Source of the DNA: Narcine bancroftii
Lineage: Eukaryota
Direction: 5' to 3'
Assembly: GCF_036971445.1 (NCBI RefSeq)
Contig: NC_091471.1
Location: forward strand, 992,001-1,056,000
Length of the DNA: 64,000 bases
The notes beneath the pieces are model-generated. The model was not told the origin of the DNA. It searched no databases and saw only the letters and a list, made by a program, of their open reading frames with translations. Within the stretch, counting starts at the first letter, position 1. Every line of letters begins with the position of its first letter. The translations under genes were made by a program, and so were the position numbers. Positions 1-64,000 of the stretch are shown here, piece by piece.

Positions 1-598
1 TAGAGGTGTGTCTCAGAGATCAGAGCTGGGGCCATTGTCGTTTGTCATCTCTGTCAGTGATCTGGAATGATAATGTGGTAAATAGGATCAGTTTGCAGAT
101 TAAACAAAGATTGGAGGCATTGTGGACAGTGACTATGGTTTTCAAAACTTGCAGAGGGAACTGGATCAGCTGGAAAAATGGCAGATGGAATTTAATGCAG
201 ACAAGTATGAGGTGTTGCATTTTAAAATTACAAAGTACGTTAGGATGTTCATGATAAATAGTAGAGCGCTGAGGAGTGCAGGACGACACAGAAAATCTGG
301 GAATATTGATGTTGCTGGGACTTCAGGAATATAAAAGGTTTAGACAAAGTAAATATAGGTCGGCTTTTTCCATGGAGGTGAGATACAAACCAGAAGACAC
401 GGGTTACAGGTGAAAAAGGAAATGTTTAGGGGAACTTGTTCACACAGAGAGTAGTGGGAGTTCAGAATGAGCTGCCAGCTAAAGTGATGAGTGTGGGCTT
501 ATTTTAATATTTAAGAAAAATTTGGACTTGTGTGTGGATGAGAGTGGAATGGACTAGGTACAGGTCACTGAAACTAAAACTCTATTTTCTGTGCTGCA
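1..598 (+). mobile_element. CR1 LINE 3' fragment (decayed RT C-terminus and 3' UTR)
   Basis: Frameshifted translation resembles CR1 ORF2 (GFQNLQRELDQLEKWQMEFNADKYEVLHF). It is homologous to the CR1 copies at 44508-46345 and 59093-60015. Confidence 0.85.
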
Positions 599-619
599 TG
601 TTCCGTTCCCCTCACCCCA

Positions 620-3600
620 TTCATCTCCTCCTCCTCCCCTCGCTCCCATGACACCCTCGCCCCTGTCCATCTCCACTTCCTCCCCTCCCCATCCTACTCC
701 TCCACCCTTACCTCCTTCCACACTCCCCTCACCACCACTCCCCATCCTTCTCCTCCTACCCTCCCTCCACCCCCACCCTCCTCCTCCACCCACCACCACC
801 CCATCCTTCTCCTCCTCCTTCCCTCCCCCAACCTCCACCAACCCCCGCACTTCTCCTCCGTTTCCCCCACCTCAACAATCTCCTCCTCCTCCCCCCCATG
901 ACATCCTCACCCCTGTCCTTCTCCTCCACCCTTCCCTCCTTCCACATTCCCCTCACCACCACCCCGTCCTTCTCCTCCTCCCCATCCCCCCTCTGTCCTT
1001 CTCCTCCTCCCCCCATCCACCTCGTCCTTCTCCTCCTCCCCATCCCACCTGTCCTTCTCCTCCTCCCCATCACCCCTCTGTCCTTCTCCTCCTCCCCATC
1101 CCCCCTCGTCCTTCTCCTCCTCCCCATCCCCCCTCTGTCCTTCTCCTCCTCCCCATCCCCCCTCTGTCCTTCTCCTCCCCCTCCATCCCCTCTGTCCTAC
1201 TCCTCCTCCTCCCCATCCCCACCTTGTCCATCTCCTCCTCCTCCTCCCCCCCATGACATCCTCACCCCTGTCCTTCTCCTCCACCCTCCCCTCCTTCCAC
1301 ATTCCCCTCACCACCACCCCGTCCTTCTCCTCCTCCCCTTCCCCCACTACACCCCCGTCCTTCTTCTCCGCCCCTCCCCCTCTGTCCACCCCTCACCCTG
1401 TCCTACTCCTCCTCCCCATCCCCCCTCTGTCCTTCTCCTCCTCCCCCCATCCCCCTCTGTCCTACTCCTCCTCCCCATCCCCCTCGTCCTACTCCCCATC
1501 CCCCCCTGTCCTACTCCTCCTCCCCATCCCCCCCTGTCCTACTCCCCATCCCGCCCTGTCCTACTCCTCCTCCCCATCCCCCCTCTGTCCTTCTCCTCCT
1601 CCCCCATCTCCCTCGTCCTTCTCCTCCTCCCCCCATCCCCCCTCTGTCCTACTCCTCCTCCCCATCCCCCCCTCTGTCCTTCTCCTCCCCCCATCCCCCT
1701 CGTCCTTCTCCTCCTCCCCATCCCCCCTGTCCTACTCCTCCCCCCATCCCCCCTCGTCCTTCTCCTCCTCCCCATCCCCCCTCTGTCCTTCTCCTCCTCC
1801 CATCCCCCCTCTGTCCTTCTCCTCCTTCCCATCCCCCCTCTGTCCTTCTCCATCCCCTCTGTCCTTCTCCTCCTCCCCCATCCCCCCTCGTCCTTCTCCT
1901 CCTCCCCATCCCCCCTCTGTCCTTCTCCTCCTCCCCATCCCCCCTCTGTCCTTCTCCTCCTCCCCATCCCCCCTCTGTCCTTCTCCTCCCCCTCCATCCC
2001 CTCTCTGTCCTTCTCCTCCTCCCCCCATCCCCCCTCGTCCTTCTCCTCCTCTCCATCCCCCCTCTGTCCTTCTCCTCCTCCCCATCCCCCCTCTGTCCTT
2101 CTCCTCCCCCTCCATCCCCTCTCTGTCCTTCTCCTCCTCCCCCCATCCCCCCTCGTCCTTCTCCTCCTCCCCATCCCCCCTCTGTCCTTCTCCTCCTCCC
2201 CATCCCCCCTCTGTCCTTCTCCTCCTCCCCATCCCCCCTCTGTCCTTCTCCTCCTCCCCCACATCCCCCCTCATCCTTCTCCTCCTCCCCATCCCCCTCT
2301 GTCCTACTGCTCCTCCACATCCCCCCTCTGTCCTTCTCCTCCTCCTCCCCATCCCCCCTCTGTCCTTCTCCTCCTCCGCATCCCCCCTCTGTCCTTCTCC
2401 TCCTCCCCATCCCCCCTCTGTCCTTCTCCTCCTCCCCATCCCCCCTCTGTCCTTCTCCTCCTCCCCATCCCCCCTCTGTCCTTCTCCTCCCCCTCCATCC
2501 CCTCTCTGTCCTTCTCCTCCTCCCCCCATCCCCCCTCGTCCTTCTCCTCCTCCCCATCCCCCCTCTGTCCTTCTCCTGCTCCCCATCCCCCCTCTGTCCT
2601 TCTCCTCCTCCCCATCCCCCTCTGTCCTTCTCCTCCCCCTCCATCCCCTCTCTGTCCTTCTCCTCCTCCCCCCATCCCCCCTCGTCCTTCTCCTCCTCCC
2701 CATCCCCCCTCTGTCCTTCTCCTCCTCCCCATCCCCCCTCTGTCCTTCTCCTCCTTCCCATCCCCCCTCTGTCCTTCTCCATCCCCTCTGTCCTTCTCCT
2801 CCTCCCCCCATCCCCCCTCGTCCTTCTCCTCCTCCCCATCCCCCCTCTGTCCTTCTCCTCCTCCCCATCCCCCCTCTGTCCTTCTCCTCCTCCCCATCCC
2901 CCCTCTGTCCTTCTCCTCCCCCTCCATCCCCTCTCTGTCCTTCTCCTCCTCCCCCATCCCCCCTCGTCCTTCTCCTCCTCTCCATCCCCCCTCTGTCCTT
3001 CTCCTCCTCCCCATCCCCCCTCTGTCCTTCTCCTCCCCCTCCATCCCCTCTCTGTCCTTCTCCTCCTCCCCCCATCCCCCCTCGTCCTTCTCCTCCTCCC
3101 CATCCCCCCTCTGTCCTTCTCCTCCTCCCCATCCCCCCTCTGTCCTTCTCCTCCTCCCCATCCCCCTCTGTCCTACTGCTCCTCCACATCCCCCCTCTGT
3201 CCTTCTCCTCCTCCTCCCCATCCCCCCTCTGTCCTTCTCCTCCTCCCCATCCCCCCTCTGTCCTTCTCCTCCTCCCCATCCCCCCTCTGTCCTTCTCCTC
3301 CTCCCCCACATCCCCCCTCATCCTTCTCCTCCTCCCCATCCCCCTCTGTCCTACTGCTCCTCCACATCCCCCCTCTGTCCTTCTCCTCCTCCTCCCCATC
3401 CCCCCTCTGTCCTTCTCCTCCTCCCCATCCCCCCTCTGTCCTTCTCCTCCTCCCCATCCCCCCTCTGTCCTTCTCCTCCTCCCCATCCCCCCTCTGTCCT
3501 TCTCCTCCCCCTCCATCCCCTCTCTGTCCTTCTCCTCTTCCCCCCATCCCCCCTCGTCCTTCTCCTCCTCCCCCCATCCCCCCTCTGTCCTTCTCCTCCT

Positions 3601-3900
3601 CCCCATCCCCCCTCTGTCCTTCTCCTCCTCCCCATCCCCCCTCTGTCCTTCTCCTCCCCCTCCATCCCCTCTCTGTCTTCTCCTCTTCCCCATCCCCCCT
3701 CGTCCTTCTCCTCTTCCCCCCATCCCCCCTCTGTCCTTCTCCTCCTCCCCATCCCCCCTCTGTCCTTCTCCTCCTCCCCATCCCCCCTCTGTCCTTCTCC
3801 TCCTCCCCCCATCCCCTCTCTGTCCTTCTCCTCCTCCCCATCCCCCCTCTGTCCTTCTCCTCCCCCCCATCCCCCCCCGTCCTTCTCCTCCCCTCCCCCC
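620..3900. repeat. Polypyrimidine minisatellite A, unit ~29 bp (CCCCATCCCCCCTCTGTCCTTCTCCTCCT)
   Basis: Directly visible tandem array. It is degenerate at 620-950 and regular from about 1400 to 3880. Confidence 0.97.
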
Positions 3901-4009
3901 ACCACCACCCCCACCCACCGCTCTCCCTCCCTCCCACGACCCCCTCCTTTGCCCTCCGACTGCTGTCCCTCCCATCCGTGCTGCCCGTGGGGGGGGGGGG
4001 GGGGGGCAC

Positions 4010-4420
4010 ATACTGGCCAGGCCGTTGTCAGGGACCCTTCTCCCGGATCCCCCCACGTGTGACAGGAGGCGCCGTCCCGTCCCTTCCCGGCCCGACTGTG
4101 AGGAACGAAGCCCCGGCCGGTCCCGCTGCCGCTCACCCCCCGGCAGCACCGGCTCCAACGATGGCCAGGCCCGTGCCCCGGACACTCGGGAAACCCTCGC
4201 CCGCCCGGGACGAGTCTCACCTCTGGCCGCGGCCTCCTCCGTGGACCGGCCCGTTGCTGAGGAAACGACGCTGACGGACCTGGTGACGTCAACGCGCCCA
4301 TGTCTGAACCGAGCCCGGACGTCACGCGACGGGGCGGCCGCAGCCCGGGGAGGAGGGGCAAAAGAAGCTGTCAATCAGAGAAGGGCCACGGCCGGGCAGT
4401 CCCTGCGCATGCGCACATGG
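4010..4420 (-). promoter_or_regulatory. CpG-island promoter-like module, copy 1
   Basis: CpG-dense. It contains a perfect NRF1 palindrome TGCGCATGCGCA (4404-4415), a PBX/PREP decamer TGATTGACAG on the minus strand (4368-4377) and a CRE TGACGTCA (4284-4291). It is an inverted homologue of 9945-10160. Strand is inferred. Confidence 0.6.
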
Positions 4421-4740
4421 GCTTCCCGGGGCTTTTCTGGATGGAATCGGGCCCTGAGAAAGAGAAGGGGAACGGGGTGGGGGGACAAGGGGAGGGGAAC
4501 AAGACGACGTTTCCATCGGACGATGAACTCAGTCGGGTGACGGGACAGAGACGAGGTTCCCATCATCTGATGAACTCAGCCAGGTGACAATACAGAGATG
4601 AGACGAGACGTGATGAATTGTCGATATAGGTTAAAAAAAACTCTGCTGTGTTCCAGGCAATGGAAGTTGAGGTTGTGCTGGGTTGAATGGCAGCATCTTC
4701 CCCAGATTCACACGTGGAAAATTTATGCTCATCCACATGA

Positions 4741-5190
4741 CAGTGAAATGGTGCAGAGGTGGTGGAAATGTCGAGGTGAAAGCGATCAGTGGACAAGTGA
4801 AACCTGGCCTTGTGTCTGCAAATATGATCGGTCAGGGGCAGAGTTTAGATCAGAAATGGAGAGGGGACTCAGAGAGGGGAGGGCCTGATGCAGCTGGGTT
4901 GTAGAATTAAATAAAAGGGGGTTTCGAATGTCTGGAGCAGAACTTGGCCTTTGAGATGTATTGTCCTAAATGACAGAACTTCAGACTTTTTCTGAGACCA
5001 GCTTTGTTCAAAGACAATCGCTCAATGTCTTTAATGGCGATGACCGTTACCCAGAAATCTCTTCGGCCAAAAAAGCACCCTATCAACATGAAAGCAGGGA
5101 GCGCGCAGGCGTACAAGAAGTGACGTCATGGCACGTGGGTTACGCAAAAGCTCTCGGCCCTTGTCAGGGACCGAAGGTGATTCAGCGCTT
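4741..5190 (+). repeat. Segmental duplicate (ZNF upstream cassette, copy 1)
   Basis: Collinear with 42444-42596, 46877-46951 and 47553-47740, for example AAACCTGGCCTTGTGTCTGCAAATATGATC and GACCGTTACCCAGAAATCTCTTCGGCCAA. Confidence 0.92.
5101..5137 (+). promoter_or_regulatory. Candidate proximal promoter of the ZNF gene (NRF1-like, CRE, E-box)
   Basis: GCGCAGGCG, TGACGTCA (5121-5128) and CACGTG (5132-5137). The paralogue at 47661-47695 has TGCGCAGGCGCA, GGAAGTG and CACGTG. Confidence 0.5.
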
Positions 5191-5192
5191 GG

Positions 5193-5855
5193 TCCGGAAC
5201 GGAGCGTCCCGGAGCGGAGGATTCCGGAACGGAGCGCTGGATCCCGGAGCGGAGTATTAAGGAACGGAGCACTGAGTCCCGGAACGGAGTATTAAGGAAC
5301 TGAGCACTGGGTCCCGGAGCGGAGTATCCCGGAATGGAGCGTCCCGGAGCGGAGGATTCCGGAATGGAACGCTGGGTCCTGGAGCGGAGTATTAAGGAAT
5401 GGAGCGCTGGATCCCAGAGCGGAGTATTAAGGAACGGAGCGCTGGGTCCAGGAGCGGAATATTAAAGAACGGAGCGCTGGGTCCCAGAGCGGAGTATCCC
5501 AGAGCGGAGCATCCCGGAACGGAACACTGGGTTCCGGAGCGGAGGATTCTGCAACTGAGCGCTGGGTCCCGGAGCGTAGTTTCCCGGAACGGAGCGCCGG
5601 GTCCCAGAGCGGAGGATTCCGGAACGGAACGGTGGGTCCCAGAGCAGAGTATCCCAGAACAGAACGCTGGGTCTTGGAGCGGAGTATCCCGGAACAGAAC
5701 GCTGGGTCTTGGAGCGGAGTATCCTGGATTGGAGCGCTGGATCCCGGAGCGGAGTATTCAGGAACGGAGTGCTGGGTCCCCGAGCGGAGTATCCCTGAAC
5801 GGAGCTGCAGTTCCCGTAACAGTCCCGGAACAGAGCGGAGTGCTGGTTCCCGGAT
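5193..5855. repeat. 35-bp minisatellite B (GGAACGGAGCGCTGGGTCCCGGAGCGGAGTATTAA)
   Basis: Units start at 5261, 5296, 5361, 5396, 5431 and 5466 (35-bp period), with a few shorter units. Confidence 0.95.
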
Positions 5856-6041
5856 AGGGTGGCTCCCGTGGATCTGGGGCTTGCACCGCCCGGCAAGAGA
5901 TCGCTTATCCCCGAGTCCCAACCTTGGTGTGGATTTATCCTGCTGCCCAGCTCTCCAGGAACCTCCATCGCGCTGGGCACACGCTGTGTGCCCAGACTGC
6001 ATTGATTTATCTCCTGGTCACACTCTCTCATCCCCACAGTG

Positions 6042-6797
6042 ATGAACCCACTTCAGTGCTCCGATTGTGGCAAGAACTTTAAATGGTTGAGCCAGTTAAC
6101 GATACACCGGCGGGTCCACACTGGGGAGAGACCCTTCACCTGCCCAGAGTGTGGCAAGGGATTCACCAAGTCGTCCCATCTGCTGTCCCACCAGCGGGTT
6201 CACACTGGGGAGAGGCCCTTCATCTGCCCTGAGTGCGGGAAGGGGTTCACCCACACATCCGACCTACGGAGGCACCAGCGGGTCCACACCGGGGAGAGAC
6301 CATTCACCTGCCACAAGTGTGAGAAGGGTTTTACGAACAGGTCGAACCTTGAGATACACCAGCGGATGCACACCGGGGAGAGGCCCTGCACCTGCCCTGA
6401 GTGCGGCAAGGGCTTCACCCAGACCTCCAACCTGCTGAGACACCAGTGGGTCCACACCGGGGAGAAGCCGTTTGTCTGCCCTGATTGTGGCAAGGGCTTC
6501 ACCCAGTCGTCTGACCTGCAGACCCATCAGCGAGACCATACCGGGGAAAAGCCTTTCATCTGCCCCGAGTGCAAGAAGGCCTTCACCAACAGGTCCAGCC
6601 TTGAGAAACACCGGCGGGTTCACACCGGTGAGAGACCGTTCATCTGCCCTGAGTGCGGCAAGGGGTTCACCCAGTCCTCCAACTTGAGGACCCACCAGCG
6701 GGTCCACACTGGAGAGAGGCCCTTCAGCTGCTTCAGCTGTGGCAAGAACTTCACCCAGTCAGCCAGCCTGTTGAAGCACCAGCGGGTCCACAAATGA
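6042..6797 (+). CDS. C2H2 zinc-finger protein with 9 tandem fingers (possibly the terminal coding exon)
   Basis: Nine intact C-x2-C-x12-H-x3-H fingers with TGE(R/K)P linkers. ATG is at 6042, there is an in-frame upstream stop at 6003, and a pyrimidine tract plus CAG (possible splice acceptor) ends at 6039. No KRAB, SCAN or BTB domain is visible. Confidence 0.93.
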   Translation: MNPLQCSDCGKNFKWLSQLTIHRRVHTGERPFTCPECGKGFTKSSHLLSHQRVHTGERPFICPECGKGFTHTSDLRRHQRVHTGERPFTCHKCEKGFTNRSNLEIHQRMHTGERPCTCPECGKGFTQTSNLLRHQWVHTGEKPFVCPDCGKGFTQSSDLQTHQRDHTGEKPFICPECKKAFTNRSSLEKHRRVHTGERPFICPECGKGFTQSSNLRTHQRVHTGERPFSCFSCGKNFTQSASLLKHQRVHK

Positions 6798-7330
6798 GCC
6801 AGATTCTGTGGCTGATCTGACCCCTCACTCCTGTTGTTCTAACCAGGGTCGGACTGTGTCCAACGTCCTGTCCCCATTCTAGCTGATCTTAACATCCTGT
6901 AACCGTCATGCAGATTAATGTACTTGGCACATGCCAATTAAATGACCTGGACCTTGAACATCCAGCAGATTGTCTGTTGAATAGTGAATGGTCTTTCTGC
7001 TGCTCAACCACAGAACTGTACAGAAGCAGGTCATTTGGCCCATCTATTCTGTGTTGAACTATTATTCTGCCCAGTCCCATTGACTTTAAGGCAACTAAGA
7101 GCTTCTCCCTCCTCTGGTGACAAGGGGTCTGGTTGAATCTGGATGAGGGAGCCTTGCCATTTGAGGAGCAGTACCTGGGTGGGGGGGGGGGGGGGTGGAA
7201 ACCTTTGCCACAAGTGGGGATGGGTGTTTCATAAACTGTAATTTGGAAACTCAAGGTGAATGAATGTTTTCCGAACCAAGGGGCATGGAGTTTGGGTGGG
7301 CATTCAGAGTTACGTCGCTGATCAGCCTTG

Positions 7331-7540
7331 ATAGGTCATAAAGTTGTGCAGCACATAAAGAAGACCCTTCACCCCAGCTTGTTTGTGTTGCCCCATTTGG
7401 CCTACACACCTGTTACACCCTTCTGATCCATGTTCATGAATATATATCTTCTAAGTTCATCCACCTCCACTACTTCTTCTGGCAGCTCCATGCCAGTTCC
7501 TCTGGCAACTCCATGTGCCCCCTCCCACCCTCTGAGTAAA
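7331..7540 (-). mobile_element. Highly decayed CR1 3' end remnant
   Basis: Resembles the reverse complement of the CR1 3' ends elsewhere in the window (ACCTCCACTACTTCTTCTGGCAGCTCCA). Confidence 0.45.
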
Positions 7541-7554
7541 GTTAAATAGGGGAG

Positions 7555-8370
7555 TTTGCAGACGCTGGGACTGCAGAGCGATACTGGAGAAACTCAGCAG
7601 GTCACTCAACATCTATAATGACCCATGTTTCGGGCCTGATCCCTGTGTGTTTTTACTACAATCACAGTGTCTGCAGACTTTTGTGTGTCATCGGTGTGCT
7701 ATACCTGCTTGTTGTATGGAGAGGGGGGCAGGTATCGATTGTTTGACCCTTGCTTCACAATCAGGAGGTGCGATTATCTATTACCCAAGGTCTAATGTAT
7801 GTGTGATTTGTGTTATTGCTTTGTGTGTGTGTCTGTGTCTGTGGGTTTGTGTGTGTTTTTTCCCTGTGTGAATTCTATAGTTTACACTATTACATGCCCA
7901 GGACTTACTGCTTCGTGAACCCTTCCAACATGTTCCCACCATCATGGCCCTCTGTCCTCTTCCCCATCATCTCTCAGCTTCTTTCCCTACCACCTGTACC
8001 AGCCTGTTACCCCCCCCCCTCTCAGTTTTCATTGCCCCACACACCCTCTAACTTGCTTAACCATCTCTCTGGTCCCTTTCCTCCTCGTTCCCCCGGACCA
8101 CCTTCCCTTCCACCAATTAGAATGCACCTTTCTCAGCCCTCTGCCCCTTTACTCCCTCCCCCTCCATCACCTCATGGCCCTTGCTTCTTCCTCCTGCCAC
8201 CTGTCACCGGCCAGCCCATGCCCCTTCCCCAACACCCAGCCCATTTTTCGGGTGAAGGGTTCCTGCTTGAGATGTTGATTGTTGATTTTGTTGCACAGAT
8301 GCTGCCCGACCCACTGAATTCTCCCAGCACTCTGCGCCCTGCTCCAGCTTCCCAGCATCTGTGGGCTTCT
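7555..8370. mobile_element. Decayed Penelope-like element terminal repeats in inverted arrangement
   Basis: 7555-7645 (CTGGAGAAACTCAGCAGGTCA...GTTTCGGGCCTGA) and 8248-8370 (GATGCTGCCCGACCCACTGAATTCTCCCAGCA) are related in opposite orientations. They resemble Penelope pseudo-LTR ends with eroded hammerhead-like cores. Confidence 0.45.
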
Positions 8371-8876
8371 CGTTTGATCTCCTTCACTGCTGGATCCCCA
8401 TGTGGGTTTGAATATCTTCGATCAGCGGGTGGTCCAGTTCACCCATGTGAGCTCACGGCTCTTGGTTCAAATCTCGTCTGGAGAAAGTCCACCCCTGACT
8501 CTCCACCTTCCCCTCATCCATCTTGCTGGATTCCCGTGTCCCCATTTCAGGAATTGGAGAGAACGTCCAAACCTTGGGCCCCACAGGTGTGAGTACATGC
8601 ACTGAGTTCGAGTTCAATATCACCTGACTGTACAATCAGATCAAACAGTGTTTCTCTGGGGGAGAGAGAGAGAAACCGTCACATACACATGCACGACATT
8701 GAATTAGGCATTGTCTTTGCGGGAGACTGTGACCAATGGTTTTCCTTGGGGATCAGCTCTGGTGTTGACACGGAAAACATAGTGGTGGCTGTTGGACGTG
8801 AAATAATGACACACACAGATCTGGGTAAATCAGGTCTCGTTTACTTGAGTCATGCATGTATTCTTTTAAAACACTA

Positions 8877-9905
8877 CCCCTTCACCCCTTTATCCCCCCC
8901 TTGACCCCCTCTGCCCCTTTATTCCCCCTTGACCCCATCCCCTTCACCCCTTTATCCCCCTTGACCCCCTCTGCCCCTTTATTCCCCCTTGACCCCATCC
9001 GCTTCACCCCCTCCCCTTCACCCCCTTTGACCCCCTCCCCTTTATCCCCCCTTGACCCCCTCTGCCCCTTTACTCCCCCTTGACCCCATCCCCTTCACCC
9101 CTTTATCCCCCTTGACCCCCTCCCCTTCACCCCCTTTGACCCCCTCCCCTTTATCCCCCCTTGACGCCCTCTGCCCCTTTATTCCCCCTTGACCCCCTCC
9201 CCTTCACCCCCTTTGACTCCCTCTGCCCCTTTATTCCCCCTTGACCCCCTCCCCTTCACCCCTTTATCCCCCCTTGACCCCCTCCCCTTCACCCCTTTAT
9301 CCCCCCTTGACCCCCTCCCCTTGACGCCCTCCCCTTCACCCCCTTTGACCCCCTCCCCTTTATCCCCCCTTGACCCCCTCTGCCCCTTTACTCCCCCTTG
9401 ACCCCCATCCCCTTCACCCCTTTATCCCCCTTGACCCCCTCGACCCCTTTATCCCCCTTGACCCCCTCCCCTTCACCCCCCTTTGACCCCCTCTATACCC
9501 CCTTGACGCCCTCTGCCCCTTTATTCCCCCTTGACCCCCTCCCCTTCACCCCCTTTGACTCCCTCTGCCCCTTTATTCCCCCTTGAACCACCTCCAACCC
9601 CTTTATCCCCCCTTGACCCCCCTCCCCTTCACCCCTTTATCCCCCCTTGACCCCCTCCCCTTCACCCCTTTATCCCCCCTTGACCCCCTCCCCTTCACCC
9701 CTTTATCCCCCCCTTGACCCCCTCCCCTTCACCCCCCTTGACCCCCTCCCCTTCACCCCCCTTGACCCCCTCCCCCTTGACCCCCTCCCCTTGACCCCCT
9801 CCCCTTCACCCCCTCCCCTTCACCCCTCCCCTTCACACCCCCTTGACCCCCTCCCTTCACCCCCCCTTAACCCCCTCCCCTTACCCCCCTTTATTCCCCC
9901 TTGAC
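8877..9905. repeat. Polypyrimidine minisatellite C, unit ~32 bp (TTGACCCCCTCCCCTTCACCCCTTTATCCCCC) made of ~10-11-bp subunits
   Basis: Directly visible tandem array. Confidence 0.95.
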
Positions 9906-9944
9906 CTCACTCTCCTTCGCCCCTTTATCCACCTTGCCCCTGCT

Positions 9945-10130
9945 CCTCTGATTGACAGCTCCCTCCGCCCCACCTCCCGTGCAACGGCCGCCCCATCACG
10001 TGATGGCCGGAGCCGGCTCAGGCGTGAACGCGTTGACGTCACAGGCCCATGAGATCGTGGTCAGCGTCAACAACGGCCTGGTCCCACGGGGCGGGGCGAG
10101 CGGCATCGATGCCCGCGGGGACTTCGTCCT
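9945..10130 (+). promoter_or_regulatory. CpG-rich promoter-like module, copy 2, wedged between two satellites
   Basis: TGATTGACAG (9949-9958), GC box (9965-9970), 14-bp palindrome CCATCACGTGATGG (9993-10006, E-box) and CRE TGACGTCA (10034-10041). It is a reverse-complement homologue of 4100-4385. Confidence 0.6.
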
Positions 10131-13100
10131 CCTCCCATCCGGCCCAGGGCAACTCCTGTCCCCCTCCCATCCGGCCCAGGCAACCCCTGACCCCCTCCCA
10201 TCCGGCCCCGGGCAGCCGCTATCCCCCCTCCCATCCGGCCCGGGCAGCCCCTGTCCCCCTCCCATCCGGCCCGGGCAGCCCCTGTCCCCCCTCCCATCCG
10301 GCCCGGGCAGCCGCTATCCCCTCCCATCCGGCCCGGGCAGCCGCTATCCCCCTCCCATCCGGCCCGGGCAGCTGCTATCCCCCTCCCCCCCCCCATCCGG
10401 CCCGGGCAGCCCCTGTCCCCTCCCATCGGGCCCGGGCAGCCCCTGTACCCCTCCCATCCGGCCCGGGCAGCCCCTGACCCCCTCCCATCCGGCCCGGGCA
10501 GCCCCTGTCCCCCTCCCCTCGGTCCCGGGCAGCCCCTGTCCCCCTCCCATCCGGGCCGGGCAGCCCCTGTCCCCCCTCCCATCAGGCCCGGGCAGCCCCT
10601 GGTCCCCTCCCATCCCAGTCCGGGCAGCCCCTGTCCCCCCACCCATCCGGCCCGGGCAGCCCCTGTCCCCCTCCCCTCGGTCCGGGCAGCCCCGGTCCTC
10701 CTCCCATCCGGCCCAGGCAGCCCTTGACCCCCTATCCGGCCCAGGCAAGCCCCTGTCCCCTCCCATCCGGCCCGGGCAGCCCTGTCCCCCTCCCATCCGG
10801 CCCGGGCAGCCCCTGTCACCCTCCCATCCAGTCCGGGCAGCCCCTGTCCCCCTCCGATCCGGCCCCAGGCAACCCCTGACCCCCTATCCGGCCCAGGCAG
10901 CCCCTGTCCCCTCCCATCCGGCCCAGGCAGCCCTTGACACACTATCCGGCCCCAGTCAGCCCCTGTCCCATCCCATCCGGCCCGGGCAGCCCCCTGTCCC
11001 CCTCCCATCCGGCCCGGGCAGCCCCTGTCCCCCTCCCATCCGGTCCGGGCAGCCCCTGTCCCCCTCCGATCCGGCCCAGGCAACCCCTGACCCCCCTCCC
11101 ATCCGGCCCGGGCAGCCGCTATCCCCCTCCCATCCGGCCCCGGGCAGCCCCTGTCCCCCTCCCATCCGGCCCGGGCAGCCGCTATCCCCCTCCCATCCGG
11201 CCCGGGCAACCCCTGTCCCCCTCCCATCGGGCCCGGGCAGCCCCCTGTACCCCTCCCATCCGGCCCGGGCAGCCCCTGACCCCCTCCCATCCGGCCCGGG
11301 CAGCCCCTGTCCCCCTCCCCTCGGTCCGGGCAGCCCCTGTCCCCCTCCCATCCGGCCCAGGCAGCCCCTGTCCCCCTCCCATCCGGCCCAGGCAGCCCTT
11401 GACCCCCTATCCAGCCCAGGCAGCCCCTGTCCCCTCCCATCCAGCCCGGGCAGCCCCTGTCCCCCTCCCCATCCGGTCCCCGGGCAGCCCCCTGTCCCCC
11501 TCCCATCCGGTCCGGGCAGCCCCTGTCCCCCTCCGATCCGGCCCAGGCAACTCCTGTCCCCCTCCCATCCGGCCCAGGCAACCCCTGACCCCCTCCCATC
11601 CGGCCCGGGCAGCCGCTATCACCCCTCCCATCCGGCCCGGTCAGCCCCTGTCCCCCTCCCATCTGGCCCGGGCAGCCCCTGTCCCCCTCCCATCCGGCCC
11701 AGGCAACCCCTGACCCCCTCCCATCCGGCCCGGGCAGCCGCTATCCTCCTCCCATCCGGCCCGGGCAGCCCCTGTCCTCCTCCCATCCGCCCAGGCAGCC
11801 CCTGTCCCCCTCCCATCCGGGCCCAGGCAGCCCTTGACCCCCTATCCGGCCCAGGCAGCCCCTGTCCCCTCCCATCCGGCCCGGGCAGGCCCCCTGTCCC
11901 TCTCCCATCCGGCCCGGGCAGCCCCTGTCCCCCTCCCATCGGGCCCGGGCAGCCCCTGTACCCCTCCCATCCGGCCGGGCAGCCCCTGACCCCCTCCCAT
12001 CCGGCCCGGGCAGCCCCTGTCCCCCTCCCCTCGGTCCGGGCAGCCCCTGTCCCCCTCCCATCCGGGCCGGGCAGCCCCTGTCCCCCTCCCATCAGGCCCG
12101 GGCAGCCCCTGTCCCCCTCCCATCCAGTCCGGGCAGTCCCTGTCCCCCACCCATCCGGCCCCGGGCAGCCCCTGTCCCCCTCCCCTCGGTCCGGGCAGCC
12201 CCTGTCCCCCTGGGCCGGGCAGCCCCTGTCCCCCTCCCATCAGGCCCTGGCAGCCCCTGTCCCCCTCCCATCCAGTCCGGGCAGCCCCTGTCCCCCACCC
12301 ATCCGGCCCGGGCAGCCCCTGTCCCCCTCCCCTCGGTCCGGGCAGCCCCTGTCCTCCTCCCATCCGGCCCAGGCAGCCCCTGTCCCCCTCCCATCCGGCC
12401 CAGGCAGCCCTTGACCCCCTATCCGGCCCAGGCAGCCCCTGTCCCCTCCCATCCGGCCCGGGCAGCCCCTGTCCCCCTCCCATCCGGCCCGGGCAGCCCC
12501 TGTCCCCCTCCGATCCGGCCCAGGCAAACACCTGACCCCCTCCCATCCGGCCCGGCAGCCGCTATCCCCCTCCCATCCGGCCCGGGCAGCCCCTGTCCCC
12601 CTCCCATACGGCCCGGGCAGCCGCTATCCCCCTCCCATCCGGCCCGGGCAGCCCCTATCCCCCTCCCATCGGGCCCGGGCAGCCCCTGTACCCCTCCCAT
12701 CCGGCCCGGGCAGCCCCTGTCCCCCTCCCATCCGGCCCGGGCAGCCCCTGACCCCCTCCCATCCGGCCCGGGCAGCCCCTGTCCCCCTCCCCTCGGTCCG
12801 GGCAGCCCCTGTCCCCCTCCCATCCGGGCCGGGCAGCCCCTGTCCCCCTCCCATCAGGCCCTGGCAGCCCCTGTCCCCCTCCCATCCAATCCGGGCAGCC
12901 CCTGTCCCCCACCCATCCGGCCCGGGCAGCCCCTGTCCCCCTCCCCTCGGTCCGGGCAGCCCCTGTCCTCCTCCCATCCGGCCCAGGCAGCCCCTGTCCC
13001 CCCTCCCATCCGGCCCAGGCAGCCCTTGACCCCCTATCCGGCCCAGGCAGCCCCTGTCCCCTCCCATCCGGCCCGGGCAGCCCCTGTCCCCCTCCCATCC

Positions 13101-16100
13101 GGCCCGGGCAGCCCCTGTCCAACTCCCATCCGGTCCGGGCAGCCCCTGTCCCCCTCCGATCCGGCCCAGGCAACCCCTGACCCCCTCCCATGCGGCCCGG
13201 GCAGCCGCTATCCCCCTCCCATCCGGCCCGGGCAGCCCCTGTCCCCCTGCCATCCGGCCCGGGCAGCCCCTGACCCCCTCCCATACGGCCCGGGCAGCCG
13301 CTATCCCCCTCCCATCCGGCCCGGGCAGCCCCTGTCCCCCTCCCATCGGGCCCGGGCAGCCCCTGTACCCCTCCCATCCGGCCCGGGCAGCCCCTGTCCC
13401 CCTCCCATCCGGCCCGGGCAGCCCCTGACCCCCTCCCATCCGGCCCGGGCAGCCCCTGTCCCCCTCCCCTCGGTCCGGGCAGCCCCTGTCCCCCTCCCAT
13501 CTGGGCCGGGCAGCCCCTGTACCCCTCCCATCAGGCCCTGGCAGCCCCTGTGCCCCTCCCATCCAGTCCGGGCAGCCCCTGTCCCCCACCCATCCGGCCC
13601 GGGCAGCCCCTGTCCCCCTCCCCTTGGTCCGGGCAGCCCCTGTCCTCCTCCCATCCGGCCCAGGCAGCCCCTGTCCCCTCCCATCCGGCCCGGGCAGCCC
13701 CTGTCCCCCTCCCATCCGGCCCGGGCAGCCCCTGTCCCCCTCCCATCCGGTCCGGGCAGCCCCTGTCCCCCTCCGATCCGGCCCGGGCAGCCCTTGACCC
13801 CCTCCTATCCGGCCCAGGCAGCCGCTGTCCCCCTCCCATCCGGCCCGGGCAGCCCCTGTCCCCCCTCCGATCCGGTCCGGGCAGCCCCTGTCCCCCTTCG
13901 ATCCGGCCCAGGCAGCCCCTGTCCCCTCCTCTCGGTCCGGGCAGCCCCTGTCCCCCTCCCATCCGGCCCGGGCAGCCCCTGTCCCCCTCCCATCCGGCCA
14001 AGGCAGCCCCTGACCGCCTCCCATCCGGCCCAGGCAGCCCCTGACCCCCTCCCATCCGGCCCAGGCAGACCCTGACCCCCTCCCATCCGGCCGGGGCAGC
14101 CCCTGTCCCCCTCCCATCCGGCCCGGGCAGCCCCTGTCCCCCCTCCCCTCAGTCCGGGCAGCCCCTGTCCCCCTCCCATCCGGCTCGGGCAGCCCCTGTC
14201 CCCCTCCCCTCGGTCCGGGCAGACCCTGTCCCCCTCCCATCCGGCCCAGGCAGCCCCTAACCCCCTCCCATCCGGCCCAGGCAGCCCCTTACCCCCTCCC
14301 ATCCGGCCCAGGCATACCCTGACTCCCTCCCATCCGGACCGGGCAGCCCCTGTCCCCCTCCCATCCGGCCCGGGTAGACCCTGTCCCCCTCCCCTCGGTC
14401 CGGGCAGCCCCTGTCCCCCTCCCATCCGGCCCAGGCAGCCCCTGTCCCCCTCCCATCCAGCCCGGGCAGCCCCTGTCCCCCTCCCATCCGGTCCGGGCAG
14501 CCCCTGTCCCCCTCCCATCTGGTCCGGGCAGCCCCTGACCCCCTCCCATCCGGCCCGGGGAGCCCCTGTCCCCCTCCCCTCGGTCCGGGCAGCCCCTGTC
14601 CCCCTCCCATCCGGCCCAGGCAGCCCCTGTCCCCCCTCGGTCCGGGCAGCCCCTGTCCCCCTCTCATCCGGGCCGGGCAGCCTCTGTCCCCCTCCCATCA
14701 GGCCCTGGCAGCCCCTGTCCCCCTCCAATCCAGTCCGGGCAGCCCCTGTCCCCCACCCATCCGGCCCGGGCAGCCCCTGTCCCCCTCCCATCCGGCCCGG
14801 GCAGCCCCTGGCCCCCTCCCATCCGGCCGGGCAGCCCCTGTCCCCTCCCCTCGGTCCGGGCAGCCCCTGTCCCCCTCCCATCCAGCCCAGGCTGCCCCTG
14901 TCCCCCCTCCCCTCGGTCCGGGCAGCCCCTGTCCCCCTCCCATCCGGCCCAGGCAGCCCCTGTCCTCCTCCCATCCGGCCCAGGCAGCCCCTGTCCCCCT
15001 CCCATCCGGCCCAGGCAGCCCTTGACCCCCTATCCGGCCCAGGCAGCCCCTGTCCCCTCCCATCCGGCCCGGGCAGCCCCTGTCCCCCTCCCATCCGGCC
15101 CGGGCAGCCCCTGTCCCCCTCCGATCCGGCCCAGGCAACACCTGACCCCCTCCCATCCGGCCCGGCAGCCGCTATCCCCCCTCCCATCCGGCCCGGGCAG
15201 CCCCTGTCCCCCTCCCATACGGCCCGGGCAGCCGCTATCCCCCTCCCATCCGGCCCGCGCAGCCCCTATCCCCCTCCCATCGGGCCCGGGCAGCCCCTGT
15301 ACCCCTCCCATCCGGCCCGGGCAGCCCCTGTCCCCCTCCCATCCGGCCCGGGCAGCCCCTAACCCCCTCCCATCCGGCCCGGGCAGCCCCTGTCCCCCTC
15401 CCCCTCGGTCCGGGCAGCCCCTGTCCCCCTCCCATCTGGGCCGGGCAGCCCCTGTCCCCCCTCCCATCAGGCTCTGGCAGCCCCTGTCCCCCTCCCATCC
15501 AATCCGGGCAGCCCCTGTCCCCCACCCATCCGGCCCGGGCAGCCCCTGTCCCCCTCCCCTCGGTCCGGGCAGCCCCTGTCCTCCTCCCATCCGGCCCAGG
15601 CAGCCCCTGTCCCCCTCCCATCCGGCCCAGGCAGCCCTTGACCCCCTATCCGGCCCAGGCAGCCCCTGTCCCCTCCCATCCGGCCCGGGCAGCCCCTGTC
15701 CCCCTCCCATCCGGCCCGGGCAGCCCCTGTCCAACTCCCATCCGGTCCGGGCAGCCCCTGTCCCCCTCCGATCCGGCCCAGGCAACCCCTGACCCCCTCC
15801 CATGCGGCCCGGGCAGCCGCTATCCCCCTCCCATCCGGCCCGGGCAGCCCCTGTCCCCCTGCCATCCGGCCCGGGCAGCCCCTGACCCCCTCCCATACGG
15901 CCCGGGCAGCCGCTATCCCCCTCCCATCCGGCCCGGGCAGCCCCTGTCCCCCTCCCATCGGGCCCGGGCAGCCCCTGTACCCCTCCCATCCGGCCCGGGC
16001 AGCCCCTGTCCCCCTCCCATCCGGCCCGGCAGCCCCTGACCCCCTCCCATCCGGCCCGGGCAGCCCCTGTCCCCCTCCCCTCGGTCCGGGCAGCCCCTGT

Positions 16101-19100
16101 CCCCCTCCCATCCGGCCGGGCAGCCCCTGTACCCCTCCCATCAGGCTCTGGCAGCCCCTGTGCCCCTCCCATCCAGTCCGGGCAGCCCCTGTCCCCCACC
16201 CATCCGGCCCGGGCAGCCCCTGTCCCCCTCCCCTTGGTCCGGGCAGCCCCTGTCCTCCTCCCATCCGGCCCAGGCAGCCCCTGTCCCCTCCCATCCGGCC
16301 CGGGCAGCCCCTGTCCCCCTCCCATCCGGCCCGGGCAGCCCCTGTCCCCCTCCCATCCGGTCCGGGCAGCCCCTGTCCCCCCTCCGATCCGGCCCGGGCA
16401 GCCCTTGACCCCCTCCTATCCGGCCCAGGCAGCCGCTGTCCCCCTCCCATCCGGCCCGGGCAGCCCCTGTCCCCCTCCGATCCGGTCCGGGCAGCCCCTG
16501 TCCCCCTTCGATCCGGCCCAGGCAGCCCCTGTCCCCTCCTCTCGGTCCGGGCAGCCCCTGTCCCCCTCCCATCCGGCCCGGGCAGCCCCTGTCCCCCTCC
16601 CATCCGGCCAAGGCAGCCCCTGACCGCCTCCCATCCGGCCCAGGCAGCCCCTGACCCCCTCCCATCCGGCCCAGGCATACCCTGACCCCCTCCCATCCGG
16701 CCGGGGCAGCCCCTGTCCCCCTCCCATCCGGCCCGGGCAGCCCCTGTCCCCCTCCCCTCAGTCCGGGCAGCCCCTGTCCCCCTCCCATCCGGCTCGGGCA
16801 CCCCTGTCCCCCTCCCCTCGGTCCGGGCAGACCCTGTCCCCTCCCCTCGGTCCGGGCAGACCCTGTCCCCCTCCCATCCGGCCCAGGCAGCCCCTAACCC
16901 CCTCCCATCCGGCCCAGGCAGCCCCTTACCCCCCTCCCATCCGGCCCAGGCATACCCTGACTCCCTCCCATCCGGACCGGGCAGCCCCTGTCCCCCTCCC
17001 ATCCGGCCCGGGTAGCCCCTGTCCCCCTCCCCTCGGTCCGGGCAGCCCCTGTCCCCCTCCCATCCGGCCCAGGCAGCCCCTGTCCCCCTCCCATCCAGCC
17101 CGGGCAGCCCCTGTCCCCCTCCCATCCGGTCCGGGCAGCCCCTGTCCCCCTCCCATCTGGTCCGGGCAGCCCCTGACCCCCTCCCATCCGCCCGGGGAGC
17201 CCCTGTCCCCCTCCCCTCAGTCCGGGCAGCCCCTGTCCCCCTCCCATCCGGCCCAGGCAGCCCCTGTCCCCCCTCGGTCCGGGCAGCCCCTGTCCCCCTC
17301 TCATCCGGGCCGGGCAGCCTCTGTCCCCCCTCCCATCAGGCCCTGGCAGCCCCTGTCCCCCTCCAATCCAGTCCGGGCAGCCCCTGTTCCCCACCCATCC
17401 GGCCCGGGCAGCCCCTGTCCCCCTCCCATCCGGCCCGGGCAGCCCCTGGCCCCCTCCCATCCGGCCCGGGCAGCCCCTGTCCCCCTCCCCTCGGTCCGGG
17501 CAGCCCCTGTCCCCCTCCCATCCAGCCCAGGCTGCCCCTGTCCCCCCTCCCCTCGGTCCGGGCAGCCCCTGTCCCCCTCCCATCCGGCCCAGGCAGCCCC
17601 TGACACCTCCCATCCGGCCCAGGCAGCCCTTGACCCCCTATACGGCCCAGGCAGCCCCTGTCCCCTCCCATCCGGCCCGGGCAGCCCCTGTCCCCCTCCC
17701 ATCCGGACCGGGCAGCCCCTGTCCCCCTCCCCTCGGTCGGGGCAGCCCCTGTCCCCCTCCCATCCGGCCCTGGCAGCCCCTGTCCCCCACTTCCCCATTC
17801 CCCGGCCCAGGCAGCCATTGACCCCCTCCTATCCGGCCCAGGCAGCCGCTGTCCACCTCCCATCCGGCCCGGGCAGCCCCTGTCCCCCTCCCATCCGGTC
17901 CGGGCAGCCCCTGTCCCCCTCCGATCTGGCCCAGGCAGCCCTTGACCCCCTCCTATCCGGCCCAGGCAGCCGCTGTCCCCCTCCCTTCCGGCCCGGGCAG
18001 CCCTTGTCCCCCTCCGATCCGGTCCGGGCAGCCCCTGTCCCCCTCCGATCCGGCCCAGGCAGCCCCTGTCCCCCCTCCCTCGGTCCGGGCAGCCCCTGTC
18101 CCCCTCCCATCCGGCCCAGGCAGCCCCTGTCCCCCTCCCCTCGGTCCGGGCAGCCCCTGTCCCCCTCCCATCCGGCCCGGGCAGCCCCTGTCCCCCTCCC
18201 ATCCGCCCAAGGCAGCCCCTGACCCCCTCCCATCCGGCCGGGGCAGCCCCTGTCCCCCTCCCATCCGGCCCGGGCAGCCCCTGTCCCCCTCCCCTCGGTC
18301 CGGGCAGCCCCTGTCCCCCCTCCCATCCGGCTCGGGCAGCCCCTGTCCCCCTCCCCTCGGTCCGGGCAGCCCCTATCCCCCTCCCCTCGGTCCGGGCAGA
18401 CCCTGTCCCCCTCCCATCCGGCCCAGGCAGCCCCTGACCCCCTCCCATCCGGCCAGGCAGCCCCTGACCCCCTCCCATCCGGCCCAGGCAGCCCCTGACC
18501 CCCTCCCATCCGGACCGGGCAGCCCCCCATCCCATCCGGCCCGGGCAGCCCCTGTCCCCCTCCCCTCGGTCCGGGCAGCCCTTGTCCCACTCCCATCCGG
18601 CCCAGGCAGCCCCTGTCCCCCTCCCATCCAGCCCGGGCAGCCCCTGTCCCCCTCCCATCCGGTCCGGGCAGCCCCTGTCCCCCTCCGATCCGGCCCAGGC
18701 AGCCCCTGTCCCCCTCCCCTCGGTCCGGGCAGCCCCTGTCCCCCTCCCATCCGGCCCGGGCAGCCCCTGTCCCCCTCCCCTCGGTCCGGGCAGCCCCTGT
18801 CCCCCTCCCATCCGGCCCAGGCAGCACCTGTCCTCCTCCCATCCGGCCCGGGCAGCCCCTGTCCGCCTCCCCTCGGTCCTGGCAGCCCCTGTCCCCCTCC
18901 CATCCGGCACAGCCAAGCCCCTGTCCCCTTCCAATCCGGCCCGGGCAGCCCCTGTCCCCCTCCCATCCGGCCTGGGCAGCCCCTGTCCTCCTCCCATCCG
19001 GCCCGGGCAGCCCCTGTCCCCCTCGGTCCGGGCAGCCCCTGTCCCCCTCCCATCCGGCCCAGGCAGCCCTTGACTCCCTCCTTTCCGGCCCAGGCAGCCG

Positions 19101-22100
19101 CTGTCCACCTCCCATCCGGCCCGGGCAGCCCCTGTCCCCCTCCCATCTGGTCCGGGCAGCCCCTGTCCCCCTCCGATCTGGCCCAGGCAGCCCTTGACCC
19201 CCTCCTATCCGGCCCAAGCAGCCGCTGTCCCCCTCCCATCCGGCCCGGGCAGCCCCTGTCCCCCTCCGATCCGGTCCGGGCAGCCCCTGTCCCCCTCCGA
19301 TCCGGCCCAGGCAGCCCCTGTCCCCCTCCCCTCCGTCCGGCAGCCCCCTGTCCTCCTCCCATCCGGCCCAGGCAGCCCCTGTCCCCCTCCCCTCGGTCCG
19401 GGCAGCCCCTGTCCCCCTCCCATCCGGCCCGGGCAGCCCCTGTCCCCCTCCCATCCGGCCAAGGCAGCCCCTGACGCCCTCCCATCCGGCAGGGGCAGCC
19501 CCTGTCCCCCTCCCATCTGGCCCGGGCAGCCCCTGTCCCCCTCCCCTCGGTCCGGGCAGCCCCTGTCCCCCTCCCATCCGGCTCAGGCAGCCCCTGTCCC
19601 CCTCCCCTCGGTCCGGGCAGACCCTGTCCCCCTCTCATCCGGCCCAGGCAGCCCCTGACCCCCTCCCATCCGGCCCAGGCAGCCCCTGACCCTCTCCCAT
19701 CCGGCCCAGGCAGCCCCTGACACCCTCCCATCCGGACCGGGCAGCCGCTCCTCCCATCCGGCCCGGGCAGCCCCTGTCCCCCTCCCCTCGGTCCGGGCAG
19801 CCCCTGTCCCCCTCCCATCCGGCCCAGGCAGCCCCTGTCCCCCTCCCATCCAGCCCGGGCAGCCCCTGTCCCCCTCCCATCCGGTCCGGGCAGCCCCTGT
19901 CCCCCTCCGATCCGGCCCAGGCAGCCCCTGTCCCCCTCCCCCTCGGTCCGGGCAGCCCCTGTCCCCCCTCCCATCCGGCCCGGGCAGCCCCTGTCCCCCT
20001 CCCATCCGGCCAAGGCAGCCCCTGACCGCCTCCCATCCGGCCCAGGCAGCCCCTGACCCCCTCCCATCCGGCCCAGGCAGACCCTGACCCCCTCCCATCC
20101 GGCCGGGGCAGCCCCTGTCCCCCTCCCATCCGGCCCGGGCAGCCCCTGTCCCCCTCCCCTCAGTCCGGGCAGCCCCTGTCCCCCCTCCCATCCGGCTCGG
20201 GCAGCCCCTGTCCCCCTCCCCTCGGTCCGGGCAGACCCTGTCCCCCTCCCATCCGGCCCAGGCAGCCCCTAACCCCCTCCCATCCGGCCCAGGCAGCCCC
20301 TTACCCCCTCCCATCCGGCCCAGGCATACCCTGACTCCCTCCCATCCGGACCGGGCAGCCCCTGTCCCCCTCCCATCCGGCCCGGGTAGACCCTGTCCCC
20401 CTCCCCTCGGTCCGGGCAGCCCCTGTCCCCCTCCCATCCGGCCCAGGCAGCCCCTGTCCCCCTCCCATCCAGCCCGGGCAGCCCCTGTCCCCCTCCCATC
20501 CGGTCCGGGCAGCCCCTGTCCCCCTCCCATCTGGTCCGGGCAGCCCCTGACCCCCTCCCATCCGGCCCGGGGAGCCCCTGTCCCCCTCCCCTCGGTCCGG
20601 GCAGCACCCTGTCCCCCTCCCATCCGGCCCAGGCAGCCCCTGTCCCCCCTCGGTCCGGGCAGCCCCTGTCCCCCTCTCATCCGGGCCGGGCAGCCTCTGT
20701 CCCCCTCCCATCAGGCCCTGGCAGCCCCTGTCCCCCTCCAATCCAGTCCGGGCAGCCCCTGTCCCCCACCCATCCGGCCCGGGCAGCCCCTGTCCCCCTC
20801 CCATCCGGCCCGGGCAGCCCCTGGCCCCCTCCCATCCGGCCCGGGCAGCCCCTGTCCCCCTCCCCTCGGTCCGGGCAGCCCCTGTCCCCCTCCCATCCAG
20901 CCCAGGCTGCCCCTGTCCCCCCTCCCCTCGGTCCGGGCAGCCCCTGTCCCCCTCCCATCCGGCCCAGGCAGCCCCTGTCCTCCTCCCATCCGGCCCAGGC
21001 AGCCCCTGTCCCCCTCCCATCCGGCCCAGGCAGCCCTTGACCCCCTATCCGGCCCAGGCAGCCCCTGTCCCCTCCCATCCGGCCCGGGCAGCCCCTGTCC
21101 CCCTCCCATCCGGCCCGGGCAGCCCCTGTCCCCCTCCGATCCGGCCCAGGCAACACCTGACCCCCTCCCATCCGGCCCGGCAGCCGCTATCCCCCTCCCA
21201 TCCGGCCCGGGCAGCCCCTGTCCCCTCCCCATACGGCCCGGGCAGCCGCTATCCCCCTCCCATCCGGCCCGCGCAGCCCCTATCCCCCTCCCATCGGGCC
21301 CGGGCAGCCCCTGTACCCCTCCCATCCGGCCCGGGCAGCCCCTGTCCCCCTCCCATCCGGCCCGGGCAGCCCCTAACCCCCTCCCATCCGGCCCGGGCAG
21401 CCCCTGTCCCCCTCCCCTCGGTCCGGGCAGCCCCTGTCCCCCTCCCATCTGGGCCGGGCAGCCCCTGTCCCCCTCCCATCAGGCTCTGGCAGCCCCTGTC
21501 CCCCTCCCATCCAATCCGGGCAGCCCCTGTCCCCCACCCATCCGGCCCGGGCAGCCCCTGTCCCCCTCCCCTCGGTCCGGGCAGCCCCTGTCCTCCTCCC
21601 ATCCGGCCCAGGCAGCCCCTGTCCCCCTCCCATCCGGCCCAGGCAGCCCTTGACCCCCTATCCGGCCCAGGCAGCCCCTGTCCCCTCCCATCCGGCCCGG
21701 GCAGCCCCTGTCCCCCTCCCATCCGGCCCGGGCAGCCCCTGTCCAACTCCCATCCGGTCCGGGCAGCCCCTGTCCCCCCTCCGATCCGGCCCAGGCAACC
21801 CCTGACCCCCTCCCATGCGGCCCGGGCAGCCGCTATCCCCCTCCATCCGGCCCGGGCAGCCCCTGTCCCCCTGCCATCCGGCCCGGGCAGCCCCTGACCC
21901 CCTCCCATACGGCCCGGGCAGCCGCTATCCCCCTCCCATCCGGCCCGGGCAGCCCCTGTCCCCCTCCCATCGGGCCCGGGCAGCCCCTGTACCCCTCCCA
22001 TCCGGCCCGGGCAGCCCCTGTCCCCCTCCCATCCGGCCCGGGCAGCCCCTGACCCCCTCCCATCCGGCCCGGGCAGCCCCTGTCCCCCTCCCCTCGGTCC

Positions 22101-25100
22101 GGGCAGCCCCTGTCCCCCTCCCATCCGGGCCGGGCAGCCCCTGTACCCCTCCCATCAGGCTCTGGCAGCCCCTGTGCCCCTCCCATCCAGTCCGGGCAGC
22201 CCCTGTCCCCCACCCATCCGGCCCGGGCAGCCCCTGTCCCCCTCCCCTTGGTCCGGGCAGCCCCTGTCCTCCTCCCCATCCGGCCCAGGCAGCCCCTGTC
22301 CCCTCCCATCCGGCCCGGGCAGCCCCTGTCCCCCTCCCATCCGGCCCGGGCAGCCCCTGTCCCCCTCCCATCCGGTCCGGGCAGCCCCTGTCCCCCTCCG
22401 ATCCGGCCCGGGCAGCCCTTGACCCCCTCCTATCCGGCCCAGGCAGCCGCTGTCCCCCTCCCATCCGGCCCGGGCAGCCCCTGTCCCCCTCCGATCCGGT
22501 CCGGGCAGCCCCTGTCCCCCTTCGATCCGGCCCAGGCAGCCCCTGTCCCCTCCTCTCGGTCCGGGCAGCCCCTGTCCCCCTCCCATCCGGCCCGGGCAGC
22601 CCCTGTCCCCCTCCCATCCGGCCAAGGCAGCCCCTGACCGCCTCCCATCCGGCCCAGGCAGCCCCTGACCCCCTCCCATCCGGCCCAGGCAGACCCTGAC
22701 CCCCTCCCATCCGGCCGGGGCAGCCCCTGTCCCCCTCCCATCCGGCCCGGGCAGCCCCTGTCCCCCTCCCCTCAGTCCGGGCAGCCCCTGTCCCCCTCCC
22801 ATCCGGCTCGGGCACCCCTGTCCCCCTCCCCTCGGTCCGGGCAGACCCTGTCCCCCTCCCCTCGGTCCGGGCAGACCCTGTCCCCCTCCCATCCGGCCCA
22901 GGCAGCCCCTAACCCCCTCCCATCCGGCCCAGGCAGCCCCTTACCCCCTCCCATCCGGCCCAGGCATACCCTGACTCCCTCCCATCCGGACCGGGCAGCC
23001 CCTGTCCCCCTCCCATCCGGCCCGGGTAGCCCCTGTCCCCCTCCCCTCGGTCCGGGCAGCCCCTGTCCCCCTCCCATCCGGCCCAGGCAGCCCCTGTCCC
23101 CCTCCCATCCAGCCCGGGCAGCCCCTGTCCCCCTCCCATCCGGTCCGGGCAGCCCCTGTCCCCCTCCCATCTGGTCCGGGCAGCCCCTGACCCCCTCCCA
23201 TCCGGCCCGGGGAGCCCCTGTCCCCCTCCCCTCAGTCCGGGCAGCCCCTGTCCCCCTCCCATCCGGCCCAGGCAGCCCCTGTCCCCCCTCGGTCCGGGCA
23301 GCCCCTGTCCCCCTCTCATCCGGGCCGGGCAGCCTCTGTCCCCCTCCCATCAGGCCCTGGCAGCCCCTGTCCCCCTCCAATCCAGTCCGGGCAGCCCCTG
23401 TTCCCCACCCATCCGGCCCGGGCAGCCCCTGTCCCCCTCCCATCCGGCCCGGGCAGCCCCTGGCCCCCTCCCATCCGGCCCGGGCAGCCCCTGTCCCCCT
23501 CCCCTCGGTCCGGGCAGCCCCTGTCCCCCTCCCATCCAGCCCAGGCTGCCCCTGTCCCCCCTCCCCTCGGTCCGGGCAGCCCCTGTCCCCCTCCCATCCG
23601 GCCCAGGCAGCCCCTGACACCTCCCATCCGGCCCAGGCAGCCCTTGACCCCCTATACGGCCCAGGCAGCCCCTGTCCCCTCCCATCCGGCCCGGGCAGCC
23701 CCTGTCCCCCTCCCATCCGGACCGGGCAGCCCCTGTCCCCCTCCCCTCGGTCGGGGCAGCCCCTGTCCCCCTCCCATCCGGCCCTGGCAGCCCCTGTCCC
23801 CCTCCCATCCGGCCCAGGCAGCCATTGACCCCCTCCTATCCGGCCCAGGCAGCCGCTGTCCACCTCCCATCCGGCCCGGGCAGCACCTGTCCCCCTCCCA
23901 TCCGGTCCGGGCAGCCCCTGTCCCCCTCCGATCTGGCCCAGGCAGCCCTTGACCCCCTCCTATCCGGCCCAGGCAGCCGCTGTCCCCCTCCCTTCCGGCC
24001 CGGGCAGCCCTTGTCCCCCTCCGATCCGGTCCGGGCAGCCCCTGTCCCCCCTCCGATCCGGCCCAGGCAGCCCCTGTCCCCCTCCCCTCGGTCCGGGCAG
24101 CCCCTGTCCCCCTCCCATCCGGCCCAGGCAGCCCCTGTCCCCCTCCCCTCGGTCCGGGCAGCCCCTGTCCCCCTCCCATCCGGCCCGGGCAGCCCCTGTC
24201 CCCCTCCCATCCGCCCAAGGCAGCCCCTGACCCCCTCCCATCCGGCCGGGGCAGCCCCTGTCCCCCTCCCATCCGGCCCGGGCAGCCCCTGTCCCCCTCC
24301 CCTCGGTCCGGGCAGCCCCTGTCCCCCTCCCATCCGGCTCGGGCAGCCCCTGTCCCCCTCCCCTCGGTCCGGGCAGCCCCTATCCCCCTCCCCTCGGTCC
24401 GGGCAGACCCTGTCCCCCTCCCATCCGGCCCAGGCAGCCCCTGACCCCCTCCCATCCGGCCCAGGCAGCCCCTGACCCCCTCCCATCCGGCCCAGGCAGC
24501 CCCTGACCCCCTCCCATCCGGACCGGGCAGCCCCCCATCCCATCCGGCCCGGGCAGCCCCTGTCCCCCTCCCCTCGGTCCGGGCAGCCCTTGTCCCACTC
24601 CCATCCGGCCCAGGCAGCCCCTGTCCCCCTCCCATCCAGCCCGGGCAGCCCCTGTCCCCCTCCCATCCGGTCCGGGCAGCCCCTGTCCCCCTCCGATCCG
24701 GCCCAGGCAGCCCCTGTCCCCCTCCCCTCGGTCCGGGCAGCCCCTGTCCCCCTCCCATCCGGCCCGGGCAGCCCCTGTCCCCCTCCCCTCGGTCCGGGCA
24801 GCCCCTGTCCCCCTCCCATCCGGCCCAGGCAGCACCTGTCCTCCTCCCATCCGGCCCGGGCAGCCCCTGTCCGCCTCCCCTCGGTCCTGGCAGCCCCTGT
24901 CCCCCTCCCATCCGGCACAGCCAAGCCCCTGTCCCCTTCCAATCCGGCCCGGGCAGCCCCTGTCCCCCTCCCATCCGGCCTGGGCAGCCCCTGTCCTCCT
25001 CCCATCCGGCCCGGGCAGCCCCTGTCCCCCTCGGTCCGGGCAGCCCCTGTCCCCCTCCCATCCGGCCCAGGCATCCCTTGACTCCCTCCTTTCCGGCCCA

Positions 25101-28100
25101 GGCAGCCGCTGTCCACCTCCCATCCGGCCCGGGCAGCCCCTGTCCCCCTCCCATCTGGTCCGGGCAGCCCCTGTCCCCCTCCGATCTGGCCCAGGCAGCC
25201 CTTGACCCCCTCCTATCCGGCCCAAGCAGCCGCTGTCCCCCTCCCATCCGGCCCGGGCAGCCCCTGTCCCCCTCCGATCCGGTCCGGGCAGCCCCTGTCC
25301 CCCTCCGATCCGGCCCAGGCAGCCCCTGTCCCCCTCCCCTCCGTCCGGGCAGCCCCTGTCCTCCTCCCATCCGGCCCAGGCAGCCCCTGTCCCCCTCCCC
25401 TCGGTCCGGGCAGCCCCTGTCCCCCTCCCATCCGGCCCGGGCAGCCCCTGTCCCCCTCCCATCCGGCCAAGGCAGCCCCTGACGCCCTCCCATCCGGCAG
25501 GGGCAGCCCCTGTCCCCCTCCCATCTGGCCCGGGCAGCCCCTGTCCCCCTCCCCTCGGTCCGGGCAGCCCCTGTCCCCCTCCCATCCGGCTCAGGCAGCC
25601 CCTGTCCCCCTCCCCTCGGTCCGGGCAGACCCTGTCCCCCTCTCATCCGGCCCAGGCAGCCCCTGACCCCCTCCCATCCGGCCCAGGCAGCCCCTGACCC
25701 TCTCCCATCCGGCCCAGGCAGCCCCTGACACCCTCCCATCCGGACCGGGCAGCCGCTCCTCCCATCCGGCCCGGGCAGCCCCTGTCCCCCTCCCCTCGGT
25801 CCGGGCAGCCCCTGTCCCCCTCCCATCCGGCCCAGGCAGCCCCTGTCCCCCTCCCATCCAGCCCGGGCAGCCCCTGTCCCCCTCCCATCCGGTCCGGGCA
25901 GCCCCTGTCCCCCTCCGATCCGGCCCAGGCAGCCCCTGTCCCCCTCCCCTCGGTCCGGGCAGCCCCTGTCCCCCTCCCATCCGGCCCGGGCAGCCCCTGT
26001 CCCCCTCCCCTCGTTCCGGGCAGCCCCTGTCCCCCTCCCATACGGCCCAGGCAGCACCTGTCCTCCTCCCATCCGGCCCAGGCAGCCCCTGTCCGCCTCC
26101 CCTCCGTCCTGGCAGCCCCTGTCCCCCTCCCATCCGGCACAGGCAAGCCCCTGTCACCCTCCAATCCGGCCCGGGCAGCCCCTGTCCCCCTCCCATCCGG
26201 CCTGGGCAGCCCCTGTCCTCCTCCCATCCGGCCTGGGCAGCCCCTGTCCTCCTCCCATCCGGCCCGGGCAGCCCCTGTCCCCCTCGGTCCGGGCAGCCCC
26301 TGTCCCCCTCCCATCCGGCCCAGGCAAGCCCCTGTCCCTCTCCCATCCGGCCCAGGCAGCCCCTGTCCCCCTCCCCTCGGTCCGGGCAGCCCCTATCCCC
26401 TTCCCATCTGGCCCAGGCAGCCCCTGTCCCCCTCCCCCCGGTCCGGGCAGCCCCTGTCCCCCTCCCATCCGGCCCAGGCAGCCCCTGTCCCCCTACCCTC
26501 GGTCCGGGCAGGCCCTGTCCCCCTCCCATCCGGCCCAGGTAGCCCCTGTCCCCCTCCCATCCGGCCCAGGCAGCCCCTGTCCCCCTACCACCCGGCCCAG
26601 GAAGCCCCTGTCCCCCTCCCATCCGGCCCGGGAAGCCCCTGTCGCCCTCCCATCCGGCCCAGGCAGCCCCTGTCCCCCTCCCATCCGGCCCAGGCAGCCC
26701 CTGACCCCCTCCCATCTGGCCCAGGCAGCCCCTGACCCCCTCCCATCCGGCCCAGGCAGCCCCTGTCCCTCTCCCCTCGGTCCGGGCAGCCCCTGTCCCC
26801 CTCCCATCCGGCCTGGGCAGCCCCTGTCCCCCTCCCATCCGGTCCGGGCAGCCCCAGTCCCCCTCCCATCCGGTCCGGGCAGCCCCTGTCCCCCTCCCAT
26901 CCGGTCCGGGCAGCCCCTGTCCCCCTCCGATCCAGCCCAGGCAGCCCCTGTCCCCCTCCCCTCGGTCCGGGCAGCCCCTGTCTCCCTCCGATCCGGCCCT
27001 GGCAGCCCCTGTCCCCCTCCCATCCGGCCCTGGCAGCCCCTGTCCCCCTCCCATCCGGTCCGGGCAGCCCCTGTCCCCCTCCCATCCGGTCCGGGCAGCC
27101 CCTGTCCCCCTCCCATCCGGCCCAGGCAGCACCTGTCCTCCTCCCTTCCGGCCCAGGCAGCCCCTGTCCGCCTCCCCTCGGTCCTGGCAGCCCCTGTCCC
27201 CCTCCCATCCGGCACAGGCAAGCCCCTGTCCCCCTCGGTCCGGGCAGCCCCTGTCCCCCTCCCATCCGGCCGAGGCAAGCCCCTGTCCCTCTCCCATCCG
27301 GCCCAGGCAGCCCCTGTCCCCCTCCCCTCGGTCCGGGCAGCCCCTATCCCCCTCCCATCTGGCCCAGGCAGCCCCTGTCCCCCTCCCCCCGGTCCGGGCA
27401 GCCCCTGTCCCCCTAGCCTCGGTCCGGGCAGGCCCTGTCCCCCTCCCATCCGGCCCAGGTAGCCCCTGTCCCCCTCCCCTCGGTCCGGGCAGCCCCTGTC
27501 CCCCTCCCATCCGGCCCAGGCAAGCCCCTGTCCCTCTCCCATCTGGCCTAGGCAGCCCCTGTCCCCCTCCCCTCGGTCCGGGCAGCCCCTGTCCCCCTCC
27601 GATCCGGCCCAGGCAGCCCCTGTCCCCCTCCCCTCGGTCCGGGCAGCCCCTGTCCCCGTCCCATCCAGCCCCGGCAGCCCCTGACCCCCTCCCATCCGGC
27701 CCAGGCAGACCCTGTCCCTCTCCCCTCGGTCCGGGCAGCCCCTGTCCCCCTCCCATCCGGCCTGGGCAGCCCCTGTCCCCCTCCCATCCGGCCCGGGCAG
27801 CCCCTGTCCCCCTCGGTCCGGGCAGCCCCTGTCCCCCTCCCATCCGGCCCAGGCAAGCCCCTGTCCCTCTCCCATCCGGCCCAGGCAGCCCCTGTCCCCC
27901 TCCCCTCGGTCCGGGCAGCCCCTATCCCCCTCCCATCTGGCCCAGGCAGCCCCTGTCCCCATCCCCCCGGTCCGGGCAGCCCCTGTCCCCCTCCCATCTG
28001 GCCCAGGCAGCCCCTGTCCCCCTACCCTCGGTCCGGGCAGGCCCTGTCCCCCTCCCATCCGGCCCAGGTAGCCCCTGTCCCCCTCCCATCCGGCCCAGGC

Positions 28101-31100
28101 AGCCCCTACCACCCGGCCCAGGAAGCCCCTGTCCCCCTCCCATCCGGCCCGGGAAGCCACTGTCCCCCTCCCATCTGGCCCAGGCAGCCCCTGTCCCTCT
28201 CCCATCCGGCCCGGGCAACCCCCGTCCCCCTCCCATCCAGCCCAGGCAGCCCCTGTCCCTCTCCCATCCGGCCCAGGCAACCCCTGTCCCCCTCCCATCC
28301 AGCCCCGGCAGCCCCTGTCCCCCTCCCATCCGGCCCAGGCAGCCCCTGTCCCCCTCCCATCCGGCCCAGGCAGCCCCTGACCCCCTCCCATCTGGCCCAG
28401 GCAGCCCCTGACCCCCTCCCATCCGGCCCAGGCAGCCCCTGTCCCTCTCCCCTCGGTCCGGGCAGCCCCTGTCCCCCTCCCATCCGGCCTGGGCAGCCCC
28501 TGTCCCCCTCCCATCCGGTCCGGGCAGCCCCAGTCCCCCTCCCATCCGGTCCGGGCAGCCCCTGTCCCCCTCCCATCCGGTCCGGGCAGCCCCTGTCCCC
28601 CTCCGATCCAGCCCAGGCAGCCCCTGTCCCCCTCCCCTCGGTCCGGGCAGCCCCTGTCTCCCTCCGATCCGGCCCGGGCAGCCCCTGTCCCCCTCCCATC
28701 CGGCCCTGGCAGCCCCTGTCCCCCTCCCATCCGGCCCAGGCAAGCCCCTGTCAATCTCCCATCCGGCCTAGGCAAGCCCCTGTCCCTCTCCCATCCGGCC
28801 CAGGCAGCCCCTGTCCCCCTCCCCTCGGTCCGGGCAGCCCCTGTCCCTCTCCCATCCGGCCCAGGCAGCCCCTGTCCCCCTCCCCTCGGTCCGGGCAGCC
28901 CCTGTCCCCCTCCGATCCGGCCCTGGCAGCCCCTGTCCCCCTCCCCTCGGTCCGGGCAGCCCCTGTCCCCCTCCCATCCGGCCCAGGCAAGCCCCTGTCC
29001 CTCTCCCATCTGGCCTAGGCGGCCCCTGTCCCCCTCACCTCGGTCCGGGCAGCCCCTGTCCCCCTCCGATCCGGCCCAGGCAGCCCCTGTCCCCCTCCCC
29101 TCGGTCCGGGCAGCCCCTGTCCCCCTCCCATCCGGCCCGGGCAGCCCCTGTCCCCCTCTCATCCGTCCCGGGCAGCCCCTGTCCCCCTTCCATCCGGCCC
29201 AGGCAGCCCCTGTCCCCCTCCCATCCAGCCCCGGCAGCCCCTGACCCCCTCCCATCTGGCCCAGGCAGCCCCTGACCCCCTCCCATCCGGCCCAGGCAGC
29301 CCCTGTCCCTCTCCCCTCGGTCCGGGCAGCCCCTGTCCCCCTCCCATCCGGCCTGGGCAGCCCCTGTCCCCCTCCCATCCTGTCCGGGCAGCCCCTGTCC
29401 CCCTCCCATCCGGTCCGGGCAGCCCCTGTCCCCCTCCCATCCGGCCCAGGCAGCACCTGTCCTCCTCCCTTCCGGCCCAGGCAGCCCCTGTCCGCCTCCC
29501 CTCGGTCCTGGCAGCCCCTGTCCCCCTCCCATCCGGCACAGGCAAGCCCCTGTCCCCCTCGGTCCGGGCAGCCCCTGTCCCCCTCCCATCCGGCCCAGGC
29601 AAGCCCCTGTCCCTCTCCCATCCGACCCAGGCAGCCCCTGTCCCCCTCCCCTCGGTCCGGGCAGCCCCTATCCCCCTCACATCTGGCCCAGGCAGCCCCT
29701 GTCCCCCTCCCCCCGGTCCGGGCAGCCCCTGTCCCCCTCCCATCCGGCCCAGGCAGCCCCTGTCCCCCTACCCTCGGTCCGGGCAGGCCCTGTCCCCCTC
29801 CCATCCGGCCCAGGTAGCCCCTGTCCCCCTCCCATCCGGCCCAGGCAGCCCCTGTCCCCCTCCCACCCGGCCCAGGAAGCCCCTGTCCCCCTCCCATCCG
29901 GCCCGGGCAGCCCCTGTCCCCCTCCCATCCGGTCCGGGCAGCCCCTGTCCACCTCCCATCCGGCCCAGGCAGCACCTGTCCTCCTCCCATCCGGCCCAGG
30001 CAGCCCCTGTCCGCCTCCCCTCGGTCCTGGCAGCCCCTGACCCCCTCCCATCCGGCACAGGCAAGCCCCTGTCCCCCTCCAATCCGGCCCGGGCAGCCCC
30101 TGTCCCCCTCCGATCCAGCCCAGGCAGCCCCTGTTCCCCTCCCCTCGGTCCGGGCAGCCCCTGTCCCCCTCCCATCCGGCCTGGGCAGCACCTGTCCCCC
30201 TCCCATCCGGTCCGGGCAGCCCCTGTCCCCCTCCCATCCGGCCCTGGCAGCCCCTGTCCCCCTCCCATCCGGCCCTGGCAGCCCCTGTCCCCCTCCCATC
30301 CGGCCCAGGCAAGCCCCTGTCCCCCTCCCATCCGGTCCGGGCAGCCCCTGTCTCCCTCCGATCCGGCCCGGGCAGCCCCTGTCCCCCTCCCATCCGGCCC
30401 TGGCAGCCCCTGTCCCCCTCCCATCCGGCCCAGGCAAGCCCCTGTCAATCTCCCATCCGGCCTAGGCAAGCCCCTGTCCCTCTCCCATCCGGCCCAGGCA
30501 GCCCCTGTCCCCCTCCCCTCGGTCCGGGCAGCCCCTGTCCCTCTCCCATCCGGCCCAGGCAGCCCCTGTCCCCCTCCCCTCGGTCCGGGCAGCCCCTGTC
30601 CCCCTCCGATCCGGCCCTGGCAGCCCCTGTCCCCCTCCCCTCGGTCCGGGCAGCCCCTGTCGCCCTCCCATCCGGCCCAGGCAAGCCCCTGTCCCTCTCC
30701 CATCCGGCCCAGGCAGCCCCTGTCCCCCTCCCCTCGGTCCGGGCAGCCCCTATCCCCCTCCCATCTGGCCCAGGCTGCCCCTGTACCCCTCCCCCCGGTC
30801 CGGGCAGCCCCTGTCCCCCTCCCATCCGGCCCAGGCAGCCCCTGTCCCCCTACCCTCGGTCCGGGCAGGCCCTGTCCACCTCCCATCCGGCCCAGGCAGC
30901 CCCTGTCCCCCTCCCACCCGGCCCAGGAAGCCCCTGTCCCCCTCCCATCCGGCCCGGGCAGCCCCTGTCCCCCTCCCATCCGGTCCGGGCTGCCCCTGTC
31001 CCCCTCCGATCCAGCCCAGGCAGCCCCTGTCCCCCTCCCCTCGGTCCGGGCAGCCCCTGTCTCCCTCCGATCCAGCCCGGGCATCCCCTGTCCCCCTCCC

Positions 31101-34100
31101 ATCCGGCCCTGGCAGCCCCTGTCCCCCTCCCATCCGGCCCAGGCAAGCACCTGTCAATCTCCCATCCGGCCTAGGCAAGCCCCTGTCCCCCTCCCATCCG
31201 GCACAGGCAAGCCCCTGTCACCCTCCAATCCGGCCCGGGCAGCCCCTGTCCCCCTCCCATCCGGCCTGGGCAGCCCCTGTCCTCCTCCCATCCGGCCTGG
31301 GCAGCCCCTGTCCTCCTCCCATCCGGCCCGGGCAGCCCCTGTCCCCCTCGGTCCGGGCAGCCCCTGTCCCCCTCCCATCCGGCCCAGGCAAGCCCCTGTC
31401 CCTCTCCCATCCGGCCCAGGCAGCCCCTGTCCCCCTCCCCTCGGTCCGGGCAGCCCCTATCCCCTTCCCATCTGGCCCAGGCAGCCCCTGTCCCCCTCCC
31501 CCCGGTCCGGGCAGCCCCTGTCCCCCTCCCATCCGGCCCAGGCAGCCCCTGTCCCCCTACCCTCGGTCCGGGCAGGCCCTGTCCCCCTCCCATCCGGCCC
31601 AGGTAGCCCCTGTCCCCCTCCCATCCGGCCCAGGCAGCCCCTGTCCCCCTACCACCCGGCCCAGGAAGCCCCTGTCCCCCTCCCATCCGGCCCGGGAAGC
31701 CCCTGTCGCCCTCCCATCCGGCCCAGGCAGCCCCTGTCCCCCTCCCATCCGGCCCAGGCAGCCCCTGACCCCCTCCCATCTGGCCCAGGCAGCCCCTGAC
31801 CCCCTCCCATCCGGCCCAGGCAGCCCCTGTCCCTCTCCCCTCGGTCCGGGCAGCCCCTGTCCCCCTCCCATCCGGCCTGGGCAGCCCCTGTCCCCCTCCC
31901 ATCCGGTCCGGGCAGCCCCAGTCCCCCTCCCATCCGGTCCGGGCAGCCCCTGTCCCCCTCCCATCCGGTCCGGGCAGCCCCTGTCCCCCTCCGATCCAGC
32001 CCAGGCAGCCCCTGTCCCCCTCCCCTCGGTCCGGGCAGCCCCTGTCTCCCTCCGATCCGGCCCTGGCAGCCCCTGTCCCCCTCCCATCCGGCCCTGGCAG
32101 CCCCTGTCCCCCTCCCATCCGGTCCGGGCAGCCCCTGTCCCCCTCCCATCCGGTCCGGGCAGCCCCTGTCCCCCTCCCATCCGGCCCAGGCAGCACCTGT
32201 CCTCCTCCCTTCCGGCCCAGGCAGCCCCTGTCCGCCTCCCCTCGGTCCTGGCAGCCCCTGTCCCCCTCCCATCCGGCACAGGCAAGCCCCTGTCCCCCTC
32301 GGTCCGGGCAGCCCCTGTCCCCCTCCCATCCGGCCGAGGCAAGCCCCTGTCCCTCTCCCATCCGGCCCAGGCAGCCCCTGTCCCCCTCCCCTCGGTCCGG
32401 GCAGCCCCTATCCCCCTCCCATCTGGCCCAGGCAGCCCCTGTCCCCCTCCCCCCGGTCCGGGCAGCCCCTGTCCCCCTAGCCTCGGTCCGGGCAGGCCCT
32501 GTCCCCCTCCCATCCGGCCCAGGTAGCCCCTGTCCCCCTCCCCTCGGTCCGGGCAGCCCCTGTCCCCCTCCCATCCGGCCCAGGCAAGCCCCTGTCCCTC
32601 TCCCATCTGGCCTAGGCAGCCCCTGTCCCCCTCCCCTCGGTCCGGGCAGCCCCTGTCCCCCTCCGATCCGGCCCAGGCAGCCCCTGTCCCCCTCCCCTCG
32701 GTCCGGGCAGCCCCTGTCCCCCTCCCATCCAGCCCCGGCAGCCCCTGACCCCCTCCCATCCGGCCCAGGCAGACCCTGTCCCTCTCCCCTCGGTCCGGGC
32801 AGCCCCTGTCCCCCTCCCATCCGGCCTGGGCAGCCCCTGTCCCCCTCCCATCCGGCCCGGGCAGCCCCTGTCCCCCTCGGTCCGGGCAGCCCCTGTCCCC
32901 CTCCCATCCGGCCCAGGCAAGCCCCTGTCCCTCTCCCATCCGGCCCAGGCAGCCCCTGTCCCCCTCCCCTCGGTCCGGGCAGCCCCTATCCCCCTCCCAT
33001 CTGGCCCAGGCAGCCCCTGTCCCCATCCCCCCGGTCCGGGCAGCCCCTGTCCCCCTCCCATCTGGCCCAGGCAGCCCCTGTCCCCCTACCCTCGGTCCGG
33101 GCAGGCCCTGTCCCCCTCCCATCCGGCCCAGGTAGCCCCTGTCCCCCTCCCATCCGGCCCAGGCAGCCCCTACCACCCGGCCCAGGAAGCCCCTGTCCCC
33201 CTCCCATCCGGCCCGGGAAGCCACTGTCCCCCTCCCATCTGGCCCAGGCAGCCCCTGTCCCTCTCCCATCCGGCCCGGGCAACCCCCGTCCCCCTCCCAT
33301 CCAGCCCAGGCAGCCCCTGTCCGTCTCCCATCCGGCCCAGGCAACCCCTGTCCCCCTCCCATCCAGCCCCGGCAGCCCCTGTCCCCCTCCCATCCGGCCC
33401 AGGCAGCCCCTGTCCCCCTCCCATCCGGCCCAGGCAGCCCCTGACCCCCTCCCATCTGGCCCAGGCAGCCCCTGACCCCCTCCCATCCGGCCCAGGCAGC
33501 CCCTGTCCCTCTCCCCTCGGTCCGGGCAGCCCCTGTCCCCCTCCCATCCGGCCTGGGCAGCCCCTGTCCCCCTCCCATCCGGTCCGGGCAGCCCCTGTCC
33601 CCCTCCCATCCGGTCCGGGCAGCCCCTGTCCCCCTCCCATCCGGTCCGGGCAGCCCCTGTCCCCCTCCGATCCAGCCCAGGCAGCCCCTGTCCCCCTCCC
33701 CTCGGTCCGGGCAGCCCCTGTCTCCCTCCGATCCGGCCCGGGCAGCCCCTGTCCCCCTCCCATCCGGCCCTGGCAGCCCCTGTCCCCCTCCCATCCGGCC
33801 CAGGCAAGCCCCTGTCAATCTCCCATCCGGCCTAGGCAAGCCCCTGTCCCTCTCCCATCCGGCCCAGGCAGCCCCTGTCCCCCTCCCCTCGGTCCGGGCA
33901 GCCCCTGTCCCTCTCCCATCCGGCCCAGGCAGCCCCTGTCCCCCTCCCCTCGGTCCGGGCAGCCCCTGTCCCCCTCCGATCCGGCCCTGGCAGCCCCTGT
34001 CCCCCTCCCCTCGGTCCGGGCAGCCCCTGTCCCCCTCCCATCCGGCCCAGGCAAGCCCCTGTCCCTCTCCCATCTGGCCTAGGCGGCCCCTGTCCCCCTC

Positions 34101-37100
34101 ACCTCGGTCCGGGCAGCCCCTGTCCCCCTCCGATCCGGCCCAGGCAGCCCCTGTCCCCCTCCCCTCGGTCCGGGCAGCCCCTGTCCCCCTCCCATCCGGC
34201 CCGGGCAGCCCCTGTCCCCCTCTCATCCGTCCCGGGCAGCCCCTGTCCCCCTTCCATCCGGCCCAGGCAGCCCCTGTCCTCCTCCCATCCGGCCCGGGCT
34301 GCCCCTGTCCCCCTCCCCTCGGTCCGGGCAGCCCCTGTCCCCCTCCCATCCAGCCCCGGCAGCCCCTGACCCCCTCCCATCTGGCCCAGGCAGCCCCTGA
34401 CCCCCTCCCATCCGGCCCAGGCAGCCCCTGTCCCTCTCCCCTCGGTCCGGGCAGCCCCTGTCCCCCTCCCATCCGGCCTGGGCAGCCCCTGTCCCCCTCC
34501 CATCCTGTCCGGGCAGCCCCTGTCCCCCTCCCATCCGGTCCGGGCAGCCCCTGTCCCCCTCCCATCCGGCCCAGGCAGCACCTGTCCTCCTCCCTTCCGG
34601 CCCAGGCAGCCCCTGTCCGCCTCCCCTCGGTCCTGGCAGCCCCTGTCCCCCTCCCATCCGGCACAGGCAAGCCCCTGTCCCCCTCGGTCCGGGCAGCCCC
34701 TGTCCCCCTCCCATCCGGCCCAGGCAAGCCCCTGTCCCTCTCCCATCCGACCCAGGCAGCCCCTGTCCCCCTCCCCTCGGTCCGGGCAGCCCCTATCCCC
34801 CTCACATCTGGCCCAGGCAGCCCCTGTCCCCCTCCCCCCGGTCCGGGCAGCCCCTGTCCCCCTCCCATCCGGCCCAGGCAGCCCCTGTCCCCCTACCCTC
34901 GGTCCGGACAGGCCCTGTCCCCCTCCCATCCGGCCCAGGTAGCCCCTGTCCCCCTCCCATCCGGCCCAGGCAGCCCCTGTCCCCCTCCCACCCGGCCCAG
35001 GAAGCCCCTGTCCCCCTCCCATCCGGCCCGGGCAGCCCCTGTCCCCCTCCCATCCGGTCCGGGCAGCCCCTGTCCACCTCCCATCCGGCCCAGGCAGCAC
35101 CTGTCCTCCTCCCATCCGGCCCAGGCAGCCCCTGTCCGCCTCCCCTCGGTCCTGGCAGCCCCTGACCCCCTCCCATCCGGCACAGGCAAGCCCCTGTCCC
35201 CCTCCAATCCGGCCCGGGCAGCCCCTGTCCCCCTCCGATCCAGCCCAGGCAGCCCCTGTTCCCCTCCCCTCGGTCCGGGCAGCCCCTGTCCCCCTCCCAT
35301 CCGGCCTGGGCAGCACCTGTCCCCCTCCCATCCGGTCCGGGCAGCCCCTGTCCCCCTCCCATCCGGCCCTGGCAGCCCCTGTCCCCCTCCCATCCGGCCC
35401 TGGCAGCCCCTGTCCCCCTCCCATCCGGCCCAGGCAAGCCCCTGTCCCCCTCCCATCCGGTCCGGGCAGCCCCTGTCTCCCTCCGATCCGGCCCGGGCAG
35501 CCCCTGTCCCCCTCCCATCCGGCCCTGGCAGCCCCTGTCCCCCTCCCATCCGGCCCAGGCAAGCCCCTGTCAATCTCCCATCCGGCCTAGGCAAGCCCCT
35601 GTCCCTCTCCCATCCGGCCCAGGCAGCCCCTGTCCCCCTCCCCTCGGTCCGGGCAGCCCCTGTCCCTCTCCCATCCGGCCCAGGCAGCCCCTGTCCCCCT
35701 CCCCTCGGTCCGGGCAGCCCCTGTCCCCCTCCGATCCGGCCCTGGCAGCCCCTGTCCCCCTCCCCTCGGTCCGGGCAGCCCCTGTCGCCCTCCCATCCGG
35801 CCCAGGCAAGCCCCTGTCCCTCTCCCATCCGGCCCAGGCAGCCCCTGTCCCCCTCCCCTCGGTCCGGGCAGCCCCTATCCCCCTCCCATCTGGCCCAGGC
35901 TGCCCCTGTACCCCTCCCCCCGGTCCGGGCAGCCCCTGTCCCCCTCCCATCCGGCCCAGGCAGCCCCTGTCCCCCTACCCTCGGTCCGGGCAGGCCCTGT
36001 CCACCTCCCATCCGGCCCAGGCAGCCCCTGTCCCCCTCCCACCCGGCCCAGGAAGCCCCTGTCCCCCTCCCATCCGGCCCGGGCAGCCCCTGTCCCCCTC
36101 CCATCCGGTCCGGGCTGCCCCTGTCCCCCTCCGATCCAGCCCAGGCAGCCCCTGTCCCCCTCCCCTCGGTCCGGGCAGCCCCTGTCTCCCTCCGATCCAG
36201 CCCGGGCATCCCCTGTCCCCCTCCCATCCGGCCCTGGCAGCCCCTGTCCCCCTCCCATCCGGCCCAGGCAAGCACCTGTCAATCTCCCATCCGGCCTAGG
36301 CAAGCCCCTGTCCCTCTCCCATCCGGCCCAGGCAGCCCCTGTCCCCCTCCCCTCGGTCCGGGCAGCCCCTGTCCCTCTCCCATCCGGCCCAGGCAGCCCC
36401 TGTCCCCCTCCCCTCGGTCCGGGCAGCCCCTGTCCCCCTCCCATCCGGTCCTGGCAGCCCCTGTCCCCCTCCCCTCGGTCCGGGCAGCCCCTGTCCCCCT
36501 CCCATCCGGCCCAGGCAAGCCCCTGTCCCTCTCCCATCTGGCCTAGGCAGCCCCTGTCCCCCTCCCCTCGGTCCGGGCAGCCCCTGTCCCCCTCCCCTCG
36601 GTCCGGGCAGCCCCTGTCCACCTCCGATCCGGCCCAGGCAGCCCCTGTCACCCTCCCCTCGGTCCGGGCAGCCCCTGTCCCCCTCCCATCCAGCCCCGGC
36701 AGCCCCTGACCCCCTCCCATCTGGCCCAGGCAGCCCCTGACCCCCTCCCATCCGGCCCAGGCAGCCCCTGTCCCTCTCCCCTCGGGCCGGGCAGCCCCTG
36801 TCCCCCTCCCATCCGGCCTGGGCAGCCCCTGTCCCCCTCCCATCCGGTCCGGGCAGCCCCTGTCCCCCTCCCATCCGGTCCGGGCAGCCCCTGTCCCCCT
36901 CCCATCCGGCCCAGGCAGCACCTGTCCTCCTCCCATCCGGCCCAGGCAGCCCCTGTCCGCCTCCCCTCGGTCCTGGCAGCCCCTGTCCCCCTCCCATCCG
37001 GCACAGGTAAGCCCCTGTCCCCCTCAGTCCGGGCAGCCCCTGTCCCCCTCCCATCCGGCCCAGGCAAGCCCCTGTCCCTCTCCCATCCGGCCCAGGCAGC

Positions 37101-40100
37101 CCCTGTCCCCCTCCCCTCGGTCCGGGCAGCCCCTATCCCCCTCCCATCTGGCCCAGGCAGCCCCTGTCCCTCTCCCCCCGGTCCGGGCAGCCCCTGTCCC
37201 CCTCCCATCCGGCCCAGGCAGCCCCTGTCCCCCTCCCATCCGGCCCAGGCAGCCCCTGACCCCCTCCCATCTGGCCCAGGCAGCCCCTGACCCCCTCCCA
37301 TCCGGCCCAGGCAGACCCTGTCCCTCTCCCCTCGGTCCGGGCAGCCCCTGTCCCCCTCCCATCCGGCCTGGGCATCCCTGTCCCCCTCCCATCCGGTCCG
37401 GGCAGCCCCTGTCCCCCTCCCATCCGGTCCGGGCAGCCCCTGTCCCCCTCCCCTCGGTCCGGGCAGCCCCTGTCCCTCTCCCATCCGGCCCAGGCAGCCC
37501 CTGTCCCCCTCCCCTCGGTCCGGGCAGCCCCTGTCCCCCTCCGATCCGGCCCTGGCAGCCCCTGTCCCCCTCCCCTCGGTCCGGGCAGCCCCTGTCGCCC
37601 TCCCATCCGGCCCAGGCAAGCCCCTGTCCCTCTCCCATCCGGCCCAGGCAGCCCCTGTCCCCCTCCCCTCGGTCCGGGCAGCCCCTATCCCCCTCCCATC
37701 TGGCCCAGGCTGCCCCTGTACCCCTCCCCCCGGTCCGGGCAGCCCCTGTCCCCCTCCCATCCGGCCCAGGCAGCCCCTGTCCCCCTACCCTCGGTCCGGG
37801 CAGGCCCTGTCCACCTCCCATCCGGCCCAGGCAGCCCCTGTCCCCCTCCCACCCGGCCCAGGAAGCCCCTGTCCCCTTCCCATCCGGCCCGGGCAGCCCC
37901 TGTCCCCCTCCCATCCGGTCCGGGCTGCCCCTGTCCCCCTCCGATCCAGCCCAGGCAGCCCCTGTCCCCCTCCCCTCGGTCCGGGCAGCCCCTGTCTCCC
38001 TCCGATCCAGCCCGGGCATCCCCTGTCCCCCTCCCATCCGGCCCTGGCAGCCCCTGTCCCCCTCCCATCCGGCCCAGGCAAGCACCTGTCAATCTCCCAT
38101 CCGGCCTAGGCAAGCCCCTGTCCCTCTCCCATCCGGCCCAGGCAGCCCCTGTCCCCCTCCCCTCGGTCCGGGCAGCCCCTGTCCCTCTCCCATCCGGCCC
38201 AGGCAGCCCCTGTCCCCCTCCCCTCGGTCCGGGCAGCCCCTGTCCCCCTCCCATCCGGTCCTGGCAGCCCCTGTCCCCCTCCCCTCGGTCCGGGCAGCCC
38301 CTGTCCCCCTCCCATCCGGCCCAGGCAAGCCCCTGTCCCTCTCCCATCTGGCCTAGGCAGCCCCTGTCCCCCTCCCCTCGGTCCGGGCAGCCCCTGTCCC
38401 CCTCCCCTCGGTCCGGGCAGCCCCTGTCCACCTCCGATCCGGCCCAGGCAGCCCCTGTCACCCTCCCCTCGGTCCGGGCAGCCCCTGTCCCCCTCCCATC
38501 CAGCCCCGGCAGCCCCTGACCCCCTCCCATCTGGCCCAGGCAGCCCCTGACCCCCTCCCATCCGGCCCAGGCAGCCCCTGTCCCTCTCCCCTCGGGCCGG
38601 GCAGCCCCTGTCCCCCTCCCATCCGGCCTGGGCAGCCCCTGTCCCCCTCCCATCCGGTCCGGGCAGCCCCTGTCCCCCTCCCATCCGGTCCGGGCAGCCC
38701 CTGTCCCCCTCCCATCCGGCCCAGGCAGCACCTGTCCTCCTCCCATCCGGCCCAGGCAGCCCCTGTCCGCCTCCCCTCGGTCCTGGCAGCCCCTGTCCCC
38801 CTCCCATCCGGCACAGGTAAGCCCCTGTCCCCCTCAGTCCGGGCAGCCCCTGTCCCCCTCCCATCCGGCCCAGGCAAGCCCCTGTCCCTCTCCCATCCGG
38901 CCCAGGCAGCCCCTGTCCCCCTCCCCTCGGTCCGGGCAGCCCCTATCCCCCTCCCATCTGGCCCAGGCAGCCCCTGTCCCTCTCCCCCCGGTCCGGGCAG
39001 CCCCTGTCCCCCTCCCATCCGGCCCAGGCAGCCCCTGTCCCCCTCCCATCCGGCCCAGGCAGCCCCTGACCCCCTCCCATCTGGCCCAGGCAGCCCCTGA
39101 CCCCCTCCCATCCGGCCCAGGCAGACCCTGTCCCTCTCCCCTCGGTCCGGGCAGCCCCTGTCCCCCTCCCATCCGGCCTGGGCATCCCTGTCCCCCTCCC
39201 ATCCGGTCCGGGCAGCCCCTGTCCCCCTCCCATCCGGTCCGGGCAGCCCCTGTCCCCCTCCCATCCGGTCCGGGCAGCCCCTGTCCCCCTCCGATCCAGC
39301 CCAGGCAGCCCCTGTCCCCCTCCCCTCGGTCCGGGCAGCCCCTGTCTCCCTCCGATCCGGCCCGGGCAGCCCCTGTCCCCCTCCCATCCGGCCCTGGCAG
39401 CCCCTGTCCCTCTCCCATCCGGCCCAGGCAGCCCCTGTCCCCCTCCCCTCGGTCCGGGCAGCCCCTATCCCCCTCCCATCTGGCCCAGGCAGCCCCTGTC
39501 CCCCTCCCCCCGGTCCGGGCAGCCCCTGTCCCCCTCCCATCCGGCCCAGGCAGCTCCTGTCCCCCTCCCATCCGGCCCAGGCAGCCCCTGACCCCCTCCC
39601 ATCTGGCCCAGGCAGCCCCTGACCCCCTCCCATCCGGCCCAGGCAGCCCCTGTCCCTCTCCCCTCGGTCCGGGCAGCCCCTGTCCCCCTCCCATCCGGCC
39701 TGGGCCGCCCCTGTCCCCCTCCCATCCGGTCCGGGCAGCCCCTGTCCCCCTCCCATCCGGTCCGGGCAGCCCCTGTCCCCCTCCCATCCGGTCCGGGCAG
39801 CCCCTGTCCCCCTCCGATCCAGCCCAGGCAGCCCCTGTCCCCCTCCCCTCGGTCCGGGCAGCCCCTGTCTCCCTCCGATCCGGCCCGGGCAGCCCCTGTC
39901 CCCCTCCCATCCGGCCCTGGCAGCCCCTGTCCCCCTCCCATCCGGCCCAGGCAAGCCCCTGTCAATCTCCCATCCGGCCTAGGCAAGCCCCTGTCCCTCT
40001 CCCATCCGGCCCAGGCAGCCCCTGTCCCCCTCCCCTCGGTCCGGGCAGCCCCTGTCCCTCTCCCATCCGGCCCAGGCAGCCCCTGTCCCCCTCCCCTCGG

Positions 40101-42150
40101 TCCGGGCAGCCCCTGTCCCCCTCCGATCCGGCCCTGGCAGCCCCTGTCCCCCTCCCCTCGGTCCGGGCAGCCCCTGTCCCCCTCCCATCCGGCCCAGGCA
40201 AGCCCCTGTCCCTCTCCCATCTGGCCTAGGCAGCCCCTGTCCCCCTCCCCTCGGTCCGGGCAGCCCCTGTCCCCCTCCGATCTGGCCCAGGCAGCCCCTG
40301 TCCCCCTCCCCTCCGTCCGGGCAGCCCCTGTCCCCCTCCCATCCAGCCCCGGCAGCCCCTGACCCCCTCCCATCTGGCCCAGGCAGCCCCTGACCCCCTC
40401 CCATCCGGCCCAGGCAGACCCTGTCCCTCTCCCCTCGGTCCGGGCAGCCCCTGTCCCCCTCCCATCCGGCCTGGGCAGCCCCTGTCCCCCTCCCATCCGG
40501 TCCGGACAGCCCCTGTCCCCCTCCCATCCAGTCCGGGCAGCCCCTGTCCCCCTCCCATCCGGTCCGGGCAGCACCTGTCCCCCTCCCATCCGGTCCGGGC
40601 AGCCCCTGTCCCCCTCCCATCCGGTCCGGGCAGCCCCTGTCCCCCTCCCATCCGGTCCGGGCAGCCCCTGTCCCCCTCCCATCCGGTCCGGGCAGCCCCT
40701 GTCCCCCTCCGATCCAGCCCAGGCAGCCCCTGTCTCCCTCCCCTCGGTCCGGGCAGCCCCTGTCCCCCTCCGATCCGGCCCGGGCAGCCCCTGTCCCCCT
40801 CCCATCCGGCCCTGGCAGCCCCTGTCCCCCTCCCATCCGGCCCAGGCAAGCCCCTGTCCCTCTCCCATCCGGCCTAGGCAAGCCCCTGTCCCTCTCCCAT
40901 CCGGCCCAGGCAGCCCCTGTACCCCTCCCCTCGGTCCGGGCAGCCCCTGTCCCTCTCCCATCCGGCCCAGGCAGCCCCTGTCTCCCTCCCTCCGATCCGG
41001 CCCAGGCAGCCCCTGTCCCCCTCCCATCCGGCCCTGGCAGCCCCTGTCCCCCTCCCCCTGGTCCGGGCAGCCCCTGTCCCCCTCCCATCCGGCCCAGGCA
41101 AGCACCTGTCCCTCTCCCATCTGGCCTAGGCAGCCCCTGTCCCCCTCCCCTCGGTCTGGGCAGCCCCTGTCCCCCTCCGATCCGGCCCAGGCAGCCCCTG
41201 ACCCCCTCACCTCGGTCCGGGCAGCCCCTGTCCCCCTCCCATCCGGCCCGGGCAGCCCCTGTCCCCCTCTCATCCGGCCCGGGCAGCCCCTGTCCCCCTT
41301 CCATCCGGCCCGGGCAGCCCCTTTCCTCCTCCCATCCGGCCCGGGCTGCCCCTCTCCCCCTCCCCTCGGTCCGGGCAGCCCCTGTCCCCCTCCCATCCGG
41401 CCCAGGCAAGCCCCTGTCCCTCTCCCATCCAGCCCAGGCAGCCCCTGTCCCCCTCCCATCCGGTCCGGGCAGCCCCTGTCCCCCTCCGTTCCGGCCCGGG
41501 CAGCCCCTGTCCCCCTCCCCTCGGTCCGGGCAGCCCCTGTCCCCCTCCCATCCGGCCCGGGCAGCCCCTGTCCCCCTCCCCTCGGTCCGGGCAGCCCCTG
41601 TCCCCCTCCCATCCGGCCCAGGCAGCACCTGTCCTCCTCCCATCCGGCCTGGGCAGCCCCTGTCCGCCTCCCCTCGGTCCTGGCAGCCCCTGTCCCCCTC
41701 CCATCCGGCACAGGCAAGCCCCTGTCCCCCTCCAATCCGGCCCGGGCAGCCCCTGTCCCCCTCCCATCCGGCCTGGGCAGCCCCTGTCCTCCTCCCATCC
41801 GGCCCGGGCAGCCCCTGTCCCCCTCCCACCCGGCCCAGGAAGCCCCTGTCCCCCTCCCATCCGGCCCGGGCAGCCACTGTCCCCCTCCCATCCGGTCCAG
41901 GCAGCCCCTGTCCCTCTCCCATCCGGCCCAGGCAGCCCCTGTCCCCCTCCCCTCGGTCCGGGCAGCCCCTGTCCCCCTCCCATCCGGCCCAGGCAGCCCC
42001 TGTCCCCCTACGCTCGGTCCGGGCAGCCCCTGTCCCCCTCCCATCCGGCCCAGGCAGCCCCTGTCCCCCTCCCATCCGGCCCAGGCTGCCCCTGTCCCTC
42101 TCCCATCTGGCCCGGGCAGCCCCCTGTCCCCTTATCCTCTGGCCCGGGCA
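10131..42150. repeat. 32-kb GC-rich satellite D, units of 31 bp (CTCCCATCCGGCCCGGGCAGCCCCTGTCCCC) and 30 bp (CTCCCCTCGGTCCGGGCAGCCCCTGTCCCC)
   Basis: Continuous tandem array of roughly 1000 units (32 kb / 31 bp). Higher-order duplications are evident from repeated variant patterns and identical ORFs at fixed offsets. Confidence 0.99.
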
Positions 42151-42600
42151 ACACCTTGACCCCCCCCCCCCCCCCCACTTCGGTCACACGGATGGGATGG
42201 TGCAGCAGTTGGACTGGGGAAGGCAGCGAGTGTGAGGGGAAGGGGTGGAAGGCGTGAAGGGGGAAGGGATCATGATGCGTGATGGGGAAGGTGGAGGGAG
42301 ACAGAGGAACAAGGAGAACAGAAGGAGGAAGGAAATGTGGAGGTAGGGAGGGGAGCGGCACCAAAGTCCCGCTAGCCTGACAGCAGTGTCTGAGGTCTGC
42401 ACACAAGGGGCTGACTCGTTTCTGGCCCTGAGCAGTTTGACTAAGTGAAGTGGTGCAGAGGTGGTGGAAATGTAGAGGTGAAAGTGACCAGTGGATGTGT
42501 GAAACCTGGCCTTGTGTCTGCAAATATGATCAGTCAGGGGCAGAGTTGAGATCAGAAATGGAGAGGGGACAAATGATGCTTCTGGGTTGTAGAATCCAAA

Positions 42601-43255
42601 TATATAACCATATAACTGTTTACAGCGCGGAAACAGGCCATGTCATCCTTTCGAGTCCGCACCGGTTCACTAGATCAACTCCACTAGCTCAACCTTCCCG
42701 CTGTCCGCCCATAACCCTCCAACCCCCTCACATCCATGTACACATCCAACCTTCTCTTAAATGACAGAAGGGACCCTGACGCAACTATCTCTTTTGGAAG
42801 ATCATTCCATTCTGCCATCACTCGCTGAGTGAAAAAGCCACCTCTAACATTTCTCCTAAAGTTTTGCCCCCTTACCCTTAACTCATTCCCTCTTGTTCCA
42901 ACCTCCCCTGCCCTCAGGGGAAAGAGTCTACTCGTGTCTAGTCTATCTATTCCCTTCATAATTTTAAATACCTCTATCAAATCCCTTCTCAGTCATCTAT
43001 GTTCCAATGAATAAAGTCCCAGTCTCCTTAATCCCTTCCTGTAATCCAGATGCTGTAAGCCAGGCAACATCCTTGTAAACCTTCTCTGCACCTCTCCACC
43101 TTATGTATATCCTTTCTATAATTTGGAGACCAGAACTGAGCACAATACTCCAAACCTGGCCTCACCAATGCCTTAAACAGCCACAGCATCACTTCCCAGC
43201 TCCTATACTCTATACTATGGTTTATGAAGGCCAGCATACCATATGCCTTCTTAAC
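42601..43255 (-). mobile_element. CR1 LINE 3' fragment
   Basis: ORFs 43028-43276 and 42684-42980 (LVRPGLEYCAQFWSP, IEVFKIMKG, FFTQRV) and a TATGGT-type microsatellite tail at about 42601-42615. Confidence 0.92.
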
Positions 43256-44215
43256 CATATATAACCATAAAACCATTTACAGCACAGAATAGGCCGGTTC
43301 GGCCCTACTAGTCCATGCCGTAGCAAATCCCCACCCTCCTAGTCCCACTGACCAGCACCCGGTCCATACCCCTCCAGTCCCCTCCTATCCATGTAACAAT
43401 CCAGTCTTTCCTTAAATGTAACCAATGATCCCGCCTCGACCACGTCTGCCGGAAGCTCATTCCACATCCCCACCACCCTTTGCGTAAAGAAATTTCCCCT
43501 CATGTTCCCCTTATAATTTTCCCCCTTCAATCTTAAACCATGTCCTCTAGTTTGAATCTCCCCCTCTTAATTGAAAAAGCCTATCCACATTTACTCTGTC
43601 TGTCCCTTTTAAAATCTTAAACACCTCTATCAAGTCCCCTCTCAATTTTCTACGCTCCAGAGAAAAAAGCCCCAGTCTGCACAACCTTTCCCTGTAACTC
43701 AGACCCTGAAATCCTGTCAACATTCTCATGAACCTTCTCTGCACTCTCTCTATTTTGTTTATATCTTTCCTATAATTTGGTGACCAAAACTGTACACAGT
43801 ACTCCAAATTTGGCCTCACCAATGCCTTGTACAATTTCATCATAACCTCCCTACTCTTGAATTCAATACTCCGATTTATGAAGGCCAACATTCCAAATGC
43901 CTTCTTCACCACACCATCTACCTGAGTATCAGCCTTGAGGGTACTATTTACCATAACTCCTAAATCCCTTTGTTGCTCTGCACTCCTCAATTGTCTTCCA
44001 TTCAATGTATATGACCTATTTAAATTTGCCTTTTCAAAATGTGGCACCTCACATTTATCTGTATTAAATTCCATCAGCCATTTCTCAGCCCACACCTCCA
44101 GCCTTCCTAAATCACCTTTTCATCTATGGTAATCTACCTCACTGTCCACAACACCACCAATATTTGTGTCATCCGCAAACTTGCTTATCCAATTCTCCAC
44201 CCCTACATCCAGATC
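43256..44215 (-). mobile_element. CR1 LINE 3' fragment
   Basis: ORFs 43547-44095 and 43339-43530, FADDT motif near 44170, and its own 3' tail at about 43256-43275. Confidence 0.92.
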
Positions 44216-44507
44216 TATCCTTGGAAGGATAGATTAGAGGGCACATCCACGGAGGCTATTTGGGTGGAACTGAGGAGTAGGAAAGGAGAGGTTACACTTG
44301 TAGGGCTGTATTATAGACCACCCGGAGGGGACCGAGACCTAGAGGAGCAAATCTGTAGGGAGATGGTAGATATTTGTGATAAGCACAGGGTTGTAATTAT
44401 GGGAGATTTTAATTTTCCACATATAGATTGGGAAACACATTCTGTGAAAGGACTGGATGGGTTAGAGTTTGTGAAATGTGTGCAAGATAGTTTTTTACAA
44501 CAATATG
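44216..44507 (+). mobile_element. CR1 ORF2 APE-endonuclease fragment (opposite orientation)
   Basis: Translation EAIWVEL...LYYRPP...IMGDFNFPHIDW...FLQQYV is typical of the CR1 endonuclease domain. Confidence 0.88.
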
Positions 44508-46345
44508 TAACATAACATAACAATTACAGCACGAAAACAGGCCATTAGGCCCTTCTAGTTCGCACCGAACCAAACACCCCTTTCTAGTCCCACCTCCCTG
44601 CACAATGCCCATAACCCTCCATCTTCTTCTCATCCATATACCTGTCCAACCTTTTCTTAAATAATACAATTGACTCCGCCGCCACTATTTCTCCCGGAAG
44701 ATCATTCCACACGGCTACCACTCTCTGAGTAAAGAAATTCCCCTCATGTTACCTCTAAACCTCTGCCCCTTAATTCTTAACTCATGTCCTCTTGTTTTAA
44801 TCTTTCCTCCTCTTAACGGAAATAGTCTATCCACATCCATTCTGTCTATCCCTTTCATAATCTTAAATACTTCTATCAAATCCCCTCTCAACCTTCTACG
44901 CTCCAAAGAATAAAGACCTAATCTGTCCAATCTCTCCCTATACTCTAGATGCTTAAACCCAGGTAACATTCTGGTAAACCTTCTCTGCACTCTCTCCACT
45001 CTGTTTATATCCTTCCTATAATTAGGCGACCAGAACTGCACACAGAACTCCAAATTAGGCCGCACCAACGTCTTATACAATCTCAACATCACCTCCCAAC
45101 TCCTATATTCCATGCAATGATTGATAAAGGCCAGCATACTAAAAGCCTTCTTCACCACCCTATTCACGTGAGTTTCTACCTTCAGGGAACGATGTACCGT
45201 TACTCCTAAATCTTTCTGCTCTTCTGTATTCCTCAATGCTCTCCCATTTACCACATATGTCCTATTCTGATTCTTCTTACCAAAATGAAGCACCTCACAC
45301 TTATCAGCATTAAATTCCATCTGCCATTTTTCAGCCCACTTTTCTAAGCAGCCCAAATCCCTCTGCAATCCTTGAAAACCTTCTTCATTATCCACTATTC
45401 CACCTATCTTAGTATCGTCTGCATATTTACTAATCCAATTCACCACCCCATCATCTAGATAATGTATATAACGAACAACAATGGGCCCAATACAGATCCT
45501 TGAGGCACACCACTGGTCACCGGCCTCCAACCTGACAGACAATTTTCCACTACCACTCTCTGGCCTCTCCCTTTCAGCCAATGTTCAATCCATTTGACTA
45601 TCTTAAAATTTATACCTAAAGACTGCACCTTCCTAACTAACCTTCCATGTGGTACCTTATCGAAGGCCTTACTGAAGTCCATATAGACAACATCCACTGT
45701 GCTACCCTCATCCACATTCCTAGTCACCTCTTCAAAATATTCAATCAGATTGGTCAAACATGACCTTTCTCCCACAAATCCATGTTGAGTGCTCCTGATC
45801 AGACCCTGTCTATCCAGATGTTTATAAGTACTATCTCTAAGAATTTTCTCCATTAATTTACCTACCACAGACGTCAAACTTACAGGCCGATAGTTGCCAG
45901 GCTTCCTCCTTGAACCCTTTTTAAATAACGAAACCACATGCGCAATGCGCCAATCCTCCGGCACTATCCCCATATCTAATGACATTTGGAAAATTACCGC
46001 CAGAGCCTCTGCTATTTCCTCCTTCACTTCTCTCAATGTCCTGGGGAAGATCCCGTCTGGTCCCGGAGACTTATCCACCTTTATATTCTTCAAAAGCCTT
46101 AAAACTACACCTTTTGTAATCTCTATATTCCCCATATTTACCCAATTTGCTTTTTTTATCTCACATCTCCCAATATCCTTCTCCTTAGTGAATACCGAAG
46201 AAAAGAAACTGTTCAATATCTCCCCCATTTCTCTAGGCTCCACACACAGTTTTCCGCTCTGATTTTCAAAGGGACCAATTTTGTCTCTAGCTTTCCTCTT
46301 ACCATTAACATATTGGTAGAACTCTTTTGGATTAGTTTTCACCCT
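44508..46345 (-). mobile_element. CR1 LINE, ~1.8-kb 3' portion with nearly intact RT
   Basis: KSPGPDG, NYRPVSLTS, DFSKAFDKV, GVPQGSVLGP and YADD motifs, with a frameshift near 45460 and a (TGTTA)n tail at about 44508-44523. Confidence 0.95.
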
Positions 46346-46876
46346 GCACTTGTCTACATTGAATTCCATCTGCCATCTTTCAGCCCACTCTTCCAAACAA
46401 GCCAAATCCTTCTGTAACCCAAGAAAACCTTCCTCACAATCTACCACTACCCCTATTTTCGTATCATCCGCATATTTGCTTACCCAGTTAACCTCACCCT
46501 CCTCTAAATCATAAATATAAATGATAAACAACAGGGGTCCCAGTACTGATTCCTGAGGCACCCCGCTTGTCACAGGCTTCCAACCTGATATACAGTTGTC
46601 CACCATGATTCTCTGCTGTCTATCTTCCAGCCACCTCTGAACCCATGTCACAATCTCTCTACTAATACCTAATGACTGAACCTTCCTTATTAACCTTCCA
46701 TGCAGAACCTTATCAAAAGCCTTACTAAAATCCAAATAGATCACATCCACCGCTTTACCTTCATCCACCTTTTATGTCACTTTCTCAAAAAACTCAACAA
46801 GGTACGTCAAACATGACTTTCCTTTTGCAAACCCATGCTGGGTGCCCCTAATCAACCCCTGTCTATCCAGATATCC
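46346..46876 (-). mobile_element. CR1 RT internal fragment
   Basis: Second set of DFSKAFDKV...YADDTKIG...EFNVDKC motifs, fused in frame to the neighbouring copy. Confidence 0.88.
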
Positions 46877-47032
46877 GGTTTCAAATGTCTGGATCAGAAC
46901 TTGGCCTTTGAGATGTATTGTCCTAAATGACAGAACTTCAGACTTTTTCTGTATATTCAGTGCGTTACATTGTTAATGCTTTGAATTTTACTCGGAGAAC
47001 TTGGACACAACAATCTAACCCGAAACAAAACA

Positions 47033-47255
47033 TTTTATTTATTTTTAATTTTAGAGACCCAGCACGGTAATAGACCCTCCTGGCCCACGAGCCCATACCA
47101 CCCAAATACACCAATTAACTGACAAACCCCGTGAGGTTTTTTTGTGGAGGCTGGGAGGAACCCACCCTGGTGAAGGGGAGAACATACAAACTCCTTACAG
47201 ACAACGCCGGATTCGAACCCAGGCTCCTGGCGCCGTAGTAACGTTGCTCTAGTCA
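47033..47255 (-). mobile_element. tRNA-derived SINE (V-SINE/HE1-like)
   Basis: Pol III B box GGTTCGAATCC on the minus strand (47209-47219), a GTTTGTATGTTCTCCCC central motif and an A-rich 3' tail. The family name comes from recalled similarity. Confidence 0.7.
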
Positions 47256-47981
47256 CTCTTCTCTGCTGGAGAAACTTAGTGGGTCGAGCAGCATCGGTGG
47301 AAGAGGAAAAGAATCCCTAACATTGTAGGCAGCGCCTCCCGACATTCCCCTCCTCACGTTGATAGAAAATGTTCTGGTATGTTCGGAGGAGGCGCTGGGA
47401 AATAATCCTGGAATATTTATTCCTCAATCAGCAGGAAAACAGTGACCGTTGTCGTCATTGTTGATGAGAACTTTCTGTGCATTGATTGGCGGCCTGTTTC
47501 ATCCATCTTACCAGTCACAGTAGGGGAGATTGATTTGGGAGACATGGGCATGAAACCAGCTTTGTTTAAAGACAATCGCTCAATGTCTTTAATGGTGATG
47601 ACCGTTACCCAGAAATCTCTTCGGCCAATAAAGCACCCTATCAACTTGTGAAAGAAGGGAGTGCGCAGGCGCACGGGAAGTGACTGCACGTGACCTGCAC
47701 TAAAACTCCCAGTGCTTTTCAGATTGAAGGCGGTTCAGCACTGGGTTCCAGAGTCTGGGAGCAGAGTGCAGCAATGTGTCCCGGAATGGAGGGCTCGCTT
47801 AGTTTTGGGGCTTGCAATGCCTGGCTAGAGATCGCTTCTCTCTGGGGGGGGGGGTCTCAGCCCTAGGCCCAGCCTTGGTGTTGATTTAACCCACTGCCCA
47901 GCTCTCTGGAAGCCTCCATCAGGCTGAGCAAAGTGCGTGGGACAGGACTGCATTGATTTATCCCTTGGGGATAAATATCAT

Positions 47982-48197
47982 GGGGTTTACCTGTTCCTCC
48001 CACTTGCTGAGACACCATCGGGTCCATACAGGGGAGAGACCCTTCGTCGCCTCGAGTGTGGAAAGTGATTCGCTCGGTCCTCCCACCTCTTGAGACACAA
48101 GCAGGCCCACATCGGTGAGAGGCTGTTCACCTGCTCCGATTGCAGGAAGGAGTTCACCCAGTTGAACAGCCTGGTGAATCACCAGTGAGTCCACACA
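47982..48197 (+). pseudogene. C2H2 zinc-finger pseudogene, paralogue of 6042-6797
   Basis: GFTCSSHLLRHHRVHTGERPF / [45 protein letters not shown], with a frameshift and two stops. It lies at the position equivalent to the intact gene. Confidence 0.9.
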
Positions 48198-48309
48198 ACG
48201 CGTGCAGAATGGAATATTTAAACATCACTCACAAACACTAGGTCTGTGGTCATTGAGGCAACAAATCAAAACAGGTTTTGGTTTTGTCAATTTGCAATTT
48301 GTTTTCGGG

Positions 48310-48830
48310 TTCAAGTTTATTGTCACATGTGAGGAAGTTTGTTTTGGAGCAGCCTAGTACATAGTCCAACAAATAAGTCACAATGCAGGGTTACAGGGAC
48401 AGATCAGTTGGGACAAGGCAAATGGAGCTTTATTTCACGTGCAAGGACCATTCAAGAGTCAGATATGGTCTGAAAGCAGCATCTCATAGCCTGAATATTC
48501 CTGAGATTGATCTCAGAAGCTAAGCAAGCTCAGAGACTGCCTAGGAACACCACATGCTGTAGGTTTCTGTGAGAGGCAGTGAATAAAGTGGTTACAAAAG
48601 TTGAAGAATTTCATGTATGTTACATCCTAAATGTAGTATTACATGATAATAATGGAACCTTGACCTTTTATGGGAGAGAAACTGTCCTTGAATTGGTGGT
48701 GTGTGATCTCACACTGGTGAATCATCTTCTCCATGGGGAGGAGGGGAAAGGGAGTGGGTCTGGGGAGGGGGAGTGTTCTAATATGTTGGTTGCTTTTCCA
48801 AGCCAGCGGGAAGTGGAGGGGGAATGAATT
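48310..48830 (-). mobile_element. Old LINE 3' remnant (L2/Rex-like), split by a 5S-derived insertion
   Basis: Tail-like AAGTTTATTGTCACAT and decayed ORF 48639-48881 (TLPLPRPTPFPLLPME). Clade is uncertain. Confidence 0.4.
48467..48668 (+). mobile_element. 5S rRNA-derived SINE (SINE3-like) or 5S pseudogene with tail
   Basis: GATCTCAGAAGCTAAGCA (48509-48526) and GAGACTGCCTAGGAACACCACATGCTGTAGGTTT (48533-48566) match vertebrate 5S rRNA, with the intervening ~20 nt missing. A non-5S tail of about 100 bp follows. Confidence 0.75.
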
Positions 48831-48840
48831 CTCTCTGATG

Positions 48841-49176
48841 TGCCAGATAATGAAGAGATCAAATGCAGTGTAGTTAAACACATATCATGGCTTTTATTAG
48901 TAGAAACTCAGTGTATAATAATGAATGATAATGGGTGCGGACACAGTTATAGTCAAGGGGGAGTGCCCTTGGTGGTAGAGATAATCCAAGTCCAAAGCCA
49001 CTAGTGCAGACTAAGCATAGTGAGAGATTGACAGCATGACACAGATTTTTCTCAGTCTCTCGGGGCAGAATTGAGTTAAATTTAAAAGAACAACTTTAAA
49101 ACAATAGCAAGCAAGCAATTCTACTGCAAGCATAACACAAAACAGATAAATAAATGGCATTGAGAATTTACTGACA
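48841..49176 (-). mobile_element. Putative 3' LTR of the Gypsy element
   Basis: Termini TGCCAG...CTGACA form an imperfect inverted repeat. AATAAA is on the minus strand near 48895, and the segment abuts the integrase end of the internal region. Confidence 0.55.
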
Positions 49177-49584
49177 TTCCCAAAACAAGGCTAGCATTTA
49201 TCAGTGAAACCAGAATATAATGAGATATTTACAAATAGTGTGGCCTCTCAGGTTTTTTTGAACACGAGAAGACCTTCTTATTGGAGCAGGTGGAGGCTGT
49301 GCAGGAGTGATGACCTTGGAAGCTGGTGGTGTTGGTATCATTCCCTGATCTATAGTGTGAGATTGCAAGACTTCTGGACTCGCTCCAGAATCACCAGCGT
49401 GAGACTGGGGGATCTCAGCATGGCCATTTGAATGCTTACTAGGGGGTCACAGGTCGGAGACATGGGTCAGTTAGAACCGTATCCCTTTGAGGAGGTATGT
49501 TGGGTGGTGCATCCAACCTCTCAGGATCACTCTGAGTGGGGGCATGCAAAAAGGGTGAACCATGTGGGGCTAGATCTCTTAGGG

Positions 49585-50400
49585 CACACAGAACTCAAAA
49601 CGGTCAACCAGTTTACCTACCTCGGCTGCACCATTTCATCTGATGCAAGGATCGACAACGAGATAGACAACAGACTCACTAAGGCAAATAGCGCCTTTGG
49701 AAGACTACACAAAAGAGTCTGGAAAAACAACCACCTGAAGAAGCACACAAAGATCAGTGTGTACAGAGCCGTTGTCATACCCACGCTTCTGTTCGGCTCC
49801 GAATCATGGGTCCTCTACCGGCATCACCTACGGCTCCTAGAACGCTTCCATGTGGGCTGTCTCCGCTTCATCTTCAACATTCATTGGAGTGACTTCATCA
49901 CCAACATCGAAGTACTCGAGCTGGCAGAGTCCGCAAGCATCGGATCCACGCTGCTGAAGATCCAACTGCGCTGGGTGGGTCACGTCTCCAGAATGGAGGA
50001 CCATCGCCTTCCCAAGATCGTGTTATATGGTGAGCTCTCTACTGGCCACTGAGACAGGTGCACCAAAGAAGAGGTACAAGGACTGCTTAAAGAAATCTCT
50101 TGGTGCCTGCCACATTGACCACCGCCAGTGGGCTGATCTCGCCTCAAACCATGCATCTTGGCGCCTCACAGTTCAGCGAGCAGCAACCTCCTTTGAAGAA
50201 GACCGCAGAGCCCACCTCACTGACAAAAGACAAAGGAGGAAAAACCCAACACCCAACCCCAACCAACCAATTTTCCCCTGCAACCACTGCAACCGTGTCT
50301 GCCTGTCCCGCATCGGACTTGTCAATCACCAACGAACCTGCAGCAGACATGGACCTACCCCTCCATAAATCTTCATCCGCGAAGCCAAGCCAAATAAGAT
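49585..50400 (+). mobile_element. 5'-truncated RTE-clade LINE inserted in the Gypsy integrase
   Basis: FTYLG, LRWVGHVSRM and C-terminal Cys/His motif. TTAGGG is duplicated at 49579-49584 and 50401-50406, and removing the insert restores Gypsy DGSTDTVPLRDLAP. Confidence 0.93.
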
Positions 50401-52191
50401 TTAGGGGTACTGTGTCCGTGCTCCCATCTGGGAATTTAACGTAGGCATAATTGGGATTAGCGTGCAGCAGTTGAACTGGCTGGACTAGAGGGTTCATTTT
50501 GTGCTTCCGAGCATGTCTCTTCAGCAGCTCGGTTCCAGGTTCAGATAGACAGGCTGGCTAGTCCGCCCCAGTTCTTGATTTCTTAGAAAAAGTAAACATA
50601 CGTTCATGAGGTGTTTGATTTGTTTCTGTACATAATAGGGACTGAATAGAATGTAGCACCTCCTGCCACCAAGTAACGGGATAACCATGTGTCTTTAAAG
50701 CGAGGTTAACAGTCTTCCAGACTGTAGCGTTAGCCCTTTCGACCTGCCCATTGCCCTGTGGGTTGTAGCTCATGGTGCGGCTGGTGGCAATCCCCTTGTG
50801 TAACAGAGCCCGGCGTAGCTCTGCACTCATGAATGCTGAGCCTCTGTCTGTATGAATGTAGCTGGGAATACTAAAGATTTGGTCAAGTGCCTTAATGACA
50901 GATGTCGTTGAGACGTCAGGGGTGGGTATCACGAAAGGAAACCTTGAATATTTGTCAATTACGTTAAGGAAAAACACAGTTTTGTTGTTAGAAGGTAACG
51001 GCTCTTTAAAATCTAAATTAATCCTTTGAAAAGGTCTGTTTGCTTTGATGAGAGTGGCCCCTGGAGATTTAAAATACTGTGGCTTGCATTCTGTGCAAAC
51101 AGGACAGCTTCAAGTCAGTTTTCTGACTTCTTCCAGAGAGTAAGGAAGGTTATTGGCCCTTTATGTAGTGGAGGAATCTTGTGACTCCTGGGTGGCACAG
51201 TCTGCTATGGATCTCCTTTTGTCCTTCAAACTGGGCACTGGCACCAGCTCATGACAATGTGTTAGAGGGATCATTTAACTTGCCAGGTTTGTAACTGATC
51301 TCATAATTGTAAGTTGAGAGTTCTATTCGCCAGCATGCCATATTATCATTTTTAATTTTACCTTTGTGTTTAATGTTGAACATGTAGGCTACAGATTTCT
51401 GATCATTGATCAGGGTGAATTTTCTACCAGCTAGAAAGTGTCTCCAGTAGCGTACAGCTTCAGTGATAGCCTGGGCTTCTTTTTCAATGGCAGGATGTTT
51501 AAGTTCAGACCCATGTAAATGCCACAGGTCTGCCCTTCTGGTTAAAGGTTCCTGCTAAAGCACAATCTGAGGCATCGGTTTCCACTTGGAACGGGACATC
51601 TTCGTCAATGGACAAGAGTGCAGCTTTGGCAATATCAGCTTTAATTCTCTCAAAAGCTTTCAGGGCTGCGGGAGAGAGAGGGAAAGATTCTGTGTCAAAC
51701 AGGGGTCGTGCCTTCGTAGCGTAGTCACGTACCCATTTGTAGTAGTAGGAAAAGAATCCCATACACTGCTTAAGGGCTTTTGTGGAGTCTGGGGGTGGCA
51801 ACCTCTTAAGGGCAGCCATTCTTTTAGGATCGGGGTGGATTTTGCCCTCACGAACAATGTAGCCCAGAATGGGTAGTTCTGTTGCATTGAAAACACATTT
51901 ACCCTCGTTAAACGTAAGATTGAGTTCTTTGGCCGTTGCCAGAAATTTTTTAGGTTTTAATCATGCTCGGACTGGGTCTTCCTGCAGATAGTGACATTAT
52001 CCAGATAGAGGAACGTACCCTGTAACTCATACGTCCTAATGATATTATTCATTTCCCTCTGAAACATGGTCATACTGTTAGTGACTCCAAAAGGTCCCCT
52101 CCTAAACTGGTATAGCCTCCCATCAGCCTTGAACACCGTATAGGGTCATTCGCTTTTTAAAAGGGGGATTTGGTGATAGGGTGCCTTAAGG

Positions 52192-52468
52192 ACATTAGAG
52201 GGAATTTCTTCACACAGAGAGTAGCGGGGTGTGGATCAAGCTTCCAACTGAAGTTAATGCAGGCTCAATTTTCACATTTAAGAAGAATTTGGACAGGTAC
52301 ATGAAGAGGAGGGGTATGAAGGGCTATGGAGTGGGTGCAGGTCAATGGGACTAGGCAGAAAAACAGTTTGGCACAGACTAGAAAGGCCAAAGGGGCCTGT
52401 TTCTAGTGGAGTTGTTTAAATGAACCGGTACGGACTTGAAGGGCCGACATGGCCTGGTTATATGGTTA
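52192..52468 (+). mobile_element. Short CR1 3' fragment(s) inserted in the Gypsy RT
   Basis: TTCTTCACACAGAGAGT...GGACTAGGCAG and a TGGTTATATGGTTA tail. TAAGG is duplicated at 52187-52191 and 52469-52473. Confidence 0.85.
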
Positions 52469-54009
52469 TAAGGTCGATAGTCTAGTACACTCTATATTGT
52501 GCTGTCTGATTAACCATTTCATTGATGCGGGACAGGGGGTAAGCATCCAAGTTAGTGTAACAGTTAATTGTCTGGCTGTAGTCAATAGCCAGTCGTTTCT
52601 TAGTGTGATTTTTCACCATTACCACCTGGGCTCGCCACAGACTCCTGCTGAGTTCAATCACCCCCTCTTTAAGTAGTCTCCAAGTCTCAGCCTTAATAAA
52701 CTCACGGTCCTCTTTGCTGTAAGAACGACTCTTAGAGGCAATCAGTCGACACTTGGGAGATAGATTACTGAACAGGAGGAAGCTTTGATCTTTAGTGTGG
52801 ACAGACCACAGTAACCAGTGTGGGGGATGGTAAATGTGGGTAGCTGCCCATCAAAGTTTAACACTACACTTTTCATCTGAGATTGAATATCGAACCCCAG
52901 TAACATTGGAGCACAGAGATCAGACATTACGAAAAGTCAAACATCAGCGAGACAATGTCCCTGCAAGTTCAGAGTAACTTTATACTTATCCCATATGATC
53001 TTTTTAAGTTCACTACAAGCCATCGATATCCCTTGGTTCTCAGGATACCTCTTCAAATTTAAGGCTTCAGCAACTTTTTCATGAATCTAACTGTCAGTGC
53101 TGCCAGAGTCTATTAAGCAATCGACAGTCTCACCATTCACCTCCCCCTTCATAGTCGACTGTTCCAGTCCGTAACAACAGTCAATTGAGCTATCACAGGG
53201 GAACCTTGTGTTGATCTCACCTCGCCGTCACTTGAAGTCAATTCAGCCAGCTCGTCTGAAGATTCCTCCCTTCACGGTCGTCGTCCATTCCAGTGGCTCT
53301 AGGATGAATTTTCTTGGTTCTTTTCTTCTTATCAGTGGGAATATTTTTCGCCCTGAATGCTTTAGCGAAGTGGCCATATTTCCCACAGTGGCTGCAAGGA
53401 GTGAATCAAGCTGGATGCTTCTGTCTGGGTTGCCAGGTCTTATTACAGAAGTAACACTTGTCAGGTGTTTCATCCCTTCATCCCCTTCAGGGTTCCAGCA
53501 CTCATGGGTGTTTTCAGTTTCCAGAATTTCACTGGATCACATAGCACTTCTCAGTTTTGGCTAGTGTGACTGCTTGGCCAAAGGTCAGAGGCTCTGTTTT
53601 TAATAGCCTCTGACGGATGTAACTGTAGTAAATGCCATTGACAAAAGCATCTAGCTTTAAAGCATTGCGGTGTTGTTTCTCAGTGACTGCCTCGACATTG
53701 CATTCATTTGCCAATGAGCCAGTGCATAGGCAGCATCACTTTCCCCAGATTTCTGGCGTCTAGTTAGCAATTGGTGCCTGGCAAATACCACATTCTGTGG
53801 CACCGCAGAGTAAGCGGTCAGTTCCCAGGCTATAGCCAGGGACGCAGCTCCTCAAGTTACAGAAAAAGGGATCTCACCCAGTAAGGAGTTCAGGTGGCCC
53901 CACTGTATCCTCTCATCAACCACGTTGTTCTGAGCCATGTAGTAGTCGAAACAAATAATCCAGTAGTTGAAGATTTCTCTGGCCCATGGGGCAACTGGTT
54001 AGTGTCTCC

Positions 54010-56137
54010 TGCTATGAGTTAAATCAGCAGTAGTATTAATAACCAAGATAATGGTTTTGGTTAAACAATAACATTCTTACTTGTGTTTCTCTTGGAATAA
54101 GAAACAAAATGGATCCTGAAAATGACCTAAAAGAAAGAGGTTATCATCTGGAGGCGCCTGCAAGCTCACACCGACACAAGAGAAACTTGTCCGTGAACTA
54201 CTTTTTGCAGACGATGCCGCTTTAGTTGCCCATTCAGAGCCAGCTCTTCAGTGCTTGACGTCCTGTTTTGCGGAAACTGCCAAAATGTTTGGCCTGGAAG
54301 TCAGCCTGAAGAAAACGGAGGTCCTCCATCAGCCAGCTCCCTACCTTGACTATCAGCCCCACCACATCTCCATCGGGCACACAAAACTCAAAACGGTCAA
54401 CCAGTTTACCTATCTCGGCTGCACCATTTCATCAGATGCAAGGATCAACAACGAGATAGACAACAGACTCGCCAAGGAAGACTACACAAAAGAGTCTGGA
54501 AAAACAACCAACTGAAATATCTCACAAAGATAAGCGTATACAGAGCCGTTGTCATACCCACACTCCTTTTCGGCTTCGAATCATGGGTCCTCTACCGGCA
54601 TCACCTACGGCTCCTAGAATGCTTCCACCAGCGTTGTCTCTGCTCCATCCTCAACATTCATTGGAGCGCCTTCATCCCTAACATCGAAGTACTCGAGATA
54701 GCAGAGACTGACAGCATCGAGTCCACGCTGCTGAAGATCCAGCTGCGCTGGGTGGGTCATGTCTCCAGAATGGAGGACCATCGCCTTCCCAAGATCGTGT
54801 TATATGGCGAGCTCTCCACTGGCCACCGTGACAGAGGTGCACCAAAGAAAAGGTACAAGGACTGCCTAAAGAAATCTCTTGGTGCCTGCCACATTGACCA
54901 TCGCCAGTGGGCTGATATCGCCTCAAACCGTGCATCTTGGCGCCTCACAGTTCGGCGAGCAGCAACTTCCTTTGAAGAAGACCGCAGAGCCCACCTCACT
55001 GACAAAAGGCAAAGGAGGAAAAACCCAACACCCAACCCCAACCAACCAATTTTCCCTTGCAACCGCTGCAACCGTGTTTGCCTGTCCCACATCGGACTTG
55101 TCAGCCACAAACGAGCCTGCAGCTGACGTGGACTTTTTACCCCCTCCATAAATCTTCGTCCGCGAAGCCAAGCCAAAGAAAAGAGATATGTTTTAAAGGA
55201 GATAAATTGTAACAGGTTTTTTAGTGTAGGTCGCATACAAATACTTCAAAACAGATCTCATTTAAAATGCCAGAGCTCTGCTCAAGCCGGACAGTCCAGG
55301 CTTCAGGTGCCTTTGCTAAAACTTTGAAGGATGCCTAGAAGGACTTCACAAGTAGGTTTTAATTGGACATGCTGTGGAGTAATGGATTATTGTTTTGGAA
55401 AGCAACAGATAAATGGAATCAGAAGATTGGGTCCAGAGCTGCAGTCTGTCTGAGTGTAGTTGACTGTTTAAGAGGGTCATGTGGTTTTGCAAGCAGAGAG
55501 AGTCAAATAGGCTTTTCTCTGTGTGAGAGAGAGAGCAGGAGAGAATTTAGTTCTACTTTTCAGCAGCAGCAGCTGGGACTGGAACAGGACAAACTGGCAA
55601 GCTTGTGGAAAACCCAATTTTGAAGATGGGTTGTGAGTTCTTAGTTCAGCCTGGTCAAAGTCCTTGTGGTCCTTAGAAGAGGAGAGGACTGGCTGTCTAA
55701 TGTTTCTCTTGGAATAAGAAACAAAATGGATCCTGAAAGTGACCTAAAAGAAAGAGGTTATCATCTGGAGAACCCTGAAGGGGCAAGTTTCGTCAGCAAG
55801 ACACTGGAGTGGCTGATGGAAGTACATCAGTTGTGGATGTCCTGGAACAACAAATCTCTCTGAAAACCAACAAGAATCTTCCTGACCGGTAACCATTTAC
55901 CTTTCAAGCACCAAAGCCTGGTGAACTTTATAAATTTTAAATTCTGTACACAGTCTAAGAATTGCCTGGAACCAGTGAACTTGGAGGAATGAAAAGTGAG
56001 ATTGGAAGTTTGACTTAAGTTAAAGTTTGATTCTATTTTCATGTTTAAAGATAATTAAACGCAACTTTTGTTTAAGTAACCATTTGTCTTGGTGAATATC
56101 TATTGCTGCTGGGTTTTCGGGTCCTGTGTTCATAACA
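54010..56137. mobile_element. Putative solo LTR interrupted by an RTE
   Basis: Termini TGCTATGA...TCATAACA (near-perfect inverted repeat) with a non-coding interior and ATTAAA near 56055. Confidence 0.45.
54152..55183 (+). mobile_element. 5'-truncated RTE-clade LINE
   Basis: LLFADDA RT motif through the C-terminal CNRC...H...C motif, with a small internal deletion near 54477 and an A/G-rich tail. Confidence 0.95.
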
Positions 56138-56188
56138 CATCTCTAAATTAACCCCCATATGTGCAAACATGTGTGTATATATGTATAT

Positions 56189-57253
56189 AGGCGCCTGCAA
56201 GCTCACACCAAGACACAAGAGAAACTTGTCCGTGAACTACTCTTTGCAGATGATGCCGCTTTAGTTGCCCATTCAGAGCCAGCTCTTCAGCGCTTGACGT
56301 CCTGCTTTGCGGAAACTGCCAAAATGTTTGGCCTGGAAGTCAGCCTGAAGAAAACTGAGGTCCTCCATCAGCCAGCTCCCCACCATGACTACCAGCCCCC
56401 CCACATCTCCATCGGGCACACAAAACTCAAAACGGTCAACCAGTTTACCTATCTCGGCTGCACCATTTCATCAGATGCAAGGATCGACAATGAGATAGAC
56501 AACAGACTCGCCAAGGCAAATAGCGCCTTTGGAAGACTACACAAAAGAGTCTGGAAAAACAACCAACTGAAAAACCTCACAAAGATAAGCGTATACAGAG
56601 CCGTTGTCATACCCACACTCCTGTTCGGCTCCGAATCATGGGTCCTCTACCGGCACCACCTACGGCTCCTAGAACGCTTCCACCAGCGTTGTCTCCGCTC
56701 CATCCTCAACATCCATTGGAGCGCTCACACCCCTAACGTCGAGGTACTCGAGATGGCAGAGGTCGACAGCATCGAGTCCACGCTGCTGAAGATCCAGCTG
56801 CGCTGGATGGGTCACGTCTCCAGAATGGAGGACCATCGCCTTCCCAAGATCGTATTATATGGCGAGCTCTCCACTGGCCACCGTGACAGAGGTGCACCAA
56901 AGAAAAGGTACAAGGACTGCCTAAAGAAATCTCTTGGTGCCTGCCACATTGACCACCGCCAGTGGGCTGATAACGCCTCAAACCGTGCATCTTGGCGCCT
57001 CACAGTTTGGCGGGCAGCAGCCTCCTTTGAAGAAGACCGCAGAGCCCACCTCACTGACAAAAGGCAAAGGAGGAAAAACCCAACACCCAACCCCAACCAA
57101 CCAATTTTCCCTTGCAACCGCTGCAATCGTGTCTGCCTGTCCCGCATCGGACTGGTCAGCCACAAACGAGCCTGCAGCTGACGTGGACTTTTTACCCCCT
57201 CCATAAATCTTCGTCCGCGAAGCCAAGCCAAAGAAGAAGAAAGAAAAGAAGAA
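56189..57253 (+). mobile_element. Young 5'-truncated RTE-clade LINE with uninterrupted ORF end
   Basis: Open frame from FADD to the stop at 57181, a (GAA)n-like tail, and TATATATGTAT flanking both sides (56176-56186 and 57256-57266). Confidence 0.96.
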
Positions 57254-58236
57254 TATATATATGTATGTAAAATATGTGTGTGTTAAAACCCAAACCATTA
57301 CAGTTTAAACTTGATTTGAGAGATGATTTTAAAGTTCAATCTCAAAAAGATTTTGTGTTGAAACTCAGTCTTTACCTAAGTTCAAATCCAATGATGGAGT
57401 AAGTGTGAGGCAGATTTCTTTCAATTGTTGATCAGAAGGAATAATGGAGTATTTTGAAACATCAAGTCATCAGACCTCACAAATTTATTTTGCAGAGTTG
57501 TTTTCAGGAACAATATTTCTTCATACAAATGATTTTCTATCTCTTGCATGGAGATTTTGGAATCTGTCACCAGATGATGAATGTGCCCTCCTTTCCAGTG
57601 GCTATTTTATTCCATGATGATTTCACAAGCACAGACAAGGGCGACATGGAATGGCTCATATGGAAAAGGATGCAGTGGAATCTGTCCTTTTTACAAAGAG
57701 ACAGCAAAGTGGTTAAATTATTCAAAACCACTTTTCCAGTGTTCCTCCTTGTTATAAGAACATAAAAGGCAATCAGCAATCACATTATATTTTCCTTTGA
57801 TGAGTTATCATTAAATCTTATTCTTGCATAATTAAACTCCAACTTAACAGGATTGTGACTTAAAATGCCTTTTAGTTTGTCAAAAGCTTCCTGTTCTTGA
57901 TCATCCAAAATATTCCTTTTGGATTTTTAGCTGGAGGTGAGGGAGGGAGGGCTCAAGGAGGAGATTTTTGAAGAAGAGATGTCATAAATTTAATTGTGTG
58001 AGTGTGGTTGGGTGAAGATTATTCCATGCTTTAATTGTGTGGGGGAAGAAAGAATTGTTGTACACATCTGTCTTGGAAGGTGTCACTACAAATTGGGTTG
58101 CCTGCCCTTGTCTGCTCCTAGCAGGCTTGAGTTTGGTGTAAAATTAGTAGTCTATATCAAGCTGGCAGTTTAGCATTTTGTAAAAAGCAGGTCAGACAGT
58201 GTGCTTCACATCTAGTACTGCTTGTGACTTTTCCAT

Positions 58237-58790
58237 GAAGGTCATTGGTGAGGACAAATTTAGAGCACTGGTGCAATTCTGGTCACCGAATTATAGGAAG
58301 GATATCAACAAGATAGAGAGGGTGCAGAGAAGATTGACGAAAATGTTACCTGGGTTTCAGAATCTAGATTACAAAGAAAGGTTGAGCAGATTAGGTCTTT
58401 ATTCCTTGGAGCATAGCAGGTTGAGAGGGGATTTCATCAAGGTATTTAAGATTATGAGGGGGATAGATGGAGTTGATGTGGAAAGGCTATTTCTATTGAG
58501 AGTGGGAGAGATTGAAACAAGAGGTCATGAGTTAAGAGTTAAAGGGCAAAAGTTTAGAATTAACATGAGGGGGAACCTCCTTACTCAGAGAGTGGTGGCT
58601 GTGTGGAATGAGCTTCTGGGAGAAGTAATGGCGGCAGGATCCATTTTATCATTTAAGAAAAAATTGGATAGGTCTATGGATGGGAGAGTTATGGGCAAGG
58701 CGAGGTAGGTGGGACTAGAGGAGAGGACTTAGTTTAGTGTGGCCTGTTTCCATGCTGTAATGGTTATATGGTTTTATATATATGGTTATA
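58237..58790 (+). mobile_element. CR1 LINE 3' fragment
   Basis: ORF 58199-58708 (QFWSPNYRKDI...LRGD...TQRVVAVWNEL) and a TGGTTATA tail. Confidence 0.92.
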
Positions 58791-58929
58791 CAACTAACAA
58801 TTATGTACTTCCTTTAAAACTGTGTTACTGCATTTCAAATCCTATTTTCCTTACAGGATGGCCAAGTCACTGCTTAAATCCTATGTTACCTACTGTATTT
58901 CAGGTGCCTTCTCATCTCAAAATGCCTCT

Positions 58930-59092
58930 GGTGAAGATGTTCCCCCTAAACTTTTCCCCTTTCGTCCTTAACCCATGTCGTCCAGTTTTTATCTCACTAA
59001 CCCTCAGTGGAAAATGCCTGCTTGTATTTACATTATTTATACCCATCATAATTTAAACACCTCTATCAAATCTCCCCTCACTCTTCTACGCT
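58930..59092 (-). mobile_element. CR1 fragment, inverted
   Basis: Matches the minus-strand CR1 copies (ACACCTCTATCAAATCTCCCCTCA). Confidence 0.75.
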
Positions 59093-60015
59093 CGAGGTCC
59101 GTGACTAATGGTGTGGATCGGGGTCCATAGTTGGTGAATTGGATCAGCAAGTTTGAAGATGATATTAAGATTGGAGATGTTGTAGACAGTGAGGAAGGTT
59201 TTCAAAGCTTGCAGAGGGATCTGGACCAGCTGGAAAATGGGCTGAAAAATGGCCGATGGAATTTAATGCAGACAAGGGTGAGGTGTTGCATTTTGGAAGG
59301 ACCAACCAAGAAATGACGTACACAGTGAACGGTCGGGCACTGAGGGGTGCGGGAGAACAGGGGGATCTGGGAATACAGATACATAATTCTCTGAAAGTGG
59401 TGTCACAGGTGGGCAGAGTTGTAAGAGCTTTTGGCATCTTGGCCTCATAAATCAAAGTATGGAGTACAGGAGTTGGGATGTTATGGTAAAGTTGTATAAG
59501 ACATTGGTGAGGCCCAATGTGGAATATTGTGTGCATGGTCACTGAACTACAGGAAAGATAGCAATAAGATAGAAAGAGTGCGGAGAAGATTGACTAGGAT
59601 GTTACCCAGGCGTCAGGAACTGAGTTACAAGGCAAGGTTAAACGGGTTAGGACTTTATTCCCTGGAGCGTAGAAGAATGAGTGGAATTTGATCGAGGTAT
59701 TTAAGATTATGAGGGGGACAGACAGAGTAAATGTAGACAGGCTTTTTCCACTGAGGGTTGGTGAGCTAAGAGTGAAAGGGGGAAGGTTTAGGGGGAACAT
59801 GAAAGGGAACGTCTTCACACAGAGAGTGGTGGGGGTGTGGAATGAGCTGCCGGCTGAAGTGGTGAATGTGGGATCAATTTGAACATTTGAAAGGAATTTG
59901 GACAGGTCCGTGGATGGAAAGGGCAGAGAGGTGGAGGTCAGTGGGATGAGGCAGAAAAATAGTTTAGCACAGACTAGAAGGGCCAAAGGGCCTGTTCCTG
60001 TGCTGCAATGTTCTT
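59093..60015 (+). mobile_element. CR1 LINE 3' fragment
   Basis: VNWISKFEDD, MEFNADK, IEVFKIMRG and VFTQRVVGVWNELP in broken frames. Confidence 0.92.
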
Positions 60016-60202
60016 TGGCTCTTTGAGAAATATGTTTCTCTGAAATGTCTCATCACATAAACGTGATAAATAAGTTCTTCACATTTAGATGCTAAAAGCA
60101 TCTTTATCCACTTAGACCTACTTCAAAAGTATGACTCAAGAAGACTCCAATCAGTCTACTGACCATTGAATTAAAAGTCCTGCTTGTCTGAATAGCTGCC
60201 TC

Positions 60203-63122
60203 TAGATTTCTGATCAGTGACCAAGGTAAATTTTCTGCCGGCTAGAAAATGTCTCCAGTAGCGAACAGCTTCAGTAATAGCCTGGGCTTCTTTTTCTATG
60301 GCAGGATGTTTTAGTTCAGGTGCAGGAGAAGAATGTTCTGCCAAGGCACAATCTGAACCATCAGTTTCCACTTGGAATGGGACATCCTCATCAATGGACG
60401 AGAGTGCAGCTTTGGCAATATCAGCTTTAATTCTCTCAAAAGCCTTCAAGGCCATTGGAGAGAGAGGAAAAGATTTAGTGTCAAACAGAGGGCGTGCTTC
60501 GTGGCGTAGTCCCGAACCCATTTGCAGTAGTAGGAAAAGAATCCCATACACCTTTTAAGGGCTTTTGCTGAGTCTGGGGGTGGTAACTTCTTAAGGGGGG
60601 CAATTCTTTCTGGATCGGGGTGGATTTCGCCTTTGTGGACAATGTAGCCCAGAATGGGTAGCTCTGTCACGTTGAACGCATATTTGCCCTTGTTAAATGT
60701 AAGGTTAAGTTCTTTAGCTGTTGCTAAACATTTCTTTAAGTTGTTGTCGTGCTCAGTCTGCGTTTTCCCACAGATAGTGACATTATCCAGATAGGGGAAC
60801 GTACCCTGTAACTCATTCATCTTAATAATCTTATCCATTTCCCTCTGAAACACGGACACACTATTAGTGACCCCAAAAGGTACCCTTTTAAACTGGTATA
60901 ACCCCCCCCCATCAGCCTCAAAAGCCATATAGGGCCGTTCCCTTTTCTTAATGGGGATTTGGTGATAAGCTGCTTTGAGGTCGATAGTGGAGTACACTTT
61001 GTATTGCGCTATGTGATTAATCATTTCATTGATGCATGGCAGGGGGTAGGCATCCAGGTTAGTGTAACGGTTGATTGTCTGGCTGTAGTCAATAGCCAGT
61101 CATTTCTTAGTGAGATATTTCACAACTATCACCTGGGCTCGCCATGGACTCTTACTAGGTTCAATTACTCCCTCTTTAAGCAATCTCTGGGTCTCAGCTT
61201 TGATAAACTCATGATCCTCTTTGCTGTAAGAACAGCTCTTAGTGACAATCGGCCAACACGGGGGATAAATCACTGAAAAGGGAGGGAGCTTTGATCTTTA
61301 ATGTGGACAGACCGCAGTAACTAGCGCAGGGGATGGTAAGTGTGGGTAGTGGCCCACTGAAATTTAACACTACACTGTTCATCTGAGATTGAATATCTAA
61401 CCCCAGTAACACCGGGGCGCAGAGCTCTGGCATAATAAAGAGCCACACATCAGCCAGGCAATGTCCCTGAAAATTTAAAGTAACTTTACACTTGTCCTGT
61501 ACTGTTTTTGTAAGTTCACTACAAGCCATCGATATCTTTCGGTTTGCTGGATATCTCTGCAAATTTAAGGCTTTGGCGACCTTCTTGTGGATATAGCTGT
61601 CAGTACTCCCCGAGTGTATTAGACAATCAAGAGTCTCACCATTCAAAAATTATTATAGAGCCGCACAATTAAGATACCTAGCAGATTTTTATCAAACAAG
61701 GGAAAAGCCAGATTGGACTAGATTAGAACTAGATAAAATAGGGGAGAAGATACCCGAGCATATATTATATAAATGGAATGAAAAATTGGTACAATGTAGG
61801 AATTCTCCAGTATTACATCATCTGCTCAATATTTGGAAGAAGATTAATGTAGAAAGGAATAAAACAAATTACCAATTACCAAAACTAATAATGATGCAAA
61901 ATCAACTAATCCCTTTCATAATAGATAACCTTTCCTTTAGAGAATGGGAGAAAAAAGGGATCAAAAGAATAGAAAATTGTTTTTCAGGAAATAAATTATT
62001 ATCCTTTGAACAAATGAAGGATAAATATAATATAACTCACGATACAGTGTTGGCATACTACCAACTGAGATCCTACTTGAAGGACAAATTGGGAAGCAGT
62101 CTGAGGTTACCAGAGGGAAGTAACTTTGAATATGTGATTACAGATACAATGATAATCAAAAAATTTATAACAAACATGTATATTAAACTACAAGAAAAGG
62201 AGAACGAGGAAACAAACGGTAAAATTAAACAAAAATGGGAACAAGATTTAAACATAGAGATAAAGAATGAAACATGGGAGAAGTTATGCTCTGGAACTAT
62301 GAGAAATACAATAAACACGAGGTTACGTATGATACAATATAACTGGATACACAGGCTATACATTACACCTCAAAAGTTAAATAAATGGGACCCAACAGTA
62401 TCTGACAGATGTTTTCACTGTAAAAAGGAAATGGGAACAACAATTCATGCAATCTGGACATATTTTGGGAAGATCTAAACCAGATATTAAATAAAATTAC
62501 AGAAAGCAATATACCAAAAAACCCAGAGATCTTCCTCCTAAGTAACATAAAAAACAAAGAATTTGGACTTGATTTGGATGGAGCACAAAAAAGATTTGTT
62601 AGGATAGCTCTAGCCGTTGCAAAAAAATGTATTATGTCAACCTGGAAATTAGAAGATAACTTGAGAATACAACAATGGTATATAGAAATGAATAAATGTA
62701 TTCCATTAGAAAAAAATAACATAATTTAAGAAATAATATTACAATATTTGAACAAATATGGGAGCCATACATGAAACACAATAGAGAAAACCTACCAGGG
62801 ACATCTACCACCTAAAATGACAGAAGGAGAAGGAAATGAAAAGAATTGACTCAGTGGAACTTCTTGTTTATTTTTATTGAGTGACAACATTGTTTGACGG
62901 GTTTAATGTATCTTAGATTCTGAACTTTAAATGAATGGGAGGGGAGGTAGGGAGGGTGGGATGGGAAGAGGGAGGGGGGGAGAAAATGACACTGTATATA
63001 TTTGAAAAGGAAAATGTATGTATCTTGATCAATGTGGTTTATAGTGTGAAAAATAAAATATTTTTAAAAAAAATCTCACCATTCACCTCCCCCTTCATAG
63101 TTGACTGTTCCAGTCCATAACA
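60203..63122 (-). mobile_element. Second Gypsy pol fragment (PR-RT-RH) of the same family as 49177-53995, split by an L1-like insertion
   Basis: ORFs 61239-61646, 60446-61024 (IDLKAAYHQ, PFGVTN, YLDN) and 60171-60551. The sequence resumes at 63074-63122, matching 53128-53176. Confidence 0.93.
61646..63073 (+). mobile_element. 5'-truncated L1/Tx1-clade LINE (ORF2 C-terminus, 3' UTR, poly-A)
   Basis: AT-rich ORF with a CFHC...H zinc-binding motif, a G-rich 3' UTR tract, AATAAA near 63052 and an A tail. There is a 12-bp TSD TCTCACCATTCA at 61634-61645 and 63074-63085. Confidence 0.92.
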
Positions 63123-63139
63123 TCCCCCAAGCTTTACAG

Positions 63140-63520
63140 TCATTTGAGCTGTGTGGGAAGGGGTTCTCGTGGCAATCTGGCCTGCAGACACACCAGCGGG
63201 TTCACACTGGAGATAAACCATTCACCTGCTCACTCTGTGGGAAAGGGTTCTCTCAGCCATCCAGCCTGCAGGCACACCAGCGGGTTCATGTTGGAGAGAG
63301 ACCATTCACCTGCTCCCTGTGTTGGATTAGATTCACTCATTCCACCTACCTGCGGAAGCACCAGCGGGTTCACACCAGGGAGAGACCGTTCTCATCCACC
63401 AAGTGCGGAAAGGGATTCACCGATTCCTCCTCTCTGCAGGCCCACTGTTGATTTTCTATCAGGGAGGGACCATTGACCTTCTCCCTATGTGGGGAGGAGT
63501 TCACGGAGCCCTAGGGTCTG
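63140..63520 (+). pseudogene. C2H2 zinc-finger pseudogene/remnant (about 4-5 fingers, 2 intact)
   Basis: [61 protein letters not shown] and [18 protein letters not shown]. Cys residues are lost, there is a premature stop, and the 5' end abuts the Gypsy sequence. Confidence 0.85.
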
Positions 63521-63699
63521 TGGGTGGGCTTCTGTGCCAAGATCATAAACCAGACAGGAGACGTCGGCGTTGTTAACTGTGGACGAGATTCAGCCGTGCG
63601 AGTTCCCCTTTGTTGTTTGCAGTTGATGGGTTGAAACTCCACGCTGCAACCTCTGGATTTTCAGGTGATGAGGAAGGTCATGCGGCGTCCAGAACAAGT

Positions 63700-63992
63700 A
63701 ACGGGGAGTGGACAATTTGGGGCCTGAGCCCATCACCAGAAGTTATAAAAATGAGACAGAGCCCGAATAAAAAGGTGAGGGGAGAGGGGGTGGCACGGGT
63801 TTAAATATGGACGCCAATGGGAGGGGAGAAGAGAGAAGTGCAGAGGAGAGGCTTCAGGAGATATGATGGGAGAAGGAAAGGAAGGGGGTGGGGAGCTGCA
63901 GGAAAATAAACGGAGTGCTGACAGGAACTGGAGGTCGATATTGATGCCGCCTGGTTGGAGACTGTGGGAATGGAATAGAAGGTGCAATGCAC
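63700..63992 (-). mobile_element. Penelope-like element 3' remnant
   Basis: Minus-strand HLLFHSHSLQPGGINID resembles the C-terminus of Penelope GIY-YIG ORFs (LxPxGxN). It is followed by a pyrimidine tract and an eroded hammerhead-like motif CTGGTGA...GGCCCCAAA. Confidence 0.55.
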
Positions 63993-64000
63993 ATTAGTGC

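Follow-up and report, generated by a model that had tools for sequence, protein, structure and literature searches.

The window analysed here, a 64,000-nucleotide stretch at C8:992001-1056000 of a 3.33-Gb genome whose gene and LINE content suggests a cartilaginous fish, contains two inverted copies of a CpG-rich cassette. This cassette is probably the shared promoter and first exon of about 100 C2H2 zinc-finger (ZNF) genes. Tandem duplications probably start repeatedly from the G/C tracts and short direct repeats in it, leaving many copies with a private minisatellite of their own. The two parts of this reading are judged together, and rest on the observed size of the family, the enrichment of arrays over control loci, recurrent seed positions, the privacy of two satellites in the window, splicing of copy 1 across one of them, and the decay of copy 2. 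The feature exists and extends beyond the original prediction, which had described a pair of paralogues with reciprocal satellite expansions, and it is probably neutral.

A genome search for further copies raised the family to at least 97 members, 77 found by similarity searches and 20 by the pattern of the exon, with array units mapping to recurrent spots in the cassette. The figure for the overlap between the pattern and similarity sets, 39 of 59, is a count made by eye. A profile search turned up three additional copies. The cassette profile runs, in order, through an NRF1-type site, a TALE-type decamer, a GC box, an E-box, a CRE, a short exon and a splice donor. A ZNF was found within ~5 kb of 42 of the 77 copies, divergent in 31 and downstream on the same strand in nine (one copy has both), with three copies showing some other arrangement only. 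The other 35 have no ZNF within ~5 kb, which is partly an effect of the search distance, since copy 1 of the window appears to splice toward a ZNF 5.6 kb away and so lies past the 5-kb limit.

Copy 1 (3892-4480, minus strand) probably supplies a leftward ZNF gene with its promoter and first exon. It carries an NRF1-type site (4404-4415), a TALE-type decamer (4368-4377), a GC box (4331-4337) and a CRE (4284-4291). Its GC content is 0.71 and its CpG observed/expected ratio 0.76, and the consensus span of the cassette has no TATA box, so that copy 1 has the features of a CpG-rich, TATA-less promoter with factor motifs. RNA-like contigs cover 4014-4250. One of them, X2/9, spans 4014-4247, and its loose end corresponds to C8:991037-991066; the junction defines a canonical GT-AG intron of 4,947 bp that has satellite A inside it. 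The family splice donor lies at 4215-4222, and the donor in use is at 4013. It should be noted that the sequencing runs, all from one study, were taken as RNA by guess, yet a spliced join is what RNA yields. Splicing was thus observed in an RNA-like contig, and copy 1 is live. The window holds the first part of this intron 1 (1-4013, minus strand), which ends outside it at C8:991067, and satellite A (966-3891, minus strand; 29 bp x ~101) is G-rich on the transcribed sense strand. Contig evidence for splicing of the first exon comes from one contig, joining 4014 to the exon at C8:991066. The onward link to the leftward ZNF exon, ~330 bp further, is predicted from splice sites only, through a 140-nt second exon and its acceptor. 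The leftward open reading frame (C8:989333-990592) is intact, with 419 aa and 14 PF00096 stretches, or fingers. An intact C2H2 frame was found downstream of copy 1 and not downstream of copy 2.

Head-to-head with the leftward gene lies a second intact C2H2 open reading frame (6042-6797, plus strand; 251 aa, nine fingers). Upstream of it is a second promoter-like module (4993-5193, plus strand; CRE at 5121-5128), which has a paralogue at 47551-47746 (81%). Minisatellite B (5194-5805, plus strand; 35 bp x ~17) resembles its own downstream flank at 5806-6045 (p = 0.001). All four predicted arrays, A to D, are present in the window; they had been traced to a single cassette, and B instead lies outside it, in the second module (4993-6045). 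Besides the intact 251-aa frame, the window has two broken ZNF remnants. A ZNF remnant at 63130-63460 (plus strand) retains about three to four fingers and had no adjacent cassette copy in the profile search. An Rfam search of 3850-10200 at the gathering score gave no match to a known structured RNA.

The core of copy 2 (9943-10125, plus strand) has a TALE-type decamer (9949-9958), an E-box (9996-10003) and a CRE (10034-10041). It is preceded by satellite C (8877-9930, plus strand), a C-rich array with 24-34-bp units, and followed by satellite D (10126-42150, plus strand), with 31 bp x ~1040 and with blocks duplicated inside the array, the offsets being 1.8, 2.6, 5.1 and 6.0 kb. The copy 2 tail (42157-42350, plus strand) consists of a C run, a landmark at 42187-42196 and a G-rich tract. 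The five landmarks on which collinearity of the two copies had been proposed were all found in place, and three blocks scored above 1000 dinucleotide shuffles. The core block, rc(4226-4390) against 9931-10110, scored 108 (p = 0.001), and beyond this core the middle block (p = 0.001) and the tail block with the C run removed (p = 0.005) were also significant. A broken ZNF remnant with 3' flank (47982-48464, plus strand), which has stops in all three frames, aligns on the opposite strand with the 3' end and flank of the leftward gene (77% over 527 nt), which makes copy 2 an inverted paralogue of the gene as a whole. Copy 2 lacks ~95 bp including the family donor, and also the NRF1-type site. With its donor deleted, its ZNF broken and a 32-kb satellite within it, copy 2 is dead as judged from its sequence. 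The window is an old inverted duplicate of one ZNF gene, with one copy live and the other decayed. A local inversion of copy 2 relative to its ZNF was considered and rejected, because the remnant at 47982 is a paralogue of the leftward gene; the same cassette-module-ZNF order in other copies also contradicts it.

The predicted reciprocity, with each copy retaining as single-copy sequence the piece expanded in the other, did not hold. Scores of array units against the window partner were not above shuffles (A, p = 0.66; D, p = 0.16-0.67; C, p = 0.36; B, p = 0.08). Decay has turned the D seed into a C18 run in copy 1, and other family members retain the seed. The seeds are features of the cassette family and not of the window partner, and the two copies are just two among at least 97 rather than a reciprocal system. 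By pairwise identity, copy 1 ranks second of 73 for copy 2, and copy 2 ranks 31st of 75 for copy 1; a tree of the 210-bp cores was star-like, with no usable resolution. Two pairs of same-strand pieces, 4742-4868/42444-42570 and 4920-4994/46877-46951, are 93-97% identical, well beyond the ~75% seen for the cassette and at other loci, and in copy 2 LINE-like insertions lie between them. Their identity suggests a later duplication or conversion.

Arrays were defined as tandem repeats lying no more than 1 kb from the anchor, with a period of at least 10, at least three copies and a TRF score of at least 100; ZNF repeats were left out. Minisatellites were found at 46 of 75 cassettes, which are related copies (ten of the arrays are one common 51-bp family), and at 5 of 75 pooled controls, which are motif-anchored loci unannotated as promoters (55 anchored on YY1- or ETS-type motifs and 20 picked near the clusters), with a median GC of 0.58 versus 0.65 for cassettes, a figure that includes the arrays themselves. 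The 75 cassettes are the 77 minus L141 and L200, the overlapping partners in head-to-head pairs; the 20 pattern-only copies stand outside the array counts, and the controls exclude L287 and L291-L294 for overlaps. The unpruned set gave 47/77 cassettes against 3/55 controls, the CpG-island-like subset 42/64 against 1/23, and the subset with GC of at least 0.60 44/67 against 1/17. When the shared 51-bp family was dropped and contact with the cassette span was required, 41 of 75 cassettes were still array-bearing. At least one array occurs in 20 of 26 genomic bins, and array coverage at cassette loci is highest, at 48%, immediately downstream of the CRE and drops to 6-9% at 2.5-4 kb. Together with recurrent unit positions and the privacy of A and D, these counts bear out the predicted proneness of the cassette to form satellites in place. 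The 51-bp array (3.6-23.6 copies; L137, L140, L143, L147, L148, L156, L157, L161, L162 and L166) lies directly before the divergent ZNF coding exon, resembles an acceptor region and differs in copy number among close paralogues. A control set anchored on NRF1 motifs (1/34) was set aside as a poor control: only three of its loci are CpG-island-like, and its sole positive, L227, is a cassette copy.

Satellites A and D are confined to this locus. All 105 exact genome matches of a D 26-mer fall inside the window in satellite D, and all 33 of an A 30-mer fall inside the window in satellite A; the genome-wide exact counts cover these two arrays. Insertion of satellites that occur widely without the cassette, which would have spoken against birth in place, was thus not what the exact matches of A and D showed. 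Exact pattern counts were used because a similarity search with satellite D returned only 66-77% matches and missed its own locus.

The 82 arrays fell into 34 unit clusters, with 33 arrays in one low-complexity cluster whose seeds are not placeable. Compared with the consensus of 29 array-free copies, the units of 22 of 87 arrays matched at p < 0.05 (~4 expected), many of them near their own position; the other 65 were not significant in this test, and both A (p = 0.80) and D (p = 0.24) are among them. Recurrent seed spots are the upstream pyrimidine tract (C and several other arrays), the block with the TALE site and GC box, and two G-rich tracts that follow the exon. Single-copy seeds were found in unexpanded copies for two arrays of the window. 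The unit of satellite C resembles the pyrimidine tract that family members have upstream, around -230 relative to the CRE (p = 0.005), and the D unit scored a mean of 22.9 on 30 homologous family segments versus 16.4 +/- 0.95 for shuffles (p = 0.003). Satellite A is of low complexity and gave no such match. The D seed is the family segment immediately before the tail landmark, flanked on each side by a copy of a 9-nt direct repeat. This repeat occurs zero, one, two and three times in 1, 13, 9 and 1 of 24 copies, and the intervening piece is cleanly absent in five of the 24, so that the cassette copies show the seed lost, present once, or repeated two or three times, with short direct repeats on either side. 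Array-free cassettes also have more G4-prone windows than CpG-island controls (0.071 versus 0.012, p = 6e-5), and their GC skew reverses at the CRE. The arrays follow this strand bias, with 32 of 44 downstream arrays G-rich and 15 of 18 upstream arrays C-rich; satellite D, C-rich on the sense strand, is an exception to the skew rule. Satellite D has a CpG observed/expected ratio of 0.43, a TpG/CpA excess of 1.34 and one CpG column that is about evenly G/A, a base pattern consistent with methylation-driven decay.

As a first step, a 20-35-bp piece between short direct repeats would be duplicated or deleted, by slippage or unequal exchange. The G-quadruplex-prone, skewed sequence flanking a two-way promoter may then favour growth, more so near chromosome ends, and block duplications of 1.8-6 kb could have brought D to 32 kb in the dead copy. 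Most of the tandem duplications are likely neutral.

Several other explanations were weighed against recurrent seeding by the cassette. A regional effect, in which ZNF clusters and chromosome ends turn any GC-rich stretch into minisatellites and the cassette is merely such a stretch, is unlikely, although region does matter: all ten copies within 2 Mb of a contig end have arrays, compared with 35 of 63 interstitial copies, and in one C11 bin arrays occur in just 2 of 14 copies. Large arrays also lie off cassettes in the 264 kb around the window, for example 83 bp x48 at C8:1109875, and elasmobranch chromosome ends are described as enriched in simple tandem repeats in 10.1101/2022.10.17.512540, in which "zinc finger" occurs 0 times. 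However, the interstitial cassettes alone still exceed the controls (35/63 versus 5/75), controls picked near ZNF clusters carry arrays in only 2 of 20 cases, and the arrays are concentrated within 1 kb of the cassette and at recurrent seeds. An origin of the cassette as a mobile element or solo LTR inserted next to ZNF genes, which would make it a known case of element-derived minisatellites, is highly improbable. The copies do lie on at least nine large contigs in both orientations, and 35 of 77 have no ZNF within the search distance, but they cluster with ZNF genes, column conservation tapers off towards either edge, promoter motifs and a splice donor are present in the conserved span, a search of the consensus span gave no polyadenylation signal, and copy 1 appears to splice toward its distant ZNF. 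For the idea of promoter-directed recombination, a search for PRDM9 through SSXRD gave 0 matches, but its controls were blank too.

A role for the arrays in gene regulation was also considered. Silencing of ZNF paralogues, as originally suggested, is not supported: in copy 1 the RNA-like contig is spliced across a 2.9-kb array, and neighbouring ZNF frames scored as intact for 14 of 25 array-bearing copies and for 9 of 19 array-free ones (p = 0.76, by a crude integrity score that is mainly about the divergent gene). Regulatory tuning, whereby expansions are kept for altering the number of factor sites or the length of the first intron and so diversify the expression of ZNF paralogues, is very unlikely. 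In its favour, five copies have amplified a piece with a TALE-type site and a GC box, and arrays accompany an intact CRE more often (27/41 versus 12/34, p = 0.011, one of four tests). Against it, array presence is unlinked to ZNF frame integrity and, among the cassette copies examined, to retention of the TALE site, NRF1 site or donor, and the largest array, D, is located in a dead copy. Of the five amplifying copies, L062 (C8:903724-906308) is split by a 30-bp x80 array of the TALE-site/GC-box block, with 55 TALE-like sites and 37 GC boxes at C8:903.9-906.3 kb, and L185 has 11 exact TALE-type sites. The five are 54-66% alike downstream, and their mutual similarity is no higher than their similarity to the family, which fits independent events; an old shared event is also possible. 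That the promoter of a fast-duplicating ZNF family repeatedly multiplies its own factor-binding block, in at least five independent copies and in one to about 55 sites, seems distinctly doubtful. If true, every paralogue would thereby have a heritable dial for its expression, and new satellites of up to 32 kb would be seeded as well. Large GC-rich arrays also flank L062, at 896.6-903.7 kb and 909.8-914.2 kb.

Satellites have been associated with ZNF genes and promoters before. Beta-satellite blocks reportedly lie among the human 19p12 KRAB-ZNF genes as one dispersed satellite family between genes. The satellites described here are likewise interleaved with a ZNF gene cluster, but differ in being mostly private and derived from the genes' own promoter. 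Variable-number tandem repeats in promoters and first introns can affect expression. The present arrays resemble them as GC-rich tandem repeats in or adjoining promoters, and differ in their recurrent birth across one homologous promoter family, known from sequence only.

Minisatellites are also known to arise inside dispersed elements, including Alu, LTR12, mouse B1 and MaLR, according to Ahmed and Liang 2012 (PMC3389668) and a review (PMC9659126). As in those accounts, a single multi-copy source gives many locus-private arrays with hotspots on the consensus. Unlike the Alu and LTR cases as described there, the arrays here originate from the promoter and first exon that a host gene family shares, likely spread by gene duplication, about 60% of the examined copies have arrays, and some arrays multiply factor-binding sites. 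The seed pattern fits the direct-repeat birth model of Haber and Louis 1998, which is described in PMC3389668 together with the slipped-strand model of Taylor and Breden 2000. That model involves 5-10-bp flanks and a piece gained or lost, and the D seed shows loss as well as one, two and three flanking repeats; in contrast to the descriptions of the models there, these states are found together among paralogues within a single genome and extend to ~1,040 units. PMC3389668 could assign only 6% of element-derived repeats to the direct-repeat and slipped-strand models.

The process is thus known from Alu and LTR elements, and the promoter of a gene family as a recurrent satellite source was not found in the literature searched, which took in few subscription papers. 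Minisatellites and satellites have usually lost their ancestral single copy, which makes their origin difficult to study. The cassette family is a natural series for satellite birth: with ~100 homologous promoters in one genome, and seeds that are absent, single, doubled, tripled or multiplied up to a thousandfold, models of birth and growth become testable. If arrays of binding sites alter expression, they would offer a route for regulatory divergence of zinc-finger paralogues.

Some cassette copies have particular arrangements. Head-to-head inverted pairs are formed by L139/L141 (C11:256.896 Mb) and L193/L200 (C9:210.848-210.850 Mb), whose members are 0.3 and 1.9 kb apart, respectively. L136 has an additional inverted partial copy with a TALE-site array. 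L227 (C1:166.839 Mb), the copy picked as a control, is flanked by 18-bp x137 and 29-bp x92 arrays. At L144 (C1:494.216 Mb), which is array-bearing, a 30-nt promoter-side sequence matches the loose end that contigs from runs X1 and X3 have. These contigs extend far upstream of the exon, and L144 may be strongly or two-way transcribed.

Follow-up and report, generated by a model that had tools for sequence, protein, structure and literature searches.

A giant locus-specific minisatellite in a zinc-finger cassette of Narcine bancroftii and the likely origin of its 31-bp unit

The analysis of 64,000 nucleotides of the Narcine bancroftii genome (NC_091471.1, positions 992,001 to 1,056,000; referred to here as the window) revealed that array D is a locus-specific giant minisatellite in the first-intron region of one copy, copy 2, of a zinc-finger gene cassette. 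The array very probably arose in place. Its likely history, to which a probability of about 0.65 is assigned, is that a deletion in the cassette intron fused two short conserved segments into a 31-bp unit, which was then amplified by tandem duplication. Judged by sequence comparison, the monomer is thus probably a chimera of the 5' part of an upstream block, L, and a downstream block, S2. The features of the window on which this reading rests, together with the other repeats and zinc-finger remains found in it, are collected in Table 1.

Table 1. Features of the window (positions counted from its first letter)
Feature	Positions	Strand	Remarks
Tandem array A	966-3891		29-bp unit, purine-rich on minus strand
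Right anchor of copy 1	3925-4008	-	C-run and conserved downstream motif
Positional homologue of the array interval in copy 1	4009-4238	-	230 bp; splice-donor-like site of exon 1 at 4216-4222; S2 absent, C-run starts instead
Flagged stretch of the copy 1 cassette	4061-4116	-	block L (4087-4116), purine-rich spacer, block M (4061-4072)
Putative promoter/exon-1-like part of cassette copy 1	4239-4383	-	role suggested by sequence comparison
Tandem array B	5194-5805		35-bp unit, about 600 bp
Intact tandem C2H2 zinc-finger ORF	6042-6797	+	251 aa, 9 zf-C2H2 stretches; head-to-head with copy 1
Tandem array C	8877-9930		
Left anchor of array D: promoter/exon-1-like part of cassette copy 2	9943-10089	+	matches reverse complement of 4239-4383, 75%
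Left junction of array D	10090-10128	+	about 95 bp present in copy 1, splice donor among them, are absent; rest colinear with block L into first unit
Array D	10126-42160	+	31-bp unit x 1043, head-to-tail; majority unit as at 10225-10255
Right junction and anchor of array D	42157-42244	+	C-run, then the motif following S2 in the family; matches reverse complement of 3925-4008, 77%
Decayed C2H2 zinc-finger exon downstream of copy 2	47979-48196	+	stops, frame change
Third decayed C2H2 finger stretch	63150-63445	+	

Array D and its surroundings

The units of array D differ from the majority unit at a mean of 2.4 positions and fall into 264 distinct strings. The array fits the minisatellite range of unit lengths, roughly 10-100 bp, and is confined to one locus; a classical multi-locus or centromeric satellite was rejected as its class, since all 32 kb lie at one place, about 1 Mb into a 376-Mb contig. 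When the 3.33-Gb assembly was searched with a 27-mer and a 21-mer of the monomer, all exact matches (111/111 and 77/77, respectively) lay inside the array, so that with these two patterns no exact monomer donor exists outside array D in the assembly as it stands. Non-overlapping G-quadruplex-type motifs number 527 on the minus strand and 0 on the plus strand; these motifs may contribute to the instability of the array. Array D is most likely neutral. No known RNA family reached the Rfam gathering score between positions 3850 and 10400 (0 matches). The literature search, outside which most subscription papers lay, found nothing on minisatellites of zinc-finger CpG-island introns or on this locus or family, and nothing on topic about cartilaginous-fish satellites.

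Array A starts just beyond the right anchor of copy 1, at a place where copy 2 (42245-42360) has a short purine-rich stretch. Array B presents a case reciprocal to that of array D, as the paralogous region at about 47740-47790 holds a short unexpanded stretch and both flanks align. Look-alikes of array C, which are pyrimidine-rich arrays directly upstream of the cassettes L027, L002, L010 and L025, suggest a second seed common to the cassette copies. Repeats are dense at 42600-63100, with three related copies (49582-50399, 54152-55184 and 56189-57240; 89-94%) and one pair (51393-53139 and 60204-61645; 81%), and these presumably resemble pieces of the retroelements LINE and LTR element.

The cassette family

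The search with copy 1 gave at least 51 matches from 40 candidates scored out of 118, and that with copy 2 at least 47 matches from 40 candidates scored out of 42. The resulting set comprises 43 oriented loci, namely L001-L030 (L001 being copy 1) and 13 loci from the copy 2 search, copy 2 and six entries that repeated earlier loci being excluded. The stretch at 4061-4116, which an earlier note had described as a single-copy seed of the array, turned out to belong to a zinc-finger promoter/first-intron cassette that has at least 43 copies. The parts common to the 43 cassettes are the promoter-like part, a donor-like GGTGAG and the conserved intron blocks L, M and N, S2 being the 3' part of N. 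Blocks L, M and N pass the score cut in 26, 28 and 19 of the 43 loci, respectively, while the donor-like GGTGAG is present in 33/43 paralogues and absent from copy 2. A C2H2 finger lies within 3.1-3.5 kb of the cassette at 18/43 loci, in a head-to-head arrangement at 17 of these 18. We infer from the sequence that the promoter-like part of copy 1 serves a 419-aa ORF with 14 fingers, located 1.4-2.6 kb left of the window (L071).

The promoter tree (44 rows) is star-like, with 5 of its 40 inner branches well supported by a bootstrap that had not settled; it does not pair copies 1 and 2 and does not resolve copy 1 as the sister of the array locus. In similarity to the array locus, copy 1 comes second among the 43 on the left-flank score and sixth on the right. 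Copy 1 is a diverged cousin within a star-like family, not the ancestor of the array D locus, and it keeps block L without S2.

Variation in arrangement is also seen within the family. Relative to the downstream-homologous segment (3925-4994 as against 42157-46951), the cassette faces away in copy 1 and towards the segment in copy 2, L063 and L060, and because of this difference in facing the family is considered to have two module arrangements. The near-identical cassettes L010 and L014 (G000:C11, 256.896-256.897 Mb) stand head-to-head at a distance of about 450 bp. A sub-family that duplicated recently, and whose promoters are near-identical, consists of L006, L008, L009, L015, L016, L023, L024 and L028 (G000:C1, 166.7-167.6 Mb, and C348); its members have spacer arrays of differing unit and length and a common upstream minisatellite of 50-51 bp in about 5-16 copies, which makes the sub-family good material for timing.

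Junctions, composition of the unit and alternative origins

Both flanks of array D match reversed copy 1, so that 32,067 bp in copy 2 occupy the place of 230 bp in copy 1, and both are also colinear with other paralogues of the family. When scored against family profiles, the phase of the array relative to its flank is the best of the 31 rotations at the left as well as the right junction, a result that does not amount to a clean 1 in 961, as adjacent phases are not independent and the boundaries were set with knowledge of the data. For the junction profiles, 6 or 7 near-identical copies and a few poorly placed rows were dropped, leaving 19, 20 and 14 rows. At the left junction the majority unit has a score of 8.6 bits, a value reached by 6/1500 promoter 30-mers, 0/940 windows of other C-rich arrays and 0/1500 shuffled units, and 8.8 bits at the right junction, which is reached by 0/1500, 3/940 and 1/1500 of them, respectively. 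The actual edge units score weakly as compared to the majority unit at the same junctions, with 3.9 bits on the left (reached by 13 promoter 30-mers, no other-array window and 6 shuffles) and 2.2 bits on the right (15 promoter 30-mers, 49/940 other-array windows and 15 shuffles).

Colinear flanks, junctions in phase with the family profile, the lack of a donor and the lack of a convincing target-site duplication together support the origin of array D in place, as the earlier note had proposed. A target-site duplication or a foreign donor locus, either of which that note had regarded as contrary evidence, was not convincingly found in the 3.33-Gb assembly. The unexpanded state of the locus is read here from paralogues, not orthologues. 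Contigs of two studies (X3 and X6) cross the left junction with 0 substitutions and share four 1-base indels against the assembly, at 10043, 10083, 10117 and 10147. One of these falls within the first unit, and the form in which that unit had been quoted therefore probably contains one extra G; the sharing of the four indels by both studies also implies that indel variants among the units of array D may partly represent assembly error. Run X6 bears a different organism label, yet it matches X3 at the left junction.

Raw likeness between the monomer and copy 1 was not found to be informative. Both strings that the earlier note had aligned are present where it placed them; the minus-strand one begins two bases in from 4116. 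Aligned with gaps, they reach a score of 32.5, which none of 5000 dinucleotide shuffles attained (mean 0, highest 25.5); the ends of the strings were, however, hand-picked and include 9-12 bases of flank outside array D. When the monomer alone was aligned, likeness beyond chance was absent, both to 4061-4116 (p 0.06) and to the whole 230-bp interval (p 0.38). Antisense controls across the 43 paralogues score as high as sense in the unanchored monomer comparison, and for this reason raw likeness was rejected as evidence. It is the anchored junctions and the position, rather than monomer likeness, that carry the evidence for the origin of array D.

The composition of the unit was read against the conserved blocks of the family. 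Columns 1-19 of the unit follow block L, with 13/19 matching copy 1. Columns 20-31 match block M of copy 1 at 9/12 positions and block S2 at 12/12 positions in L004, L007 and L065 (3/43 paralogues, as against 0/43 in antisense); the last 12 bases of the unit are found within 1 mismatch in 6/43 paralogues in sense and 1/43 in antisense. The right flank of the array continues with the motif that comes after S2 in the family, and copy 1 is without S2. Among whole-unit models, for which boundaries and blocks were chosen after inspection of the data, the combination of L and S2 scores 21.1 bits, that of L and M 10.9 bits and a downstream-only model 8.5 bits. The L and S2 combination is the best model for 1041/1042 units; the first unit, which was scored apart, slightly prefers L and M (12.1 bits, as compared to 10.6 bits for L and S2). 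A short repeat of 3-4 bp, GTC(C), opens the part taken from block L and closes S2 in the family profile, and so brackets the proposed unit. The span from L to S2 is 100-159 bp in paralogues without an array between the blocks. As the cassette itself is weakly repetitive and GC-rich, several routes to the unit of array D exist.

By the mechanism proposed here, a deletion of roughly 70-130 bp would have joined L to S2 and created the 31-bp unit, and the first duplication would have come from slippage, or from unequal exchange, between the short GTCC repeats. Further duplications, recently of 1.8-6 kb each, would have raised the number to about 1040 units. The gene of copy 2, in which about 95 bp with the splice donor are missing and the finger exon is broken, had likely lost its function; relaxed constraint is plausible at this copy, and growth of the array may have been tolerated for that reason.

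The idea that the seed is preserved in the paralogue, where it can be read directly, holds for one half of the unit. Copy 1 keeps the 5' half (the 13/19 match given above), and the 3' half fits S2, which copy 1 has lost. The expectation that edge monomers should be closer to the copy 1 seed is borne out by the first unit, which ranks 19/1043 when raw sequence is compared, and fails for the last unit, which ranks 1039 in column-aligned scoring. A general gradient from edge to interior is not seen either, the first and last 10 and 20 units having means of 11.9-13.9 as against 13.2 inside. With its 31 columns and recurrent changes, the unit is too short to support a monomer phylogeny rooted on the copy 1 seed. 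The observation made on the flagged stretch is real, and its interpretation as a seed is partly supported.

Insertion of a foreign repeat into the cassette would make ACTTCG, a 6-bp direct repeat near both ends of array D, its target-site duplication, and would reduce the likeness to the family to chance among GC-rich sequences. Array D does have look-alikes elsewhere, namely C-rich minisatellites on C24 and C27, which reach about 70% identity although unrelated to it, and a 77-bp match on C16. However, ACTTCG is not convincing as a target-site duplication, given that two 20-bp cassette windows picked at random have a 6-mer in common in 10% of cases and that its right copy lies beyond a C-run which copy 1, L004 and L030 also possess; no 7-mer is common to both ends. 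The arrays on C24 and C27 were ruled out as donors, as their units differ (28, 26-36 and 13 bp). With no exact donor in the assembly, and with an L-to-S2 deletion at the same site and a chance match of phase at both ends required in addition, such an insertion appears very improbable. The model of the earlier note, in which the purine spacer was lost and the unit derives from L and M only, with later drift, so that copy 1 would show the whole seed, is an unlikely one. The high rank of the first unit against the copy 1 seed and the highly variable length of the spacer among paralogues agree with it, as does the first unit in being one of 3/1043 with a 3' end nearer to M than to S2. The M-like base is carried by only 3 units, however, one of them far from the edge; the model scores 10.9 bits against 21.1 and is preferred by 1/1042 units. 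Under it, reaching the right flank would take a second deletion, and three substitutions would have to converge on S2.

Both kinds of unit may also have coexisted in an early short array formed in place, an L and M unit being kept in first position and an L and S2 or downstream-only unit sweeping the rest. The near tie of the two models in the first unit is in line with this, and a rare base in column 23, which is common to the first two units and the last one and is carried by 19/1043 units, suggests that the edges retain an older state. On the other hand, the assembly has 1-base indel errors, so that one or two bases of edge units carry little weight, and the downstream-only model is the worst of those scored; the probability of such a mixed origin is put low. 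Independently of the seed question, array D could have arisen in place and have been inflated to 32 kb by the assembly, near-identical multi-kb blocks having been written twice. Blocks of which the closest are separated by 1 substitution in 1810 bp, and the 1-base indels of the assembly against the contigs of two studies, would fit such an error. The ratio of majority-unit to flank contig depth in X3 (174.4/2.99, about 58) lies near 65, the mean count of 31-mers in the array as assembled, a rough check only, as contig depths of this kind are no copy numbers; inflation is considered to have a small chance. The fusion of L to S2 in place is retained as the preferred origin of the array.

Growth of the array, parallel births and known systems

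Tandem blocks of 6.0, 5.1, 2.6 and 1.8 kb were detected within array D, with 0.06-0.39% substitutions between copies, and the near-identity of these multi-kb blocks indicates that recent growth proceeded in large steps. The sets of unit variants differ between the left and the right half of the array. Transitions at CpG columns affect 4-36% of the distinct units, as compared to a median of 2% at non-CpG columns (one of which reaches 23%), and this excess hints at germline methylation of array D. In run X6 the array-to-flank contig depth, which is again no copy number, is about 15; a value about four times below that of X3 is a weak hint of a difference in length.

Arrays have been born elsewhere in the family from other pieces of the same cassette. 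At L017 (G000:C1 near 494,216,000), 14.5 copies of a 28-bp unit derive from block L, with M and N intact behind them, and at L014 (G000:C11 near 256,897,000) an array with a 35-bp unit derives from block S2. A tandem repeat of at least 100 bp is present in the first kilobase of the cassette at 28/43 loci, as against 0/21 one-kb tiles of the window right of array D; among these 28 cassettes, many repeats are simple purine-rich tracts and several loci are near-identical. An intron-specific excess was rejected, since 24/43 upstream-kilobase controls also carry repeats, 6 of them with finger-coding periods. The longest paralogue array followed, at L073, measures 1.6 kb, and none near 32 kb was met when three paralogue regions were extended. 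These observations raise the possibility, advanced here tentatively, that the zinc-finger 5' cassette is a repeat nursery in which satellite birth has been replayed dozens of times in one genome. The paralogues might then display successive stages, from unexpanded blocks through single-block arrays of about 15 copies (L017, L014) to the chimeric array of 1043 copies.

In its basic form the event, a unit of about 30 bp that expands to 30 kb within an intron, is already known from human CACNA1C. According to the sources cited (PMC11118589; 10.1101/2025.09.15.676436), the intron-3 VNTR of this gene, TRACT, started as one 30-bp copy and reached 3-30 kb or more through successive tandem duplications of up to kilobase scale, and its single-copy seed differs from the consensus at a few bases. 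TRACT and array D are alike in intronic location, in a unit of about 30 bp and in growth in place by tandem duplication. They differ in the source of the seed, which for TRACT is one contiguous 30-mer read from orthologues (chimpanzee, gorilla) and for array D likely a fusion of two blocks by deletion, read from paralogues of one genome. TRACT, moreover, resides in a working gene with measured effects, whereas array D lies in a likely pseudogene.

Other parts of the proposed history also have precedents. The model of Haber and Louis (1998), cited through a review (PMC6947457), places the birth of a minisatellite between short flanking repeats of 5-10 bp. The proposed ancestral unit of array D would likewise be bracketed by a short direct repeat, with a first duplication followed by amplification through longer homology; its bracket, GTC/GTCC, is only 3-4 bp long, below the range of the model, and the unit would first have to be formed by a deletion. 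In Drosophila koepferae, loci with a single unit and with arrays of the CDSTR177 satellite in Galileo copies have common flanks, which was read as in-situ amplification (PMC13553610). Common flanks of single and array loci within a dispersed family are also found for array D, but the host of CDSTR177 is a transposon and its unit is intact in single-copy loci, while the host of array D is a gene cassette. Minisatellite families have also expanded from Alu, SINE B1 and MaLR copies (PMC6947457), where, as in the cassette family, several copies of one dispersed sequence yield arrays independently. The nursery considered here differs from these in being a zinc-finger promoter/intron cassette, different copies of which amplify different pieces.

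The de novo origin of a given satellite is usually hard to show (10.1101/2021.07.01.450629). For array D, dozens of paralogues in the same genome allow the ancestral state to be read, and this state suggests that deletion can create a monomer that is not copied from an existing stretch. If the fusion of L to S2 is true, a satellite monomer that never existed as one piece would be traceable base by base to a deletion. Since births of arrays from one known ancestral sequence recur within the family, the choice of seed and the growth of arrays become open to comparative study. If the nursery reading is true as well, the size of an array could be tested against the loss of gene function across the family.
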